Below are positions 1-64,000 of a stretch of DNA of 64,000 nucleotides, piece by piece; the first letter of the stretch is position 1, and the number at the start of each line of letters is the position of its first letter. The DNA comes from Candidatus Obscuribacteraceae bacterium (GTDB lineage Bacteria > Cyanobacteriota > Vampirovibrionia > Obscuribacterales > Obscuribacteraceae). The position numbers were made by a program, and so were the translations under genes. The notes beneath the pieces were generated by a model. It had not been told where the DNA came from. It saw nothing but the letters and a program-made list of their open reading frames with translations, and made no database searches. The stretch lies in assembly GCA_044229845.1 (NCBI GenBank), contig JBGASG010000006.1, positions 32,001 to 96,000 of the forward strand, given 5' to 3'.

Positions 1-2523
1 TGCTCGTTGACCATATTTAGCCCTCGCTATCTGCAGATCGATAGGAAGCAGCCGATGAGCGCTTGCATCTGTGGCGCTCATATCTGGAAGCCATTTGTCG
101 AGCATTACTCTCAGCGCCTCGGGTTCGACCGGCTTACTGATGTATTCGTCCATGCCGGCTTCCAGACAGCGTTCACGATCACCGCCCATGGCGTGAGCAG
201 TCATCGCGATAATCGGAACGTGTTTGCCGGTTGCCTTCTCCATCTCCCTGATCTTTTGTGTTGCGGTGTATCCATCCATTTCGGGCATCTGGCAATCCAT
301 TAAGATCAGCGCATAATCATGGCGGGAGGCCGCCTCAACCGCTTCAGCTCCGTTGCTTACAATATGGGACGCGAAGCCCATTTCATCCAGATAGAGTTGC
401 GCCACTTGCTGGTTTATGGCGTAGTCTTCAGCAATTAAAATCACTTCTTTGCGTGCGGCACCGGACCCACGTGTCGAAAGGCGCGCGTCAGCAGAGGAGC
501 GTCCCATTGAGGGCGAATCGCTGAGGACGCTGACTATGCAATCATACATCTGGGACTGTCGAACAGGCTTGGTCAAATAGGCCTTGAAGCCCAAATGCAT
601 CGCTTGTACGCCAAGCCCTGGCGCATCCCATCCTGTCAGCAGAATCAAGCGGCAATCTTTTATGGCCGGATCTTTGGCGATCTGTTCAGCCAGATCCATA
701 CCATTCATTTCCGGCATCACGAGATCGACAATGGCAATCTTATATGGATCGCCATCTACATATCCTTGTCTGAGCATCCGCAAGGCATCTTTCCCGGAGC
801 CGGCAATTCCGTTTCTCATACCCCACGAGACAATGTATTCGTGCAGTATATTACGGGCGTTCGGCTCGTCATCGACGATCAAAATGCGGATGTCCTTCAA
901 CTCGGTTTGAACCCGCTGCGCCGACTCGGAAGGCGTAAACGTAAATGGAATCGAAAACCAGAAAGTTGAGCCCTCGCCCTGAATGCTGTCGACGCTGATT
1001 TCGCCACCCATCAATTCGACAAGTCGTTTGGAGATACTCAGACCCAATCCTGTGCCGCCGAACCGGCGGCTAATCGAACCGTCGGCTTGTACAAACGGCT
1101 GAAACAGTTTGCTTCTCTCCGAGCCGGTCATTCCGATCCCTTGGTCGATCACGGAGAATTTGACAATCACAGTGCCTGCCGAATGGTCAATAGAGTCTAG
1201 ATCAGCTCGGACTACTATTTCTCCATCGTCGGAAAACTTGACTGCATTGGAAGTCAAATTGAGGAGGATTTGACGCAGCCGTTCCGGATCGCCATGCAAT
1301 TTAGTGGGCAGATTGGTATCGACGTAAGCCATCAAAGAAACTTGTTTGCTGCGCGCGGTCATGGCCAGCAATTCACAAGTGCCTTCAACGACCTTCACCA
1401 GATTGAAGTCGACCGGTTCGAGTTCGAGCTTGCCGGCCTCAATCTTGCTGAAGTCGAGAATGTCGTTAATAACCACCAGCAGTGCGTTGGCACCCTCTTT
1501 GATGTGGGTGGCATATTCGTGCTGGCGCGGCTGCAATTGGGTGCGCAACAACACATTGCACATGCCGATGATTGCATTCATGGGCGTACGAATTTCGTGA
1601 CTCATGTTGGCAAGAAACTGGGACTTAAGGCGCGACGATTCCAATGCGCGCTCGCTGGCATGGGCCAGCTGATCGTTCAGTTCCACGAGATCAGTGGTTC
1701 TGGATTGCAGCTCTTTCGTGCGCTCTATGACTCGCTTCTCCAGGTCATCCTTGGCCTGCAGCAGTTCCTGCTCGGTGCGACGGCGGGCCGTGATATCCAC
1801 CACCGATGCCAGTACGAAACGACCTTCATCGGTGTCAATTGGATTCAGTCCAATTTCAACTGGTAGTTCCGTGCCATCCGAGCGGACACCATACAGATCT
1901 CGGACAGCGCCCATCGCCCGCACTTGCGGATGCTCAAAAAACTCCTCCCGCAGCCGCGGATGATCGAGCCGGAAGCGGACCGGAACCAGATCCTCGATCT
2001 TGCGGCCTATTAGCTCCTGGCGCGCGTAGCCGAACAGCCTCTCAATCTGAGCATTGACCAGAACAATGGTGCCCTGGCTGTCCACCATGAGCATGCCGCT
2101 AGGCGAAGCCTCGATCAGAAGGCGTAGATGCTGTTCTGCCCGTTTGCGCTCCGTGATGTCGACGACCGATGCAAGTACCATTTCACCGGCATCGGAGCTA
2201 AAAGGATTCAATCCGATCTCAACTGAGATCTCGGTACCATCCTTGCGCACCCCGAACAGATCACGTCCTGCACCCATCGGGCGTGCCGATGCATCGAGGA
2301 AAAAACTATTGCGAAATTGCGGGTGTTCTCGACGAAATCTGGTCGGAACGAGCTTTTCGATCTGGCTGCCGACCAGTTCACCTTTATCATAGCCGAACAG
2401 CTTTTCGGCCTGTGCGTTGACGCGCACAATGGAGCCGTCGCGATCTACAATGATCATGCCACTGGGGGATGCTTCGAAGACTATGCGAAAGTCATCCCGT
2501 CCCTCAGGACTAGAACTATTCAC
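1..2523 (-). CDS. Hybrid sensor histidine kinase (PAS-PAS-HisKA-HATPase-receiver domains); 3' end runs off the window
   Basis: Manual minus-strand translation from GTG 2523: two PAS repeats (FEASPSGMIIVDRDG...VVDITERK), H-box KSQFLANMSHEIRTPMNAIIG, N-box LRQILLNLTSNAVKF. In frame at both ends through to base 1. The + strand ORFs here are antisense shadows. Confidence 0.9.
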   Translation of the reverse strand, partial: MNSSSPEGRDDFRIVFEASPSGMIIVDRDGSIVRVNAQAEKLFGYDKGELVGSQIEKLVPTRFRREHPQFRNSFFLDASARPMGAGRDLFGVRKDGTEISVEIGLNPFSSDAGEMVLASVVDITERKRAEQHLRLLIEASPSGMLMVDSQGTIVLVNAQIERLFGYARQELIGRKIEDLVPVRFRLDHPRLREEFFEHPQVRAMGAVRDLYGVRSDGTELPVEIGLNPIDTDEGRFVLASVVDITARRRTEQELLQAKDDLEKRVIERTKELQSRTTDLVELNDQLAHASERALESSRLKSQFLANMSHEIRTPMNAIIGMCNVLLRTQLQPRQHEYATHIKEGANALLVVINDILDFSKIEAGKLELEPVDFNLVKVVEGTCELLAMTARSKQVSLMAYVDTNLPTKLHGDPERLRQILLNLTSNAVKFSDDGEIVVRADLDSIDHSAGTVIVKFSVIDQGIGMTGSERSKLFQPFVQADGSISRRFGGTGLGLSISKRLVELMGGEISVDSIQGEGSTFWFSIPFTFTPSESAQRVQTELKDIRILIVDDEPNARNILHEYIVSWGMRNGIAGSGKDALRMLRQGYVDGDPYKIAIVDLVMPEMNGMDLAEQIAKDPAIKDCRLILLTGWDAPGLGVQAMHLGFKAYLTKPVRQSQMYDCIVSVLSDSPSMGRSSADARLSTRGSGAARKEVILIAEDYAINQQVAQLYLDEMGFASHIVSNGAEAVEAASRHDYALILMDCQMPEMDGYTATQKIREMEKATGKHVPIIAMTAHAMGGDRERCLEAGMDEYISKPVEPEALRVMLDKWLPDMSATDASAHRLLPIDLQIARAKYGQRA

Positions 2524-2896
2524 TGCCACGATATGAACAACCGGATGGTCGAGTTAGGTCGGGATACCGGGTCGCCTGTCACTTCGATCCTAATAAGACA
2601 AGATTTTTCTGTCCACATATGATCGCCGAACGAGATCAAAATTTAAGGCTTTTTCTTGAATGAGGCTATAGAAATTTTGCTGTCCCGAAAATGTAAAGGG
2701 CCGCAGCTCGTCGCGCAAAAGCGGCATCTGCACGGGCTCTACGGACCTTTGGATCAGGCTCTCGCACTCAAATTTGTACGCACTCAAGTTTGTACGTACC
2801 TAACATCTACTTGTTGGTTCGACCGGTTGCATGCGCACCACAGGCGGTGCAATCGAAAACGCGCGATGAAATTCTGTAGCGCAATCAAGAGGTGTT

Positions 2897-3679
2897 TCAG
2901 TTAGTTTGGACAGCCAGGAGCACGTATTTCTTATCCTTGACCAGTTTGTTCTGGATGGTCAGCGAGCAGCGGCTCATCTTCTGACTGAAGGATTCTTGCT
3001 TACCCAAAAACGTTTTGTAACCCGCGCTGGGCACGGCCGGCAGTTTAGGCGCGGCGTCTTCACCCATAATCAATACTTGCCCCTTCTCGATCTTTTTGTC
3101 GCCGCCGGGAAGCAAGAAGTTGACGTCCTTTTTCACCTCGCCGCCGTTGTACGAAGCATCTAATTTCTTGGGCGTCCAGGACTGGCTGCTTCCAAATTCA
3201 ATCTCCTTTGCCAGGGTATCGACCGCCGGGATATCCTGTTCATAAACTGCTGCGCGCAGGAAACTCTTACCCATGTCCCGGGCGAACAGTCCCCACTTCG
3301 GGTCATCGACGAAGTCGCGAGGCAAAGCGAGTCGCATGTTTTTGACCTTGTTGCCGGCGGAAGTCTCGACGAAAAGCAACACGGTGAAGCCTTGCATACC
3401 GGTGGCAAAAGAGATGACGTTGCCGTCGGGATGTTTTTCGGTGTCGCCTTCCTTAAAATGGAAGAAAGTGAAGAAGTCTTCCTTCTCGGCGTCCGGCAAT
3501 TGCAGCCCGGCGCAACTGCGCGCCTGCACCACCGACCAGATTGCGGATGCCGCCGCCAAACTCACCAACAGAGACGCCGCAACGAGAATGCGCACTACCG
3601 ATTTTGTCATCACAGATATTCCGAGAGGGGAACGCGTGTTATAGGTGCCCGACTGCCGCAACTTATTTGGCTGCCGCAA
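2897..3679 (-). CDS. Hypothetical exported protein (true start probably near 3610)
   Basis: ORF with an N-terminal hydrophobic signal-like segment, directly downstream of the ABC permease. Confidence 0.6.
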   Translation of the reverse strand: MRQPNKLRQSGTYNTRSPLGISVMTKSVVRILVAASLLVSLAAASAIWSVVQARSCAGLQLPDAEKEDFFTFFHFKEGDTEKHPDGNVISFATGMQGFTVLLFVETSAGNKVKNMRLALPRDFVDDPKWGLFARDMGKSFLRAAVYEQDIPAVDTLAKEIEFGSSQSWTPKKLDASYNGGEVKKDVNFLLPGGDKKIEKGQVLIMGEDAAPKLPAVPSAGYKTFLGKQESFSQKMSRCSLTIQNKLVKDKKYVLLAVQTN

Positions 3680-3680
3680 C

Positions 3681-4472
3681 TTACTTGGCTGTCGCGAATT
3701 TCCACCGCATCAACCGTCTCTCCAGCAAAGTGACCGTTCCCGTAAGAAGAAGCGAGATCACAATCAAACTGGCTACTCCGACAAACACCGTGGACATGTC
3801 GTAAAGCCCGGAAGCCTTGACGATCATATAGCCAAGGCCTTCTTCAGAAGATATAAATTCACCAATGAAGGCGCCGAGCAGCGAGAGTCCGATGTTCAGT
3901 TTCATCGCGTTGAGCACCCAGATCAGGGCGGACGGCACCACCACCAGTCGGAAGGTTTGCCACCGGGATGCGCCCATCACTTGCATCAATCGCGTGAATC
4001 TCTCTTCAACGGACATAGCACCTTGATACGACTGCACTATGGCCAACACGACGGTTGAGAGAAACGCGATCACAATCTTCGAGGTGATGCCGATTCCGAA
4101 CCAGACAATAATCACTGGCGCCAGAGCAAAGATAGGAACGGAGGCTAATGCCGTCAAGTAAGGCTGTGCTACTTTCGCAGCGGTACGCGAATACCATAGC
4201 GAAAGCCCGATAGCCGCACCGCAGGCGGTACCAGTCAAGAAACCGACAACCGCCTCGAACAAAGTGATACCCGCATGACGAAACAATTCCCCAGAGCTGG
4301 TCAAGCGGGCGAGCGATTGGCAGACCTGTTCCGGACTGGCAAAGACGAACTGGTGACTTGGCTGACCGGCTGTGTAAACCTGCCACACGAGCAGCCCTGC
4401 CAACATGGGCAGCAGATAGAGAATCCACGGCACTTTCACACTGTTGCGCTCATTCATTGCCGCTACCCACAC
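3681..4472 (-). CDS. ABC transporter permease, SsuC/TauC/NitT family
   Basis: Multiple TM helices; PIFALAPVIIVWFGIG and GEFISSEEGLGY motifs. Confidence 0.9.
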   Translation of the reverse strand: MWVAAMNERNSVKVPWILYLLPMLAGLLVWQVYTAGQPSHQFVFASPEQVCQSLARLTSSGELFRHAGITLFEAVVGFLTGTACGAAIGLSLWYSRTAAKVAQPYLTALASVPIFALAPVIIVWFGIGITSKIVIAFLSTVVLAIVQSYQGAMSVEERFTRLMQVMGASRWQTFRLVVVPSALIWVLNAMKLNIGLSLLGAFIGEFISSEEGLGYMIVKASGLYDMSTVFVGVASLIVISLLLTGTVTLLERRLMRWKFATAK

Positions 4473-5374
4473 TCACCTTCACGGTCTCCGATGACCATCT
4501 TCAGATCGTTCCAGATGCGGGCGTGATACTCGGCAAACTCCGGCAATCCCCGAGCAGTCTCCGGCGACTCCGCCGGATCCAGAAGAATTTGATACTCCCG
4601 AATAATCATTCCGCAAATACCCATGATCAGAACGCGATCACCCATGGCAATTGCTTCCTCAATATCGTGGGTGACAAGAATCGCCGCTTTGTTTTCCGCC
4701 TTCACTGTTTGCTGGAACTCGCTTTCCAAGCGCAGTTTCGTGTAATAGTCCAAAGATGAAAACGGTTCATCGAGCAGCAAGAGTTCCGGATCAAGCAGCA
4801 ACGCTTGAATCAAGGCCACCCGCTGCCGCATGCCACCAGACAATTGTCCCGGATAATAATCGAGATGTTCGGCGGAGAGACGAAACACTTCTAAGTAGTT
4901 CAGAACGCGAGCTTCAACTTCCTTCTTGGGGCGACGCGTCATTTCGGCGACCAGAAGCAGATTGTCTCTGACGGTGCGCCACGGCAAGAGCGCGTCCTGC
5001 TGGAACAAATAGCCTACGCGCGACTGCCTGCGCATCATGATCCCACTGCTGGGGATGAGTCCGGAAATCGCGTTGAGAAGGCTCGTCTTGCCGCAACCGC
5101 TCGGTCCCAAAATGCAAACCAGCTCGCCCGCTTGAAGCGTCAAAGAAACGTCGTTCACCACCGCCCGCTCTGTGCCGTCGGGCGCCGAATATGCCACACG
5201 CAACTTCGATACCTCCAACACCGGGCCGGTGCTTGGTTGCATCGCATTGACTTCGGATTGGCTGCTGAGACGATTCACGATCTGCTTGAATGCGCAGGTT
5301 CCGCAACCTGCTTCTCCAGTTTCTTGACCCCGAACGAATGTCTGAATTCTAGTGACAACCAACCATCCGGTCAC
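4463..5374 (-). CDS. ABC transporter ATP-binding protein (start probably 5242)
   Basis: Walker A GPSGCGKT, signature LSGGMRQR, Walker B LLLLDEPF, H-loop VTHD. Confidence 0.93.
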   Translation of the reverse strand: MTGWLVVTRIQTFVRGQETGEAGCGTCAFKQIVNRLSSQSEVNAMQPSTGPVLEVSKLRVAYSAPDGTERAVVNDVSLTLQAGELVCILGPSGCGKTSLLNAISGLIPSSGIMMRRQSRVGYLFQQDALLPWRTVRDNLLLVAEMTRRPKKEVEARVLNYLEVFRLSAEHLDYYPGQLSGGMRQRVALIQALLLDPELLLLDEPFSSLDYYTKLRLESEFQQTVKAENKAAILVTHDIEEAIAMGDRVLIMGICGMIIREYQILLDPAESPETARGLPEFAEYHARIWNDLKMVIGDREGECG

Positions 5375-5404
5375 TGGGGATAGTACGAACCAGCCCTCGA
5401 CCCA

Positions 5405-5598
5405 CTTTTATCCGGGTAAAACTAATCCGAGAAACCCAGGCCGGCGCCCAAAAGCTCAAGCGATATCGGTTGAGGAAACCCAGGCCGGCGCCCAAAAGCC
5501 CAAGCGATATCGGTTGAGGTCTGCTTCCAGAGGGAGGGTGACGGTACTTTTACCCGGGTAGAATCCGGCAATACGCCAAGTTTTACCCGGGTAAAACT
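5405..5598. repeat. Intergenic repeats: ~44-bp tandem duplication plus three copies of a TTTTACCCGGGTAAAA-type palindrome
   Basis: GAAACCCAGGCCGGCGCCCAAAAGCYCAAGCGATATCGGTTGAG occurs twice (5431-5518). Palindromes near 5406 and 5547, and a perfect AGTTTTACCCGGGTAAAACT at 5579-5598. Confidence 0.8.
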
Positions 5599-5644
5599 GT
5601 GCTGCCACGACCAAGCTTCGCGCTGGAGCTGAGGAATCGGATGC

Positions 5645-6745
5645 CTACTTGTCGTGGTGAATTTGGTCTTCGAGGTAGGGGCGCACTTGATTGGCAAAGG
5701 TCATGTCGACGTTGTCTTTGTAGGCGCCGTCGCCTTTGATGTCGCCGGTTTCTTGACGCAGTTTTATGGCTCGATCCCAGGCGGTTGGCGACAGCACCGG
5801 TGACTTGGGAATTGTGTTCTCGTCCAACATGCGTTTGAGTGCGGCGCTGAGGATTTTTTCGTCGACCTCCGGAAACTCCTGGTGTGCGATGGAGAGCGTG
5901 CCCTGGAAATCGTTGCGGATGTATTGCATGGCGCGGGAAAGCGCGTTGACGACTCGTTGAATCGTGTCGCCATTCTTTTCGCGATAAGCATCCGTGACCG
6001 TGAGACCGGTGATCGCGAAGTCACCGAACTGTTTCTGCAGTGACCACACGATGGTTGCACCTTGCCCGACAGCGATGGAGGCGGAGGGTTCGAGTTCCAT
6101 GGCGATGTCAGCCTGGTTGGCTTTGGCCATGGCGACAATGCTGCCCGTCGGTGCACCCTGGACAATCTTGGCATCGACAGGCTTGCCTTGATTTTGCAGG
6201 ACTTTCTTCATGACGGTGTAGCTCGTGGAGGGGGCTGTGAAAGTGGCTATGCGCAACCCCTTCAAGTCTTCAACCTTCTTGATCGGCTTCAGATCCTTGC
6301 GGAAAGTCACGCCCCAGAACGGCACCCCGTTAACGACCTGTGCCACCACTTTGCCGCCCTGTCCTCTCTCTCGCGCGATAGCCGCGAATGTCGGGTCAGA
6401 AACCCCAAACTGTGCGTTGCCGCTGGATACGGCAGCAAAGGTTTTTTCATCGCCGCCGGTCGAAACTAACTTCACCTCCAGCCCTTCATCTTTGAAGAAC
6501 CCCTTGTCTATCGCAACGTAGAGTGGCAAGTAAAGAAACAGGTGCCCGAACTGTGCAATCGTGATGGTTTGTAGCTTGCCAGGCGGAGCGTTGCCGCCAT
6601 CGGGACCACCGGCGCCGCCACCACCGCCACCAGCGCACCCTCCCAGTAGAAGTACCAGCGCCACTGCGCTGCAGAAGAGCGACATATATGATGGGTTTCT
6701 TCTCAATTTGCACTCCATTTTTTGCATCGATTGCGCACAAGGCAC
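5645..6745 (-). CDS. ABC transporter substrate-binding lipoprotein, NMT1/THI5/SsuA-like
   Basis: Lipobox LLGGC; YLPLYVAIDKGFFKDEGLEV motif; upstream of the ATPase and permease. Confidence 0.88.
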   Translation of the reverse strand: MPCAQSMQKMECKLRRNPSYMSLFCSAVALVLLLGGCAGGGGGGAGGPDGGNAPPGKLQTITIAQFGHLFLYLPLYVAIDKGFFKDEGLEVKLVSTGGDEKTFAAVSSGNAQFGVSDPTFAAIARERGQGGKVVAQVVNGVPFWGVTFRKDLKPIKKVEDLKGLRIATFTAPSTSYTVMKKVLQNQGKPVDAKIVQGAPTGSIVAMAKANQADIAMELEPSASIAVGQGATIVWSLQKQFGDFAITGLTVTDAYREKNGDTIQRVVNALSRAMQYIRNDFQGTLSIAHQEFPEVDEKILSAALKRMLDENTIPKSPVLSPTAWDRAIKLRQETGDIKGDGAYKDNVDMTFANQVRPYLEDQIHHDK

Positions 6746-6796
6746 TATCCTATCCGCAAACTAGTTTGAGTACGAGTTTGCAGGTTAAATCATCTG

Positions 6797-7585
6797 GTGC
6801 GCGACAACGTCTACTTTATTCTCGTTAAGCCGGTCTATCTGGGTAACATCGGCTCGGTGGCGCGCGTCATGAAAAACTTCGGTTTCGCGCGGTTGCGTTT
6901 TGTCGAGCCACCCAAAGGATATAAAGATTCGGAAGCGAGACGCATGTCCGTTGGTGCATTTGATCTATTGAAAAACAGCGAAGTCTTTGAAAGCCTCAGC
7001 GACGCATTGCAGGATATCAGTTTCGCGATTGGCACGACCTCCGGGCAACAAAGGGACATGGTGCCAGTGCCATTCACCGCGATTGCCGGAGAGGCGGTTC
7101 GCACCGCCGGTAATGGCGCCAACAAAGTAGCAATTATTTTCGGAGATGAACGCAATGGGCTGGCGCGTGACGAACTTTTGCAATGCCACCAGGTGACAAC
7201 GATTCCTACGGATGCCGGGTTTCCAGCGCTGAACATGGCTCAGGCAGTTGCCATCTGCGCTTACGAACTGTCCGGAAAGTCAGGGTCCAGCGTGGATACC
7301 GCGAGCTTGAGTGCCGCAGACACAAGCAACACTGCACGCGAATCGGCGCCGACCGGACAGCAGAACGATCAGCTGTTCGAACAATTGGGAACTCTTTTAG
7401 ATGCAGTTGAGTTTTCCCGTACCTTCAACCGGGAAAAAGTATTACTCGAATTGCGAGGCTTTTACCAGAGAGCACAGCCGACATCGCGCGAGTATGATTT
7501 GTTGCGAGGCGCGCTTATCAAGATCCACCAGAAGCTAGTGGGCACAGCGCCGAAGCACGAGTCAGGCAAAGTTCACGAGCGATAG
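6797..7585 (+). CDS. trmJ: SPOUT RNA methyltransferase, TrmJ/LasT family
   Basis: ILVKPVYLGNIGSVARVMKNFG, IFGDERNGL, LNMAQAVAICAYEL. Confidence 0.85.
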   Translation: MRDNVYFILVKPVYLGNIGSVARVMKNFGFARLRFVEPPKGYKDSEARRMSVGAFDLLKNSEVFESLSDALQDISFAIGTTSGQQRDMVPVPFTAIAGEAVRTAGNGANKVAIIFGDERNGLARDELLQCHQVTTIPTDAGFPALNMAQAVAICAYELSGKSGSSVDTASLSAADTSNTARESAPTGQQNDQLFEQLGTLLDAVEFSRTFNREKVLLELRGFYQRAQPTSREYDLLRGALIKIHQKLVGTAPKHESGKVHER

Positions 7586-7640
7586 AAGCGCTGGGAAGAA
7601 AACTCTAGCATATACAGGATACACACAAAGGTCAGCGGAT

Positions 7641-8525
7641 ATGAAACTTGGATCGACAAGAAACTTGCAATTGCTGGATCGGATAGCGATGGCGGCATGC
7701 GTGGCGGCGACAATGGTCTCGGTTGGTGCGCTGTTGACAGGTTGCAGCGAGCAAGGACAGCAGCGTGCCGAACGTGCGCAAGCGAGATGGGACGGGCAGT
7801 CCGCACTTCAACAACATGACTATCCAAAGGCGATCGAAGCGTTCACTCATTTGATCGAACAAAATCCCAAGCGCGGCGAATACTACCTGGGACGTGCGCA
7901 GGCATACATGGGCATGAGCGACTACGACAAGGCCATGGCTGATTGCAAAAAAGCCGAAGAGTTCAAGTTGCAGTCGAGCGATCTGCTGGGCAAGATAGAG
8001 CTTTGCCAGGGACATGCCGCTGAGGCAGCCGAACAATTCAGGAAGAAACTCGACAATGCGCCGGAAACACCAAATCTAGAGGACGCGGTGTACTGCGCAC
8101 TGGCTTACAAGCTCGCCGACAGGGATGCGGAGGCGGAAAAAATCGCTGACCGGGCGATGGCTAACTATGCCAAAGACAGTTATGTGGTGGCACACAAAAA
8201 CGACGACAACGCGCAGAAATATGTCTGGGAGAAGTGGCCGTATCCGGCACTGCAGTATTTGCGCGGACAGATCGACGGCGGCAAGATGGTTGCTACCGCC
8301 GCCGACAGCGAATGGGATTTGCCTGAAGCACACTGCGTGTCCGGCATGAATCTGGTAGCGAAAGCGCCCAAGGATGCCGCCGACAAGACGACGCCCGACG
8401 ACGGTCCGACCGACAACGCTGCAGCAATTAAAGAACTCAACTTCGTGCTCGAGCACTCCACGCCCGATCGATTTATCAATCAATTGGCTAAGGCTCAACT
8501 GGCACGCATGCAATCGGGACATTAA
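7641..8525 (+). CDS. TPR-repeat lipoprotein (NlpI-like)
   Basis: Lipobox LLTGC; TPR motifs (YYLGRAQAYMGMSDYDKAMAD). Confidence 0.75.
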   Translation: MKLGSTRNLQLLDRIAMAACVAATMVSVGALLTGCSEQGQQRAERAQARWDGQSALQQHDYPKAIEAFTHLIEQNPKRGEYYLGRAQAYMGMSDYDKAMADCKKAEEFKLQSSDLLGKIELCQGHAAEAAEQFRKKLDNAPETPNLEDAVYCALAYKLADRDAEAEKIADRAMANYAKDSYVVAHKNDDNAQKYVWEKWPYPALQYLRGQIDGGKMVATAADSEWDLPEAHCVSGMNLVAKAPKDAADKTTPDDGPTDNAAAIKELNFVLEHSTPDRFINQLAKAQLARMQSGH

Positions 8526-9172
8526 TCGACTTGAGCGCGAGAGGCTGGAAGAAGCAGCGTTCGTTTTGCTTCCTGCCGAGACGCTAACTGTCCAATGATC
8601 ATTACAAGCAGAACACTGGTGGCCAGCGAGAAAGCTTCTAAAGCCATCGCCAAATGCTCGTTTGGCAAAAACGCTGAAACCAGAAACAACAGAATCTGCA
8701 CCACAAGGCTCACCCAATAGCCCATGATGACAGGACTTGGTGGCGCGGACCGCCAGGATGCGTCGTCGAGATAATTAGGATCACTGGCTTTCCAGACTTC
8801 CTGCATCACCAACATCGGCATGAATAAGTCGAGCACCGGAATGATGAATGAGAAGGCCTGCCAATCCCTCGCTTTGGCTGTGGAAACATTGAGGCTGTGC
8901 AAGTTTCGAATGCCCCTGCGCAGCCAGACAATCAAAAATCCCATCGCCAATAATGTAAGAGGCAAGGCGAGGATTACACAAAGGTTTCCTAAAATGTTGA
9001 GCAGTGCACCGAGATTTTTCAATTCGCTCGCGCCGAGCTCCACCCCTGCCACGTTGAGGATAGAACCAACGATATTCATTACCAGAGAAACGACGAGCGA
9101 CACCTGCGCCACCCGCCCCACTCCCTTGAGCGGTCTGTACTCGTCCACTGCAACGCTTGTCAGCTCCGGCAT
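8522..9172 (-). CDS. DUF4328-like membrane protein
   Basis: Start refined to MPELTS; FLIVWLRR..RNL, FIIPV.DLFMP..VMQEVWKAS pattern, four TM segments. Confidence 0.7.
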   Translation of the reverse strand: MPELTSVAVDEYRPLKGVGRVAQVSLVVSLVMNIVGSILNVAGVELGASELKNLGALLNILGNLCVILALPLTLLAMGFLIVWLRRGIRNLHSLNVSTAKARDWQAFSFIIPVLDLFMPMLVMQEVWKASDPNYLDDASWRSAPPSPVIMGYWVSLVVQILLFLVSAFLPNEHLAMALEAFSLATSVLLVMIIGQLASRQEAKRTLLLPASRAQVD

Positions 9173-9236
9173 TTCGCCCCCCAACCCGTCGCCTCTAGTG
9201 TAACAGCAAACACCGCAGGCGTTCGCAGGACTCAGG

Positions 9237-10022
9237 CTATGACTTCCATTTGATGCTGTCGAGAGTTTCGTTAAACTCTCGGACATGCTGATGCAGCTTG
9301 CCGGGCGCCGTTGACAGAAAGACCTGTTCGACTCGGGAGCCGGTGCCATCGGTATCGGCGAAAATGCCTTTGTATTGCCGCGTAACAGCTCGGCCTTGTG
9401 CGTCGGTTTTGTCGCCGTCCTTGAAATTGCCTTCGACAGCGAGCACGGTCTTGCCATTCAGTTGCATCGTGTACGCACTCGTGATTTCAAATGCCGGCGG
9501 GCGATACTTCCCACTATTCGTATATTGATTGTCGCCGGCTTGATAGCGCCCCATAATCTCCGACAGCGAGCGAATCTCGTCGGCAGTCAATCTCTGCGGT
9601 CCGTCCTCGGCAGGCTTGTTCTTCAGTATGTTGAGAAACGCCTTCGCAGACTCAGAACCGGCGCGCAGCCCGTTGCTGTAGATGCCAATGGTGGTCGCAT
9701 TATCGCCAGGCGGACTGAAAGTTTCGTTGCTGCTCAAACCAATCGAGCCGAACGATGCTTCGCGCTGCCTCCAGCCACTGGGCAGATCAATATCGCTAAT
9801 CGGTCCGCGGTCGATGCCACCGCTGGTGCCACTACCAGACTGTCCCGCATACATGAGGCGGAAGTATGTCATGGCAGCATTGTCACCCCACACCGACTGG
9901 GCCACATCAGTTTGCTGCGCGCCCGCGTCCGACACTTCGGCTGGGTGAGACAGGCGCCCGGTGTAATGTTCCAGTTCGCCTGCTGGATTTGATTTAGAAG
10001 ACTGTGTGTTATCACCGGCCAT
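9237..10022 (-). CDS. Hypothetical protein, paralog 1 of 3 (possible PsbP/Mog1/DUF1795-like fold)
   Basis: Shares DRGPI..I..P.GW, GDNQYTN.G.YR.P.F, FAD.DG.G.R..QV and ..SI.WK with 13083 and 16810. Confidence 0.7.
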   Translation of the reverse strand: MAGDNTQSSKSNPAGELEHYTGRLSHPAEVSDAGAQQTDVAQSVWGDNAAMTYFRLMYAGQSGSGTSGGIDRGPISDIDLPSGWRQREASFGSIGLSSNETFSPPGDNATTIGIYSNGLRAGSESAKAFLNILKNKPAEDGPQRLTADEIRSLSEIMGRYQAGDNQYTNSGKYRPPAFEITSAYTMQLNGKTVLAVEGNFKDGDKTDAQGRAVTRQYKGIFADTDGTGSRVEQVFLSTAPGKLHQHVREFNETLDSIKWKS

Positions 10023-10094
10023 TATTATTCCTTCCTGTTTTAGTGGATTGAGCTGACGACTGAGTGTTTCTTGAATGCCTTATTTATGCCTTTT

Positions 10095-12692
10095 TTAGTT
10101 GTATGTGGCACGGTACATGTCATTGACGCTCACCCAGTGATCTGAGTCGTCGCCCCAGGTGTTATCGATCAACACCTGCCCGGTGACCGGATTGTAATCA
10201 TCGATGACAACTACGTGATTCATGTTGTGTCCCTTCGTTCCGGGCAGTGAATTGCCGCCGAACACGGGGTCACCCGCCGCTACATATATGATGATCGGCA
10301 TGCGTCCTTCCGCTTTGGCCTTCTCCAGTTGCTCACGGAACTCCTGCTCGTTCTCGAATGTGGTGCCCTTGCCGCCGAGATCGCCATACTTCCCGTTAAT
10401 GAAGAATGCAGACTGATCAGGGTTGAGGCGTTGAGTTTCTTCGGCGATGGCTTCGCAGCCCCAGCCATGGAAACCCATGGGAATCGGGTTGCCGTCCTTG
10501 TCTTTATCGGGTAGCGGGTTGCCGTCGGCGTCGGTCCAGAATTCGCCGGTCGAGTTTTGCCCATCCGGTTGCAATTGAGCGTAGTACTTGGGCGGGTGTT
10601 GCCGGCTGCCCCAGTCACTGATGGCTGTCGCCTGGAAGATCTGCGATGCGAACAAGCGCTCGTTGGAGTTGGTGCTGTCGTACGAACCTTCTTGTGGAAT
10701 GAAGTTTTGCGGCGGAATGGTGACCTTGTGCCCGTCGGGAGAGGTCCACTCGCCCGTGAGCGCCATGTCGGACACCATCTCAGCGGCAGCAGCCGGATTG
10801 CGCATCCAGGTAACGACCTCCACGTCGGTGACGTTGCAGGTCAGGTGGTAGCCCTGGTCGATGCTCGACGGATCGGCGGCGAATGCCATCATCTGTTTGG
10901 CCAGCACTTTGCGCAGGGTGCCGTCTACTTTGCCGTCGGTGGCGGTGAGCAGTTTATCAATGGCGCCCAATGTGCGCGCCACTTCTTCAGGGCTCATGCC
11001 GGCTTGTTCGGCGCGCTGCAAGAACGTGTTCAGGTTGTTGAGGAACTCCTGGCGCTCTTTCTCAGGCAGATTGCGGGCGGCGTCGTCCATGAGGCGAGCG
11101 GCTTCCAGACCTTGAACGGCTTCGCCAACTTGATCCCAGCCGAACTTTTCGACCAGATCATCGGTCAGGCGCGAACCATACTCCTTCTCGTACATCTGTT
11201 GCAGAGCGACGCGGTCGGCGGGGCTCATGTTTTTCAGTTCGTCGTTAATCTTGTCGCCGAACCCGCCAGACACCCAGTCAGGAAATTTGTCGCCATCGTG
11301 AATGGCTTTCATTATCTCCTGGAGCTGCTCTTCGGTCCGCGCTGTCACAGAAGTGGTGCCATCGGTATTCTCGATGACGATATGTCCATCTTTGTCGGTG
11401 TACTGCAGCCGTCCATCTTTATCCAGTTGAACGTTGGTCAGCTTGTTGCCGTCATTGTCGGTCCAGTCTCCGTTGCCGTCGCGCGTGAATGTGTTGCCTT
11501 TCTCCGTAATCTTGTTCAGTTCGCCGTTGGCATCGTATTCGTAGCTACGCCTCGTGCGTCCGTCGGCGCTGACATAACTGGTTACCTGTCCATCGGCATT
11601 GAACTCATTCTTCGAACCATTGGCGTTGGTAACAGCCTGAGTGCGGTCCGGACGTTTTTCGATTTTTTCGCCGGTTTCCGGATTTGTGTAGGAGATCACA
11701 CCCTTGTCGCTGACGGATACATCGGTGATGGGTGCCGGCTGACCATCGGCTGTGGTCCATTTGCCGTCTTTGAGAAAATAGGCATGCCCGTTGTCGTTGA
11801 AACTGTTTAGATTGCCGTCCTCGTCATAGCCGAACGCACTCGCATCTCCCCTTCCGGTGACAACGCTAACCACGCGTCCTTCACTGTCAAGACTGACCAG
11901 CGAACCGTCCCTGGAGCTGTGAATTTGCGAGTTGCCGTTTGAAAAATAACTGTATTCGTGTCCGTCGCTGGTCTGGTAAGTGAAGGTGCCATCGGCATTG
12001 ACTTGCGGATCAATAATGTCGGGACCGCCCTTGCCGAATATACCCGGAGGGATCTTAATACCACCATCAGTGGTATCGCCGGGATTATTGTTGGTGCCGT
12101 CACCATGCGGCTTGGCGTCGTTGTCTATTTTGCTACCGGGCTTCGGTGGTCCGGGAATCGGCTTGTTATTGTCGTTCTTGGCGTATTGCCATTTGCCGTC
12201 CTTGAGTTCGAGAACGGTGCCATCAGGCTGCTCGATGCGATTGAGTTTGCCGTCTTCGCCATAACCAAACTTGCGGGACGTGCCGTCCGGATAATCGACT
12301 TCGACTACCCGTCCCTGGTCATCCTTGGTCACCTTGCCGTTAGGACCGACGTCCGACTGCTGTTGCTGCTCAATACGCCGATCAGAGAGTTCTTTCAGCT
12401 TTTCCTGAAGCGTCTCTTGATCGTCTTTATTCCTGTCGTTGTTTATCTCATTTTGCCTGCCATCAAACGTGATCGACCCATCGGCGTCCACATCAGCGTG
12501 CGACAACGGACCAGGCGGCGGTGCCACCACTTCCAAATTGTCGGCGCTGGAGCCATACCGCAGAGCACCGCTGGTCGTACCGGAGGTTTGCTTTTTGGCA
12601 TCAAAGTCATCGTACAGTGCCTTAATATCGAAGGTCGGCGCCGCATTGTTGTTTTGCGTTTGCGCTTGCGTATCGGTGGTTTCTGGAGGCAT
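10095..12692 (-). CDS. YD-repeat protein with C-terminal papain/calpain-like cysteine peptidase
   Basis: Start refined (AAGGAG RBS, MPPETT); YD-type repeats; DQGYHLTC (Cys), NHVVVI (His), IDNTWG (Asn). Confidence 0.8.
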   Translation of the reverse strand: MPPETTDTQAQTQNNNAAPTFDIKALYDDFDAKKQTSGTTSGALRYGSSADNLEVVAPPPGPLSHADVDADGSITFDGRQNEINNDRNKDDQETLQEKLKELSDRRIEQQQQSDVGPNGKVTKDDQGRVVEVDYPDGTSRKFGYGEDGKLNRIEQPDGTVLELKDGKWQYAKNDNNKPIPGPPKPGSKIDNDAKPHGDGTNNNPGDTTDGGIKIPPGIFGKGGPDIIDPQVNADGTFTYQTSDGHEYSYFSNGNSQIHSSRDGSLVSLDSEGRVVSVVTGRGDASAFGYDEDGNLNSFNDNGHAYFLKDGKWTTADGQPAPITDVSVSDKGVISYTNPETGEKIEKRPDRTQAVTNANGSKNEFNADGQVTSYVSADGRTRRSYEYDANGELNKITEKGNTFTRDGNGDWTDNDGNKLTNVQLDKDGRLQYTDKDGHIVIENTDGTTSVTARTEEQLQEIMKAIHDGDKFPDWVSGGFGDKINDELKNMSPADRVALQQMYEKEYGSRLTDDLVEKFGWDQVGEAVQGLEAARLMDDAARNLPEKERQEFLNNLNTFLQRAEQAGMSPEEVARTLGAIDKLLTATDGKVDGTLRKVLAKQMMAFAADPSSIDQGYHLTCNVTDVEVVTWMRNPAAAAEMVSDMALTGEWTSPDGHKVTIPPQNFIPQEGSYDSTNSNERLFASQIFQATAISDWGSRQHPPKYYAQLQPDGQNSTGEFWTDADGNPLPDKDKDGNPIPMGFHGWGCEAIAEETQRLNPDQSAFFINGKYGDLGGKGTTFENEQEFREQLEKAKAEGRMPIIIYVAAGDPVFGGNSLPGTKGHNMNHVVVIDDYNPVTGQVLIDNTWGDDSDHWVSVNDMYRATYN

Positions 12693-12886
12693 GGTAAAAA
12701 GCTCCTTGCGAGGCGATGTTGGCGGCGCGGCAATTCGAGGTTGCATCGCGCGCAACGAACACTGCGCACCACGTAAGGTGGTGGTGGATGTTTTACGAGG
12801 AAGGGGTCAGATGGATGGTCGCCGCTTCCAGAGGAAGCTGGCTCGATTGAGTATGTGCAGATCGGTGGTAATACGTCGGGTACGAT

Positions 12887-12933
12887 TAAGATAGCAAAGT
12901 GCGCCGCCTTTGTCGGTGCGCTATTACGCACAC
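12887..12933 (-). promoter_or_regulatory. Palindromic operator GTGCGYAATAGCGCAC, 22 nt upstream of -10 TATCTT
   Basis: Same motif and same spacing recur at 16778 and 17762. Confidence 0.7.
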
Positions 12934-13082
12934 CTGCCCGCAGCGCTAACATTGCCTGGGAGTGCCTGATCGGCCAAGCGATCAAATCCACCGTTTCAGC
13001 AATACGACTGATCGCTTACAACACTTTAGTTGAAATCTACAAGGGCTGATCGACCACCCCAACCGGGAAAATGATCTCCAGC

Positions 13083-13805
13083 CTACTTTTTCCAGACAAT
13101 ACTATTGATAGTGTCGATGAAATCTTTAGAGCGGTTGGCCATTTGCCCGGGAGCCGTAGACATGAAGACCTGCTCCACGCGCTGTCCGCTGCCGTCGCTG
13201 TCGGCGAAGATGCCGACGAAGTCCCGCAAAGCGTTACCGCGCGCGTCGCGGAAGCTGCCCTCCACTGCCACGACGGTGCGCCCATTCACTTGCATGGTGA
13301 TGGCATTGCGCATGTCGAAAGCAGGCGCGCGATACTGTCCCGAATTGGTGTACTGATTGTCACCGGCCTGATACCGTCCCATCACTTGCGAGAGCGATCG
13401 AATCTCGTCGGGAGAAAGAGGCTGCGCGCCGTCGTTTGCCGGTTTCTGCGCCAGAACGTCACGAAACGCTCGCGCGGCATCCTCACCCACCGGCAGGCCG
13501 CCATAGAAGATGCCCAGCTTGGTGGTGGCATCGCCCGCGGGGCTGAACACCTCGTTGCTGCTCTGTCCGATGGCGCCGTATGACTGCTCGCCCTGCGTCC
13601 AGCCGGAAGGCAATGTTATGTCGGCAATCGGTCCGCGGTCGACGCCAGCGCTGCTGTTTCGTGCATATAGAGCGTCGATAGCCGTGCCTGGCGCCCAAGT
13701 GTTCTGAGCAATTTCGGTGGTCGAGTCGTTCTGGCTTGCTGAAGGCAGGCGTCCAGTGAAATGTTCTACTGGAGTTCTCTCGGCTGCATCTGCTGTTCCT
13801 GCCAT
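13083..13805 (-). CDS. Hypothetical protein, paralog 2 of 3
   Basis: Clear paralog of 9237..10022. Confidence 0.7.
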   Translation of the reverse strand: MAGTADAAERTPVEHFTGRLPSASQNDSTTEIAQNTWAPGTAIDALYARNSSAGVDRGPIADITLPSGWTQGEQSYGAIGQSSNEVFSPAGDATTKLGIFYGGLPVGEDAARAFRDVLAQKPANDGAQPLSPDEIRSLSQVMGRYQAGDNQYTNSGQYRAPAFDMRNAITMQVNGRTVVAVEGSFRDARGNALRDFVGIFADSDGSGQRVEQVFMSTAPGQMANRSKDFIDTINSIVWKK

Positions 13806-13865
13806 TGTGGTGCCCTCTCGGCGTGGTTAAAGTGGTGGCGCTGTTGTCGCAAGTGCTAACGGAGT

Positions 13866-16556
13866 TTACGGTCTGGTGGCCTGGTAGAGATTTCCGAGGT
13901 TGACCCACTGATCGTTGCCGTCACCCCAGGAGTTGTCCACTCTCACCTGTCCGGTGACCGGATTGTAGTCGGAGATGACCACCACGTGATTGAGTCCATG
14001 ACCGTCTTTTCCGGGTTGCGCGCTGCCGCCGAACACCGGATCGCCGGCTGCCACCACAAGGATGATCGGCATCTTGCCGTCGGCCTTCGCTTTCTCGAGA
14101 GCCTGGCGGAATTGTTCTTCATTCTCGAAAGTGGTGATGTTGTCTCCGCCACCGCCGTCTTTGTGCACCAGGAACCGGCTGTCGTCGCCATTCAAACGGC
14201 GCAGTTCTTCAACAATCTGGTCGTCTCCCCACCCATGGAATCCTTTCGGGACATCGTTGCCGTCCTTGTCCTTTTCCATGATCAGGTTGCCGTCTTTGTC
14301 GGTCCAGTATTCGCCAGTGCTGTTCTGCGCATCCGGTTGGCCTTGCATGTAGTAAATCGGTGGTTTCTGACGGCTGCCCCAATCGGTGAGCGCGGTCGCC
14401 TGGAAAATTTGCGAGGCGAAGAGGCGTTCGTTGGAGTTGGTGCTGTCGTACGAACCTTCTTGTGGCACAAAGTTCTGCGGGGGAATCGTCACCTTGTGTC
14501 CGTCGGGAGCAGTCCATTCGCCGTTCAATGCCATGTCTGCCACCATCTGCGCGGCCACCGACGGGTTGCGGGTCCAGGTGATGTTTTCGACATCGGTGAT
14601 GTTGCAGGTGAGGTGCGAACCTTGATCGATACTCGACGGATTAGCGGCAAACGCCATCATCTGGCGAGCTAGAACGTGGCGCAGGTGCGCATCGACTTTG
14701 CCGTCGGTAGCAGTGAACAGGCGATCGGTGGCAGCCAATGTCTTGGCGATTTCTTCCGAGCTCATGCCTGACTTATGGGCACGGTCGAGGAATGTGTTGA
14801 GGTTGGTAAGAAACTCCTGGCGCTCTTCCGGCGGCAAGTCGCGCGCGGCATGATCCATGAGATTGGCGGCTTCCATGGCTTCCAACGTCTTGCCGACATT
14901 GTCCCAACCAAATTCCTTGACCAGGTCGTCGGTCAATTTGGAACCATACTTCTTCTCGTAGACCTGCTGAAGCGCGATGCGGTCGGCCGGACTCAAATCG
15001 CCCAGTTGCTTGTCGATGATGCTGCCGGCGGGACCTGAGAGGAAACCGGGCAGGTACATGGACAGGTGCAGGTATTCTGCATCCTTGATCAGTTGCTCTT
15101 CGGTCTTGGTGGTGGTGGAGGTGTTGCCGTCGGTGTTCTGGACGACGATATGTCCGTCTTTATCTGTGTACTGCAGGCGTCCGTCGGATTCGATTTTGAA
15201 GTTAGTAACTTTGTTGCCGTCTTTGTCGGTCCAGGTGCCGTCGCCGTTGTCGGTGAACTTGTTGCCGTTCTTATCGCTGACCGATTTCAGCTTGCCGTTT
15301 TCGTCGTATTCATAAGTGCGCTTGACGCGACCATCGGCGCTGGTGAACTCAGTGACATTGCCTTTGGCATCGAGTTCCTGATGTGAGCCGTTGGCATTAG
15401 TAATTGTTTGCGTGCCGTCCGGTCTTTTTTCTATCGAACCGTCTTTGTCATTTTTGTAGGTGACGACGCCTTTGTCGTCGACTTTGACTTCTGAGATTGG
15501 TGCCGGCTTGCCATCGGCGGTTTGCCATTTACCGTCTTTCAGGTAGAAGCTTTCACCGTTGTGCGTATATGTATCGAGTTCTCCCTTTTCGTTATAGTGA
15601 AACTGTTGCACTTCGGCATTCGGGGAAACAATGCTTTCCACCCGTCCATCGGCATCTTTGTTGACGTACGAACCGGATTTCTCGTCGTGGATCCAGGAAG
15701 TGCCGTTGGTGAAAATTTTGACTTCGTTGCCGTCGCGGGTGTGGTAAGTGAAAGTGCCGTCTTCCGAGACGACGGGATCGACTATGTCGACGCCCTTGTT
15801 CATGGCGTTGAGAACGTCGCCCAATCCCTTGCCGACGCTATCCGGAATTTTGTCGCTCTGATCCGGGATAGGCTTGCCGTCGGCGCCGTCCGGGCGCACT
15901 TGATTGTCGCTGCTGCCGTCGTGTCCTGGTTTCGCGCCACCACCGGCACCACCGCCTTTGCCAGGATGACCGCTTCCGCCGGCGCCGCCTTGCTGCTCTG
16001 GAGGCGGCACGTTAATCCATTTGCCGTCCTTGAGAATGATCGTCTTGCCGTCCGGCTGCGTGATCGAATTCAGTTTGCCGTCTTCGCCATAACCAAATTT
16101 GCGCGATGTGCCGTTGGGGTAATCGACTTCGATTACGCGGCCCTGATCGTCTTTGATTACCTTGCCTTCGGGGTTGTTACCGCTGTTATCATCGTCCGGA
16201 CGAGTGCGTTCGGTCGGATCGCCACCGGGTTTGGTGACGGCTTCGTTGGGCGCATCGAAATTGATGGAGCCATCATTTGTTAAAGTCGCCACCGGCACCT
16301 TGCCGTCGGCATCGATAGCCTTGGCAGCGAAACTTGCCACCACTACGGCCGCCAGGCGTAGTCCTTTGATTTCATCCGCGTCGTGACTGGCGGTGAACTG
16401 CTCGTACATGTCGAGCATGTTCAATTTCGCTGTGCCGGCGTCGGTACCGTCCAGATTGCCGGGCTTGAGGACGGGCTTGTCTGCCGGCTGGTTGCCCTGG
16501 TTGTCCTGGTCTTGCGGTTGCTGTGCCACGCGGACATCGGCTGTTTCGGAAGACAT
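13866..16556 (-). CDS. YD-repeat protein with C-terminal papain/calpain-like cysteine peptidase (paralog of 10095)
   Basis: Start refined (AAGGAG RBS, MSSETA); DQGSHLTC, NHVVVI, VDNSWG. Confidence 0.8.
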   Translation of the reverse strand: MSSETADVRVAQQPQDQDNQGNQPADKPVLKPGNLDGTDAGTAKLNMLDMYEQFTASHDADEIKGLRLAAVVVASFAAKAIDADGKVPVATLTNDGSINFDAPNEAVTKPGGDPTERTRPDDDNSGNNPEGKVIKDDQGRVIEVDYPNGTSRKFGYGEDGKLNSITQPDGKTIILKDGKWINVPPPEQQGGAGGSGHPGKGGGAGGGAKPGHDGSSDNQVRPDGADGKPIPDQSDKIPDSVGKGLGDVLNAMNKGVDIVDPVVSEDGTFTYHTRDGNEVKIFTNGTSWIHDEKSGSYVNKDADGRVESIVSPNAEVQQFHYNEKGELDTYTHNGESFYLKDGKWQTADGKPAPISEVKVDDKGVVTYKNDKDGSIEKRPDGTQTITNANGSHQELDAKGNVTEFTSADGRVKRTYEYDENGKLKSVSDKNGNKFTDNGDGTWTDKDGNKVTNFKIESDGRLQYTDKDGHIVVQNTDGNTSTTTKTEEQLIKDAEYLHLSMYLPGFLSGPAGSIIDKQLGDLSPADRIALQQVYEKKYGSKLTDDLVKEFGWDNVGKTLEAMEAANLMDHAARDLPPEERQEFLTNLNTFLDRAHKSGMSSEEIAKTLAATDRLFTATDGKVDAHLRHVLARQMMAFAANPSSIDQGSHLTCNITDVENITWTRNPSVAAQMVADMALNGEWTAPDGHKVTIPPQNFVPQEGSYDSTNSNERLFASQIFQATALTDWGSRQKPPIYYMQGQPDAQNSTGEYWTDKDGNLIMEKDKDGNDVPKGFHGWGDDQIVEELRRLNGDDSRFLVHKDGGGGDNITTFENEEQFRQALEKAKADGKMPIILVVAAGDPVFGGSAQPGKDGHGLNHVVVISDYNPVTGQVRVDNSWGDGNDQWVNLGNLYQATRP

Positions 16557-16748
16557 AGTAAAGCTCCTTGCAGAGCGGCTGTTGCCGGCGGAAAGACGCA
16601 CAGCAAGTGCCACACCACGAATGTGGTTTGGGGAACGGATGAGGAACGGTGGGAACGGATGCGGAACGGTGGGAACGGTTGCCGGATCGGTCTTGCACTC
16701 GGTATGAACGCGAAGTTGCAAGAGAGGACTATTGGGCGGGTATGTGCT

Positions 16749-16795
16749 TAAGATAACAAAGGACAATGGATTTGTCGGTGCGCTATTGCGCACAC
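16749..16795 (-). promoter_or_regulatory. Palindromic operator GTGCGCAATAGCGCAC-N22-TATCTT
   Basis: Second copy of the motif. Confidence 0.7.
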
Positions 16796-16809
16796 TTATA
16801 CTTGCGCCC

Positions 16810-17697
16810 CTAGGGCTTCCACTCTATAGATGACAGCGTCTGGTCGAACTGTCTCTTGTACTGCAACAGCTTGTCCGGAGCTCCTTGCAGATAGACCTGC
16901 TGGATGCGCTTTCCGGAGCCGTCCGTATCGGCGAAAACGCCGTTGAATCCTTTTACCGGCTTGCCGTTCATGTCGACGAAGGCTCCCTCCACCGAAAGCA
17001 CGGTGCGCCCATTCACCTGAACGGTGCGCGCGCTGTCGATGTGGAAAACGGGCGGGCGATATCTGCCGGTGTTGGTGTACTGGTTGTCGCCCACGTTCAG
17101 CCGCCCAAGCGCGTCGGCGACACCCTTGATCTCATCGGCGGTGAGCGTTTGCGGACCATTGGTAGCAGGCTTATCTTTTAAGAGTTGCGCAAAGGCTTTG
17201 GCGCCTGCATCAGCCGTCGGCAAACCGCCGTAGAAAACACTGATGCCAACTGAGTTATCGCCGGCCGGTCCGTATGTCTCCACGCTGCGATTGCCGACGC
17301 CGCCGGCGGTGGAGTCGGTTTGCTGCCAGCCATTCGGAAACTGGATGTTCTTTATCGGTCCACGATCACTCAAGGCTAGCCCTGCAACTAAGTTTCCACC
17401 TGCGGTGTCGGCACCGGCGGCGACAGTGGTGGCATCACCGGTACTTCCGCCACATCTGACGGTCTGCAGATGCACATCATCAGCCAGATTCTGCGCAATG
17501 TTCCAGATGGACTTGCCGCCGCCGCCCAAAATATCATGAACGAAGTTCTCCAGCACTCTGACAATTGCCGGTTCGTGATTGTCGATGGGGTTAGTCGGCT
17601 TGGGCGGCTCGTGGTGTAAATCAGCCATGTTAGTAACGTCCTTCTTGTAGGGAGAGGAGCGAGAAAAAATTGGCGACGGTGCCCAACCGAACCGCAA
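16810..17697 (-). CDS. Hypothetical protein, paralog 3 of 3 (start probably MADLHH near 17628)
   Basis: Paralog of 9237 and 13083. Confidence 0.7.
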   Translation of the reverse strand: MRFGWAPSPIFSRSSPYKKDVTNMADLHHEPPKPTNPIDNHEPAIVRVLENFVHDILGGGGKSIWNIAQNLADDVHLQTVRCGGSTGDATTVAAGADTAGGNLVAGLALSDRGPIKNIQFPNGWQQTDSTAGGVGNRSVETYGPAGDNSVGISVFYGGLPTADAGAKAFAQLLKDKPATNGPQTLTADEIKGVADALGRLNVGDNQYTNTGRYRPPVFHIDSARTVQVNGRTVLSVEGAFVDMNGKPVKGFNGVFADTDGSGKRIQQVYLQGAPDKLLQYKRQFDQTLSSIEWKP

Positions 17698-17733
17698 AAG
17701 CGCGTTCAGATGAGGATGGGCGGGATTGGTTGA

Positions 17734-17778
17734 ACTATAACAGTTGTGCTTACAGATATCAGTGCGCTATTGCGCACA
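17734..17778 (-). promoter_or_regulatory. Palindromic operator GTGCGCAATAGCGCAC-N22-TATAGT
   Basis: Third copy of the motif. Confidence 0.7.
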
Positions 17779-18012
17779 AATTCCGCCCGAAGTTTCGCCT
17801 GGTCGGAAGACTTTACCCGGGCGAAATACCGGCCGCCAGCCGGGCCGAATTCGATCAAGTCGGCCCGGTGGGTGGCCAACTTCGCCCGTCTTGCCAAATC
17901 GGAAGGACTCGATGGCCCTGTACGTGGCCACTACAGCTCAGCAGATTCAATGCGCCTCGGCTGCCTCAGCAAGCGAGAACGGTTGAAGAGAGTCGCTTGA
18001 CAGACTCGCCGT

Positions 18013-18028
18013 TTAGAATGTATTCTAA
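18013..18028. promoter_or_regulatory. Candidate Fur/PerR-type operator TTAGAAT-GT-ATTCTAA
   Basis: AT-rich inverted repeat just upstream of the Fur-family gene; resembles the PerR box TTATAAT-N-ATTATAA. Confidence 0.5.
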
Positions 18029-18055
18029 GCACATAGGAATTCTAAGGTTGAAGCC

Positions 18056-18457
18056 GTGAAAAGTCTGGCAGAGCAGTTACTCGACAGTAAGGGACTCAAA
18101 CCCACACCGCAACGTGTGGTGATCACCCGGTTCGTGTTAGAGACAGAAAGCCATCCGACAGCGGAAGAGGTGTTTCTGGCCGTAGAAAACTCACTGCCGG
18201 TCGCTCTTTCGCGGGCCACCGTTTACAACACGCTCAACGCGCTCGTGAAAGCGGGCGTCGTGCGCGAGATGTACACAGATCCGGCGGCGGCTCGCTACGA
18301 CGCCAACCTTACCGAGCACCATCATTTTATAGATGTGAAAACGGGGCGAATTCTGGATGTTCCCAAAGAGATGGTGCCGGAATTGACGCAGCATCTCGGC
18401 AAGAACTTCAAAGTGCACAACTATCAGGTTACGTTCTACGGTGAAGTAGAAGAGTAG
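18056..18457 (+). CDS. Fur-family transcriptional regulator (PerR-like)
   Basis: GLKPTPQR, HPTAEEV, SRATVYNTL, HHHF; adjacent to rubrerythrin. Confidence 0.9.
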   Translation: MKSLAEQLLDSKGLKPTPQRVVITRFVLETESHPTAEEVFLAVENSLPVALSRATVYNTLNALVKAGVVREMYTDPAAARYDANLTEHHHFIDVKTGRILDVPKEMVPELTQHLGKNFKVHNYQVTFYGEVEE

Positions 18458-18597
18458 CCGACCGCAAACCATAACGGCACAACGGCACCGCGAGATACCT
18501 CTCGCCGCGTCCGCGCGCATGCGCGTTTCCTCAAAGAAACGCGCATGGACAGCCTCGCGCAATCACACAAATAAGCATCACACCTGGAGGTCCGATC

Positions 18598-19065
18598 ATG
18601 AGTAATAACAACAAATCAAAAACCGCTGAGAACCTGCATTCCGCCTTCGCCGGCGAATCAATGGCCAATCGCAAATATCTCTATTTTGCCAAGATCGCGC
18701 GCAAGCTGGGCAACGAAGAAGTAGCCGCGCTCTTCGAAAAAACAGCCCATGAAGAAACCGGGCATGCCTTCGCACACCTGGAACTCATCTATCCATCAGA
18801 GGGCATGACCGTTGAGAAACTTCTAGAACTCGCTATCGAAGGCGAACTCTACGAGACCAACGAGATGTATCCGGAGTTTGAGCGCATCGCACGCGAAGAA
18901 GGCGAACAGGCGGCCGTCGACGAATTCATCGAGCAAGCCGCAGAGTCCAGAGAGCACGCCAGTATTTTCGAACAAGCAGCCAAGCGATTCAAAGCATTGA
19001 AGCTGGTTGAGGCGTATCACGCCAATCGCTACCAGAAAGCTCTTGATGCTCACCGCGCCAGCTAG
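18598..19065 (+). CDS. Rubrerythrin-family protein
   Basis: AFAGESMANRKY, EETGHA, GELYETNEMYP, ESREHA di-iron motifs. Confidence 0.92.
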   Translation: MSNNNKSKTAENLHSAFAGESMANRKYLYFAKIARKLGNEEVAALFEKTAHEETGHAFAHLELIYPSEGMTVEKLLELAIEGELYETNEMYPEFERIAREEGEQAAVDEFIEQAAESREHASIFEQAAKRFKALKLVEAYHANRYQKALDAHRAS

Positions 19066-19161
19066 CCGGGCGCCCTACTGACATGCAGTATCATTAAAAA
19101 TGAGCTCGTCTTTGCTTCTTCGTGTTAGCATCGAGCCAACTGGGCTGGAAAGGTCGCTGTC

Positions 19162-20076
19162 GTGGGTTGCGCTGAAAACAAATCGAAGATGATTTCTGTC
19201 TTGAGATGGGCTCTGATACTGCCTGTCGCGTATTTAGGCTATGCAGGTGTGCTGTCGATGCTCAGCCACCTGCCCGGCAATATGGGTCCGATGCCCGCCG
19301 GGGTGATCACCGACTGGGCGGGCTCAACCTTGTTTATTGTTCTGGCGGCTTTGATTGCCCCGTCGCGCAAGCATATCGTTGCCTGCTGCGCATTCTTCGT
19401 CACCACCGTCATCCATACCGTGATGCTGATGGCGGCCTTGAAAGCGCCGGCCCAATCGCCCTTGTTCGTAGATGGCATCTATGTGATCACGCTGGGCGGT
19501 TTCCTTGTCAACGCGCTGCTCACCTTCGTCATCGTCCAACACTTCCTGAACAAACAGCGCGAGCTCGAACTGACAGCCGATGCCCGCCGGTATTACCGCG
19601 AGTGGTCCGAGCAGGGAGGTCCGGTGCCCTTGCCGACGCCGTCTCAAATGGCGGCACCACCAACAGGCGCTCAGACAAGCAGTGGTAAAGCCACAACTGA
19701 AGCACGCTCGTATCCACTGCCTGCGCCGCAGTACGAAACAAAAGTTCTCACCAACGAAGCTGCATTGCCCCGCGAGATGACCATCAATGTCTCCCTGGCT
19801 TTCGATGAAGAAGGTCAGCAACAGCGGTTCACCGTCGCCGACGGCAAATCGATTGGTTTCGTCAAGACTGCTTTGCTGCTCGGCATACTGTCACCCGGGC
19901 ACGCCATGAAATTCATTTTCAAACCGAAGAAACTGAAGAAACGCACGCTGCTCAGCAACCCGCCGTGGTTCAAGTCGCCGCGCGAACTGGATTCGGATGC
20001 CGTCGATCCGCGTATCGAAAGCTCACAACGCGACGGCGACAAGCTGTTGACGGACACGCTCAACGAATATCGCTAG
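19162..20076 (+). CDS. Hypothetical membrane protein
   Basis: Four N-terminal TM segments and a soluble C-terminus. Confidence 0.6.
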   Translation: MGCAENKSKMISVLRWALILPVAYLGYAGVLSMLSHLPGNMGPMPAGVITDWAGSTLFIVLAALIAPSRKHIVACCAFFVTTVIHTVMLMAALKAPAQSPLFVDGIYVITLGGFLVNALLTFVIVQHFLNKQRELELTADARRYYREWSEQGGPVPLPTPSQMAAPPTGAQTSSGKATTEARSYPLPAPQYETKVLTNEAALPREMTINVSLAFDEEGQQQRFTVADGKSIGFVKTALLLGILSPGHAMKFIFKPKKLKKRTLLSNPPWFKSPRELDSDAVDPRIESSQRDGDKLLTDTLNEYR

Positions 20077-20852
20077 CGATAGTACATGCGCTCGTATGAT
20101 GAACTTGGTGCAGCCGCCTGATTGTTGTCGGCACCGGCGAACATCCGTACCAGGACAAACCCGAGAACGAATCCGCCGATGTGAGCCGCGTAGGCCACGC
20201 CGCCGACCTGCGATGAATCACCCAGTACGCCCAGTCCGCTGACCAGCTGAAAGAGAAACCAGGCGCCGATAGCTACAAACGCCGGCACTTGCTGCAAGGT
20301 GTTGAACATCAAAACCCGCACTCGCTGCTGCGGGAAGAGCACCAGGTAGCCGGCCAGAACTCCGGAAATGGCTCCCGATGCGCCCAGACTGGGAATAAAC
20401 TGGTTGCCGCCGAAAAGCACGGTAGCCGCAATTTGCGCTACGTCGGCTCCCAGACCGCACAACAGGTAGAAGAGCAGAAACTTGCCGGAGCCCATACGGT
20501 GCTCCACGTTGTCGCCGAAAATATAAAGGAACAGCATGTTGCCGAAAAGGTGTTCCCAGCCACCATGCATGAACATCGACGTGAATAGCGTCAGGTAGAC
20601 CGATATGGGTGTGGGCTGCAGGGCGATTTTGCCGATGGCGTCACCGCTGAGCGGGTCGTTGATGGAAACTGTGCGCGCGACATCAGTGCCCGTCAGTATT
20701 TCGTGCGGAACCGTCGCCCACGCATAAGTGAATTGATCGTTAGTGCCCATACCCTGGAATAAGATGAAAACCAGAACATTGGCGGCGATCAATAAGATCG
20801 TCACTATCGCTGGTGTGTTGTACCCGGAATCATCATCACCTAGTGGCAGCAC
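20073..20852 (-). CDS. Rhomboid intramembrane serine protease
   Basis: HLFGNM, GASG (Ser), AHIGG (His). Confidence 0.93.
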   Translation of the reverse strand: MLPLGDDDSGYNTPAIVTILLIAANVLVFILFQGMGTNDQFTYAWATVPHEILTGTDVARTVSINDPLSGDAIGKIALQPTPISVYLTLFTSMFMHGGWEHLFGNMLFLYIFGDNVEHRMGSGKFLLFYLLCGLGADVAQIAATVLFGGNQFIPSLGASGAISGVLAGYLVLFPQQRVRVLMFNTLQQVPAFVAIGAWFLFQLVSGLGVLGDSSQVGGVAYAAHIGGFVLGFVLVRMFAGADNNQAAAPSSSYERMYYR

Positions 20853-20992
20853 GATCTACCCTCCAACTTGAAAATCGACAACGGACAACATACTCGGACG
20901 ACGATATATGACGATGGGACTGAAAAAGGTTTCCACATTCAGCATAGGCGTTTCGACAACCACCTTACGCACCGCATATGGTGCAAATACAA

Positions 20993-22498
20993 CTAGTCGT
21001 CTTCGTCGTCTTCAGCCAGATTATGCTTGGCTAACACATCTTCGACCGATTGCTCGGAGACGCGCACTTCAGCCAGCACACCCACGGCCTCGGGTATGGT
21101 CAATTTCCATTGCGACACGAGCGTGTAGCAAAGCACCGCCGCGTCCAGGTGTTTCTTGTTGATTACGCCCAGAACACGCGCCAGGCGCACAGTAGTTTCA
21201 GCATCTTTAAAAGCCGACTTCACACCCTCGAGCATCACATCTCGGTTGCCGAAACCGCTCATTTCCAAAAGCGACAACATCGACAGGTCTTCGTTGTTTT
21301 CGAGGTGGAAGTCCTCAGGGTCGGTGAGAACCTGCACATACGCAGGTTTGCGAGAAGAGATAATCGGCGGTCTGTCCGTCGATCGCTTGCGCCGCGACGA
21401 ACGACTGCCACCGCCCACCGAACCATAGGTTCCGGAGATGGCACCGTACGAGCCTGTTTCGTCACTGGATTCGCTGTCGCTTAAAGCCTTGAGTTTTTGC
21501 GAGTCGGTCGGCTTGGTCTTGCCCACTTCGGCGGTCGGCTTGGATGCAGAAATCGGCTTGGCATACTTGCCGCCCGCCGCCGCCCCGTGACCGGCGGGTT
21601 CGGAGACTGCTTTGTGCTTGCCGGTCTCCGAAATCGCCTTGTGCTTGTTGCCGGTCTCGGATGTAATTGACTTGTGCTGCCCCGTGGCCGCCGCCGGATG
21701 CTCGCCGGAGATTACCAGCTGCGGGTACGTGCCGGTCGCATCCTTTTTGGAAGAAGAAGAGCCAACCTTCTTTTTGCCGCCCGAGTCTTTGCTACTGGAG
21801 TAGTCACGGTTGGAAGCGGTGGAAGCCACGCGCGAGCCGCCACTGGGCGGAGCGACCGTCCCGGGAGCAGACCCCTGCTCGCCCAGGGTGAGCAGCTCCG
21901 TGTTGTTCTTGGAATCATTGGCGTGTGCCCAGTAGTCGAACTGCGTGCGAATCTCGGCCACCGCATCAATATGATTTATTCGCCCGGCGCGCAGCCTCTC
22001 CTGAGCATCAAGAATGCCCGGCAACAGCTGAGCGGACAGCATCCCCTGCAAAACCAACATGCTTCCAAGCGGAATGCCGCTGCCGAAGCTGGCCGCCAGA
22101 GCCTCTTCCACCTGCTCGGGCGTAACGATATCCGAGTCGACCAGCAAAAGCCCCAGCTTGCTGCGGGAAAAATCAGTGGTCGGCTTGCAATCCACCGCTT
22201 CCATCGCCGCATCCAGCGAACACTGGTGCGTGTGGACGTGATTTAGAACCTCATGCGCCTGCTCCATGGTCAGCTTGTTTTCCTTGAGCATCTCCTGCAC
22301 TTGCAAAGCTGCCGTCAAAAGCAGCTCGGTGAGCACACCGGACATGACAAGCACTCGCCCAATCGGCAAGTTCATGCGCTTGGAAATCTGGATCGACTCG
22401 ACCACGTCGCCGCGCGTCACAATACCGGCTTCCGTCAGCAAATCGCCGATGCGAACGTGTTCTTCTACGTCGTGCGGTTGAGGTCCTGGCTGTTGCAT
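20993..22498 (-). CDS. Protein with MshEN-like (GSPII N-terminal) repeats and a disordered linker
   Basis: RIGDLLTEAGIV, PIGRVLVMSGVL, KLGLLLVDSDIV, PLGSMLVLQGML repeats. Confidence 0.7.
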   Translation of the reverse strand: MQQPGPQPHDVEEHVRIGDLLTEAGIVTRGDVVESIQISKRMNLPIGRVLVMSGVLTELLLTAALQVQEMLKENKLTMEQAHEVLNHVHTHQCSLDAAMEAVDCKPTTDFSRSKLGLLLVDSDIVTPEQVEEALAASFGSGIPLGSMLVLQGMLSAQLLPGILDAQERLRAGRINHIDAVAEIRTQFDYWAHANDSKNNTELLTLGEQGSAPGTVAPPSGGSRVASTASNRDYSSSKDSGGKKKVGSSSSKKDATGTYPQLVISGEHPAAATGQHKSITSETGNKHKAISETGKHKAVSEPAGHGAAAGGKYAKPISASKPTAEVGKTKPTDSQKLKALSDSESSDETGSYGAISGTYGSVGGGSRSSRRKRSTDRPPIISSRKPAYVQVLTDPEDFHLENNEDLSMLSLLEMSGFGNRDVMLEGVKSAFKDAETTVRLARVLGVINKKHLDAAVLCYTLVSQWKLTIPEAVGVLAEVRVSEQSVEDVLAKHNLAEDDEDD

Positions 22499-22872
22499 GG
22501 TTGTAGTTGGGATCCCTGGAACTTTAGGCTAACCCGGCTAATGAAAAACCGAGCCCTGCCCAACGCTGCTTTCATCAGGATCATATTGTCCAGGATTGGG
22601 ATCCGGCTTGGAAGCACCTGTAGCCAATTGCCTGATCGCCAGTAAGGCCCAAGCCGCCAAGCCCAGCAAAAACATGCCGCCGATAAAGGCAAAGAATATA
22701 AGGTCACCTGTCATTGGAAAGAAAACTCTCGCTGACTGCCTGACGTAGAAGCGTGCTTAGCGCGTTGACAAGGATATCAAATTCTATGCCCAATATTGAT
22801 ATCCTTTAGAGCTTATATGTACTAACACAAATACTTATAGCCGCTTGTAACGATAGCGCGCAGGAGCGACTG

Positions 22873-23862
22873 ATGTTCGATATTTTCAAAAAGCAGTTTA
22901 TCGATGTTATCGAATGGACCGAAGAGGACAATGGCGTTCTTGCTTATCGCTATCCGGTCGAAGACAAGGAAATTCAAAGTGGTGCCGTGCTCACCGTTCG
23001 CGATTCGCAAATGGCGGTCTTCGTCAATGAAGGCAACATCGCCGATGTGTTCTCACCCGGCCGTTACACATTGACGACACAAACGCTGCCCATTCTCACC
23101 ACTTTGATGAACTGGGATAAAGCATTCAAGTCGCCCTTTAAGTCCGACGTTTATTTCTTCTCGACGCGCGAACAAATAGATCAGCGCTGGGGAACCCAAC
23201 AACCGATTAACGTGCGCGACAAAGAGTTCGGGGTCATTCGACTGCGCGCCTTCGGCACCTTCTCTTATCAAATCGAAGAGCCGGGCACCTTCTATCAAAA
23301 AATCAGCGGCACCAAACAGGTCTACACCGCCGGTGAACTCGATGGACAGTTGCGTTCCATAGTAATCACCGCCATCGCTACCAAGTTCGGCAAAGCCGAA
23401 ACAGCATTTTTGGATCTGGCTGCCAACCAAACGCTCCTCTCTGACGAGCTGAAAAAAGAACTTGATCCACAATTCTTCGTGTACGGTTTGAAACTGAACA
23501 CCTTCCTCGTGCAAAGCATCACGTTGCCGGAGGAATTACAGACCTACCTCGACAAACAATCGCAAGCAGCACTGGTCGGCGACCTGAAAAAGTACGCCAA
23601 CTTCCAAGCTGCCGACAGCATCAAGGATGCCGCCATGAACTCCGGCGGCATGGCCGGAGCCGGTATCGGACTGGGTGCCGGAGCGGTAATCGGTCAACAG
23701 TTTGCGCAAGGCATGGCCGGCGCAACTGGTGGCGCTGCCGGTGCCCCGCAGGAAGATCCGTTCGTGCAGCTCGAGAAGCTCGGCAACCTTCTGCAGAAGG
23801 GCATCATCACACAGGAAGAGTTCGATGCCAAGAAAGCGGAGATCATGAAGCGCATCGGCTAG
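22873..23862 (+). CDS. SPFH-domain protein (YdjI-like) with C-terminal SHOCT
   Basis: FIDVIEW, QMAVFVNEG, PFKSDVYF; C-terminal LEKLGNLLQKGIITQEEFDAKKAEI. Confidence 0.88.
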   Translation: MFDIFKKQFIDVIEWTEEDNGVLAYRYPVEDKEIQSGAVLTVRDSQMAVFVNEGNIADVFSPGRYTLTTQTLPILTTLMNWDKAFKSPFKSDVYFFSTREQIDQRWGTQQPINVRDKEFGVIRLRAFGTFSYQIEEPGTFYQKISGTKQVYTAGELDGQLRSIVITAIATKFGKAETAFLDLAANQTLLSDELKKELDPQFFVYGLKLNTFLVQSITLPEELQTYLDKQSQAALVGDLKKYANFQAADSIKDAAMNSGGMAGAGIGLGAGAVIGQQFAQGMAGATGGAAGAPQEDPFVQLEKLGNLLQKGIITQEEFDAKKAEIMKRIG

Positions 23863-23887
23863 AAGTGAGAACTGAAGGCTAGTAGCA

Positions 23888-24520
23888 ATGATCACCCTCA
23901 ACTGTCCCTCGTGCGGGGCGCAGGTAGAATTCAAATCTAAGGCGTCAGTCTTTGCGGTCTGCAGTTTCTGCAGATCGACATTGGTGCGCCAGGATATGGA
24001 TTTAGAAAAAATAGGCGAGATGGCCGACCTGCAGGATGACCTGACACCGTTGCAGATAGGCACCAGCGGCCAGTTCGACGGTAAGTCGTTCGAACTGGTC
24101 GGGCGGCTGCAAGTCTCCTACGACGATGGATACTGGAACGAGTGGTACGTGCTGTTCAATGATTCCGAAACCGGCTGGTTGGCCGAGGCGCAGGGGTTCT
24201 ACGCGCTCTGCAAGCCGTTTGCCATGAACGAAATTCCGGCGCGCTCCGACGTCTATCCAGGCTTGCACGTCAAGTTCGGCGAGAGCGTGTTGAGATGCGA
24301 GGACATCCGCGACGTCCGCTGCGCATTCAGCGAAGGCGAATTACCTATGAACGCGATGCGCGGACGCAAATCGACGAGCGTTGATTTCGCCGGGAGCTTC
24401 GAGAGCATGGCGACCATTGAGTATGCCGAACAAGAAACCCGCGTCTTCCGCGGGCAGTACAGAGAATTTGACGATCTGAAGTTTCGCAACCTGAGGTATA
24501 TCGATGGCTGGAAACTCTGA
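23888..24520 (+). CDS. DUF4178-family protein with N-terminal Zn ribbon
   Basis: CPSCGA...CSFC; LQIGTSG, WNEWY, GELP. Confidence 0.8.
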   Translation: MITLNCPSCGAQVEFKSKASVFAVCSFCRSTLVRQDMDLEKIGEMADLQDDLTPLQIGTSGQFDGKSFELVGRLQVSYDDGYWNEWYVLFNDSETGWLAEAQGFYALCKPFAMNEIPARSDVYPGLHVKFGESVLRCEDIRDVRCAFSEGELPMNAMRGRKSTSVDFAGSFESMATIEYAEQETRVFRGQYREFDDLKFRNLRYIDGWKL

Positions 24521-26093
24521 TCTGCCAGGCGGCAACGATGCCGGCGGCGCAGATCCGCCAGAGAAGAAACGCAAGCCGCCGCCGCTCCCCGGTGAGAAAC
24601 CGAAGCGCAAGCCGCCACCGCTCCCCGGCGCCGGCAACGTTCCGGACGATGACGCGGATGATGACGATGATGACGCGGATGAAGCGGACGACAAACCGCA
24701 TCGCTCACCGCCTCCTCTGCCTAACGCGGTAGCAGCCGCAGCAGCTGCAGCGCCGCCCTCCACCGAAGAATTGGAAGAACGCGCTGCGGAGAGAGAGAAG
24801 AAGAAACAAGGACCGCGCGCCAAAAATTTCTCTTGCACCAATTGCGGTGCCTCGGTGACGATTCGCAATCCGGGACAGACATTCTCCGTCGCCTGCGAAA
24901 GCTGCCATTCGATTTTAGATGCCACATCAGAAAGCTACCGCATTCTGACCCGGTTTTACGAAAAAGCCAAACGCGATCCGCGCATCCCCCTGGGCACACG
25001 CGGCAAACTGCAGGGACGCGAGTGGGAAGTGATCGGCTTCATTGTCCGTCGCGACGTTCAATGGGGTGTGCAGTGGGAAGAGTATCTTCTCTTCAATCCA
25101 TATTATGGATACCGCTGGCTTCTGGAAAATCAAGGACACTGGAACATCACCCGGTCGGTCAAAGACAGACCGGAAGCCGGAGCAGGCTCCGGAGTAAATT
25201 ACCACGCCCAGAACTACAAACTCTTCTATATAGGAAAGGCCGAAATCGACTACGTCCTGGGCGAATTTTACTGGAAGATCAAGAGCGGCGATGCAGTAGA
25301 TATGAAGGATTACATCTGCCCGCCGTACATGCTGTCCGTGGAAACCGACAGCAACGAAGAGAACTGGGCTCTCTCCGAATATCTGCAACCATCTGTGGTG
25401 CGCAAGGCATTCGACCTGGACAAGATGCCCTATCAGAAGGGTATCGGACCTAATCAACCGGTAGCAGTAACTGAAACATGGCGGGGCATTCGCCTGCCAT
25501 GGCTGGGTTTCTTGCTCCTGCTGTTCTTCATTCAGTTCGCTTACTGCGTATCGACTCGCACTGAAGAGTTGATGAAACAGGACTTTCTCTACGTTCCCAA
25601 CCAGAAAAGCAAAGAGAACGACCCCGTCCTCAACAGCTACACAACACGCACATTTGACATTCCGGAAAACCGGAATGTCGTCCTCGACTTCGATGCCGGA
25701 GTCGATAACAGCTGGTTCTATTACGCCGGCGAACTGGTTAACGACAAGACCGACGAAACCTTCCCGATCGAAAATACTATCGAGTACTACCACGGCTATG
25801 ACAGCGACGGATCTTGGAGCGAAGGCAGCACATCCGCTATGCAAACCTTATGGAAAGTACCGCCTGGTCCCTACTACATAAATCTCGACTGGGAAAGCGG
25901 TCCCGGCACCGTCGATGGTTCGTTCCACGTCAAAGTCAAAAAGGATGAGCCGGGCTGGCTTAACTACTGGCTGGCCGTGATCCTGGTTTCGATTGTGCCA
26001 ATCTGGACTTGGCTGAGCTCGCGAGGCTCTGAAGTGCAGCGCTGGAGCGACAGCGACTTCACGCCCTACAAATCATCATCGGGAGACGACTAG
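24504..26093 (+). CDS. DUF4178-family membrane protein
   Basis: CTNCGA...CESC, IPLGTRG, WEEYLLFNP, GEFYW; C-terminal TM and E..RWSDSD. Confidence 0.8.
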   Translation: MAGNSDLPGGNDAGGADPPEKKRKPPPLPGEKPKRKPPPLPGAGNVPDDDADDDDDDADEADDKPHRSPPPLPNAVAAAAAAAPPSTEELEERAAEREKKKQGPRAKNFSCTNCGASVTIRNPGQTFSVACESCHSILDATSESYRILTRFYEKAKRDPRIPLGTRGKLQGREWEVIGFIVRRDVQWGVQWEEYLLFNPYYGYRWLLENQGHWNITRSVKDRPEAGAGSGVNYHAQNYKLFYIGKAEIDYVLGEFYWKIKSGDAVDMKDYICPPYMLSVETDSNEENWALSEYLQPSVVRKAFDLDKMPYQKGIGPNQPVAVTETWRGIRLPWLGFLLLLFFIQFAYCVSTRTEELMKQDFLYVPNQKSKENDPVLNSYTTRTFDIPENRNVVLDFDAGVDNSWFYYAGELVNDKTDETFPIENTIEYYHGYDSDGSWSEGSTSAMQTLWKVPPGPYYINLDWESGPGTVDGSFHVKVKKDEPGWLNYWLAVILVSIVPIWTWLSSRGSEVQRWSDSDFTPYKSSSGDD

Positions 26094-26096
26094 AGC

Positions 26097-26228
26097 ATGG
26101 GAAAAAACATGTACATCGCGTCCAGCCTATTCGTTTGTCTGATGCTTGCGGTGGCATGTGCCACCGGATTTCAGATTGGCGCCGATGCCACCAAGCCACA
26201 AAAGCCGACCGGACCCCATCACAAGTAA
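26097..26228 (+). CDS. Small membrane/secreted peptide (43 aa), absent from the ORF track
   Basis: MGKNMYIASSLFVCLMLAVACATGFQIGADATKPQKPTGPHHK; sits between DUF4178 and DUF350 in the operon. Confidence 0.6.
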   Translation: MGKNMYIASSLFVCLMLAVACATGFQIGADATKPQKPTGPHHK

Positions 26229-26303
26229 ACCCGAAACACCTGAGACAAAACCAAGACACCAGACTAAGACGAACAAGAACAAACAAGAGCAAAGGAGGAA
26301 CAC

Positions 26304-26522
26304 GTGCAAGAATTATTTTCACTGAAGGCATTCATAGCCGTGATTACATACGCCGTGGTAGGCAACGTCATTCTGGCGTTGACGCTGGTAGTCATGGATA
26401 AACTGACTCCAGGCGATATGTGGAAGGAAATTATTACCGAGAAAAACCTGCCCTTCGCCATCACAGTTGCAGCCGCCGCTATCGCCGTCGGCAACATAGT
26501 CGCGGCAGCCGTGCACGGTTAA
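26304..26522 (+). CDS. DUF350-family small membrane protein
   Basis: DKLTPGDMWKEI...N...AI....IIAAAVH pattern; operon context. Confidence 0.85.
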   Translation: MQELFSLKAFIAVITYAVVGNVILALTLVVMDKLTPGDMWKEIITEKNLPFAITVAAAAIAVGNIVAAAVHG

Positions 26523-26537
26523 ACGACGGTCAACCTC

Positions 26538-29500
26538 GTGACGTACGCTCTTCTGATTACTGCCTTTGTCATCTCCACCTGCGGTCTGGTCTACGAACTG
26601 ATCGCCGGCACCGCGGCCAGCTACTTGCTGGGCGACTCAGTGACGCAGTTTTCGACGGTAATCGGCGTCTATCTGTTCGCCATGGGCGTCGGTTCGTTTC
26701 TCTCCAAATACGTCGAGAAAAATTTGATTCTCGTCTTCGTTCAAGTCGAAATGCTGATCGGATTGGTGGGCGGTTGCTCTGCTGCCATCCTCTTCCTCAT
26801 GTTCAACCATGTCGAGCATTTCCGCGTACTGCTCTACAGCCTGGTCTCGATCATCGGCATCTTGATCGGACTGGAGATTCCGCTCCTCATGCGCATCCTC
26901 AAGGATCGCCTCGACTTCAAAGATCTGGTCTCGCAAGTCTTCACTTTCGACTACGTGGGCGCGCTGCTGGCATCGCTGGCGTTCCCGCTCGTGCTCGTTC
27001 CCCAACTCGGTTTGTTGCGCTCAGCGTTTTTGTTCGGATTGTTCAACATTGTGGTGGCACTGTGGACCTTGCACTTATTCAAGAGCGAATTGCCCTGGGT
27101 GCGCAGTCTGCAAGTAATCAGCGTCGTGCTGCTGGTCGGACTGGTGGGCGGCTTCGCCTCATCCGACAACCTGACGACACTGGCAGAAGTTGCGCAGTAC
27201 CAGGAGCCCGTCATTTACTCCGCCTCCACGCCGTACCAGCGCATCGTTATTACCGGCGGCGGCAAAGAACTGAAGCTGTTTCTCAACGGCAACCTGCAGT
27301 TCAATTCCCGTGATGAATATAGATATCACGAAGCTCTGGTTCACCCTGCGATGGCGGCTCTCACCAGCCCGAAGCAAGTGCTCGTACTGGGCGGCGGCGA
27401 CGGCATGGCAGTGCGAGAGTTGTTGAAATACCCATCGGTGGAAAAGATCACTCTCGTCGATCTCGACTCGGCAATGACCGATTTGTTCAAGCAGCAAGAG
27501 TTTCTCACGCGCTTGAACAAGAACTCGTTGAACAATGCCAAGGTCGAAGTGATCAACTCGGATGCTTTCATCTGGCTTAAGAAATGCGGGCAGAAGTTCG
27601 ACTGCATCATCGTCGACTTCCCAGATCCGAGCAACTTCTCGCTGGGCAAACTGTACAGCGACACGTTCTATAGAGCACTGAAGAACGTGGTTTCACCGAC
27701 CGGCGTCATCGTTATCCAGAGCACCTCGCCTTACTACGCCAAGAACTCCTACTGGTGCGTGGTCAATACGCTGAATTCGATCGGCTTCCACACCATGCCC
27801 TATCATGCGTACGTGCCGTCATTCGGCGACTGGGGTTATGTGATTGCAGCACCACAGGATTTCCGCTTCGGCGACAACTATCCGTCCGGGCTGCAATACG
27901 TCTCACCCGACGTGGTGGCACAGATGACGTCTTTCCCGGCAGACATGCACCCCACCGTGCAAGCAGTCAATAAACTGAACGCGGCTGCGGGAGGCGGCAC
28001 CAAACTGTACTTGGACAGCCTTGCATCTGCCGCCGACAATGTTCCGTGCCGCCTGCTTGGACCATCCATGTCCGCAGGACACATGATTCGCAATCGCGTT
28101 TTTGCCAACGTCGCACAACCCAAAGTTTCTTCCCAATCCCGCATTGTCATTGTCGGCGGTGGCATCGCCGGACTTTCCGCTGCCTGGTGGTTGAAGAAAC
28201 ATGGCGTCAACGACTTCGTTCTGCTTGAATTGGAGAAACAAGTCGGCGGCAATTCCACCTCGGGAAGAAACAAAATCAGCGCCTATCCGTGGGCAGCCCA
28301 CTACGTACCGATTGCCAATCCGGAATCGGAATATGTGCGAACGCTGTTTGCAGAACTGGGCATCATCGAAGGTTTCGACGCCCACAACGAACCTTTGTAT
28401 AACGAACTGCACCTCTGCCACGACCCGCAAGAGCGCTTGCTTAAGTGCGGCGCATTCAATGAAGGATTGGTACCGCGCAAGGGATTGCAGGCGGAAGACC
28501 GCGCGCAGATCGACCGTTTCTTCAAGCTGATTGCCCAGCTTCGCAAAGAGAAGGGCGGCGACGGCAAACCAGTGTTCGCGATACCACTCGATCTCAGCTC
28601 AGCCGATGAGAAATTTCGCGCGCTCGACAAGATCTCTATGAGCGAGTGGATGCAAAAGGAAGGCTTCACATCGCGCCCGCTTGTCTGGTATGTAAATTAC
28701 TGCTGCAAAGACGACTACGGTTCCTTAGCCAACAACGTTTCTGCATGGGCGGGACTTCACTACTTCGCGGGACGGCGCGGCACCGCCGCTAATGCCGACA
28801 TGAATGCGCTGGTCACCTGGCCGGAGGGCAACGGCTATCTCGTCAATGCCTTGCGCGAGAGATTGAAGGATCACCTGCAACAAGAATCGCCGGTGCACAA
28901 GATCAAATCGACTGACGACGGACTGGTGCTCTCATACGTGAATGGCGCGCAGGAGCAGAAAGCCATCGCTGCGGAATATGTAGTGTTCGCCGCGCCGAGA
29001 TTCATCTCCAAATATGTGATTGCCGATCAGTCCACGACTCTCGGCGCGAATGATCTGAGCGACCTGGCATATGCACCGTGGCTGGTGGCGAATATCAGTT
29101 TGACGAACGTGCCGGAAGGCAACGGATTGGATACTGCCTGGGACAATGTCAGCTACGCGAGCGACTCGCTCGGATACGTGGTGGCGACGCACCAGAACAT
29201 CACCACACGCCGCGGTGCCACCGTCATCACTTACTACCAACCCCTCTCGGACATGGATCCGGTGACGGCGCGGAAAGAACTGCTGGCGGCGCAACCAGAT
29301 AAGTGGCGAGCGCGCATTCTCGCCGACCTCGAGAGGATGCACCCGGGGATCAGTCGGGATGTGACGGCCATTGAGTTATGGCCGTGGGGACACGGAATGA
29401 TTCGTCCGTCAGTCGGTTATATCTGGGGCGAAACGCGGCAACGCATGAAGCAAAGACAGGGCAACATATTCTTCGCGCACTCGGATATGAGCGGCATATC

Positions 29501-29579
29501 CAATTTCGAAGAAGCCCAGTATCAGGGAGTCACGGCGGCGCAAGGGATATTGCATACTCTGGGGCGCGCCGAAACATGA
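26538..29579 (+). CDS. Membrane polyamine aminopropyltransferase (SpeE-like) fused in frame to an FAD-dependent amine oxidase-like domain
   Basis: TM N-terminus, YRYHEALVHP, LGGGDG, DFPDP; then IVGGGIAGLSAA, GGNS, WGHGM.RP, FEEA. Confidence 0.85.
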   Translation: MTYALLITAFVISTCGLVYELIAGTAASYLLGDSVTQFSTVIGVYLFAMGVGSFLSKYVEKNLILVFVQVEMLIGLVGGCSAAILFLMFNHVEHFRVLLYSLVSIIGILIGLEIPLLMRILKDRLDFKDLVSQVFTFDYVGALLASLAFPLVLVPQLGLLRSAFLFGLFNIVVALWTLHLFKSELPWVRSLQVISVVLLVGLVGGFASSDNLTTLAEVAQYQEPVIYSASTPYQRIVITGGGKELKLFLNGNLQFNSRDEYRYHEALVHPAMAALTSPKQVLVLGGGDGMAVRELLKYPSVEKITLVDLDSAMTDLFKQQEFLTRLNKNSLNNAKVEVINSDAFIWLKKCGQKFDCIIVDFPDPSNFSLGKLYSDTFYRALKNVVSPTGVIVIQSTSPYYAKNSYWCVVNTLNSIGFHTMPYHAYVPSFGDWGYVIAAPQDFRFGDNYPSGLQYVSPDVVAQMTSFPADMHPTVQAVNKLNAAAGGGTKLYLDSLASAADNVPCRLLGPSMSAGHMIRNRVFANVAQPKVSSQSRIVIVGGGIAGLSAAWWLKKHGVNDFVLLELEKQVGGNSTSGRNKISAYPWAAHYVPIANPESEYVRTLFAELGIIEGFDAHNEPLYNELHLCHDPQERLLKCGAFNEGLVPRKGLQAEDRAQIDRFFKLIAQLRKEKGGDGKPVFAIPLDLSSADEKFRALDKISMSEWMQKEGFTSRPLVWYVNYCCKDDYGSLANNVSAWAGLHYFAGRRGTAANADMNALVTWPEGNGYLVNALRERLKDHLQQESPVHKIKSTDDGLVLSYVNGAQEQKAIAAEYVVFAAPRFISKYVIADQSTTLGANDLSDLAYAPWLVANISLTNVPEGNGLDTAWDNVSYASDSLGYVVATHQNITTRRGATVITYYQPLSDMDPVTARKELLAAQPDKWRARILADLERMHPGISRDVTAIELWPWGHGMIRPSVGYIWGETRQRMKQRQGNIFFAHSDMSGISNFEEAQYQGVTAAQGILHTLGRAET

Positions 29580-30727
29580 CGCAGTCGATACTCAACCCAG
29601 CATCGGTCGAACCGGCACCACAAGCCTGGCTCTCCTCACCACGCTGGGATCTGTCCTGGATCATCGCGCCGGCGTTTATCACATCGGCAGTGGCGCTGGC
29701 GTTTCGCCCCCTATTCGAAAACAGTTCGAGCCTGCCCCTGTGGGCGTGGGTTTCATTCGTCCTGTTGGTCGATGTTGCCCATGTCTATGCGACGCTGTTC
29801 CGCACCTACTTCGACAAACAGGCATTCCAACAAAACCGCACCATCTTGCTCACGATCCCAGTCGCCTGCTGGGTAGTCGGCGCACTGCTCTATTCAGTCG
29901 ACGGTCTTCTCTTCTGGAAGGCGCTGGCTTACCTGGCGGTGTTCCATTTCATCCGCCAGCAGTATGGCTTCGTGGTGCTCTACTCGCGCAAACAACCGGC
30001 AGCTCTCAATAAATTCAAAGCGCTCGACCACGCGCTTGTCTACATGGCAACCCTCTACCCGATGTTGTTCTGGCACACTCATCTGCCGCGCAACTTCAAT
30101 TGGTTCATCGAGGGTGACTTCATCGAAGCGCTTCCACAGTTCATTACTGATTGGGCGCTCGGGCTCTACGCACTCCTGGCGGTGGCGTATGTGATTAAAG
30201 AACTGTTCTTCTTCCGTGCCACCGGCGGATACTTCAACGTTCCCAAGAATCTTTTGATTATCGGCACCGCACTCAGCTGGTGGATTGGCATCGTCACACT
30301 CAATTCCGACATGGCATTCACCATGACGAACGTAATCAGCCACGGAGTTCCATACATGGCACTCATCTGGCTGATGCACCACTCGAGTGCCGCTCGTGCT
30401 GCCGATCCAGTTCCCCCGCCCGCAACACCGAGTTTCTTCGAACGCGCTACGCAAGTTGCACTCACTTACCTGCCAGTGTTCTTCCTGGTGCTGGTCGGAC
30501 TGGCGTTTCTCGAAGAAGGGCTCTGGGATGGTCTGGTCTGGCGCGAACATCTCTCGTTCTTCCCAGTCTTCGCGCATCTGCCCGAGATCACGGATAGGAC
30601 GATCCTGGCACTGCTCATTCCATTCCTGGCTCTGCCGCAATCGACGCACTATGTACTCGATGGATTTATCTGGCGCGTGCGCGACGCGTCCAACGCCTGG
30701 TCACTCTGGCGGCCAGCCGTTAAATGA
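29576..30727 (+). CDS. Polytopic membrane protein
   Basis: Start MTQSIL overlaps the upstream stop (ATGA); DVAHVYAT, HFIRQQYG, HYVLDGFIW. Confidence 0.75.
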   Translation: MTQSILNPASVEPAPQAWLSSPRWDLSWIIAPAFITSAVALAFRPLFENSSSLPLWAWVSFVLLVDVAHVYATLFRTYFDKQAFQQNRTILLTIPVACWVVGALLYSVDGLLFWKALAYLAVFHFIRQQYGFVVLYSRKQPAALNKFKALDHALVYMATLYPMLFWHTHLPRNFNWFIEGDFIEALPQFITDWALGLYALLAVAYVIKELFFFRATGGYFNVPKNLLIIGTALSWWIGIVTLNSDMAFTMTNVISHGVPYMALIWLMHHSSAARAADPVPPPATPSFFERATQVALTYLPVFFLVLVGLAFLEEGLWDGLVWREHLSFFPVFAHLPEITDRTILALLIPFLALPQSTHYVLDGFIWRVRDASNAWSLWRPAVK

Positions 30728-30812
30728 GTGGCTGCTCGGGGCACCCTTTATTTGCCTAGTACGTCATTTTGGCGTACAATGGTTAGATCGCAATACCCGA
30801 CAGGTGAGTGTC

Positions 30813-31106
30813 ATGGCAACATCAAGGAAAAAACCGACAAACGACGCAGAGCGGTTGGCAATGAGGCTGCCTGCGGAACTAAAAGAGCAGGTTGAAAGAG
30901 CCGCAGCACTGCGCGGTGAAACCGTCAGCGGCTGGGCGAAGCCAATACTTGCCGAGGCGGCCGCACGTCAACTGCGCGATCATGATTTTCTTGAGATGGC
31001 TCGGGCGGACCGCGTCGCGTTCATTCAGGCAGTACTGTCGCCGTCCAAACCTACCAAGGCAGCAATCGAAGCGGCCAGGCGATACAAGAAGGCGTTTGGG
31101 GTCTAG
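30813..31106 (+). CDS. DUF1778 (TacA/AtaR-type) antitoxin
   Basis: RHH-like RLAMRLPAELKEQVERAAALRG; directly upstream of a GNAT gene. Confidence 0.82.
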   Translation: MATSRKKPTNDAERLAMRLPAELKEQVERAAALRGETVSGWAKPILAEAAARQLRDHDFLEMARADRVAFIQAVLSPSKPTKAAIEAARRYKKAFGV

Positions 31107-31107
31107 G

Positions 31108-31659
31108 TTGCAGTCTATAACGCTGAACCAAATCGAGTTGCTGGACCCGGTCCGACACAACCGCAAGTCTTTCACCAGTGGTGTTGCACAACTGGATGCA
31201 TATCTGCGCACTAAAGCCCGCAAAGACGCTCCCTCACTGTCGCTGACTTTTGTGCTGACCTGTAAAGAAGAAGTGGGCGAGATTCTGGGGTATTACAGCC
31301 TTAGCTCCGCGCATCTCCGGTCAGATGACCTGCCAGCGGACCTGATGAAAAAAATTGGCCACTATGGTGCGATTCCTGCCACGTTGCTGGGCCGGCTAGC
31401 GGTCGCCGAGGCTTATCAACGGAATAGAGAACTTCGAGTGGGCGAAAAGTTGCTGGTAGACGCCATGCTAAGGAGCTACAGCGCTTCCCTGAGCGTCGCT
31501 TCGTTTGGAATGATCGTGGACGTTCTAGTCGGGGAAAAAGGCGATCCCACAAGCTTCTACGAAAAATACGGATTCCGAAAGTGCGCCAATACTGCTGGCA
31601 AGATGTACTTGCCAATGAAAACGATCATCGAAATTCTGAAAGCGGCCGAGTTAATCTAG
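31108..31659 (+). CDS. GNAT toxin (TacT/AtaT-type)
   Basis: FTSGVAQLDAYL, GYYSL, PATLLGRLAV, FYEKYGF. Confidence 0.88.
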   Translation: MQSITLNQIELLDPVRHNRKSFTSGVAQLDAYLRTKARKDAPSLSLTFVLTCKEEVGEILGYYSLSSAHLRSDDLPADLMKKIGHYGAIPATLLGRLAVAEAYQRNRELRVGEKLLVDAMLRSYSASLSVASFGMIVDVLVGEKGDPTSFYEKYGFRKCANTAGKMYLPMKTIIEILKAAELI

Positions 31660-31754
31660 CGGCGCACCTCAAAGACGTGCACCGTGTGTCCGAATGCGAG
31701 GAACCTAAGTCTGTTTAGTGGGAGCGAGCAACCTGCTCGCTATGGTGGGCCCTC

Positions 31755-32423
31755 TCAAGGGCAGCGCAAGCCGATCAGCTCCAGGAACTTGTTGTAGTAA
31801 GTCGTGGCGTCTGTCATGGCGCCCTGACTCTTCAACAACTTGTAGTCCTGTAAGAAGCCGTCGACTTTCGCGGTAGCTGTGACTGCCGCGTTGCCATCCT
31901 CGTTGTATGCCATTTGCAGTTTGGTAATCGGAACTTCGACCATCTTGCCGGCGATTTTCATCTCGGCAGTCAGTCCTTTGATGTCTCTAAAAATCAATTC
32001 GCCATTCTTGCCCATCTTGATGTCGCACTCGAATTGCTTGCCGATCTTCAATCGGCTTGCGACATCCTTCGCGGGATCTAAGTCGAGCTGCGCACCATCT
32101 TTGAACTCCACCTTGGCGTGGTGGAAGTCATCTTTGTCTTTGCCTGGAGAGAAACTGAGTTTAGTAACGCCGTGCTTTCGCAGGATTTCTGCGGCTTTCG
32201 GTCCGAACTGGTCGAAGTCTTTGGGAGTAAGTTCGGCAGACTTGGGAATCAATTCAGGAGGCGGCTTGTCTCCACGCTCCGGTGGAGGCACCGCTCGCAG
32301 TGCCTCCGCGAACTCCTCGAACCAGTTGCCGTGCGCCTCAGTCTCGGCATTTGCCAGTTCGGTGGCAGCGGATACCGGCGGCGCATCGGCGCCTCGTATT
32401 TCAGAATATAGATCGTCAGCCAT
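31755..32423 (-). CDS. Hypothetical protein (tandem paralog of 32463)
   Basis: Shares AHGNW, ELT.KDFD..GPKAA, GVTKL, LKIGK.F.CDI, GLTAE. Confidence 0.7.
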   Translation of the reverse strand: MADDLYSEIRGADAPPVSAATELANAETEAHGNWFEEFAEALRAVPPPERGDKPPPELIPKSAELTPKDFDQFGPKAAEILRKHGVTKLSFSPGKDKDDFHHAKVEFKDGAQLDLDPAKDVASRLKIGKQFECDIKMGKNGELIFRDIKGLTAEMKIAGKMVEVPITKLQMAYNEDGNAAVTATAKVDGFLQDYKLLKSQGAMTDATTYYNKFLELIGLRCP

Positions 32424-32462
32424 GAGCGAGCTCCTCCAGCACTGCGCAGCAACTTCGGTTTG

Positions 32463-33122
32463 CTACGACTTAGCTGGTGGTTTATCCTGACCCAATAACT
32501 TCAAGAACCGGTCGAACAATAATTCTGCCTTGTCCATGACCTCGGCTGGTCTGGTACGAGTTTGATCGCGGCTGAATACTTTCCAAGTGCCGGTGGATGT
32601 CACTTCGGATTCGCCTTTGGCGTTTCTTCCCATCGAGATCTTGGTCACGGTGGCATCGCGGAAGGCACCCAATATCTGCGACTCGGCGGTCAGTCCTTCA
32701 ATATTGCTGAGGACAAATTTGCCGTTGGCATCTTTTGAGATATCGCAGGAAAATTCCTTGCCGATCTTGAGCTTGCGGCATCCATCGACGGCGGGATCTT
32801 GATCTATCTCAAGTCCCTTCTTCAATTCCGCCTTCACATGGTTGACACCATCGGCGCCAGGCGTGAGCGTCAGTTTCGTCACGCCGGCGTCCTTCAAGAC
32901 TTGCGCCGCCTTCGGACCTATTTTGTCGAAGTCTTTGTCGGTCAGTTCAACCGGTCCGCCGCCTGCCTGCTGGAGCATGGCGACTTGCTCGGGTGCTCCG
33001 GTCAACGTTGCTAATTCGGAAATCCAGTTGCCGTGGGCTTCATCGGCTGCGTCGTCGGCTGCAAGAGGTACTAAAGGTATGTCGTCAGCGGCGCGTGCGC
33101 CGTCTGCAAGTGGTGGTGTCAT
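32463..33122 (-). CDS. Hypothetical protein (tandem paralog of 31755)
   Basis: Start refined to MTPPLA with AGGAG RBS. Confidence 0.7.
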   Translation of the reverse strand: MTPPLADGARAADDIPLVPLAADDAADEAHGNWISELATLTGAPEQVAMLQQAGGGPVELTDKDFDKIGPKAAQVLKDAGVTKLTLTPGADGVNHVKAELKKGLEIDQDPAVDGCRKLKIGKEFSCDISKDANGKFVLSNIEGLTAESQILGAFRDATVTKISMGRNAKGESEVTSTGTWKVFSRDQTRTRPAEVMDKAELLFDRFLKLLGQDKPPAKS

Positions 33123-33350
33123 AGAGGCGTCTCCTGATTGAATGGCTTCGCAACCATTCCCCACACCCTTTATATGGGACAGGGCACGACTTTGGTATGT
33201 GGCTAGAGGAAAACCTGACTGCACAATTCCACAGGCGAGCACGACCGTCAGCAGGGTTGATGCACGCCAAATCGGTGCGTAGACCCGTACTGCCATACCC
33301 GAGCCGGGTTTGTATGATTAACCAACCTTCCCCTCCAAATCGCGTCAAGC

Positions 33351-34238
33351 GTGGTGTTTCAGATGACTGATGCTCCCAGACCTGATGTTAAGACGACCGT
33401 CGAGACTCCCAGCCCGTTCAAGTTCGAGATTCCCCCGCCGCAAGCGACCGATGCGCCGGGCGCCGACATGAACGACCCTTACACCCGCGAACTGGCCAAG
33501 ATGACGGCGCTCGATGACCGGGTGAATATCGGATTCAAGATGGCTCCCTCTGTCGAATCTGAATATCGGAATTTGATCGCGTCGCACGAGCAGCAGCCTC
33601 AGTCCCAGTCCGACCGCGACCTGGCGATTGCCGGCCGCATGCGGATGCTCGAACACTTCAATGCCGCCGGCGACTCGCCAAAAGTTTTGCAGATGGCCAC
33701 AGAGACAGCGCGACTCTATCCGGAGGTCTTCAGTCAACATCGTTTCGATGTGATCGCAAGCAACAATTTTTTAACCGCCAATCCTGAGTTCTTCGAACTG
33801 CTGAAGAACGCAACAGATGAACAAAAGGCGGTCTATCAGCGAGCGGCCCGCAAATCAGACCGAGACGTGGAATGGTTGAATGCCACCAGAGGGATGATGA
33901 ACCACTACGACGAGCTGATGAGCAACCCGGAAACGCACGACGCCGGATTGCGCGAGTACTGGAAACTGGTGAACGGTTCCGAACACCAAAAACCGCAGGA
34001 CCGCGGAGACAGAGAGGTTGCCGGAAAAGCGCGGCTGCGCATTCTGGATCATATGGACAAAGACGGCGTCGACAAAGCCGAAACAATGCAAGTAATGATT
34101 GAAAGCATGACGAGATATCCCGAGCTCCTGGCGCAGCCGAGGTTTATGTCCATCGCGCGGAATCTCGATGCCGGTCAGAACGCAGCCTGGGTTGCGGCAT
34201 ATAGAAACGCCGGCGGCGACCTGAGCAAACTGCAATAG
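33351..34238 (+). CDS. Hypothetical helical protein with internal duplication
   Basis: Two similar units (DRDLAIAGRMRMLEH...YPE and DREVAGKARLRILDH...YPE). Confidence 0.6.
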   Translation: MVFQMTDAPRPDVKTTVETPSPFKFEIPPPQATDAPGADMNDPYTRELAKMTALDDRVNIGFKMAPSVESEYRNLIASHEQQPQSQSDRDLAIAGRMRMLEHFNAAGDSPKVLQMATETARLYPEVFSQHRFDVIASNNFLTANPEFFELLKNATDEQKAVYQRAARKSDRDVEWLNATRGMMNHYDELMSNPETHDAGLREYWKLVNGSEHQKPQDRGDREVAGKARLRILDHMDKDGVDKAETMQVMIESMTRYPELLAQPRFMSIARNLDAGQNAAWVAAYRNAGGDLSKLQ

Positions 34239-34464
34239 AATCTGCCGGGCGAACATTCTGCGCATGCCATCGGCGAACACCCGCATGGCATGGGCTACAC
34301 GAGTTGGCATTGGACATACAAACGCGCTAAGCTTTGCTGAATGCTACACGACAAGCCGGGAATTCCGTGGCAATATGCGGATGAAGACGTTCCACCCGAT
34401 TGGATCACAGGCACCACAGGTAGTGCAGACACAGACAACCCAACGGCGCCGCCGGCAGTGAATG

Positions 34465-36288
34465 CGGGACCAAGACAACAGGTAATGTACTCGCGATAAC
34501 GACCTACGACGCTGGTTTGGCTGGCGGCTCTAAAGCCGTCAACTACACAGTCCAGAGCGGCGACACGCTGAATTCCATCGCTTCGGGATTGGCGACTAAC
34601 ATCAATGCCGACACCGACCTCCAAGGGATAAGTGTGTCCGCTGTTGCGGTGACACCCACATCTGGTGTCTCAGTCGTCAATCTGCTCTCTGCATCAAAGA
34701 ACGCGACCACATATGCGAAGTCGTTGAGCGGTGGCGCTACGGAGACAATTGCCCTGAGCAAGAATGTCGGGGTGTCCCAAGCGACCTTCAATACGGTCAA
34801 TGAGCTAACCGGCATCTCGGCCGGTGGCAATGCCCACTTCGAGGAAACACTGACAGTCCGGTATTACCGGTGACTGTCGCAGGCAATGCTGTCGACATGC
34901 CGACATCTCAAAGTTTTTCGGGGAATGCCGCGCTGTCGTCGGGGAGTAACAGTATCAGCGTGAGCGCCACTGCTGGCGGCGGAAGTGGTACAACTACAAA
35001 TACCCACAAGCTAGAAGTGGTGGGCGCTGGCAGCCAGACGCTGACCTACGACGACAACGGCAACCTAACCAGCGACGGAACGAATTCCTTCGCATGGGAC
35101 GCCGAAAACCGACTGATTCAGATTACTTATCCCAGTTCGGGAAATAAAACCGAGTTTGTGTACGGGCCAACTGGCGGCCGGATGAAGATCGTCGAGACGG
35201 TATCCGGGAGCATAACGAGCACTAAGCAGTTCGTCGGTCCTGAGGAGCGCGATGCAAATGGCGATGTTTCTACGAAGTTTTTCGCAGGTGGACAGGTAAC
35301 CGGTGCATCACTTTTCTACTACACGAAAGACCAGTTAGGTTCAGTCCGCGAAATGTGCGACGACACTGGCGCTTCTCAAGCGTTATACGCTTTTGATTTG
35401 ATTGGGAGACCTACAAAACTAGAGGGTGCAGAGGAAAGTGATGTCCAGTTTGGCGGAATGTACATACATCGAAGAAGTGGTTTAAGTTTAGCTTCGTATC
35501 GAGAGTTCAGCGCAAAACTTGGACGATGGCTGAGTAGGGATCCCATCGGCGAGGATGGCGGCTCAAACCTGTATGCGTATGGTGCGAACGATCCCGTTGG
35601 TTCTGTCGATCCAAGTGGTCTGCTAAAGTTCTGCCTGTCTGCCCAGAAAGGACGGGGGCTGGCAGGGTTCTTAGGTTACCGAGGGTACCAAGGTCCCCCA
35701 ATTGGACCCCCCGTATACCCCCCGATTGACACAGGAGGCAGCTCCGGTTCTGGAGACGGTGGCGGAGGTGGAGATCCTTCATTCGGTCCCGTAGCTGGTC
35801 CCCCCATCAAAATACCAGGTAGCAATGGGCAACCCACATGGCACTGGGGTCCAATAGGAAGCGCTCTCTCTCAAATGAGTAGCGATGACGCCGCAACCAC
35901 TGGTTTCTATACGGGCATGGCGACCTTAGGAGGAGCTTTAGCAGGCGGCATGATGGCTGCTAGCAGCGGTGGCGGTGGCGGTGGCGGTAGCTCAGGTCCC
36001 ACATTCATTGTAACTCCAGGCGGTACAGCCTATCCCGTGCCAACAGGCGCAACGGGTCCCGTGCCGACTTTCGTCCGCACGGGCGCAACTGCAGGTTCTC
36101 GAAACGGTAGTGCTTTTGTCGGCGGCAGGGGAGGAGCAAACGGACAAGTCCGAACAATGAGAATCATGGACCCGAAGAGAGGAGCCTCTAGGGGATATAT
36201 AAAGTACGAAAACGCAAACGAGCAAGGCGTCAACCCTTATACTGGTCGAACTGGATCAGATGCCGAGACGCACTTCATGATTGATTAG
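34465..36288 (+). pseudogene. 5'-truncated, frameshifted Rhs gene with intact core end and C-terminal toxin tip A
   Basis: Near-identical to the inverse of ~61280-60600; 1-nt deletion near 34840; WLSRDPIG...DPSG core end; tip ending RIMDP...GYIKY.N...VNPYTG...H. Confidence 0.85.
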
Positions 36289-36300
36289 GCGGTGTGCTGA

Positions 36301-36777
36301 ATGACTCACGACAATCTGGCGCAACTCCCCCCCGCGGAGATTTGCTACCGAATTCTTGCAGGCAAAGAAATATCGGGCGTTCGATTCGGCTATCATCTCT
36401 CGGTGATAGTGGACGGATTACACAAGGGTTTTTCGAACACTGTCAAAGGCGAGTCCTTTGTCACCCTTGCTGGCCCATGGGTACTTTCTAAAGCAAACGG
36501 GGTGGATAACTGTCCAAAAGCTACATCATCTCCGGGCTTGAGCGCTGCCGATCAATTGATGCAAATTTCTCAGGTCGCCGAAAAGCTAATTCTGTCCGTT
36601 GAGGTGAGTGCGGACTCTTGTGACTTGCTGATCCATATAGAGGACGGATGGTTGCTGACGGCCAGCGGCGATGGTGATGAAGGGTGGCACGTAGGACTCC
36701 GGGATCAATTTAGCCTCTCCGTAAGGGAACGCGTGATTACGTCTCTGGATCTGTGTCTGCCTGGTGATGACGCATGA
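36301..36777 (+). CDS. Putative immunity protein for tip A
   Basis: Small ORF immediately after the Rhs stop codon. Confidence 0.6.
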   Translation: MTHDNLAQLPPAEICYRILAGKEISGVRFGYHLSVIVDGLHKGFSNTVKGESFVTLAGPWVLSKANGVDNCPKATSSPGLSAADQLMQISQVAEKLILSVEVSADSCDLLIHIEDGWLLTASGDGDEGWHVGLRDQFSLSVRERVITSLDLCLPGDDA

Positions 36778-37033
36778 TCTCTGTGACCGGCGATGCAACG
36801 CTCACTCCAGGTAAGCGAAGCATAGTTCCCCAATGGTCTGCACTGCCTGTGTGCTTCTTTATAATCGTCCTTCATTTTTCGCGAACAGCCGGACAAAGAG
36901 AAAGGGAGGACCACCATTTTTGAAAGCGGTATCAAAGCTTTGGCACTTTCTCGCAATTGGGCATCTGTGCACGGTTCAGCGGGACCACTCAACATGCCGC
37001 CGCTGCGCGCGCGTAAGTGCAGGTTAAAGAGGG

Positions 37034-37162
37034 CACTACTCACAGCCCGAAACCCGCAGAGAATGGGCGTTTATCCGTATACCAAAAATGCAGAAGTGAT
37101 ACCAAACCCACTACTCACAGCTCGAAAGAGCCAGCCAGTCAGAGTTTATCCGTATACCAAAA
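37034..37162 (+). repeat. Bipartite direct repeat, 75-bp period
   Basis: CACTACTCACAGCYCGAAA-N16-GTTTATCCGTATACCAAAA occurs twice. Confidence 0.8.
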
Positions 37163-37596
37163 TCTCACTTCACCCCTGATCAGCACCCCGCAAAAACAAA
37201 TTCGCGGTCCCTTGTTGCCTGAATGTTCCCGACCGTGCCTGGTACTGCCCGTGTGGTCCGCACCGTAGACGGTGTCGTATTGCGCAAGCATCGATTGACC
37301 GGCTATATTGAGCAAATGCGATAGAAACGCGCCCGCAGACGGAAGCCCGCGTGTTCCGGTCGCAAATCTCTCACGCAAGCATCGAACAACGGTTGCTTAG
37401 CTCAACGAGTACGCGTTCCTCCCCGGGAACTTGCCTGAAGGACAACCAAGAATTCTGCGCGTCAGGAAGCAGGGGTTCGCACAAGCCCTGGACTGATTCC
37501 ATACCAGACGCCGTCACTCGCTCTCAGCGACTCCACAGCGACATTAGCGCGCGCCTGCGCTTCATGCCCGGCACCAGCCGAGCGGCGGAGCCCTAG

Positions 37597-37702
37597 TGTC
37601 AAGGCCAAGCCCCTGCGGGGTGGCTCCTTTCGTCGCCAGCCTTGACACCAGGGACCTGCTCCGCCGCTATTCAGGCATGAGGGCATGGCGACTTGGCGCG
37701 CG
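37597..37702 (+). other. Conserved multi-stem element upstream of integrase 1
   Basis: GTCAAGGC...GCCTTGAC closing stem; homologs at 52453-52556 and 56626-56728. Confidence 0.75.
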
Positions 37703-37831
37703 AATTTTTCCGCTAACCGGAGCCTGGAAACGCACAAGCCATCAGCCTTCCGGAACATAAACTTTTTTCCGAACTGCATACATTGTGCTTACACAACTTT
37801 TTTGCCCACCCCAAATTTCAAAGGCGGACCG

Positions 37832-39043
37832 ATGCCCAAATTGACCAAATTGTTCGTGACCAATGCACCGCTCCCACAGAAGGGACAGATTATCTATCGC
37901 GACACCGCGGTAGTCGGCCTGGGACTTCGCGTTACGCCCGCAGGGTGCAAAAGTTATGTGGTGGAAGGCCGGGTGAACGGTGTGTTCCGTCGCATCACCC
38001 TCGGCAGAGAGAATGAGCTAACTCCCACCGCCGCGCGCAAAAAAGCCCAGAAGGTTTTGACCTCGCTGGCAGCCGGCAAAGATCCGATTGTCGAAAAGTC
38101 GAAGAAGAAGATTCGAGGGGCAACCTTGCGGGAGGTTTTCGAGCATTTCCTCACCGTGCGCAACCTGCGCCCGAACACCATGCGTACCTACAGAAATATG
38201 CTGCCCCGCTGTTTGGGTGACTGGCTCGATCTGCCGGTGGTGGCAATCACAAGAGAAATGGTCGAGCAGCGTCACATGGACCTGCGCCGCACCACCAGGC
38301 AGGGCACATCTGGCGAGGCCCAGGCGAACACAGTCATGCACGTCCTGGGTACGCTCCTTAACTTCGCAGCTGTCAACTACGAAATCGACGGCAAGCCAAT
38401 CATCCTGGTCAATCCAGTCAAGCGCCTTTCCAATAATCGCCGCTGGTATCCCGAACGGCGCCGACAAACAATTATTCCTGACCACAAACTGCCTGCCTGG
38501 TACAGCGAGGTCATGTCGCTGAGGCAGGAAACTGTCAGGGACTACCTGCTGCTATTGCTGTTTACCGGATTACGCCGCAACGAAGCAGCCACCTTGCGAT
38601 GGGCTGATGTCGATCTTGAGGCGAAGGTCCTCACGATCCGTTCGGAGATAGCAAAGAACGGGAACGAGCACCGCTTGCCACTAAGTGACTTTCTCGAAGA
38701 CTTGTTGAAGCGAAGACACGCATGCCGGGGGGACGCAGAGTTTGTGTTTCCTGGACGCGGCAAGAAGCCGCACATCATAAGTCCAGATTGCTTGATCGAA
38801 CAATTAGCAGAGAGGATCAACTGTCCGTTCACGCCGCACGATTTGAGGCGAACGTTTCTGACGGTAGCCGAGAGGCTGGCACTTTCATACGTGGTGCTGA
38901 AAAAACTCGCAAATCATTCAGGAAAGAACGACACGACCTTTGGTTATGTCGTGGTGGATGTCGAACGACTGCGCGAACCCATGCAAAGAATCACGAATGA
39001 ATTTCTGAGGCTGTGTAAGCCAAATACCGACGAGGAAGCCTGA
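37832..39043 (+). CDS. Tyrosine integrase 1 with N-terminal arm-binding (DUF4102-like) domain
   Basis: GLGLRVT...RRITLG; TGLRRNE, KN, HDLRRT, NH, GY catalytic residues. Confidence 0.93.
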   Translation: MPKLTKLFVTNAPLPQKGQIIYRDTAVVGLGLRVTPAGCKSYVVEGRVNGVFRRITLGRENELTPTAARKKAQKVLTSLAAGKDPIVEKSKKKIRGATLREVFEHFLTVRNLRPNTMRTYRNMLPRCLGDWLDLPVVAITREMVEQRHMDLRRTTRQGTSGEAQANTVMHVLGTLLNFAAVNYEIDGKPIILVNPVKRLSNNRRWYPERRRQTIIPDHKLPAWYSEVMSLRQETVRDYLLLLLFTGLRRNEAATLRWADVDLEAKVLTIRSEIAKNGNEHRLPLSDFLEDLLKRRHACRGDAEFVFPGRGKKPHIISPDCLIEQLAERINCPFTPHDLRRTFLTVAERLALSYVVLKKLANHSGKNDTTFGYVVVDVERLREPMQRITNEFLRLCKPNTDEEA

Positions 39044-39173
39044 ACGCCAATGGCGCATTTTTCCGAATCGCATACAATGAGCTTACAAGCCTTTTGAAAC
39101 TCGACGTCGCCGCAAGCGAAGACACCGACACCACGACGCATTGGCACCACCGGCGATGCGAGCGTTTTCAAAC

Positions 39174-40084
39174 AGATTACTTATCCCAGTTCGGGAAACA
39201 ATTCGGCTTTTACATATGACCCGCACGGAAGAGTGGTCAAAATTGTGGAGACTGTGGCGAGCAGCGTCACCAGCACAAAACAGTTGATTAACCTTGGATT
39301 CCGATTTGCCGAGGAGCGGGATGGCTCTGGAAGTCTTACCAGGCAGTTCTTCCGAAGAGGTCAGATCGTTGGAGCTACCAATTATTTCTATTTCAAAGAT
39401 CAGCTTGGCTCGATCCGGGAAATGACCGACGCAGCTGGTTCGGCAGTGTCAAGTTACACCTTCGATCCTTTCGGCAGGGTTGCGAGCATCACCTCCACGG
39501 TTGAGAGTGACCTGGGCTTCGGCGGGTACTACCGCCATCGACGGAGTAATCTGGACCTCGCATTGTTTCGAATATACAGCGCTGCACTTGGCCGCTGGAT
39601 CAGCAGAGATCCCATTCGAGAAAAGGGCGGCTTGAACATGTATGCATACGCGGGAAATATGCCGGTGCGAAAGTTAGATCCGACGGGATTGAGCTGTAAC
39701 AACTTCGACGACGATGAAAACTACCCTCCTGATGAAGACGATTGGTTGCCTTGGCTGGAGATTCCATCTTACACAACAGATCCACACATGGAAGGGGTTT
39801 TTCAGCTTCCTAGACCGAAAAGACGAATCCGTCTACGTTCATTCTTTAAGCCCTGCAAACCGGATAGTGATCCGCAATGCTGCGAAGAAAACCGTGTGGG
39901 CTGCGGATCAGTGGCGAGAATCGTCAATGAAAAGTTCGACTTGAGTCTGGATGAGTTTCAAAAGTTGATTGATTGTTGTGACAAGGCATTTAAGGAATGC
40001 GAGGAGCATTACCGCAGTGGGACAGAGTACCCCCAACATCCCTGGGAAGATTGCTTTAAGGAATATGTGATTTTCACGAAATGA
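39174..40084 (+). pseudogene. Orphan Rhs C-terminal cassette (tip B), starting exactly at the AGATTACTTATC core
   Basis: ITYPSSGNNSAFTYDP..., WISRDPI...DPTG, Cys/acidic-rich tip. Confidence 0.85.
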
Positions 40085-40184
40085 TTTTCATGCTGCACCC
40101 AGATGCGTTGTTCGCTCAAACAGAGCTGACCGCTCAAACACGGACTGACTATCGCGGTGCACATAGCGCTACATATAACTACAC

Positions 40185-40844
40185 TTGTTCCTGAAAGCGT
40201 TAGGCAGCACAATTGAACGTAGAACTGATTCCCATCTCTCTTCTCAACGCCAAAGGATTTCAAAGATGGATGAAGAAACTTTCCGGAAGGTTCTTAGGAA
40301 TGGCTTCGTGCTAAGGGAACAAGCATTTGCTGAAGTTGGTCAGATTTCGCGAGGGCGCAAAGCTTTAGATTGTGCCGATCAGTTGCTAAACTGCGACGAT
40401 AAGTTGACTGGTTCCCAGCTTTTGGAAGTGCTTGTCGAGTTTACGCCCTTAGCAATAGCTTGTGGTGACTTTTCGCGAGCCTCAACCTACGTAGCGATGC
40501 TTGTGCAAATATCTCAGGAAAACACACATATGTGTCACTTGGCTTATACTGCCTGGATATTTAACGGTATGGTACTTCTCGGACAGGGAAGAGGCGTGGA
40601 AGCTGTAGACTCGTTGAACAGAAGCTCCCTTCCTCTGTCGCCAGACGGGAGTTTATTAGTACCCAGCAAACGCCTGCTCAACTTTTTACGCGAACTGCTG
40701 CATTCGGAAGCTGCCTTGATGGCGCATTCCAGAGAGGCAGTCGTTGGATTTGTCAGCAGATTAGTAGAAGGCATAAAAGATGAGCCAGGGAGACCAAACA
40801 AGCAGAACTTCTTATTATTCCTCGAAGAACTACAGGGAAGCTAG
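40185..40844 (+). CDS. Putative immunity protein (helical/TPR-like; start probably 40266)
   Basis: Directly follows tip B. Confidence 0.55.
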   Translation: MFLKALGSTIERRTDSHLSSQRQRISKMDEETFRKVLRNGFVLREQAFAEVGQISRGRKALDCADQLLNCDDKLTGSQLLEVLVEFTPLAIACGDFSRASTYVAMLVQISQENTHMCHLAYTAWIFNGMVLLGQGRGVEAVDSLNRSSLPLSPDGSLLVPSKRLLNFLRELLHSEAALMAHSREAVVGFVSRLVEGIKDEPGRPNKQNFLLFLEELQGS

Positions 40845-40976
40845 AACGAAGCCTGGCGTCGAACCACCAGCGGCACCACGAGCCTTCCAAAATCAAGTCG
40901 CGAGCCAGAGCGACGGTCAACCTACCTACAGCATGTCCGTCATTGTGTTTCTTAGCCCTGTGAGCTACGGCGAACG

Positions 40977-41347
40977 GCAAGATAAAAGGATGATTTCAAC
41001 CACCCGAAACGCGCACCACTGGCGGTGTTACACGGTTTCGCCAATGGTATCCGCGAATGCCGCATGCCTAGATGGGAAGCCCTGTCTGACTCGAACGGCA
41101 TTCGCGCATCGGTAGCGCGTTTCCGGCATCTCTTCGGAGTCTTTCTCATTCTGTCGTGGCATCGGTTTGGGCTCAGAGAATTAGCGGATTTCACTTCCAG
41201 ACGCATGTTCCTAGCTGACCCTATATGTGGTGGCATTGTGGAACAACGCGCCCCAGTGCGCGTCACTGGCTACTGACGAGCTAACTTCGCTCGAACACCT
41301 CACTCTCCGTGAGGCATGGCAAGCCGCAGGCTTGCTTCAACAATTGC
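40977..41347 (+). repeat. Conserved non-coding block (oriT-like), cut by IS66
   Basis: Inverted near-copy at 44360-44730; related blocks at 53220-53361 and 58570-58931. Confidence 0.8.
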
Positions 41348-41402
41348 GTGTGCGTCCGGTAGTCCACGTCGTTGGCAATTTTGCGTCGCCGTGGTTTGCT
41401 AA

Positions 41403-41915
41403 TTGCACATGCGGCGCTGCCAGTTCGAAGCTGCGAAGAGCGCCTGCACTGAGAGTATGCGAGGGCAAGGCGTGGCACGAGCAAGAAAAGCGGATAGGCA
41501 CCAAGACGGCGACGTGCTCCTGACACGGAACGAAGCTGCCGAGTATCTCGGCGTCTCTCCCAATACGTTGGCGATCTGGAGTTGCACGGGGCGGTATGAC
41601 TTACCCTTCGTGAAGGTCGGGCGGCTTGCAAAATACCAGAGGTCAACTCTCGATCAGTTCTTGCAGCGCCGCACCAAGCACTGGAACGGGACGGAAACGG
41701 GACGCGCGGACCGTCCTTCCAAGCCCCGCGAGGTTCGGTCTCAGGAAGTCGAATTCCGTGAGGTGCGGCTGGTCGATCCTCGCAGGACCGACATCGTACC
41801 GTCATCCAGCAGCGTGTTGGAGATCGTTCTACCAAGTGGTATCACTCTTCGACTACCGGGAGGATCTTCTCCAGACTTCCTTGCTTCGGTAATCGCTACA
41901 TTGGAGAAAGCGTAG
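41403..41915 (+). CDS. IS66 TnpA-like protein with an excisionase-type HTH
   Basis: LLTRNEAAEYLGVSPNTL..W; C-terminal LEIVLPSGITLRL. Confidence 0.7.
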   Translation: MHMRRCQFEAAKSACTESMRGQGVARARKADRHQDGDVLLTRNEAAEYLGVSPNTLAIWSCTGRYDLPFVKVGRLAKYQRSTLDQFLQRRTKHWNGTETGRADRPSKPREVRSQEVEFREVRLVDPRRTDIVPSSSSVLEIVLPSGITLRLPGGSSPDFLASVIATLEKA

Positions 41916-42322
41916 TGTTTAATTTGTCACCATCGGTGCGGATTTTCGTTTGCACAAAGCCTATCGACATGAGGCGTTCGTTCGACGGGCTATTCGGTCT
42001 TGTTCAATCGCTAGTGCATCAAGATCCATTTTCTGGATCGCTCTTTCTCTTCCGTAGTCGACGCGGCGACTTCATAAAAATTCTCTGGTGGGACCTCGAC
42101 GGCTTTGCCATTTTTGCCAAGCGCCTCGAAGTCGGAACATTTCGTTTTCCGGAAGTGCGGTTCGTGAACGGCGAGTATGAAGCAATCGAGATGGAACGAT
42201 CTGACCTTCTCCTGCTTCTAGAGGGCATCGACACCGATTCTGTGAAGAGATTGAAGCGCTACCGCCGGGAAAGCCCGGATCGAGCCAAAAGCGCCACCCC
42301 AAAAGTACCCGCCATGCGGTGA
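41915..42322 (+). CDS. tnpB: IS66 accessory protein TnpB
   Basis: PIDMRRSFDGL, KILWWDLDG, KRLEVGTF. Confidence 0.93.
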   Translation: MFNLSPSVRIFVCTKPIDMRRSFDGLFGLVQSLVHQDPFSGSLFLFRSRRGDFIKILWWDLDGFAIFAKRLEVGTFRFPEVRFVNGEYEAIEMERSDLLLLLEGIDTDSVKRLKRYRRESPDRAKSATPKVPAMR

Positions 42323-42405
42323 GCGATCAGACCAGTGCCACGGGCTGGTACTTTCGAGAAATGCGGAGTAAAACATAATAGAATTTTCCAAGACGCTGGC
42401 CGGCA

Positions 42406-44049
42406 ATGTCGCCACCATTGGCGGTGCAATACAGATCAGTCAGATCTAAGCTGCAAAATACGGTCCCGAGTAGTACCATATACGGTATCACTCAGGTATT
42501 TGCCGTGCCAAAATCCGAAGATTCCGAAAATACGCGCCTCAGAAAAGAAAATGCCCGGCTCCAAAAGTCGCTGGACCGCATGGAGAAGCAGCTCCAAGAA
42601 GCCAATGACGCCAACAAAGAGCTGCGCGCGCTCATGAAGGATCTCCAGGAAAAACTCGACATCCTTATCGTCCAATTCAAAAAACGGAATCGCAAGGACT
42701 TTGGCAACAAGACTGAACGACACAATCCGCGGCCGGCACTCGCTGTCGAATTGTCTCCTCTGACTGCTAAGGAAAAGTCGACTCCAAAACCACGCAATCA
42801 CATCAAGCACATTCTCTCGCAGAACCTTCCCCCTGAGATTGTTCCGCACACCGTTAAGCCGGAAGATGCAACCTGTCCCTACTGCATCGTTGACACCGTT
42901 TTCGTCGGCACCGAAGTGACCCACCAGTTGGAGCGCTTGACTCAAACGCTTAAACATCTGCAGCATGAGCAGGAAGTTCGGGCGTGCCCGAAGTGTAGGA
43001 AGTACATCGTCACCGCAGAAAAACCTTGTTCGCCAATTCCCGGCAGCTACGCCGGACCGGGACTGCTCGCGGACGTCTGTGTGAACAAACTTGCAGACGG
43101 GCTTCCAAACTACAGACAGGAGAAAAGATACAAACGCGAAAGTGCCACCATACCACGGTCCACTCAAAGTGATTGGATGCTGGCTGCCTCGTTTACTGTT
43201 GAGCCTCTGTACGATCTCGTTACTCGACGCCTGCTCCTTTCTCGCGTAATACAGACGGACGACAGCGAACTTAAGGTCCAGGACCGGAAGCACAAGCGAA
43301 AAATGCGCAAAGGCAAAATGACTGTTTACCGCGGGGATGAGAATCACAGGTTTGTAGCCTTCGATTTCTCTCCCGATCAAACCTTCGCCAGGAACATTGC
43401 ATTCCTCGAACAGTTTGTCGGCATCGTACAGGCCGACGCCGCAAAGGGCTTCGACAAGCTGTACGAGGATGGCACCAAAGTCGAGGCCGGTTGTAACGCC
43501 CATTCGCGCAGGAAGTACTACGAAGCGCTGGTGATTGATCCTCAAAGCTGCAACCCGATCCTGGACATCTATCACGCACTTTACGACATCGAAGCGGAGA
43601 TCAAGACACGGAGTCCTGCGGAGAAGCTGGCTGAGCGACAAGCACGATCGAAGCCACTCGTTGGGCAGCTTCACGCCCTGGTTCTCTCTCTTAGTGAGAA
43701 ATTGAACCCTAAACATCCAGTCATGCGCGCCGTCCTGTACACGCTCACTCACTGGCAGGCGCTCACTCGCTTTCTCGAAGATCCTGCCATCAATATCGAC
43801 AACAACGCCGCCGAGCGAGAAATCAAAGACTTCGTGATTGATCGAAAGAATTTCCTGTTCGCAGGCTCGGACGCTGGCGGTAAGTCGATTGCCATTCTCC
43901 TGACTCTCATTGCCTCTGCGAAGCGCAACAAGATCGACCCACGTGCATACCTCACCGACGTGTTTACGCGCATCAACTCCATGAAGACCAGCGAGCTTGA
44001 GCAGCTTCTTCCGGACCGGTGGACGCCAAACCAAAACAAAGTCTCCTGA
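42406..44049 (+). CDS. tnpC: IS66 transposase TnpC (start probably 42505)
   Basis: Coiled coil, zinc finger, QTDD, QAD, CNAHSRRKY, IDNNAAER, LLPDRW. Confidence 0.93.
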   Translation: MSPPLAVQYRSVRSKLQNTVPSSTIYGITQVFAVPKSEDSENTRLRKENARLQKSLDRMEKQLQEANDANKELRALMKDLQEKLDILIVQFKKRNRKDFGNKTERHNPRPALAVELSPLTAKEKSTPKPRNHIKHILSQNLPPEIVPHTVKPEDATCPYCIVDTVFVGTEVTHQLERLTQTLKHLQHEQEVRACPKCRKYIVTAEKPCSPIPGSYAGPGLLADVCVNKLADGLPNYRQEKRYKRESATIPRSTQSDWMLAASFTVEPLYDLVTRRLLLSRVIQTDDSELKVQDRKHKRKMRKGKMTVYRGDENHRFVAFDFSPDQTFARNIAFLEQFVGIVQADAAKGFDKLYEDGTKVEAGCNAHSRRKYYEALVIDPQSCNPILDIYHALYDIEAEIKTRSPAEKLAERQARSKPLVGQLHALVLSLSEKLNPKHPVMRAVLYTLTHWQALTRFLEDPAINIDNNAAEREIKDFVIDRKNFLFAGSDAGGKSIAILLTLIASAKRNKIDPRAYLTDVFTRINSMKTSELEQLLPDRWTPNQNKVS

Positions 44050-44115
44050 ATTTCGCTACCTCAGGAAACCACGCCCCACCTTAATTTCCTAGGACGTGAA
44101 GAACCGGACGCACAC

Positions 44116-44328
44116 CAGCCAGCCAACAAACCGGTTCTCCATTCGCTGTAAGCGTCGTTCGACAAATTGAAACTGTGAGGTCGTGGTAGCCTCGGCGCGG
44201 ACAACTATCCCGTCAAGGACCAGGGCACGAATCATCTGGCATGGTTTGACTCCGTTCGTTTTCGCCAGGCGGAGGATTTCCTCTTCCATCTCGCGAGGGA
44301 AGCGGGTACAGTACTGGGTCTTTCGCAT
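44116..44328 (-). pseudogene. RHH/CopG-like gene truncated by IS66
   Basis: Homologous to 58164..58559 up to ..RFVGWL, where the IS end begins. Confidence 0.8.
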
Positions 44329-44779
44329 TCCTTACCTCGGAACACAAGCGCGGTTGCGCGTAATTGTTGAAGCAAGCCTGCGGCTTGCATGCCCCACGGA
44401 GAGTGAGGTGTTCGAGCGAAGTTAGCTCGTCAGTAGCCAGTGACGTGCACGGGGGCGCGTTGTTCCAACAATGCCACCACATATAGAGTCAGTAAGCAAC
44501 ACGCACCTGGTTGTGGAATGGGCTAAATTCCTGAGCCTCCGTCTGTGTCGCGACAGAATGAGAAAGACTACGCAACGATGCCCAAAACGAGCCGCCAATG
44601 CGCGAATGCCGTTCATCGCAGACCGGCAGTACCATTGAGGTGTGCGGCATTCGCGGATAGCGTTGACGAAACCGTGTAACACCGCCGGTGGTGCACGTTT
44701 CGGGTGATTGAAATCATCCTTTTATCCTGCCTCGCCTGCACGCTCGGTGATCACTGCTCTTCGCACGAAATCTGTTTAG

Positions 44780-45466
44780 CTATAAAGAAAAACTTTCACT
44801 GAGTTGACTAGCTTCTTCCGGTGTGATCCATGGCGCGTTTTCTAAAATCAGCCGACGGCGAATTTTGTAAATCTTGGGCTCAGCCTGACGGATGCGTTTA
44901 ATGACCGATTCATCAACGGAAAGCAGCCGGTCGACGAGATCCGCAGCCTGGTTGTATTTGGCAAACTTGGGAGCAAGTCCGTGATTCGCCCCCTTTACCC
45001 AATCAGGAAATATAGACGGAACTCTCTTAACCCACCGGCGCTGGTACCAGGAAGCGATGCCCTCTTCCAACACGTTCGTCTCGGCTTTATCCCGTGGTGA
45101 TAAAAGATGTACGCATTCATGGCTTAATTGCCACAAGGCTTGAGGTCGGTCGTTCAGACAGTGGCGACTGAGGCGAATCATTAGATACTTATGCCTTCCG
45201 TGTCGTCCTGTTCCCCATATCTGCATGTGCGGCGTATCCGAATCAAAATTTATCCCAGCGAACATAAACGGATAGGGGTCTAATTTCGAGCCAAAAATAG
45301 TTTCTGCTTCTTCCAGCATCACGCACAAGAAGGTCGCGAAAACATCGCTGCTCAAATTTCTCGCTCGCACCTGATGCCTAATATACGCATACGGGTCGTC
45401 GACCAAACGATTCATTGCAAATGACATCCTCCGTCCATCGTTCCCAACCTGACAGTGTACGACCAA
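44780..45466 (-). CDS. Putative HExxH metallopeptidase (ImmA/IrrE-like)
   Basis: WQLSHECVHLL...EEG. Confidence 0.6.
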   Translation of the reverse strand: MVVHCQVGNDGRRMSFAMNRLVDDPYAYIRHQVRARNLSSDVFATFLCVMLEEAETIFGSKLDPYPFMFAGINFDSDTPHMQIWGTGRHGRHKYLMIRLSRHCLNDRPQALWQLSHECVHLLSPRDKAETNVLEEGIASWYQRRWVKRVPSIFPDWVKGANHGLAPKFAKYNQAADLVDRLLSVDESVIKRIRQAEPKIYKIRRRLILENAPWITPEEASQLSESFSL

Positions 45467-45604
45467 TTTCGTCTTCGCCGCTCTGTCTAGCTCTTGGCAG
45501 CGCGGGTCTGATCCTCTCTACGGGCGGCAATCAGTAAAACGCACAATTTTGTGTTTTGGCGGAGACCTTGGTTAAATGAGGTTGGAACGCAATCGCTGAC
45601 GAAC

Positions 45605-48600
45605 TCAAAATCGGGCATCGTTACCGCTAAGCCGCATGAGGTATTTGCTAACGGCAGTTCTGACAAGGATTTCAGCATGCTTGTTAATGCCGAACATACG
45701 ATTGCAATGCAGGTGCACAATGTCGGAGCAAATTTCAGTAACAGGCGTAGACAACTTGCCCTCTGCAGCAAGGGACAGAAGCCTGGAGCAATAAGGATCG
45801 ATTGCCTCACGAAACTGTTGTGATAACGCGATGATTTGGCGTTGGTTCGGCGCGCACCTATCAGTTACATCCGCATCGAGAACAGCTATTATGCTGGTCC
45901 AGCTGGATCTGCAGTCGGCGCTAACCGCACGAAAGTCGTCGGACGAAAATCCTTCCACTAGCATCTGCTTGCCTGTCGTATCGAAAAGTTGGAATGATTC
46001 CAAAATCGACTTCACGGTCGCTACCGCCGCTATCAACTTATTGGATTGCGGTGAGTTAAACAAATACTTGCACACTATCTCGCTGTCACAGTAAAAGATC
46101 GATTCAACCGCATCCAACGCCTCTGGCCCGCCGTAACGCTCCACTTCGCGGTCGTAGGTCTCAACTGAATACTTGGAACACACGCCAGAATAAACCAGAT
46201 CTGAGGCACGTTCGAAGAGAGCAGGTAGCGCCACGCTGCAAACATTGGACGGTTTAACATTGAAGCGCATTCGTAAATGGTCGCATCCATCTCGATAGCG
46301 AATGAAAAACCATTTCTCTACAATATTTGTGAAGAGCTTCGATTCAAGCAAATTCGAGAAGCGCTCCACGACTTCTTCTTGCAAAACATCTGCACATTCA
46401 AGGCGGAGGTAAATCCATTCGCTTCCAGGGGGACGGGTGTAGAGCGCTCTATCGACTGCGATGTTCCTTTTGCCGTTTCTGTCGGGAGTTGGTTGACCAT
46501 GAAGTTTTTTTCGAACAAAACTAGAAACGAATTCCGTGACATAGTGCTCGGTCCCGACGTCATGCCATGTGTGGGTGTTCAAATATTCGATGAGAAGCAG
46601 CTTTCTTTTGTCGCGCTCAGCTTGCTTGAATTCTCGTCGCAGAATAGCTAGGTCGGACGAATGAGAAAGATTCAGCAGAAGGGGGTTGTCATCGTCAAAG
46701 CTCTCGGCGAGCCAGACCAAGTCCGGGATCTGATAATCTGCTTTTGCTTTCTCAAAAGTTTCCTCAAAATGCTGATCGATGTTCACCATCGATTGAATGG
46801 ACCAGCGCGCTGAGGCCAAGATAAACCTTTCGAAGGTCACTCTCGGGAGATGCACCATTTGCTCCGCGCACCAGCCCCAATTGAATGAGCTGAGCGAGAA
46901 GCAATCTTGCCAAGCTACGTCTACAAGAAACCTGATCGTATCGGGAAGAAGCGCGCGTGACAATAAGTTTCTTGTGCGAAACAATAACCTCTGTCCTGTT
47001 CGTGACCACTGCGCAAAGAATTTGCCTGACTCAATTCCTATTTCAATTTCGGATAGCGGTACGCTTGTACTACCGTGAGACGGTAAGCAGCCTGAAGACG
47101 TGCTGAAATTACACTGAAATGAGGCAAGAGCGATGTTCAGCAGTCGGGCGTTCGCCGGCCAGTAGTTTGCATCGACGATTAGGTGATCATCAGCTGAATT
47201 TGCCTCACACTCGAATATTTCAGACAATGCGTTTGAGCCGGTCTCGCTGAACAGACGCGCGAATCTTCCCATCGCTCGCCCCGCTCCATCATCACCCACG
47301 CGGGGAGAGACTAATAGTTCGAACTTGCCATCGTCAATTTCCGACTGGGAATTGGCAACAATTTGAAAAAACAAATCGACCGACAGCGGCGCGGTTGACT
47401 CGTCTAGGTCAAAAATCGACAGACGCTGAAGATCTGTATCTGAAAGCTCAACGGGGTTACCTTTGCTGGTTTGCGCAAGTTCGAATAGAAAAGCTTCACG
47501 ACTCCAACGGTCGGTTGTGTCGGTCGCTACGTACCTCTCACCATACGGGGAACCCAGCCCGAAAGTGTCACTGATCAAAGATAGCAAAGGCACCACTCTG
47601 TCAACCTGGTAACGCTGTTCGAACGCTCGGAGGTATGGTGTCAATTTTTCGTTTTTAGTTGAGCTAATTTGCACGAGCAACCTGACCAAACGTGCCAGGT
47701 CTGCCGACAATTTGGAATTCAGGCGAGCGCTTTCAAGACGCATTTGGGTGTCTATTTGAAGCGCGTTATCGCTTTCGGAATACCCCGGAACCCGAGCCAT
47801 CAGGTCTAAATAATCTCTAGGCGACACCGGCTGATTGCGGGTTGCAGATTCTTGTATGTCACGGAGAGCGCCAACTACAGGCGGTGTCTCGACCGAATTC
47901 GCGCCAAAATACGATATTACGTAGTCACAGGGACTCTCGGTGTTCAGTGGAAACCGCAAGGTGGATATCAAAAATCCTTCTTCGATTAGCTCATCAACTA
48001 ATCCGTCAGAAACGCTGCTGGCGACGCCGAACGCGTTGGAGACAGACTCACTTAGTGTCTGGAAAGAGGCAGCATTGGAACGGCAGAGACTTAAAAGATA
48101 TCGCACTGGTTCTGTGGCTCTGATGTGTGTGGTCTGCTGCTGACCACTGGTCAAGTCGCGATTTGACCAAACTCGATTATCTTGGATTGCGATCTCCGGA
48201 TCGGTCACGTAAGACAGTTTTCGCCTAGACTGGCGGTCGGTTTCTAACTCTGAAATTACTGCGCCGAGGCAGGACATGTCCACTCTAAGCTTCGGCACGA
48301 CTTCTCCGGTACGCCTGATGCTGGTATCACTGCCAAAAGTCGCGAGGTCGACGCCTGCAAACAATCCGTACGGAGTTGGACGAGTCCCCATTCGTCTAAA
48401 ATACTTGAATGACTTATCAATAGCTTCTTCGCTGTCCTTTGTGGTGAATGCAAAATAGAGAGATGGGCTGCCTATTGCTAAGGCCGTTTCGAAAAGTTTC
48501 TGATGAGATTGGGGTGGTGAGCACATCATGCCGATTTCAAACGGCAGCAAAGGAGTGCGAACAAGCAAAGGTCCGACTTGTTCGTACTGAATGCTTGATG

Positions 48601-48622
48601 CGAATTTGAGATTCTGTCGCAT
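45605..48622 (-). CDS. lanB: Class I lanthipeptide dehydratase (glutamylation plus elimination domains)
   Basis: RPTPYGLFAG, GRF, LPRV; WFFIRY.D..HLR.RF, YDREVERYGG, HLHCNR. Confidence 0.9.
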   Translation of the reverse strand: MRQNLKFASSIQYEQVGPLLVRTPLLPFEIGMMCSPPQSHQKLFETALAIGSPSLYFAFTTKDSEEAIDKSFKYFRRMGTRPTPYGLFAGVDLATFGSDTSIRRTGEVVPKLRVDMSCLGAVISELETDRQSRRKLSYVTDPEIAIQDNRVWSNRDLTSGQQQTTHIRATEPVRYLLSLCRSNAASFQTLSESVSNAFGVASSVSDGLVDELIEEGFLISTLRFPLNTESPCDYVISYFGANSVETPPVVGALRDIQESATRNQPVSPRDYLDLMARVPGYSESDNALQIDTQMRLESARLNSKLSADLARLVRLLVQISSTKNEKLTPYLRAFEQRYQVDRVVPLLSLISDTFGLGSPYGERYVATDTTDRWSREAFLFELAQTSKGNPVELSDTDLQRLSIFDLDESTAPLSVDLFFQIVANSQSEIDDGKFELLVSPRVGDDGAGRAMGRFARLFSETGSNALSEIFECEANSADDHLIVDANYWPANARLLNIALASFQCNFSTSSGCLPSHGSTSVPLSEIEIGIESGKFFAQWSRTGQRLLFRTRNLLSRALLPDTIRFLVDVAWQDCFSLSSFNWGWCAEQMVHLPRVTFERFILASARWSIQSMVNIDQHFEETFEKAKADYQIPDLVWLAESFDDDNPLLLNLSHSSDLAILRREFKQAERDKRKLLLIEYLNTHTWHDVGTEHYVTEFVSSFVRKKLHGQPTPDRNGKRNIAVDRALYTRPPGSEWIYLRLECADVLQEEVVERFSNLLESKLFTNIVEKWFFIRYRDGCDHLRMRFNVKPSNVCSVALPALFERASDLVYSGVCSKYSVETYDREVERYGGPEALDAVESIFYCDSEIVCKYLFNSPQSNKLIAAVATVKSILESFQLFDTTGKQMLVEGFSSDDFRAVSADCRSSWTSIIAVLDADVTDRCAPNQRQIIALSQQFREAIDPYCSRLLSLAAEGKLSTPVTEICSDIVHLHCNRMFGINKHAEILVRTAVSKYLMRLSGNDARF

Positions 48623-48626
48623 GGCT

Positions 48627-49892
48627 TTATGACACCATCATTAGCCGATCCCACATCGGCTCTCTATTTGTTGTTGCTGCCAGCAAAGCCAATGCAACGC
48701 CAGAAGCGCCCGTTACAAAGCTGGGATCATCAACTAAGTTGTCCCCGAGGTCAGGCTCCCGAAATCCAAATTTGTATTCGGATCGAAATTCTTCTAATAG
48801 TCTATCGATCAGTGAAATGGAGTACATACTTGGTACCGATGTCTCATTGCAAAAGCGTAATGCTATTAGCAATCGCCCCGCGAGCCCGTGGCACAGTGTT
48901 GCTCCATTTTCCGAGTCAAGTATTCTCGGATTGGAAAGAAGTTTTTCAATCCCCATAATGGCGAAAGATTTGTGGTCTGCGCAAGACAATGCTTTTCCCG
49001 CTAACCAAATCGACCTCAGGACGCCGGGTCCACCGTAACACCAGCCGTCGTGACTCATTTCGCGAAAGTCTTGATTCCGTGGCACTTTATATGGCCATCT
49101 GATTGAATCTTCCGATTTGACCGCAAGACTTTGAAGCCAACAAGCGAGCATGTCGATCGTTTCGCAAAGGCCATCCGCATCGACTCCTTCAATGCGAGCA
49201 ATTGAGAGGGAAGCGAGCACGCCGGGCATGCCGTGAGCAAGCCCACAGTTGATTAGCCCACTTTCGTCCGCCACGCGATCAGATAGAAAGTTTGTGAGTT
49301 TTTGCGGCAAAAATGGACCTGGAAAACGCACGAGCTTGATAAGCGTGTCTACTGAGTGGACTAATACATTCTCAATCGAACCAGCCGAGCGCCTTGCTAT
49401 CAGATAACGCATCATTCCGCTCAATCCACTCACCACATCATAATCAGATTGGTCGATATTGGTCACAGCAGAGAGGTCCCGAATCTTTTTAGACCTCAAA
49501 AAACATTCGGAACTTATTTGCAAATCCGTGCTTTCCAAAAACCTCTTGTGTCGGTTCGGACCGTCGTGCAGCATGAGTGCCAACAGCCCCAGTTGCGACA
49601 ATCCTTTAGATAGTGCACCACTCCGACATGACACCGTGTGAAAAATCGCCGCAGAGAAGAACTTCTCCGCAAAGAATTCGTGTTCCCAATCCCCCCTAGT
49701 GTAATAAAGAAATTGATAGAGCACTGCCATAACAGCCAGGTCAAAGGGATTCACACGCCATTGGGTTCCGCGAGTCGAAATGATCGCGTGGTTGCCTGAT
49801 AGCCTGCGCAGACGGTCCGCGACTGATGAAGCTACGGCTATGGCTCGGTCAGCTTGTTCTCCCGAGCAAACACTTTTCCATTCAGCGTTCAT
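48627..49892 (-). CDS. lanC: Lanthionine cyclase
   Basis: YDVVSGLSG, GLAHG, GWCYG, LCHG Zn-ligand motifs. Confidence 0.9.
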   Translation of the reverse strand: MNAEWKSVCSGEQADRAIAVASSVADRLRRLSGNHAIISTRGTQWRVNPFDLAVMAVLYQFLYYTRGDWEHEFFAEKFFSAAIFHTVSCRSGALSKGLSQLGLLALMLHDGPNRHKRFLESTDLQISSECFLRSKKIRDLSAVTNIDQSDYDVVSGLSGMMRYLIARRSAGSIENVLVHSVDTLIKLVRFPGPFLPQKLTNFLSDRVADESGLINCGLAHGMPGVLASLSIARIEGVDADGLCETIDMLACWLQSLAVKSEDSIRWPYKVPRNQDFREMSHDGWCYGGPGVLRSIWLAGKALSCADHKSFAIMGIEKLLSNPRILDSENGATLCHGLAGRLLIALRFCNETSVPSMYSISLIDRLLEEFRSEYKFGFREPDLGDNLVDDPSFVTGASGVALALLAATTNREPMWDRLMMVS

Positions 49893-49916
49893 GTAAAAGC
49901 CGAGTCCATAATTGCC

Positions 49917-50273
49917 TCATACACGGGTGCACTTGACTGTCGAAGGTTTGGGTCCTGGACCTGGTCCTCCGCCTGGTCCTGGTCCTGGTCCTGGTCCTGG
50001 TCCCGGTCCTGGTCCTGGTCCTCCGCCTGGTCCTGGTCCAGGTCCCGGACGCTTTGTCTTTTTGCAACATCCTTTAGCACTATCCTTAGTGCAAGTTGCT
50101 GGTGTCGAACAAGGGTGTCCAGGCACTTTCGAAATTGGTGGACATCCTTTTGGAAAAAATCCACCGGGAGGTAGCCCGACCGCTGCGAGAGAATCGCTGC
50201 CTATGCCTGCCCTGTTCAATCTTTTTACTTGTATGTCGAACATGTCAGCCCTTGTGCTGTCGTTCGAACCCAC
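49917..50273 (-). CDS. Candidate lanthipeptide precursor with a (PG)n tract (start uncertain: 50243, 50273 or 50402)
   Basis: FDIQV resembles the class I FxLx leader motif; Cys/Ser/Thr-rich core; directly upstream of lanC. Confidence 0.7.
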   Translation of the reverse strand: MGSNDSTRADMFDIQVKRLNRAGIGSDSLAAVGLPPGGFFPKGCPPISKVPGHPCSTPATCTKDSAKGCCKKTKRPGPGPGPGGGPGPGPGPGPGPGPGPGGGPGPGPKPSTVKCTRV

Positions 50274-50398
50274 TCGCGTCAACTCAGTCTGATATGGAAA
50301 CACGCTGTTTAACAGACTGCCTCCCAATGTTAGGTTTAGAAAGCCGCAAGTTAAAGACCTGACCCACGAGGCAAAGCGTCCTCGCTGCGATTGTTTGT

Positions 50399-51006
50399 TC
50401 ATTTTGTGTTTACTCCGGAAATAGCAAGTGGAATGGGTATTTCTGATTTGACAGGGAAGGCGAGATCCGCCGAATCCACTGAGGATGTCGGTTCGGCAAC
50501 TTTTGGTTCAATGGCAGCTTCGGGATATCCGATGAGATTTCTGTCAGTCACGCGATCGGTTTCGGGACTTAGGAATGTTGCGTTTCTCGCGCTATACACT
50601 CTGCTTGACGTAAGTCCTAAACCACTTCGAGAGTGCACATAGTATCCAGCGTAGCCAAACTCAGGTTCTTGACCGCTCGACTGAAGTTTGATGGCGTTGC
50701 CATACGAATCGAACGCTTGCTGCAGTGCTATCTGTCCGCTTGTATTCGTCAGCTCTCTAACGGAAAGGTCAAGGTCCGCCGTGTAGTAGTAGTTACCCGC
50801 TGCGACCGCCTGCCCGTAAGCAAACAGATTGGTGGTCACAGAGCCCGACTGATCCCTGACTGCCGAGGGCTGAGTGTTGTCCGGACACCAAATCAGCTGT
50901 TTAGTGCTTGTGATACTGCTCGCCACCGTCTCGACGATCTTTACTGTCTTCCCGAACGGATCGACCGTTAATTTGGTGTCATTTCCCATTCCCTGATAAG
51001 TAATCT
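50399..51006 (-). pseudogene. Orphan, degenerate Rhs C-terminal cassette starting at the core
   Basis: ITY....VKIVETVASSITSTKQ, FGYAGYYVHSRSGL; lacks the DPxG end. Confidence 0.75.
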
Positions 51007-51135
51007 TTTCGAAAGCTGCGCATCGCCGGTGGTGCTATGGTGCACAGGACGCGGCAATCGGGCACGAACGATTGGTGTCCGATTTTCACTGCAGACGCAG
51101 TGTAGACGGCCCTCCGAAAGTGGCTTATCACGGAA

Positions 51136-52344
51136 TTAGCTTGTACTGGGATTTCTGGGGTTAAACAACCTTAGAAACTCTTTGGTGATCTTTTCCATAG
51201 GCTCACGGAGCCTCTCGATATCAACTATGATGTAACCGAATGTGGTGTCGTTTTTCCCAGAATGATTTGCCAGCTTTTTCAGAACGACGTACGAAAAATC
51301 CAGTCGCTCGGCCATCGTCAAAAAAGTCCGTCTCAAGTCGTGCAACACGAAGGGGCAAGCAGCATCTTCAATAATTTTGTCGATGGCATAACCGCAGTCT
51401 ACCATGTGGCTCTTGCCACCTCGTCCAGGAAAAACAAATTCTGATGTTCCGCGCTCCGCATAGCGGCGAGCCAACAGGTCTTCCAGAAACGCACTGAGCG
51501 GCAACCGATGTTCTTTGTTGTTCTTCGAAACCTCCGCGCGCACGGTCAAAACTTTCGCGGCGAAGTCGATATTATCCCAGCGAAGTGTAGCGGCTTCGTT
51601 CCGGCGCAAGCCGGTGAGCAGCAAGAGCACCAGATAGTCTTTCACCTTCTGCTGCGGGAGCGACATGACCGCGTCGTACCAGGCGGGTAACTTGTGGTCT
51701 GGTATCAGCGTTTGACGTCTGCGCTCTTGATACCACTGGCGGTTATGCGAAAGTTTGGTGACCGGGTTCGCAGTGATGATCGGTTTGCCTTCAATCTCGT
51801 AGTTAGCGGCGGCAAAGTTCAACAGTGTACCGAGCACGTGCATGACGGTATTTGCTTGCGCCTCGCCGGACGTACCCTGGCGTGTCGGCTTGCGCAAATC
51901 GGCATGACGCTGCTGCACCATTTCGCGGGTGATGGCTGCCACCGGCAGATCTACCCAGTCACCGAGACAACGCGGAATGAGATATCTATAGGTACGTTTT
52001 GTGTTGGGCTTCAGGTTGCGTACCGAGAGGTAGTGTTCCAAGACCTCCTGCAATGTGACGCCCGCCACCTTCCTTTTAGCTCTCTCCGCCGTTGGATCTT
52101 TTCCGGCGGCCATCTGCGCCAGGAGCTTGAGCGCTTTTGCTCTGGCGGCGGTAGCTGTCAATCTGGTGTGGTCGCCGAGGGTAATCCTGCGCACGACGCC
52201 ATTGACTCGGGCTTCGACTATGTACGTCTTGCTGCCAGGCGTGACGCGCAGCCCGAATCCGGGCAACGCGCTGTCGCGATAGAAGACCTGCCCTTTCTCT
52301 GGAAAAGGCAATGTAGACACGAATGTATTTGTTAGTTTCGGCAT
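51136..52344 (-). CDS. Tyrosine integrase 2
   Basis: Paralog of integrase 1 with catalytic R-K-H-R-H-Y intact. Confidence 0.93.
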   Translation of the reverse strand: MPKLTNTFVSTLPFPEKGQVFYRDSALPGFGLRVTPGSKTYIVEARVNGVVRRITLGDHTRLTATAARAKALKLLAQMAAGKDPTAERAKRKVAGVTLQEVLEHYLSVRNLKPNTKRTYRYLIPRCLGDWVDLPVAAITREMVQQRHADLRKPTRQGTSGEAQANTVMHVLGTLLNFAAANYEIEGKPIITANPVTKLSHNRQWYQERRRQTLIPDHKLPAWYDAVMSLPQQKVKDYLVLLLLTGLRRNEAATLRWDNIDFAAKVLTVRAEVSKNNKEHRLPLSAFLEDLLARRYAERGTSEFVFPGRGGKSHMVDCGYAIDKIIEDAACPFVLHDLRRTFLTMAERLDFSYVVLKKLANHSGKNDTTFGYIIVDIERLREPMEKITKEFLRLFNPRNPSTS

Positions 52345-53804
52345 GCTGTCTGCTTCTTGAAATTTGGGGTAGATTGTTAAGCTGTGTAGACGCGGTGTAG
52401 ACACTTTTCAAAACGGCCGGTTGGCTGAGATGCCCATGGAAAGCCATGCTTCGCGCGCCAAGACGCCATGCCCTCATGCCCGAATAGCGGCGGACCGGGT
52501 TCCTCCAGTCAAGGCTGGCTCCGAAGGAGACACCGCGAAGCGGTTTAGCCTTGACGGGAGGGGGCCGCCGCTTGGCTTTTGCCGGGCATGGCGCAGGCGC
52601 GCGCAGCTATCGCCATGGACCGCCGGATCGATGCCGGAGGCAAGATGCGAATGCTGGGCAAGTTCGACTGCTATGCGGCGACCAGGCTCTTCAAAGGACG
52701 GCAGGTCGTTTCGTGGGGCAGGCTGCTCTCAGCGGGGCAGGCGAGTGCTGTTGAATTTTTAGGCGAGTTCCTGAAAGAGGAACGTTGTTGTTGATTCACC
52801 GGAGGCGGTTTCGTCAACCCTCTGGTGAGCGGCGGCGCAAGTTAATCGCGCATTGATCTAGGTGCGTGCTACTGCTTGCACGAATTCATCATACCGAGTG
52901 CCGCAGTCCTGCGGATATCGGGATAACCCTATCGACGCCGACGCGAGAAGCACTGCATATGGTGCGAGGATAGGGGAGCGTATCGGCAAGCCAAAAATTG
53001 AATCAGAAAACGTCAGCAAGTGTGGGTTGAACAAAGAGGATGCAGTAGTCATCCATCCAGGAAGCTGGTACTGTGTCAAACGAAGACCGCTTTCAGGCGC
53101 CGACCTGACGTTCTTGTTGCGAAAAGTGCCTCGTGAATACGGCGCAGATTGAGCACGACAGAGAGAGGCGGAGCGATACCACGGTGGTGACGGAAAGGCT
53201 TGAGAAGAATGACTGAAACGCAACAGCGATGGGCGACTGCCGCTCAGCGCTCGCCTGGAGCCAGTTTTGGGTGCCTGGCATTATGTGGGGTACTTTCTGA
53301 AATCGTGGCAAGGCACCGCCCGTGGTGCGTACGCCGAAATGAAATCATCGCTTTATCCTGCTGCTGCTCGCTAAAGCTCACAGGATTTGAAAACATGAAC
53401 GACGAACATTATACTCGTACATCGCCCCGTCGTCTGGGGCTCGCGAAGCGATCTAAAGGCACGTGTTGCCGCTGGTGGTTCGACGCCAGGCTCGATTCGC
53501 CAGCATTGCAAGCCTGCACCACCGCCGGAAGGTGGCGACCTGTTTTTGCGTTCTGATTTGCCGTCCCCGCACCGAAAGGAGTTGTGCCCGATCAACCATT
53601 TGCGCTCTAGTGATGATGGTGCCGCCGACAACAACTGCAAAGAAATTGCACTCAGCACAACAGCGACCTAAACGGCTCTGCAGCCAGGTGTCATCATGCC
53701 TTAAACTTGACCTACGGCGCGCAGCGAGCGGGGAAGATATTCGTCATATCAGGTGCTTACGTCGACGCCTATTCCATTCCCAATGCATGATCGCCCATCG
53801 CAGA

Positions 53805-54131
53805 CTAATCCTTCGAGGGAATCCAGATACGTTTTGGTCCCCCATGAGCCCAGCCGGTAAAGGAGCCGGGCGCGCCTTGTAGGAATTGCTCCCGATTCAT
53901 TGTTCCCTTCGCTAGCCCCCTGTACGGACGTACCGCTGATGCAGTCTCCTTACGTCCACTCTTTAGGTGTTTCAATTGGCTGGCAGCAATCTGGAGCGAG
54001 TCGTTGGTGGATTCCACAACAGGTCCCAATGTGCCATCGGATCGGTCGTCTTTCTTTATTTGCGCCAACACCGCTGACATGGACAATCCAAAGAGTAGTG
54101 CGGTGGACAGAACTATTCTAGCTATATACAT
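53805..54131 (-). CDS. Putative exported immunity protein
   Basis: Signal peptide; follows the Rhs tip. Confidence 0.5.
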   Translation of the reverse strand: MYIARIVLSTALLFGLSMSAVLAQIKKDDRSDGTLGPVVESTNDSLQIAASQLKHLKSGRKETASAVRPYRGLAKGTMNREQFLQGAPGSFTGWAHGGPKRIWIPSKD

Positions 54132-54148
54132 GGGTTACTCTCGGTTAA

Positions 54149-55125
54149 CTAGGTTTCTGATCTATTGATTAACAGGTCCAGTATCCAGTTTGGCGGATCT
54201 GGATGCCCTCCATCATCTGGATGGTTCGTCCAATACTCCACCCATTCTATCGCGCGAATCGCGTTTCCGGATTCGGGCAAAAGATCCGGACGATACTCAG
54301 GGATCTGCGCAGAGGGGAGATCTTCTGGAATGTCTGCAGGAGGTTCTCCCTGATGTTGCGATGAATCTGGATACTCTGATTCTAGGTCCCAAAATCCACG
54401 ATTATCTGTCGAATGGAACGGTCGATCAGCGCTCTCGCTCCAGCTGTCAGCTTTACGATCGTCTCCTTGCTGTTCCATCGTCTCTCCTGTGAATGGGTCA
54501 GATATCTGTGCCAAGATTCGAATATTGCGTGTCCCGGAACCAAACTGACCAAGATCGGGATCAGGTCTGTCTGAGTCCTTTCTCGGACAAGGCCACCACA
54601 TGAAATAGGTCCCCGATGGGTCGACAAAGCTAACCGGATTACTGCGTGAATATGTGAATAGGTTCAGACCACCCCGTTCTGCGATGGGATCACGGTTGAT
54701 AAACCTCCCCAGTCCAGGGCTGTACGCCCGTGCAACTGTAAGATTTAAACCGCTTCTGCCGTGCGCGTAGTAGCCAGCAAATTGAAAATCGCTGTCCTGT
54801 CCGCCCTCAAGTCTATTGGCCCGTCCGAATGGATCAAAGCTGTAAGCTGCCTGAGCATCGCCGTTATTGTCGGTCATGGTTCGTACGGAGCCGAGGTGGT
54901 CTTTTGCGTAGAAATAGTTCATGCCGCTGTTGATTTGTCCTCGTGAGAAGAACTGCTTCGATTGGCTTCCACTGCCATCGCGCTCCTCGCAGCGGTTGTT
55001 TGAGCACCATATGTGCTGCTTCGTGCTGGTCATGGTGCTCGCCACGGTCTCCACAATCTTGACCATTCTTCCGAATGGGTCATATGTGAAAGCCGAATTG
55101 TTTCCCGAACTGGGATAAGTAATCT
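54149..55125 (-). pseudogene. Orphan Rhs C-terminal cassette starting at the core
   Basis: ITYPSSGNNSAFTYDPFGRMVKIVETV...FINRDPI...DPSG; acidic tip. Confidence 0.85.
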
Positions 55126-55264
55126 TTTTGGATCGGTGTGCACCGCGCGTGGTGCTTGTACGACACAGGTGCCGAATTTTGAAATTGCGTTGTAAATAGC
55201 TTTCCGACGACTGTCGCTGCATTGTCGACAACAAAGAAAAATACGCGGTGCTGAAATACGGCTT

Positions 55265-56491
55265 TTACTGCGCTTTCTCGGGGTGTGGTGAACTTTCAGA
55301 AGCTTCTTGGGACACTCTCGCCTTACACAGGGTTAGAAGCTCGTTGGTGGCTCGCAGTCTCTCCACATCTACTACAACATAACCGAAGGTGGTGTCATTC
55401 TTGCCGGAATGGTTCGCCAGCTTTTTCAGAACGACATAAGAAAGCGCAAGTCTTTCTGCTACCGTGAGGAAAGTTCGCCTGAGATCGTGAGGCGTGAACG
55501 GACAACCGATCTTTTCCGCGAATGCATCTATCGCGCAATCTGAGCTTACCATGTGGACTTTTTTGCCACGTCCAGGAAACACATATTCGGCGTCTCCGCG
55601 CCCTTCGTATCGTCGCTTCAGCAGCTCTTCCAAGAAGTCACTCAATGGAAGTCGATGCTCTTTTCCGTTCTTTGCGATCTCTGATCTAACGGTGAGGACT
55701 TTGGCGTCAAAGTCAACGTCTTCCCAGCGCAAGGTGGCAGCTTCGTTGCGGCGCAATCCGGTGAACAACAGAAGCAGAAGATAGTCCGTCACTGCTTGAC
55801 GCTTCAGCAGCATGACCTCTCGAAACCACTCGGGCAGCTTGTGGTCTGGAATTATTGTCTGCCGCCTGCGCTCTGGATACCAGCGGCGATTCTGCGACAG
55901 ACGCTTGACGGGGTTATATATAATGATGGGTTTTTCGTCTATCTCGTGGTTTGCGGCGGCGAAGTTGAGCAGCGCTCCGAGCATGTGCATCACGGTGTTC
56001 GCTTGTGCCTCTCCTGACGTTCCTTGCCTGGTGGTCCTGCGCAATTCGGCATGGCGTTGCTCGACCATGTCCCGCGTGATTGAAACCACCGGCAAGTCGA
56101 GCCAGTCTTCCAGGCAGCGCACGACCATATAGCGGTAAACCCGCACGGTGTTCGGCTTGAGATTCCGGACTGAGAGAAACTGTTCCAGAATTTCGTGCAA
56201 CGTCACTCCGGTGATCTTTTTCTTCGCCTTCTCCACCATCGGATCTTTACCGGCGGCCATCATGGCTTGCAGTTTGCGCGCCTTTTTCCGCGCCGTGGTT
56301 GGAGTCAGGGGTCCACTTTTGCCCAGGGTGATTCTTCTGGCGACTCCGTTGACCCGAGCTTCAACGACGTACGTCTTGCTTCCGGGCGTCACCCGTAACG
56401 CGAGCCCGACAAGCACCGTGTCCCGATAGATTTTCTGGCCTCGCTCCGGAGGCTCCACTTCATTCACAAACTTTTGGGTCAATTTGGGCAT
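55265..56491 (-). CDS. Tyrosine integrase 3
   Basis: Paralog with intact catalytic residues; small in-frame deletion after VERLR. Confidence 0.93.
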   Translation of the reverse strand: MPKLTQKFVNEVEPPERGQKIYRDTVLVGLALRVTPGSKTYVVEARVNGVARRITLGKSGPLTPTTARKKARKLQAMMAAGKDPMVEKAKKKITGVTLHEILEQFLSVRNLKPNTVRVYRYMVVRCLEDWLDLPVVSITRDMVEQRHAELRRTTRQGTSGEAQANTVMHMLGALLNFAAANHEIDEKPIIIYNPVKRLSQNRRWYPERRRQTIIPDHKLPEWFREVMLLKRQAVTDYLLLLLFTGLRRNEAATLRWEDVDFDAKVLTVRSEIAKNGKEHRLPLSDFLEELLKRRYEGRGDAEYVFPGRGKKVHMVSSDCAIDAFAEKIGCPFTPHDLRRTFLTVAERLALSYVVLKKLANHSGKNDTTFGYVVVDVERLRATNELLTLCKARVSQEASESSPHPEKAQ

Positions 56492-56880
56492 TTCGTCGCC
56501 TTTGATTTTGGGGTGGTATGTAAAGTTGTGTCGTCACTATGTCGACGACTTGAGAAAAAGTTGCTTCCGCTATGGCTGATTGGATGGGGCTTTCCGACGT
56601 TTACTGCTTTTTGATTTCAAAAATCCGCGCCAAGTCGCCATGCCCCCATGCGGAATAGCGGCGGACCGGGTTCCTGCTGTCAAGGCTGGCTCCGAAGGAG
56701 ACACCCCGCAGGGGTTTAGCCTTGACAGTAGGGGTCCGCTGCTCGGCTTCAGCCGGCATGGAGATTTCCCGTCAAATGTCAATCTGGTGAACGCGCGCAA
56801 ACAAGTTCGCCAGTTGCGAAGCAACTGGCACCGTATTCAGTGCACTTCGATGTCGAACTAAGACGCTTTGAAGTGTGGGT

Positions 56881-57762
56881 TTACGTGGTTTCGTGCTTTC
56901 CTTGCGCAAGAAGGCGTTCAGAGAATTCTCTGATCTGGGGATTGTGTACTCGCGCGGCGCGTGCCGGCATGAATAAAGCTCCCCTAACTGCCGCACTTCC
57001 TCGTTTAGAAATACGATCCTTTTCTCTCACTGATATTCCTGATGCGTGTTTTCGGCTGGTCAATCCGAGAAAGCATGCTAAAGACCGACTTGAACGAAAG
57101 CGCCGGAAATCAATAAGCGTGAGTAGGGTGACCGCTGATCTGTCAGCTATTCCAGGGATCGTGCACAAGAGCGTGAAATCGTTGCTCAGAACAGGGTGTT
57201 GACCGATTAGCTCTTTGGCCCGCCCCAGGGTTTGCTCTAAATTAGACTCCGCCATCGCCAACTCGGCTTCGAGCTGCTGTTTCACAAACTTGGAGCGGAG
57301 TCCACATGCAAGCTGGCATCGGATTGCCACAGTTCGCTTTGTCAGCGAACGAATCAATACTACCGTGTCTCTCAGCTCCCACTCTAAGTTCGTCTTTGGC
57401 TGCCACTGAGGAAGTTTGTCAGAACGCTCTTTGCAGTATTCTGCGAGCAGGTACGCTGCCTTCCGATCAGAACGAATGCGAATCTCGTGTGATTCAGCGT
57501 ACTTCGAAAACTTGAGCGGCTGCGCCAAAAAGACGCGCGTCTTGCGTTTATGAAAATACTCAGCAACGATTTCACCGTATCGCCCGGTCGGTTCGATGAC
57601 TAAGTCGATACTCTGAATGCCGTTCTCTTCAAGCCATTTGACACAGGCTCGAAGTCCATGAGCATTTCGCGCAAAGCGCTCGGAAAGTGCTTTACCATTT
57701 GGTGGTAGAACGCAAATGTCAAACCATGGTTCGGATATATCCGCACCAGCTGGAACCTTCAT
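56881..57762 (-). mobile_element. IS110-family transposase, probably degenerate or C-terminally truncated
   Basis: GADIS, IEPTG, SDRKA (last DEDD Asp appears as Ala), IPGI, GL....ASG, ISKRG...R..L. Confidence 0.8.
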
Positions 57763-58163
57763 AGAACCTCTTTCTATTGTAGTGTGCGGATCGAAGCAGC
57801 GGCCTTATCCGAAGCTCTTATACGGTTTCACGAACGTGACCAAAGATTTCCCTCGGGTTAGACTATTGCTGCGGTGAGAGGAGAGTCGCAAATCTCCATA
57901 TGACAGGTTTTGCACTGGGCGCAGGCTCGGTTTACTCTCCTCTCTCCGATCTCTCAATAATTACCTAACCACATATCAAAGCTGTCAAGTTCAATATAAG
58001 AGCGCAGGCGCGCTACCATCGGGATGGATTTTTGGCGGATGGATTTCCAGCGGCGTGATGTGGAACCGCGGAACGTCAGGCTCCTTGCCGGATTTGAGCC
58101 ATTCGAATCGCCCATGCGCAACGTTGAGTGCGCGGTACGCTTTCGGTGGCCTTCTCGGGCTTG

Positions 58164-58559
58164 CTATTCCTGGTCCAGATGCTCCTGGTCATCTTTGAGA
58201 TGGCTGGAGGTCTTTTGTTGCAGAAATTGCCTCGCGAAGCTTTGCGCCAATTGCTTCAGTGCTATTTGGTCCTTCTCATCAACCTCGTACAGAGCGAGCT
58301 GCTCGGTGAAGAACCAGACCATCGAGATGGCTTTGCTCAGTTTGATCATCCAGCCAGCAAATCGGTCTTCCATTCGCCGCAGACGCTTCTCTACGTAGGC
58401 GAATTGGGAGTTGGTGGCTGCCTCGGCCCGGGCGACAATTCCGTCGCGGACCAATTCACGCACCATCTCGGCGGGGGTGAGCCTGTTCGCTTTCGCCAGT
58501 CGGGTGACTTCTTCTGCCATCTCCTTTGGGAAGCGAACACAGAATTGGGGTAAACGCAT
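58164..58559 (-). CDS. RHH/CopG-like DNA-binding protein (mobilisation-accessory-like)
   Basis: FCVRFPKEMAEEV..LA......AEMVRELV; lies downstream of the conserved block. Confidence 0.65.
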   Translation of the reverse strand: MRLPQFCVRFPKEMAEEVTRLAKANRLTPAEMVRELVRDGIVARAEAATNSQFAYVEKRLRRMEDRFAGWMIKLSKAISMVWFFTEQLALYEVDEKDQIALKQLAQSFARQFLQQKTSSHLKDDQEHLDQE

Positions 58560-59240
58560 TCATACCTCAGAACACGCGCGCGTTGCGCTTGGACATTGAT
58601 GCAAGCAAGGCGCTTGCGGGGCTCCTCAATGAGAGCGAGGAGAAATGACGAGTTAACTCATCAGTTTCCGTTGACGCGAGAAAAGGCGGTTGGTTCCCAG
58701 AATGCCACCACATATAGTGTCGGATGGGCATCGCTATCGAGGTGTAGGCAGGGACAGGAAGAAAAAGGCGGAGTAACGGTTCCTCAAACGCACCAGCGAT
58801 GGGCGACTGCCGTTCACCGCACTCCTGGAGCCAGTTGAGGGTACCCGGCATTATGTGGGGTACTTTCTGGAACCATGGCAGGGCACCACTCGTGGTGCAC
58901 GCGCCAAAATGAAATCATCGCTTTATCCTGCGTTCCGGTCCGAACTACTGAGGTGCGATAAAATTCAAAGCCAAGAGTCTGCAATGTTGTTGCAGCGGAT
59001 TCTGAGTTGGTCGCTTTGCCGCAGGCGCAGACTCAGTCGAACTCACGGCACTGCGTGATCGGCTGAAGTAAGGAAATCCTTCGTATTGATTCACTGCGAG
59101 CGCGGCGTGTGGTCATTTGGGATCTGTCGCTCTCCTCCATAACAAAACGTCCCCTACAAAGTCCGCGACGAACGCACACTGCGTTGCGTGCAGGCGCGAT
59201 AGTAGCGTCGGGTGATTCACAGGGTGCAGGCTAAGGCACC

Positions 59241-59678
59241 CTATCTGCGTCCCAACAGCCGCATCATAGTCGAACGAATGACAGAGGCATCGACGCCACC
59301 AAGCGAACTTTGATTTGGATCCCAGTTTGTCAATGCCAGCAGCAAGTGTTCGGGACCAATAACCCTCATGCCCAGTTTGCTGGCTTCGACGTAACTAGCA
59401 CGAATCAAACTGAGCAGCCGAACGGGTCTGCCCATGCTCTGCCCAACGCTGTCTTCCGCGTAGATTTGCTCTGAGGAGATGCGCAAGAGGCTCAATACTT
59501 TTGCTGCAGTGCATGTGCCTTCCTTAGATATTCCGCCCATGATATCGCGCAATTGAGCATTCGGAGTTGCTGCATGTTCAAAAGCAAGTTTCAAAACGGT
59601 TCGAGCTTTTGGCGTAAGTCGAATCGGGCTCGCCTTTACTGATTCTTCTTGCATAGTGGCTCGTTGGGATAGCCCCAC
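59241..59678 (-). CDS. Stand-alone Clp N-terminal-domain protein in the immunity position
   Basis: RLTPKARTVLKLA, AAKVL, EASKLG...IGPEHLLLAL. Confidence 0.7.
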   Translation of the reverse strand: MGLSQRATMQEESVKASPIRLTPKARTVLKLAFEHAATPNAQLRDIMGGISKEGTCTAAKVLSLLRISSEQIYAEDSVGQSMGRPVRLLSLIRASYVEASKLGMRVIGPEHLLLALTNWDPNQSSLGGVDASVIRSTMMRLLGRR

Positions 59679-59684
59679 TCCTCT

Positions 59685-62600
59685 TTATTCAATGCCATAA
59701 GTGTCCATGCATTCCTGGACGCAATCATCACGTGTTTCCTCGGCTTGTCTTAGCTTAGCGCGTTTCTCATTGCCTTCGGGCATTGAGTCGACCTCTTTCA
59801 GATCAATTCGGTACCAATCATCGCAATCCTTGCAGCAATCGTCAAACGGATCCTTGTCCGGTTTTTGTTCTGGAGGATCATCGTGCCCGTCTGGCGGAGG
59901 CGGTCCTCCTCCTGCTCCGCCCATAATGACGGTCTCATCTGTCGGCGTCACGGGTGGACCGTCATCTTCGTCCTCGTCCTTCGGGCATGGATTAGGTGGT
60001 TGCGGATTAGGCGGTTCAGGCACAGGTCCCGGAGGCTGACTCTGATTGAATTGCTGCCAGAGCCATAGCAAAATGTCCATTAGGTCCATTTTTCTGATTA
60101 CGGCATTACCGCTTGGGTCCCTCCACATAGTCGGGCGATTCCCAACATATCGATATAGATTGAGGCCGCCCCTTTCTCCGATGCGATCGCGCGAAATGAA
60201 TCTACCGATCTTCGCGTTGTAAGCCCGCGTTCGAGTAAAGTTGAGCCCACTACGGGCATGCAGATAGTAACCGGCGAACTGAAAATCGCTGTCCTGCATA
60301 CTCTCAAGCGTCTTAGTCCTGCCAAAGGGATCAAAGCTATAAGAAGCCTGCACATCGCCGCTGTCGTCCGTCATTGTCCAGACGGAGCCAAGATGGTCCT
60401 TGTTGTAGAAATAGCTTGTTGAGTTATCGATCTGCCCGCGCGAGAAAAACTGCTTGGAGGCGTTTCCGCTGCCGTCGCGCTCTTCGCACCGAGTACTACC
60501 TGACCAAATATGCTGCTTGGTGCTGGTGACGCTGCTCGCAACGGTCTCCACAATTTTGACCATTCTTCCGAATGGGTCATATGTGAAAGCCGAGTTATTT
60601 CCCGAACTGGGATAAGTAATCTGAATTAGGCGGTTTTCGGCGTCCCATGCGAAGGAATTCGTTCCGTCGCTGGTTAAATTGCCGTTGTCGTCGTAGGTCA
60701 GCGTTTGGCTGCCAGCGCCCACCACTTCTAGCTTGTGGGTATTTGTTGTTGTACCGCTTCCGCCGCCGGCGGTGGCGCTGACGTTGACACTGTTACTCCC
60801 CGACGACAGCGCCGCGTTCCCAGAGAAATTCTGAGATGTCGTCATATCGACGGCATTTCCTGCGACAGTCACCGGCAGTACCGGTCTGTCGGTGTTTCCT
60901 TGGAAGTGGGCATTGCCACCGGCAGAAATGCCTGTCAGTTCGTTGACCGTATTGAAGGTCGCTTGAGAGGCCCCAATGTTCTTGCTCAGGGCAATCGTCT
61001 CGGTAGCGCCGCCACTCAGCGATTTGGCATACGTGGTCGCGTTTTTGGACGCAGAGATGAGGTTGACGACCGAGACACCAGATGTCGGTGTCACAGCAGT
61101 GGCGGACACACTTATCCCTTGGAGGTCCGTGTCGGCATTGATATTAGTCGCCAGTCCTGAGGCAATCGAATTCAGGGTGTCGCCGCTCTGGACCGTGTAA
61201 TTGACGGCTTTAGAGCCGCCGGACAAGCCGGCGTCGTAGACCGTTATTGTGAGTACATTGCCTGTTGTTTTGGTCCCACCAATGACAGCGGTCACCGTGC
61301 CGTTCGCTGGAAGGTCCCAGAGAATGGTTTCGGTTGCGCTGGTACTTCTCGACGGAAGGTAGGTGGTAGCATTTCGCGAGACAGATGTGACTGTTAGCAC
61401 AGTTCCTGATGATGAGGCAGAAACGCCTACAGCTTTCAGATCCGAGTCGGCGTTGAGTGCCGATGCGAATCCGCTGGTTATGGACGTGAGGTTGTCTCCG
61501 CTTTGAACTGTGTACGAAACGCCCTTAGACCCGCCGGATAGTCCGGCATCGAAAACCGTCAGAGTTAAGACATCTGCTGTTGTCTTGCTTCCGCCGATGA
61601 GGGCGTTGACGGTGCCATTCAAGCTTGGCCCGAGAGCGACAGTTTCCGTACCAGCGCCCGTGACCGACTTCGTGAAGGTCGTGACATTTGGCGAGAGTGA
61701 CTGAATGGCGATCACCGGTCCATTGGATGTCGCAGTGATGCCGGCTCCCGAGAGACTCCCGCTTCCGTTGATGGATGCCGTCAGAGCCGTGGCAATCGAG
61801 GTCAGCGTGTCGCCACCCTGGACTGTGCGGCTAACGCTCGTAGAACCACCGCCGAGGGCTGGATCATGAACGGTTATCTGAACGACGTCGCTCGTGGTTG
61901 GCGTGCCCCCGATAGTGGCGTTATGCAGAGCTGCATTCACGCCGAGGCTGGCGGTTTCTGTTGAACCACCGCTCAAGCTGGTCGCGAAGGTAGTCACGTT
62001 AGGAGACTTCGAGCGCAGCGTCACCGTGGTCCCGCTCGAAACAGCATCGATTCCAACCGATTGGCAATCGGAGTTCGCCGTTATCGTTGCAGCCAGATTG
62101 GCGGCAATCGTCGTTAGCGTGTCTCCAGAGAGCACTGTGTAAGCGACCGCTTCCGTACCTCCGCTCAATCCGCTGTCAGTTGCGGTGACGGTGATGACGT
62201 CACTAGTGGTTTTGCTGCCGCCGATCACGAGATTCTGGACCTGGCTCGTTTGCACGTCAGTCCGGTTGGCTGCGGAGTCGTAGGAGAAGAAGTGCTGGTC
62301 CGCGAATGGCGCGGGCAACACGCCCTTACCACTTACCGCTGCCGTCAGTTGACCTGCAGCGTCGTAATCCAGACCGAATCCCACGTGCCGGGTTTTCTGC
62401 TGCTGCATCCAGCGAGTGATTTGCCCCGTTGGATCTTGCGCATAGTTGAATTGAGACAATGCTTGCGAATTCGGATCAAGATTCCTTATCTCGCGTAAGC
62501 GTTGATCTTGATCGTTGCCGTACCAATCAAATGCAGTTGTTTGACCATTCGGATATGCGATACTGGCTAGTCGGGATTGTCCCTTTGAGACCCCGACGCC

Positions 62601-64000
62601 ATCATCTACATAGGTGAAGTCGAATTGTCCCAACTCGTTTGTTTCTGAGACGACGCGAGACATGCCGTCATAGACCCAATCGATCGAATTGTTTGTACCA
62701 TCTATAGAGCGGTTCGTCGTTCTACCCAATTCGTCATATTCAAAAGTGATATCAGAATTTGGAATTACCGTGTTCGTGATGGTTGCTAGTCTGCCACCAC
62801 CGGTGATGGGTGGATCGGTGGGATCCGTGATGTAATCGTTGTATTCATATTTATATGAGCCCCAACCATTGCGTGCCTCAATCAGGCGGTTGTAGTGGGT
62901 GTCATACGAATTGAGCACAGTAGAAGTCGCGTTGACTGCATCAACATACTGCAGCGAATTCAGAGTACCGTCCCAAATCCGATAATACTGCGTCTCCTGT
63001 CCGAGCGCATCTCGCTTGATTGCAAGGGCATTGCGATTTGTCTCCCAGATATATTTTGTGGTTGCATTGTCTTCCAAGACCTTCTCGATGACACGACCTT
63101 GCAAGTCGTGATTCCAGGTTGTTGTATGCCCGGCAGCATCGGTGAGTTCGCTGAGCGAACCACAAGAGCACCAGGTGTAGGATGTTTTCCTGCCTAGCGG
63201 ATCAATCTCGAATGCGAGCTGGTCCATGTTGTCGAATGAGCGTTGTGTGGTTCTCCCGAGACGATCTATGAAGAAGATCGCGTCAAGGTCTTGGAACACT
63301 GTCTGCTGCGTGGTCTGATCAGGAAATGTCGTTTTGACCAAACGATCCATGTCATCGTAGTCAAACGACAATGTGTAACCTTCCGCATCCGTGCTTGACG
63401 CGAGCGTTCCGTTTTCATTCAAGACCAGGGTTGTGACATCGTCTTCTTGAAGCGGACCGGTTATTTTTGTCAGGAAGCCATAGGCGACCGGCGACAGGGA
63501 GACGGTTACGCCGCCGGTTACCGCCTGGCTATAGCTCGTCGCGTTGACCGAAACAGACTTGATGGTCAAGTCTGCACCACTTGCACTCGCCGAAACGCCG
63601 AGGGTCTGCAGATCTGTATTGCCATTGATATTGGAAGCCAATGATGCGGCGACGTTGCTAGCCGTTTGTCCCGGCGTAGCGGTGTGAGATACCGTCTCCG
63701 AGCCACCAGGCAGATCCGGATCAGACACGGTGATGCTTGCCTGGTTGCCCGAGCTGATGGTGCCGCCTATGGTGGCATTCTCCGTTGACGTGTATTCGTA
63801 CGTCGTCACATTAGAAAGGGGATCCGTGACAGAGGTGAGCTGCCCGAAGACATTGTAGGTCATGTCGGTCTCTTGTCCTGAGCCGTCCATTTTTGTCAGC
63901 GGCAGATGTTGGCTGTTGTATGTGAATGTCCCAAGGACGAAATCATTGCTGTCGCGCGTTTCGTGAATTTCCTCCAAATCAATATTGTTTGCGGCATACT
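59685..64000 (-). CDS. Large Rhs/YD-repeat polymorphic toxin (5' end beyond the window) with inserted beta-rich repeats
   Basis: Frame open to the window edge; YD repeats, FISRD...DPSG core end, Pro/Cys/acidic tip. Confidence 0.92.
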   Translation of the reverse strand, partial: YAANNIDLEEIHETRDSNDFVLGTFTYNSQHLPLTKMDGSGQETDMTYNVFGQLTSVTDPLSNVTTYEYTSTENATIGGTISSGNQASITVSDPDLPGGSETVSHTATPGQTASNVAASLASNINGNTDLQTLGVSASASGADLTIKSVSVNATSYSQAVTGGVTVSLSPVAYGFLTKITGPLQEDDVTTLVLNENGTLASSTDAEGYTLSFDYDDMDRLVKTTFPDQTTQQTVFQDLDAIFFIDRLGRTTQRSFDNMDQLAFEIDPLGRKTSYTWCSCGSLSELTDAAGHTTTWNHDLQGRVIEKVLEDNATTKYIWETNRNALAIKRDALGQETQYYRIWDGTLNSLQYVDAVNATSTVLNSYDTHYNRLIEARNGWGSYKYEYNDYITDPTDPPITGGGRLATITNTVIPNSDITFEYDELGRTTNRSIDGTNNSIDWVYDGMSRVVSETNELGQFDFTYVDDGVGVSKGQSRLASIAYPNGQTTAFDWYGNDQDQRLREIRNLDPNSQALSQFNYAQDPTGQITRWMQQQKTRHVGFGLDYDAAGQLTAAVSGKGVLPAPFADQHFFSYDSAANRTDVQTSQVQNLVIGGSKTTSDVITVTATDSGLSGGTEAVAYTVLSGDTLTTIAANLAATITANSDCQSVGIDAVSSGTTVTLRSKSPNVTTFATSLSGGSTETASLGVNAALHNATIGGTPTTSDVVQITVHDPALGGGSTSVSRTVQGGDTLTSIATALTASINGSGSLSGAGITATSNGPVIAIQSLSPNVTTFTKSVTGAGTETVALGPSLNGTVNALIGGSKTTADVLTLTVFDAGLSGGSKGVSYTVQSGDNLTSITSGFASALNADSDLKAVGVSASSSGTVLTVTSVSRNATTYLPSRSTSATETILWDLPANGTVTAVIGGTKTTGNVLTITVYDAGLSGGSKAVNYTVQSGDTLNSIASGLATNINADTDLQGISVSATAVTPTSGVSVVNLISASKNATTYAKSLSGGATETIALSKNIGASQATFNTVNELTGISAGGNAHFQGNTDRPVLPVTVAGNAVDMTTSQNFSGNAALSSGSNSVNVSATAGGGSGTTTNTHKLEVVGAGSQTLTYDDNGNLTSDGTNSFAWDAENRLIQITYPSSGNNSAFTYDPFGRMVKIVETVASSVTSTKQHIWSGSTRCEERDGSGNASKQFFSRGQIDNSTSYFYNKDHLGSVWTMTDDSGDVQASYSFDPFGRTKTLESMQDSDFQFAGYYLHARSGLNFTRTRAYNAKIGRFISRDRIGERGGLNLYRYVGNRPTMWRDPSGNAVIRKMDLMDILLWLWQQFNQSQPPGPVPEPPNPQPPNPCPKDEDEDDGPPVTPTDETVIMGGAGGGPPPPDGHDDPPEQKPDKDPFDDCCKDCDDWYRIDLKEVDSMPEGNEKRAKLRQAEETRDDCVQECMDTYGIE

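What the first reader, a model, noticed from the sequence alone, without database searches (positions are those of the whole stretch)
34465..64000. Rhs-targeting integrative elements that appear to swap toxin tips by site-specific recombination
Seen: the 12-mer AGATTACTTATC (usually extended by CCAGTTCGGGAAA) occurs inside both longer rhs genes (35120-35131 on +, 60611-60622 on -; codons for Q-I-T-Y-P). It also occurs about 130-140 nt after the stop of each of three paralogous tyrosine integrases (39174, 50995-51006, 55114-55125). At all three integrase-proximal copies, rhs homology begins abruptly at this core and continues as an orphan tip. Inference: this matches attL/attR geometry. Each element carries its own tip, immunity gene and cargo, integrates into the rhs ORF, installs its tip in frame, and displaces the previous tip behind the integrase, so repeated insertion builds a tandem array. 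Excision would restore an older toxin. Rhs tip exchange is usually attributed to homologous recombination; I do not know of a described integrase-driven version.
Basis: partly seen in the sequence, partly recalled or inferred. Interest (0 to 1): 0.93.

Follow-up and report, generated by a model that had tools for sequence, protein, structure and literature searches.

The report
Integrase elements that swap Rhs toxin tips
Small mobile elements, each with its own integrase, insert at one fixed short sequence inside the large Rhs toxin genes of an uncultured sludge bacterium, giving the gene a new toxin end and pushing the old end downstream, so toxin swapping here looks enzyme-driven rather than accidental.

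Summary
AGATTACTTATC occurs 5 times exactly (0.10 expected): twice inside rhs sequence and 129-139 nt after the stop of three paralogous tyrosine integrases. At the integrase copies, rhs homology starts exactly at the motif.

- All 6 close integrase paralogues in this genome are followed by this core plus an rhs tip.
- So are 20 of 25 assessable homologues from other Obscuribacterales-type assemblies, against 0 of 15 distant homologues.
- Three independent assemblies share two modules at 99.5-100% identity, but in different order and next to different tips. All six internal homology breakpoints lie 0-26 nt from a 14-16-nt core.
- The core's central triplet differs between lineages (ACT, GAT, AAT) and mostly matches within a co-oriented array; one rhs copy in L012 reads ACC.

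No excised circle or empty site was seen, but only assembled contigs were available. "RhsA" is a 5'-truncated fragment, not a long gene.

My literature searches found no described mechanism of this kind. One paper noted integrase-like genes near rhs and speculated about their role.

A conserved structured RNA-like motif lies upstream of each integrase.

The parts
34466..35119 (+). 5'-truncated rhs fragment ('RhsA'), 86-92% identical to RhsB 60623-61277
35120..35131 (+). core copy, attL-type (rhs on the left, tip of element E1 on the right)
35119..36288 (+). tip of element E1 (389 aa). Rhs-associated core domain at aa 102-168, then a variable C-terminal domain.
36301..36777 (+). presumed immunity gene of E1, assigned by position only; no family hit
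37575..37681 (+). conserved structured RNA-like motif upstream of integrase 1
37685..39043 (+). integrase 1 (Arm-DNA-bind_3 + Phage_integrase). Homology to int3 starts near 37832.
39044..39173 (+). integrase-side flank (P-type arm) with box GCACC-N6-GRTGC at 39144-39159, 14 nt before the core
39174..39185 (+). core copy, attR-type
39173..40084 (+). orphan tip 1 (303 aa, open frame, Rhs core domain 70 bits)
40185..40844 (+). presumed immunity gene of orphan tip 1 (position only)
40976..44731 (.). IS66-family element (about 41348-44115), flanked by inverted ~343-nt copies of the elements' backbone-start block (40976-41318 and 44388-44731). The two arrays meet here.
49917..50402 (-). presumed immunity gene of orphan tip 2 (Pro-Gly repeat protein, position only)
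50399..51007 (-). orphan tip 2 (202 aa), degenerate: Rhs core domain 21.6 bits, below the cut-off
50995..51006 (-). core copy, attR-type
51136..52404 (-). integrase 2
52473..52578 (-). structured RNA-like motif upstream of integrase 2
53213..53361 (-). sharp start of the conserved backbone of element E2 (block beginning GCAGGATAAAGCG)
54149..55126 (-). orphan tip 3 (325 aa, open frame, Rhs core domain 73 bits). Under the model it is the tip of element E2.
55114..55125 (-). core copy, attR-type for element E3
55265..56491 (-). integrase 3 (408 aa). Catalytic R, K, H, R, H and Y positions are conserved in all 6 paralogues.
56645..56749 (-). structured RNA-like motif upstream of integrase 3
56881..57762 (-). 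IS110-family gene inside the E3 backbone. It sits at the same place in the C13 element, 94.7% identical over 2046 nt.
58164..58559 (-). ribbon-helix-helix protein gene in the E3 backbone (weak Arc/RHH hits)
58783..58931 (-). start of the conserved backbone of element E3
59241..59678 (-). presumed immunity gene of E3 (position only)
59685..60623 (-). tip of element E3, currently fused in frame to RhsB (312 aa, Rhs core domain 76.9 bits)
60611..60622 (-). core copy, attL-type, inside RhsB
60623..64000 (-). RhsB upstream part (RHS repeats, LysM). It continues beyond the window, with a frame change near the window edge relative to a 2441-aa paralogue.

Best explanation
The window holds two converging arrays of small (4.1-5.5 kb) integrative elements that use a 13-16-bp sequence inside the rhs reading frame as their attachment site. 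That sequence is AGAT-NNN-TTAYCC (codons Q/K-I-T/D/N-Y-P). It lies about 100 codons upstream of the Rhs-associated core domain and about 175 codons upstream of the usual toxin boundary.

Each element carries, in order:
- the last rhs repeats, the Rhs core domain and a distinct C-terminal toxin domain;
- a presumed immunity gene;
- a conserved backbone, with a structured RNA-like motif just upstream of the integrase;
- a P4-type tyrosine integrase;
- a ~130-nt flank with a GCACC-N6-GGTGC box 13-15 nt before the core.

Inferred mechanism. The circular form recombines through its core with the core in an rhs gene or in an already displaced tip. This fuses the element's tip in frame to the rhs body and shunts the former tip, with its immunity gene, behind the integrase. 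Repeated insertion stacks tips. Recombination between any two direct cores can excise or reshuffle units, including units that have lost their integrase.

Shown: the geometry, its recurrence, the exact breakpoints, and the different contexts of identical modules. Inferred: catalysis by this integrase, the circular intermediate, reversibility, and the toxin and immunity functions.
For: (1) Five exact cores against 0.10 expected. Homology switches at the core: left/right identity is 25%/84% for int3 vs RhsB and 96%/56% for RhsA vs RhsB.

(2) Genome-wide, 6 of 6 integrase paralogues at >=70% identity (3 in the window, plus C13, C1 and C22) are followed by a core and an rhs tip that starts at the same residue, RhsB aa 1126.

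(3) Outside this genome, 20 of 25 integrase copies at >=56% identity with >=300 nt of downstream sequence are followed within 1.2 kb by a co-oriented tip starting at tip residue 1-3. Two more (L015, L043) have the core but no tblastn tip hit; L043's core is followed by a tip-like start, L015's by non-rhs sequence. Four do not fit (L016, L017 second copy, L020, L055). Of 15 copies at <=40% identity, 0 have a tip.

(4) L013, L026 and L027 are three separate assemblies that share module A (5.5 kb, no integrase) and module B (5.1 kb, with integrase) at 99.5-100% identity. Their arrangements are Rhs|A|B|C, B|A|D and A|B|E. All 6 internal homology ends lie 0-26 nt from the core AGATCGATTATCCG(GG), and both flanks diverge immediately outside it. 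A further case: own C13:49728 and a same-genus genome are 98.6% identical for 635 nt, ending at core+19.

(5) The core's central triplet differs between lineages (ACT, GAT, AAT). It is the same in the rhs-embedded and integrase-side copies of own C3, C13 and C1, and of L013, L028, L029, L032, L034 and L063. In L012 two copies read ACT and a third rhs copy reads ACC.

(6) Backbones are far more alike than their host genes. E3 (C3) and E4 (C13) are 94.7% identical over 2046 nt, while the rhs bodies are 61% identical in protein.

(7) The integrases have Arm-DNA-bind_3 and Phage_integrase domains above Pfam cut-offs. The catalytic R, K, H, R, H and Y columns are invariant in the 6 paralogues.

(8) Internal contrast: the two C18 rhs genes lie in a region where neither integrase search found a homologue. 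They differ from the core at 3-4 positions, and the partial copy there starts at aa 471, not at the core.
Against: No recombination product was observed directly. Laying contigs of 4 public runs on 44001-64000 gave no core-to-core joint, but contigs drop rare variants, so this says little either way.

Four of 25 close homologues lack a tip that starts at the core downstream of them, and two sites (own C13:49728, L015) have a core followed by non-rhs sequence.

The right-hand limit of the core cannot be fixed, because tips stay similar after it.

Backbones and tips are mosaic, so homologous recombination also acts on these elements.

All genomes are metagenome assemblies. The window's junctions were not bridged by a listed contig with >=31 nt on both sides.

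Related integrases at 42-51% identity sit beside rhs without a downstream core in several loci (L065, L066, L076, L008), so linkage to rhs does not always mean this geometry.
Confidence: 0.8

Rival explanations
1. Ordinary Rhs C-terminal displacement by homologous recombination. The integrase genes are passengers, or belong to unrelated islands that happen to sit between orphan tips.
For: This is the accepted model for rhs orphan arrays (Jackson 2009, PMC2935791, passages read). Tips share 57-84% identity over the first 120 nt after the core, which gives some substrate. Backbones are mosaic. The same genome also has integrase-free partial rhs copies of the classical kind (C18, and C1 from aa 438).
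Against: That model predicts core fragments of variable length. Here integrase-linked orphans start at one residue in 6 of 6 own copies and 20 of 25 foreign copies. In L013/L026/L027 the exchange is confined to <=16 shared nt although longer similar stretches follow. The integrase-side flank, with its box at 13-15 nt, is conserved across genera.
Confidence: 0.08
2. One ancestral fusion of an integrase flank to an rhs tip was inherited by all copies. The arrays then grew by tandem duplication and gene conversion, without ongoing site-specific insertion at the core.
For: All elements are homologous, so a shared junction could be inherited. Related sequences share labels on the integrase tree.
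Against: This does not explain why rhs bodies (RhsA vs RhsB) switch from 96% to 56% identity at the same core. It also does not explain how 99.5-100% identical modules acquire different left and right partners exactly at the core in three assemblies.
Confidence: 0.07
3. Assembly artefact: repeats in a metagenome-assembled genome were joined wrongly, creating apparent arrays.
For: All data are metagenome assemblies. Logan contigs break near the cores. This genome's contigs C1 and C22 end inside such arrays.
Against: The same architecture recurs in more than 30 independent contigs from different assemblies. The shared core (12-25 nt) is shorter than usual assembly words. All 30 depth bins across 44001-64000 have some contig depth in each of the four runs laid.
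Confidence: 0.03

Closest known systems
Rhs C-terminal displacement / orphan tip arrays (Jackson et al. 2009, PMC2935791; passages read)
   Same: A new tip with its immunity gene replaces the expressed 3' end, and the old tip is shunted downstream as a silent copy. A circular intermediate carrying a tip was already postulated.
   Different: That model uses homologous recombination. [quoted passage not shown] Here every unit has a tyrosine integrase, orphans start at one fixed nucleotide, and the junction lies about 175 codons upstream of the usual toxin boundary.
Integrative islands and prophages with P4-type integrases that insert into the 3' part of a gene and bring a replacement end (tRNA/tmRNA-targeting islands; e14 and phage 21 in icd). 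Recalled from general knowledge, not from a call.
   Same: The integrase gene sits at one end, there is a short identical core at both junctions, and the element supplies a new in-frame 3' end so the target stays whole.
   Different: In those cases the replacement end restores the same function. Here it changes the function, bringing a different toxin plus immunity. The displaced ends are also kept as an ordered stack of usable cassettes, and the elements are only 4-7 kb.
Integrons
   Same: Cassettes are stacked by a tyrosine recombinase at a fixed site. Integrase-less units (module A of L013; the 1.75-1.95-kb tip-immunity units of L032) behave like cassettes.
   Different: The integrase is not of the IntI type (22.2 bits against a cut-off of 265). 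There is no attI/attC pair, most units carry their own integrase, and the site lies inside a coding frame.
Recombinase-associated acquired interbacterial defence arrays (rAID) of Bacteroidales (description read in PMC12247911)
   Same: A tyrosine recombinase is linked to arrays of toxin-related cassettes with conserved intergenic motifs.
   Different: rAID has one recombinase and arrays of orphan immunity genes for defence. It does not install toxin ends into an rhs gene.
Rhs-associated integrase-like genes of bee-gut Snodgrassella and Gilliamella (Steele et al. 2017, PMC5727410; one passage read)
   Same: [quoted passage not shown]
   Different: The passage I read defines no attachment site, junction or mechanism. 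The organisms are unrelated, and I did not compare the integrases.

Membership tests
Tyrosine recombinase / phage integrase (PF00589) of the P4 type | Catalytic domain and N-terminal arm-binding domain above the curated cut-offs | tested here: met
   Phage_integrase scores 57.4-70.3 bits (cut-off 27.1) and Arm-DNA-bind_3 scores 48-53 bits (cut-off 27) for all three window integrases.
Tyrosine recombinase / phage integrase (PF00589) of the P4 type | Catalytic residues R, K, H, R, H/W, Y | tested here: met
   Invariant columns R247, K274, H335, R338, H361 and Y371 in 6 paralogues. They align to the catalytic domain of XerA, 4a8e. The assignment of roles is by recalled motif positions.
Rhs / YD-repeat polymorphic toxin | RHS repeats and the Rhs-associated core domain (TIGR03696) followed by a variable C-terminal domain | tested here: met
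   RHS_repeat scores 119.5 bits in RhsB. TIGR03696 scores 63-77 bits in 4 of 5 tips; tip 2 scores 21.6, below the cut-off. C-terminal domains after the DPSG/DPTG motif are unrelated to one another.
Rhs / YD-repeat polymorphic toxin | Toxic activity of the tip and protection by the downstream gene | not testable with these tools
   No family hit for any tip end or downstream ORF. Assignment is by position only.
Site-specific integrative element | Identical short core at both junctions, with the integrase gene next to one junction | tested here: met
Site-specific integrative element | The same element in different contexts, with breakpoints at the core | tested here: met
   L013, L026 and L027: 6 of 6 internal homology ends lie 0-26 nt from a core. 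Own C13 vs L071.
Site-specific integrative element | Excised circle (attP) and empty attB observed; integrase-dependent recombination | tested here: inconclusive
   no core-to-core joint in contigs of 4 runs. No raw reads were available. The enzymatic test cannot be done here.
Integron | IntI-type integrase with attI and attC cassettes | tested here: not met
   integron integrase models score 22.2 and 16.8 bits against cut-offs of 265 and 435. Most units carry their own integrase.
Shufflon / invertible tip system | Inverted recombination sites and inversion variants | tested here: inconclusive
   Within each array the cores are direct. The two arrays of the window are inverted relative to each other, but no strand-changing joint at a core was listed (contigs only).
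Classical homologous-recombination Rhs displacement | Orphans with core fragments of variable length and no recombinase | tested here: not met
   Integrase-linked orphans have a fixed start. The integrase-free partial copies on C18 and C1 do fit the classical kind.

The most novel reading that the evidence does not exclude
Obscuribacterales-type bacteria run a cassette platform embedded in the rhs reading frame. A dedicated clade of tyrosine integrases, each preceded by a conserved structured RNA that may control it, installs, stacks, excises and reorders toxin-immunity cassettes at a 13-16-bp core. Integrase-less cassettes are mobilised in trans. A cell can therefore switch its expressed toxin reversibly while keeping immunity to earlier ones, and the toxin-immunity pair in turn makes the element hard to lose.
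Probability: 0.35. Interest if true: 0.9.

Novelty: new variant of a known kind. Interest (0 to 1): 0.8.

Why it matters
How Rhs and other polymorphic toxins exchange their ends has been explained by homologous recombination with a hypothetical circular intermediate. The classic paper states that no integrase was known to go with rhs.

This system supplies a concrete enzyme, a defined 13-16-bp site and natural variants whose breakpoints sit at that site. That makes the question testable with a simple attP x attB assay.

It also shows a mobile element that keeps its target gene intact while changing what the gene does. Finally, it offers a compact, coding-frame-compatible recombination site that could be useful for swapping protein ends.

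Tried and rejected
- Reads. The look-up of sequencing runs found 20 runs from 11 studies holding at least half of the sampled words, all kept as Logan contigs. Read laying on 44001-64000 with 4 runs showed no joint between two cores. Contigs cannot show rare excision, so nothing follows from this.
- One joint in run X14 (53361 to 60609, side 30) fuses the RhsB core directly to the backbone start of element E2. I found no such junction in the own genome or in any fetched locus and could not explain it.
- Viral contigs: no relative of the integrase.
- Rfam: no match anywhere in 34000-64000 at E<=1.
- Small backbone ORFs as a shared excisionase: 5 candidates from E1-E3 do not align.
- The more distant integrase next to the C1 rhs gene (45% identity): no repeated core found around it.
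- A careful integrase tree did not finish, so only a quick tree was obtained. Core type clusters on it (14 changes against 28.9 in shuffles), but related sequences share labels, so I give it little weight.
- Literature: searches gave no paper describing integrase-driven rhs tip exchange. Subscription journals and supplements were not seen.
- Earlier notes of this scan held only integrase-free tail arrays on other genomes.
Full report
**1. The observation**

AGATTACTTATC occurs five times exactly in the window, at 35120 (+), 39174 (+), 50995 (-), 55114 (-) and 60611 (-). Shuffled sequence gives 0.10 matches at up to 1 mismatch, the setting of that search. The 25-mer AGATTACTTATCCCAGTTCGGGAAA is exact in four of the five, and these are its only matches in the whole 5.16-Mb genome at up to 3 mismatches.

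Three copies lie 130, 129 and 139 nt after the stops of three paralogous tyrosine integrases: 37685-39043 (+), 51136-52404 (-) and 55265-56491 (-). The other two lie inside rhs sequence.

An alignment of the five sites shows rhs similarity starting exactly at the motif in the integrase-side copies. In ungapped 120-nt windows:
- int3 copy vs RhsB: 25% identical to the left of the core, 84% to the right.
- RhsA vs RhsB: 96% to the left, 56% to the right.

- 'RhsA' is only a 5'-truncated fragment. Its homology to RhsB begins at 34466.
- RhsB runs off the window. Compared with a 2441-aa paralogue it changes reading frame near the window's right edge.

**2. Anatomy of a unit**

Every tip, read from the core, has the Rhs-associated core domain at about residues 97-172 (TIGR03696, 63-77 bits in four of five tips; tip 2 only 21.6). 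After a DPSG/DPTG motif comes an unrelated C-terminal domain of 125-215 residues. The core therefore lies about 175 codons upstream of the usual toxin boundary.

After each tip comes a small ORF with no family hit. I call it an immunity gene by position only.

A conserved backbone then starts at a sharp boundary (GCAGGATAAAGCG...). It ends with the integrase and a ~130-nt flank. That flank carries a GCACC-N6-GGTGC box 13-15 nt before the next core.

The units are:
- E1: 35120-39173
- E2: 51007-55125 (minus strand)
- E3: 55126-60622 (minus strand)

E3's tip is fused in frame to RhsB. Orphan tips 1 and 3 are open from the core to their stop codons.

The integrases have Arm-DNA-bind_3 and Phage_integrase domains above the Pfam cut-offs. 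The catalytic R, K, H, R, H and Y columns are invariant among six paralogues.

**3. The rest of the genome**

The window is contig C3:32001-96000 of a 22-contig, 88%-complete genome. Relatives found by the integrase are labelled Melainabacteria or Obscuribacterales. Runs that hold the stretch are sludge and bioreactor metagenomes.

Three more integrase paralogues at 74-84% identity lie on C13, C1 and C22. Each is followed by a core variant (AGATCACTTATCC or AGATCACATACCC) and an rhs tip starting at the same residue, RhsB aa 1126. That makes 6 of 6.

The C13 copy sits behind a full-length 2471-aa rhs gene whose own core matches it. That protein has a Peptidase_C39 domain, and LysM domains were found in RhsB; no T6SS sheath or Hcp gene was found in this incomplete genome.

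The two rhs genes on C18 lie in a region where neither integrase search found a homologue. They differ from the core at 3-4 positions, and the partial copy there begins at aa 471, as classical displacement would give.

The E3 and C13 backbones are 94.7% identical over 2046 nt, while the rhs bodies they sit in are 61% identical in protein. The elements are therefore much younger than their host genes.

**4. Other genomes**

Scans of genome contigs and metagenome contigs with the integrase alignment gave 14 and 37 loci.

I counted integrase copies at 56% identity or more. I dropped exact duplicate loci (L034, L056, L045) and six copies with less than 300 nt of downstream sequence (L014, L031, L035, L040, the second copy in L037 and the second in L041).
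- 20 of the remaining 25 are followed within 1.2 kb by a co-oriented rhs tip starting at tip residue 1-3.
- L015 and L043 have the core only; L043's core is followed by a tip-like start, L015's by non-rhs sequence.
- L016, the second copy of L017, L020 and L055 do not fit.
- None of 15 copies at 40% identity or less has a tip.

The box sits 14 nt before AGAT in 11 junctions, 13 nt in 2 and 15 nt in 1.

A class-level search found the integrase clade (E <= 1e-90) in 32 of 96 genomes of the window's own family and in 0 of 204 genomes of ten other families.

I fetched 20 loci holding the 42-51% identical members. Eleven have an rhs tip within about 6 kb. L063 is an array of four integrases, each followed by a tip, with core AGATCAATTAYCC. 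Nine loci have no rhs nearby. In several others (L065, L066, L076, and the C1 copy of this genome) the integrase follows an rhs tip but no core follows the integrase.

The central triplet of the core is ACT, GAT or AAT according to lineage. Within co-oriented arrays (own C3, C13 and C1; L013, L028, L029, L032, L034, L063) it is the same in rhs-embedded and integrase-side copies. In L012 two copies read ACT and a third rhs copy reads ACC. Matching centres are what an overlap region that must be identical in both partners would look like, although gene conversion could also produce it.

**5. The strongest evidence**

L013 (a MAG contig), L026 and L027 (two other assemblies) share two modules at 99.5-100% identity:
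- Module A is 5.5 kb: a tip, a Kelch-repeat ORF and an IS66 element, with no integrase.
- Module B is 5.1 kb: a tip, a small ORF, the RNA motif, the integrase and a Gp49/HTH pair.

Their arrangements differ:
- L013: Rhs | A | B | tip C
- L027: A | B | tip E
- L026: B | A | tip D

All six internal ends of the shared blocks lie 0-26 nt from a core.

The junction sequences show identical left arms joined to different right arms, and the reverse. Only AGATCGATTATCCG(GG) is common to all. Similar but longer stretches just downstream were not used as crossover points.

The integrase-bearing module B is thus found inserted at three different cores. One junction (B|A in L026) has the sequence expected of the circular form of an A+B unit.

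A further case: this genome's C13:49728 site and a same-genus genome are 98.6% identical for 635 nt up to core+19 and then diverge.

In L032, four tip-plus-ORF units of about 1.75-1.95 kb follow one integrase. Two of them are preceded by the box flank without an integrase. This suggests that integrase-less cassettes are moved in trans.

**6. What is not shown**

No excised circle, empty site or inversion was seen. Only Logan contigs were available, and they gave no core-to-core joint in four runs.

One joint in run X14 fuses the RhsB core to the backbone start of E2. It has no counterpart in the own genome or in any fetched locus, and I cannot explain it.

Toxin and immunity functions are assigned by position. 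Backbones and tips are mosaic, so homologous recombination acts as well.

**7. Comparison with what is known**

Jackson et al. 2009 proposed displacement of rhs tips by homologous recombination through a circular intermediate. [quoted passage not shown]

Steele et al. 2017 saw integrase-like genes near rhs in bee-gut bacteria and suggested a role, without defining a site or mechanism (PMC5727410, one passage).

rAID arrays of Bacteroidales link one recombinase to orphan immunity genes (PMC12247911, passages).

Seven full-text searches found no description of integrase-driven tip exchange. Subscription journals and supplements were not seen.

The principle is that of P4-type islands, or of e14 in icd: insertion into the 3' part of a gene with a replacement end (recalled, not from a call). 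What is new here is that the replacement changes the gene's function and that the displaced ends form a reusable stack. I therefore rate it a new variant of a known kind.

**8. A side finding**

About 150-260 nt upstream of the integrase start lies a ~90-nt element with four helices and two UNCG-type loops. It is at 37575-37681 (+), 52473-52578 (-) and 56645-56749 (-).

A covariance model built from five copies found 22 sense-strand copies at 68-130 bits. Every one lies upstream of an integrase of the close clade. Antisense matches reach only 23-39 bits.

On the 22 copies, 95.3% of cells pair and 11 of 34 pairs show changes on both sides. No shuffle out of 500 reaches the observed values (note that this alignment was fitted to the model). 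Rfam has no match.

I read it as a leader RNA of the integrase gene. Its role is unknown.

**Verdict**

Noticed in passing
window 37575-37681 (+), 52473-52578 (-), 56645-56749 (-); also L005, L007, L009 and 13 foreign loci: A conserved ~90-nt structured element (4 helices, two UNCG-type loops) lies 150-260 nt upstream of integrases of the close clade. There are 22 copies, 11 of 34 pairs show compensatory changes, and Rfam has no match. It is probably a leader RNA of the integrase.
   Followed up: yes
genome-wide; in the window at 39144-39159, 51020-51035, 53313-53328 and 55140-55155: The box GCACCAC-N(2-3)-SSGRTGC matches 43 places in the genome, far more than I would expect by rough reckoning; no shuffle control was run. 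It is therefore not specific to the elements, although its 13-15-nt spacing from the core is conserved.
   Followed up: partly
window 40976-44731: An IS66-family element (about 41348-44115) is flanked by inverted ~343-nt copies of the elements' backbone-start block. The two converging arrays end here in a palindromic arrangement. Whether this records an inversion is unknown.
   Followed up: partly
window 45605-49892 (-): Lantibiotic dehydratase (LanB, 1005 aa) and cyclase (LanC, 421 aa) genes lie between orphan tip 2 with its downstream ORF and a backbone-start block. They may be cargo of the oldest unit.
   Followed up: no
window ~63,880-64,000 and beyond (L011 1-4918): Relative to a 2441-aa paralogue, RhsB is split into a 979-aa ORF and a 1481-aa ORF in different frames. 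This is either a real frameshift or an assembly indel.
   Followed up: partly
window 53361 joined to 60609 in run X14: A contig joins the RhsB core plus 2 nt directly to the backbone start of element E2 (shorter side 30 nt, depth 7.4). The junction reads as an inverted TTATCC/GGATAA pair. No such junction exists in the assembled genomes searched.
   Followed up: partly
G000 C13:49728 (L006 5728) and L015 about 11343: These are integrase-type flank plus core followed by non-rhs sequence. In a same-genus genome the same flank is followed by an rhs tip, so they are probably deletions just after the core.
   Followed up: partly
L008 8432-9673 (G000 C1), L071, L082, L065: A separate integrase clade (about 45-48% identity) also sits just downstream of rhs tips, but without the core behind it. 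It may use another site.
   Followed up: no
window 56881-57762 (-); L005; L009: An IS110-family gene occupies the same backbone position in three elements (94.7% identity between C3 and C13). It travels with the backbone rather than being a fresh insertion.
   Followed up: partly
L005 1647-9062; whole genome: The full-length rhs protein (2471 aa) has a Peptidase_C39 domain at residues 281-397. No VipB or Hcp gene was found in the 88%-complete genome, so the export route of these Rhs proteins is unclear.
   Followed up: partly
L013 11211-11959 (-): A Gp49/HigB-like plus HTH gene pair is inserted between the integrase and its flank in module B. This explains the 1179-nt distance to the core and could stabilise the element.
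   Followed up: no
L018: One close integrase (69% identity), with an ITYP core and a tip, lies on a 706-kb contig of a MAG labelled Bryobacterales. This is either transfer outside the family or a binning or labelling issue.
   Followed up: no

Follow-up and report, generated by a model that had tools for sequence, protein, structure and literature searches.

So far, the acquisition and switching of C-terminal tips by Rhs and other polymorphic toxins have been explained by homologous recombination. C-terminal displacement and orphan-tip fusion are set out in the passages on rhs tips of Jackson 2009 (PMC2935791) and Koskiniemi 2014 (PMC3967940), and the displacement-proposing review knew of no integrase associated with Rhs. 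As in the locus described here, the displacement model has an intact rhs gene followed by headless tips and small downstream genes; an incoming tip shunts the old one and a circular intermediate is proposed, judging from the same passages. The present locus differs in that all breaks fall at one codon, the overlap spans 7 bp and each cassette has its own integrase.

The IntSXT/P4-like integrases (HPI, HAI7, KplE1 IntS) have the same PF13356 and PF00589 architecture and the same arm-domain fold as the integrases described here, with tandem arm sites near att in both cases. In the part of PMC8138268 devoted to the IntSXT subgroup, each cluster has a fixed target gene. The IntSXT/P4-like targets are tRNA, guaA or prfC, whereas here the target lies in the middle of the Rhs coding sequence, the replaced part of the gene is variable and about 300 codons long, and the specificity classes track one residue. 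The integrase gene here also points toward att, and the pair on its promoter side is therefore a separate copy 1.3 kb away, unlike in IntS.

The R64 shufflon recombinase Rci works by inversion. It is a tyrosine recombinase that exchanges protein C-termini, as is proposed here, but it is without the arm domain found in the window integrases, and the cores described below differ in being direct repeats within each array, each segment having its own integrase. Integrons and the rAID-1 immunity arrays (bioRxiv 10.1101/471110) likewise link a tyrosine recombinase to a conflict-related cassette array; rAID-1 has one XerD-like recombinase per immunity-gene array, whereas here there is one arm-domain integrase per cassette and a proposed in-frame fusion with a resident gene. 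Identity with integrons was rejected, as TIGR02249 scored 16-22 bits against a cut-off of 265, there is one integrase per cassette and an arm domain is present. Arm-type sites, and islands that replace part of a target gene, are already known kinds; no description of integrase-targeted Rhs tips was found in the full-text literature searched, which covered a minority of subscription papers.

Here we analyze a 64,000-nucleotide stretch of DNA (the window) from Candidatus Obscuribacteraceae, an uncultured lineage (relatives named Melainabacteria) that appears to use a dedicated integrase for its Rhs tips. At a probability of roughly 0.78, we propose that these integrases insert and excise core-bounded elements stacked in Rhs genes, swapping the predicted toxin tip, and that the repeats flanking the integrase genes are their arm sites.

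Integrases and the elements they end

Int1, Int2 and Int3 are 70-75% identical to one another and all score above the cut-offs of PF13356 (the former DUF4102) and PF00589; with PRK09692 they reach 34 bits against a cut-off of 434. The catalytic set is complete in Int1 (R248, K275, H336, R339, H362 and Y372), with equivalents in Int2 and Int3. A model of the arm domain built from 31 sequences (pLDDT 89.5) contains H6-11, E20-23, three further strands and a helix, and its top folds are 3ju0, 3jtz and 3rmp (TM 0.69-0.78). Among 258 matches at E ≤ 10, the 3 at E ≤ 0.001 are confined to the HAI7 and HPI arm-binding domains and a P4-like attP complex. The single-sequence fold of a whole integrase, with a pLDDT of 38.8, was not used. 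Architecture, catalytic residues and modelled arm-domain fold suggest that Int1-3 belong to the IntSXT/P4-like tyrosine recombinases, are intact and possess an arm-binding domain. The source genome (G000) encodes six close integrases and two at 39-47% identity, and among 104 genomes of the family, 16 have close integrases (E ≤ 1e-110).

A Rhs fragment starts about 130 nt past each integrase gene of the window, at codons for K/Q-I-T-Y. The same codons occur in the upstream Rhs genes, where they are preceded by normal Rhs sequence (WDAENRLIQ), and the window therefore contains three elements, E1, E3 and E2 (Table 1). Each consists of a tip, a small downstream ORF, cargo and an integrase gene, and its terminal core begins the next tip, giving the order Rhs 5' end, core, tip, small ORF, cargo, integrase, arm pair, palindrome, core and next tip. 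The resulting islets of 4-5.5 kb are tandemly stacked within Rhs genes, one integrase ending each, and the layout recurs in relatives, one of them named Ca. Obscuribacterales. Contigs of public sludge runs confirmed the assembly; in run X10, one 4086-nt contig covers E1 core to core with no differences.

Table 1. Positions of integrases, repeat pairs, cores, Rhs tips and associated features in the window
Feature	Positions	Strand	Remarks
Truncated Rhs 5' remnant heading left array	34464..35119	+	B-arm side of E1 attL; Rhs homology from 34464; 106 open codons before core
Element E1	35120-39174	+	core to core
7-bp core/overlap AGATTAC	35120..35126	+	predicted attL of E1
Rhs tip of E1, 388 aa	35122..36288	+	Rhs core end, DPxG, variable C-terminus; TIGR03696 above cut-off
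Putative immunity gene (by position only)	36301..36777	+	ORF 12 nt after E1 tip; no family matched
GTCAAGG...CCTTGAC hairpin upstream of int1	37598..37646	+	z -3.6; conserved in relatives
Upstream arm-type pair of int1, class GCATACA	37776..37794	+	56 nt before ATG; candidate operator or distal arm
int1, tyrosine integrase with arm-binding domain, 403 aa	37832..39043	+	PF13356 + PF00589; class residue F52
Downstream arm-type pair of int1	39070..39088	+	103 nt from core; predicted P arm of attR (E1)
GCACCA-N4-like palindrome left of E1 attR core	39144..39159	+	candidate accessory-protein site
7-bp core	39174..39180	+	predicted attR of E1
Headless (displaced) Rhs tip, 302 aa	39176..40084	+	TIGR03696
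Putative immunity gene (by position only)	40185..40844	+	no family matched
Last headless Rhs tip of right array, 201 aa, degenerate	50399..51004	-	TIGR03696 under cut-off, no DPxG
7-bp core	51000..51006	-	predicted attR of E2
Palindrome left of E2 attR core	51020..51035	-	
Downstream arm-type pair of int2, class GTCTACA	51089..51107	-	100 nt from core
int2, 402 aa	51136..52344	-	PF13356 + PF00589; class residue V
Upstream arm-type pair of int2	52384..52402	-	58 nt before ATG
Conserved hairpin upstream of int2	52508..52555	-	
Putative immunity gene of E2 tip (by position only)	53805..54131	-	no family matched
Headless Rhs tip of E2, 324 aa	54149..55123	-	TIGR03696
Element E2	55125-51006	-	core to core
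7-bp core	55119..55125	-	predicted attR of E3 and attL of E2
Palindrome left of 55119..55125 core	55140..55155	-	
Downstream arm-type pair of int3, class GTCGACA	55211..55229	-	103 nt from core
int3, 408 aa	55265..56491	-	PF13356 + PF00589; class residue A
Upstream arm-type pair of int3	56528..56546	-	55 nt before ATG
Conserved hairpin upstream of int3	56679..56726	-	
IS110 transposase inside E3	56881..57762	-	
Ribbon-helix-helix (RHH) protein gene	58164..58559	-	cargo of several elements
Putative immunity gene of E3 tip (by position only)	59241..59678	-	
Rhs/YD-repeat ORF heading right array	59685..63977	-	last 311 codons = E3 tip; gene runs past window in second, overlapping ORF
7-bp core	60616..60622	-	predicted attL of E3
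Element E3	60622-55125	-	core to core

The marks of Rhs polymorphic toxins (YD repeats, Rhs-associated core, DPxG and a variable C-terminus) are present; the C-termini differ among all window tips and TIGR03696 is above its cut-off in four of the five. The left head is truncated and the right one is divided between two overlapping ORFs, and intact heads of 2440 and 2507 aa, with signal-peptide-like starts as judged by eye, are found elsewhere in the genome. No named toxin domain was found in the five window tips, where the atlas gave leads at 0.78-0.81 only, and PF25218 (TseH-like) matched one of 21 proteins scanned from other loci. A link to a T6SS was rejected, PF05954 not being found in the source genome (88% complete). 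The 2440-aa Rhs (L180:3741-11063, on contig C13 of the source genome) has an N-terminal C39 peptidase domain, and LysM matches occur in the Rhs proteins of the window and of contig C1. Two further YD-repeat genes (window 10095-12755 and 13866-16793, minus strand) have no Rhs-core query match and no integrase nearby.

The source genome is the only unbiased set for a census, the other loci having been selected by their integrases; in it, a close integrase precedes all six headless tips within 1.3 kb and none of the eight headed cores. Over 60 rows (the source genome together with the integrase-selected loci), an integrase of at least 45% identity lies within 1.5 kb in none of the 26 headed rows and in 23 of the 34 headless ones. 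The other 11 headless rows comprise two duplicate records, two at contig edges, one with an integrase 2.7 kb away that has a cognate arm pair, one with a 43% integrase fragment, three that resemble integrase-less cassettes or remnants, one after an IS transposase-like ORF and one after unrelated genes. No tip was found both headed and headless at high identity, long alignments being only family-level (29-58%) and the pairs at 100% being duplicate records, nor was an empty-versus-occupied pair found for any one locus. Two 2-kb tip cassettes with att-like left flanks and no integrase (L031:6768 and L032:3670, genome G014, in a seven-core array) are possible non-autonomous cassettes.

Repeat pairs and residue 52

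The earlier note on this DNA, made from its letters alone, had reported six 19-mers around the three integrase genes, and all six are exact in letters, coordinates and strands. It had described them as tandem half-sites about 12 nt apart; the tandem arrangement stands and the spacing does not, each 19-mer being a heptamer, 4 nt and a second heptamer with a period of 11 nt. Nor is each gene bracketed by a private pair, as had been claimed: four site classes recur, and identical sites occur at other integrases of the same genome. The upstream 19-mer of Int3 recurs unchanged ahead of the C13 and C22 integrases, and the downstream 19-mer of Int1 recurs likewise behind the integrase of contig C1. 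The downstream pair is moreover tied to the att core and not to the integrase gene.

Cognate upstream and downstream pairs agree at 14/14 (Int1), 13/14 (Int2) and 12/14 (Int3) heptamer positions, and the six non-cognate pairings agree at 7-10/14. When the flanks were resampled, the best match between upstream and downstream 19-mers was equalled in 2/1000 (Int1), 1/1000 (Int2) and 156/1000 (Int3) trials, which is significant for Int1 and Int2 and not for Int3 alone. Genome-wide (5.16 Mb), the class patterns have 14 matches, 13 of them at integrase or att positions (12 at six integrases and one at an integrase-less att remnant, C13:49623) and one stray, a result that is partly circular as the three patterns were built from these same sites. 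The constant distance of the downstream pairs from the core and the arm-binding domain of the integrases support the arm-type identity that had been suggested for the tandem repeats, and on sequence grounds they are likely arm-type binding sites of IntSXT/P4-like integrases. A similar design is seen in a 39%-identical integrase (G000:C1:92321-93520) beside a tRNA-like sequence (by eye), apparently a tRNA island, where a GGGTACA pair of period 11 precedes the integrase ATG by 51 nt.

The co-variation of site with integrase, for which the earlier note had proposed an analysis across homologues, is borne out by that analysis: the class tracks the arm domain and cognate pairs exceed shuffled ones. 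Cognate upstream/downstream similarity is 12.28/14 against 10.36 +/- 0.31 on shuffling, a value reached by 0 of 20000 shuffles, in the 18 of 29 rows that have both sites (the other 11, which lacked DNA or sites or had an IS offset, were excluded), with kin inflating the result. In trees of 27 integrases, the arm domain requires 6 class changes, the minimum being 5; the catalytic part requires 10, and its well-supported branches force GCATACA and GTCTACA to at least 4 changes each.

A single alignment column, residue 52 of Int1 in strand beta-3, predicts the class without error in all 24 labelled integrases: F corresponds to GCATACA (8), V or L to GTCTACA (9), A to GTCGACA (3) and N to GCCTACA (4). 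Independent pairs obey this rule in 5/5 cases (p = 0.0625). The rule, fixed beforehand, also fitted all eight later non-duplicate loci with a site (L130, L132, L134, L135, L136, L145, L154 and L040); in L140 (residue N) no site was found. F with GCATACA and V with GTCTAC recur among integrases that are 46-50% identical, and of 119 homologues the arm motif could be parsed in 87, 76 of which have F, V, L, A or N at the class residue. The class residues are few and recur among homologues; therefore, the site classes are not private. Most likely, the sites first reported are real arm-type sites with a small specificity code.

Neighboring integrases differ in class in four arrays (the window, C1-C22, L046 and G106:C228) and in one of two G014 neighbor pairs, the same-class pair including a frameshifted integrase; these small numbers are suggestive of orthogonality. 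As read from the sequences, the four site classes likely limit cross-talk between neighbors with a common core. Together with its one predictive residue, this natural series of arm domains and sites offers an immediate test of the evolution of arm-type specificity and might also supply orthogonal integrases. A 47%-identical integrase (G000:C1:1048432-1049673) has three GCCTAC pairs upstream and no core directly after it; it lies 1 kb after the intact 2507-aa Rhs gene in both G000 and the congener G001, and the Rhs tips differ.

Core, predicted att sites and the upstream pair

The core reads AGATNNN and lies at the Rhs Q-I-T-Y-P codons, with one breakpoint codon throughout. It is found downstream of 24 of the 29 integrases examined (chosen at about 50% identity or above), in keeping with the earlier suggestion that the elements have a core target in common; that this target is a fixed codon inside Rhs genes had not been part of the suggestion. 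Of the five integrases without a core, three have less than 1 kb of DNA; for another the core lies 2.7 kb on, and for L040 none is present in 1.7 kb. Several integrases at 46-50% identity have tandem sites with no Rhs core within their short flanks.

When 19 headless cores from 10 arrays (6 of the 19 rows from G014) were each compared with the head of the same array, identity was 3/19 at -3, rose to 18-19/19 over -2 to +4 and then decayed at wobble positions (14/19, 10/19 and 9/19). At the variable positions +2, +3 and +4, bases agree in 18, 19 and 19 of 19 rows within arrays against 0.50, 0.55 and 0.43 between arrays. In the source genome, for example, the cores are AGATTAC in the window arrays and AGATCAC in the C1/C22 and C13 arrays, C1 and C22 being joined on the basis of an IS110 common to both contig ends. 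At both element ends the core recurs in direct orientation with the same overlap of about 7 bp; one array (G001) departs from this, 2 of 7 bases differing between its head and its own downstream core. An inverted repeat (7/8) flanks exactly these 7 bp in the P-side core of G014. These features suggest that the core behaves like the overlap of a tyrosine recombinase.

Within a search window of -135 to -95, the downstream pair precedes the core by 100-106 nt in 16 rows and by 120-123 nt in 4; an unconstrained scan gave the same sites in the loci that it covered. It keeps its distance from the core where stop and core are 617-1279 nt apart, and in C22, L049, L050 and L135 despite 0.5-1.15 kb of extra DNA after the integrase gene, and is therefore part of att. 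In 15 of 24 rows there is also a 16-bp palindrome 28-30 nt to the left of the core; its loose pattern has 259 sites in the genome and is not diagnostic alone. The window contains no tRNA, and the elements are therefore not tRNA-targeted islands. With att sites defined to the base, the tip mechanism is testable in E. coli with short DNA pieces.

Searched for between -75 and -35 relative to the ATG, the upstream pair is found 55-59 nt before it in 22 of 29 rows. Each element has only these two pairs, and no cognate arm pair was found on the tip side of attL in E1, E2 or E3, unlike in a lambda-type attP. IntS represses its own promoter through binding to att sites, as described in the relevant part of PMC2951348. 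Since the promoter repressed by IntS overlaps att sites, the upstream pair is most simply an operator, and by this analogy we lean slightly towards a role in negative autoregulation; it might serve as a distal arm as well. A promoter/terminator scan of 37500-39300 was empty, with no sigma-70-like promoter over the int1 upstream pair.

It is possible, if rather doubtful, that both pairs are instead arms of one looped intasome spanning the integrase gene, or that they serve integrase deletion and so yield non-autonomous cassettes, with autoregulation incidental. The presence of just two pairs per element would fit this, as would the G014 integrases, which have two downstream pairs and none upstream. 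In a decayed, integrase-less G001 element (L042:2950-3300, minus strand), the flank upstream of the integrase runs straight into the att arm no more than about 10 nt from the repeat; the repeats may therefore also allow integrase loss, although this remnant is a single old case. Against this reading, the upstream pair keeps its place relative to the ATG while its distance from the core ranges from 1.4 to 2.5 kb, and the autorepression by IntS likewise favors the operator.

Proposed tip exchange, its alternatives and neighboring DNA

In the proposed mechanism, the arm pair would be bound by the N-terminal domain of the integrase and recombination would occur at the 7-bp overlap, steps that follow tyrosine-recombinase biology as given in parts of PMC8138268 and PMC2951348. 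The attP of the circular form would join the downstream arm pair and core to the 5' end of the tip, and would recombine with an attB formed by the K/Q/E-I-x-Y-P codons of the resident Rhs gene. Integration would fuse the incoming tip in frame to the resident Rhs and push the old tip behind the integrase gene; excision would do the opposite, placing the following tip in frame. The sites mark a family, recognized from sequence, of Rhs-targeting integrative islets in which toxin tips are likely exchanged site-specifically. We give even odds to the stronger proposal of active, site-specific toxin reprogramming, in which each tip/immunity cassette would be its own integrative element, stacked as in a magazine behind one Rhs gene, a one-residue arm code would give orthogonal integrases, and tips would be loaded and ejected without homologous recombination.

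Alternatively, the elements arrived by integrase action and are now frozen, with true arm sites and no ongoing tip switching, which we consider unlikely. The same arrangement is seen in runs from 8 studies, and no excision or circle joint was found at any core in contigs of 8 runs; many copies carry IS66 or IS110 insertions, the two heads of the window are split or broken, and remnants are present in G001 and on C13. Contigs, however, drop rare forms, so that rare excision would be invisible in them, and 25 common bases would hide the E1 and E3 joints. In addition, all three window integrases are full length with their catalytic residues, and the arrays differ between the source genome and G001. 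Joints such as 52519-60595 and 53492-60513 were rejected as excision and fit paralogous repeats instead, and a loose end of run X9 at 60609 is the C1 Rhs paralogue. RNA runs, in which only 6-8% of words are present, were left out of the read evidence. In run X12, with loose ends at window 37704 and 37712, contigs with the integrase-upstream region continue into sequence that was not found in the source genome; we take these to be further family members in that community.

It is very unlikely that RecA-type homologous recombination displaces the tips as in enterobacterial rhs, the integrases being passengers with another target. This is the standard model for rhs tips in the passages on them in PMC2935791 and PMC3967940, adjacent tips are similar over long stretches after the core (92% over 120 nt), and some headless tips have no integrase. 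However, the homologous model yields core fragments of variable length, whereas here one breakpoint codon is used across several genera; for divergent tips, e.g., at 51006, identity at the boundary is limited to about 7-10 bp, and the arm sites lie at a constant distance from the tip boundary. Least probable is the binding of the pairs by a host or accessory regulator, with co-variation through common descent, for although kin are not independent and the upstream site is physically linked to the arm-coding DNA, the downstream site about 1.1 kb past that DNA, beyond a discordant catalytic domain, still follows residue 52, and the F/GCATACA and V/GTCTAC pairings recur in distant integrases, as noted above.

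Returning to the integrative elements themselves, no transfer or replication genes were found among the ORFs scanned (only integrase, tip, small ORFs, the RHH gene and IS genes), and no relatives were found in viral contigs. The RHH gene is confined to G000 and G001 among the loci searched and is therefore not a core part; a role as relaxosome or directionality factor was rejected, with no plasmid match. A strong hairpin about 190 nt upstream of the integrase gene is conserved in the clade of the window; Rfam gave no match at E ≤ 1 over 30000-64000, and an oriT was rejected, again with no plasmid match.

Directly behind the last Rhs tip lie genes for a LanB-like dehydratase (1005 aa; 45605-49892, minus strand) and a LanC-like cyclase (49917-50402, minus strand), preceded by a Pro/Gly-repeat ORF and possibly the cargo of a decayed element. 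An IS66 (window 41346-44115) with inverted flanks (40969-41348 and 44359-44736) lies between the two convergent arrays, whose tails share one conserved cargo at their ends, inverted relative to each other. Another IS66 (G000:C1:1064310-1067035) sits in the start of a GCATACA-class integrase gene with an 8-bp target duplication, the upstream pair surviving on its far side. The cargo of E1 contains a two-copy 54-nt direct repeat, 75 nt apart (window 37034-37164).
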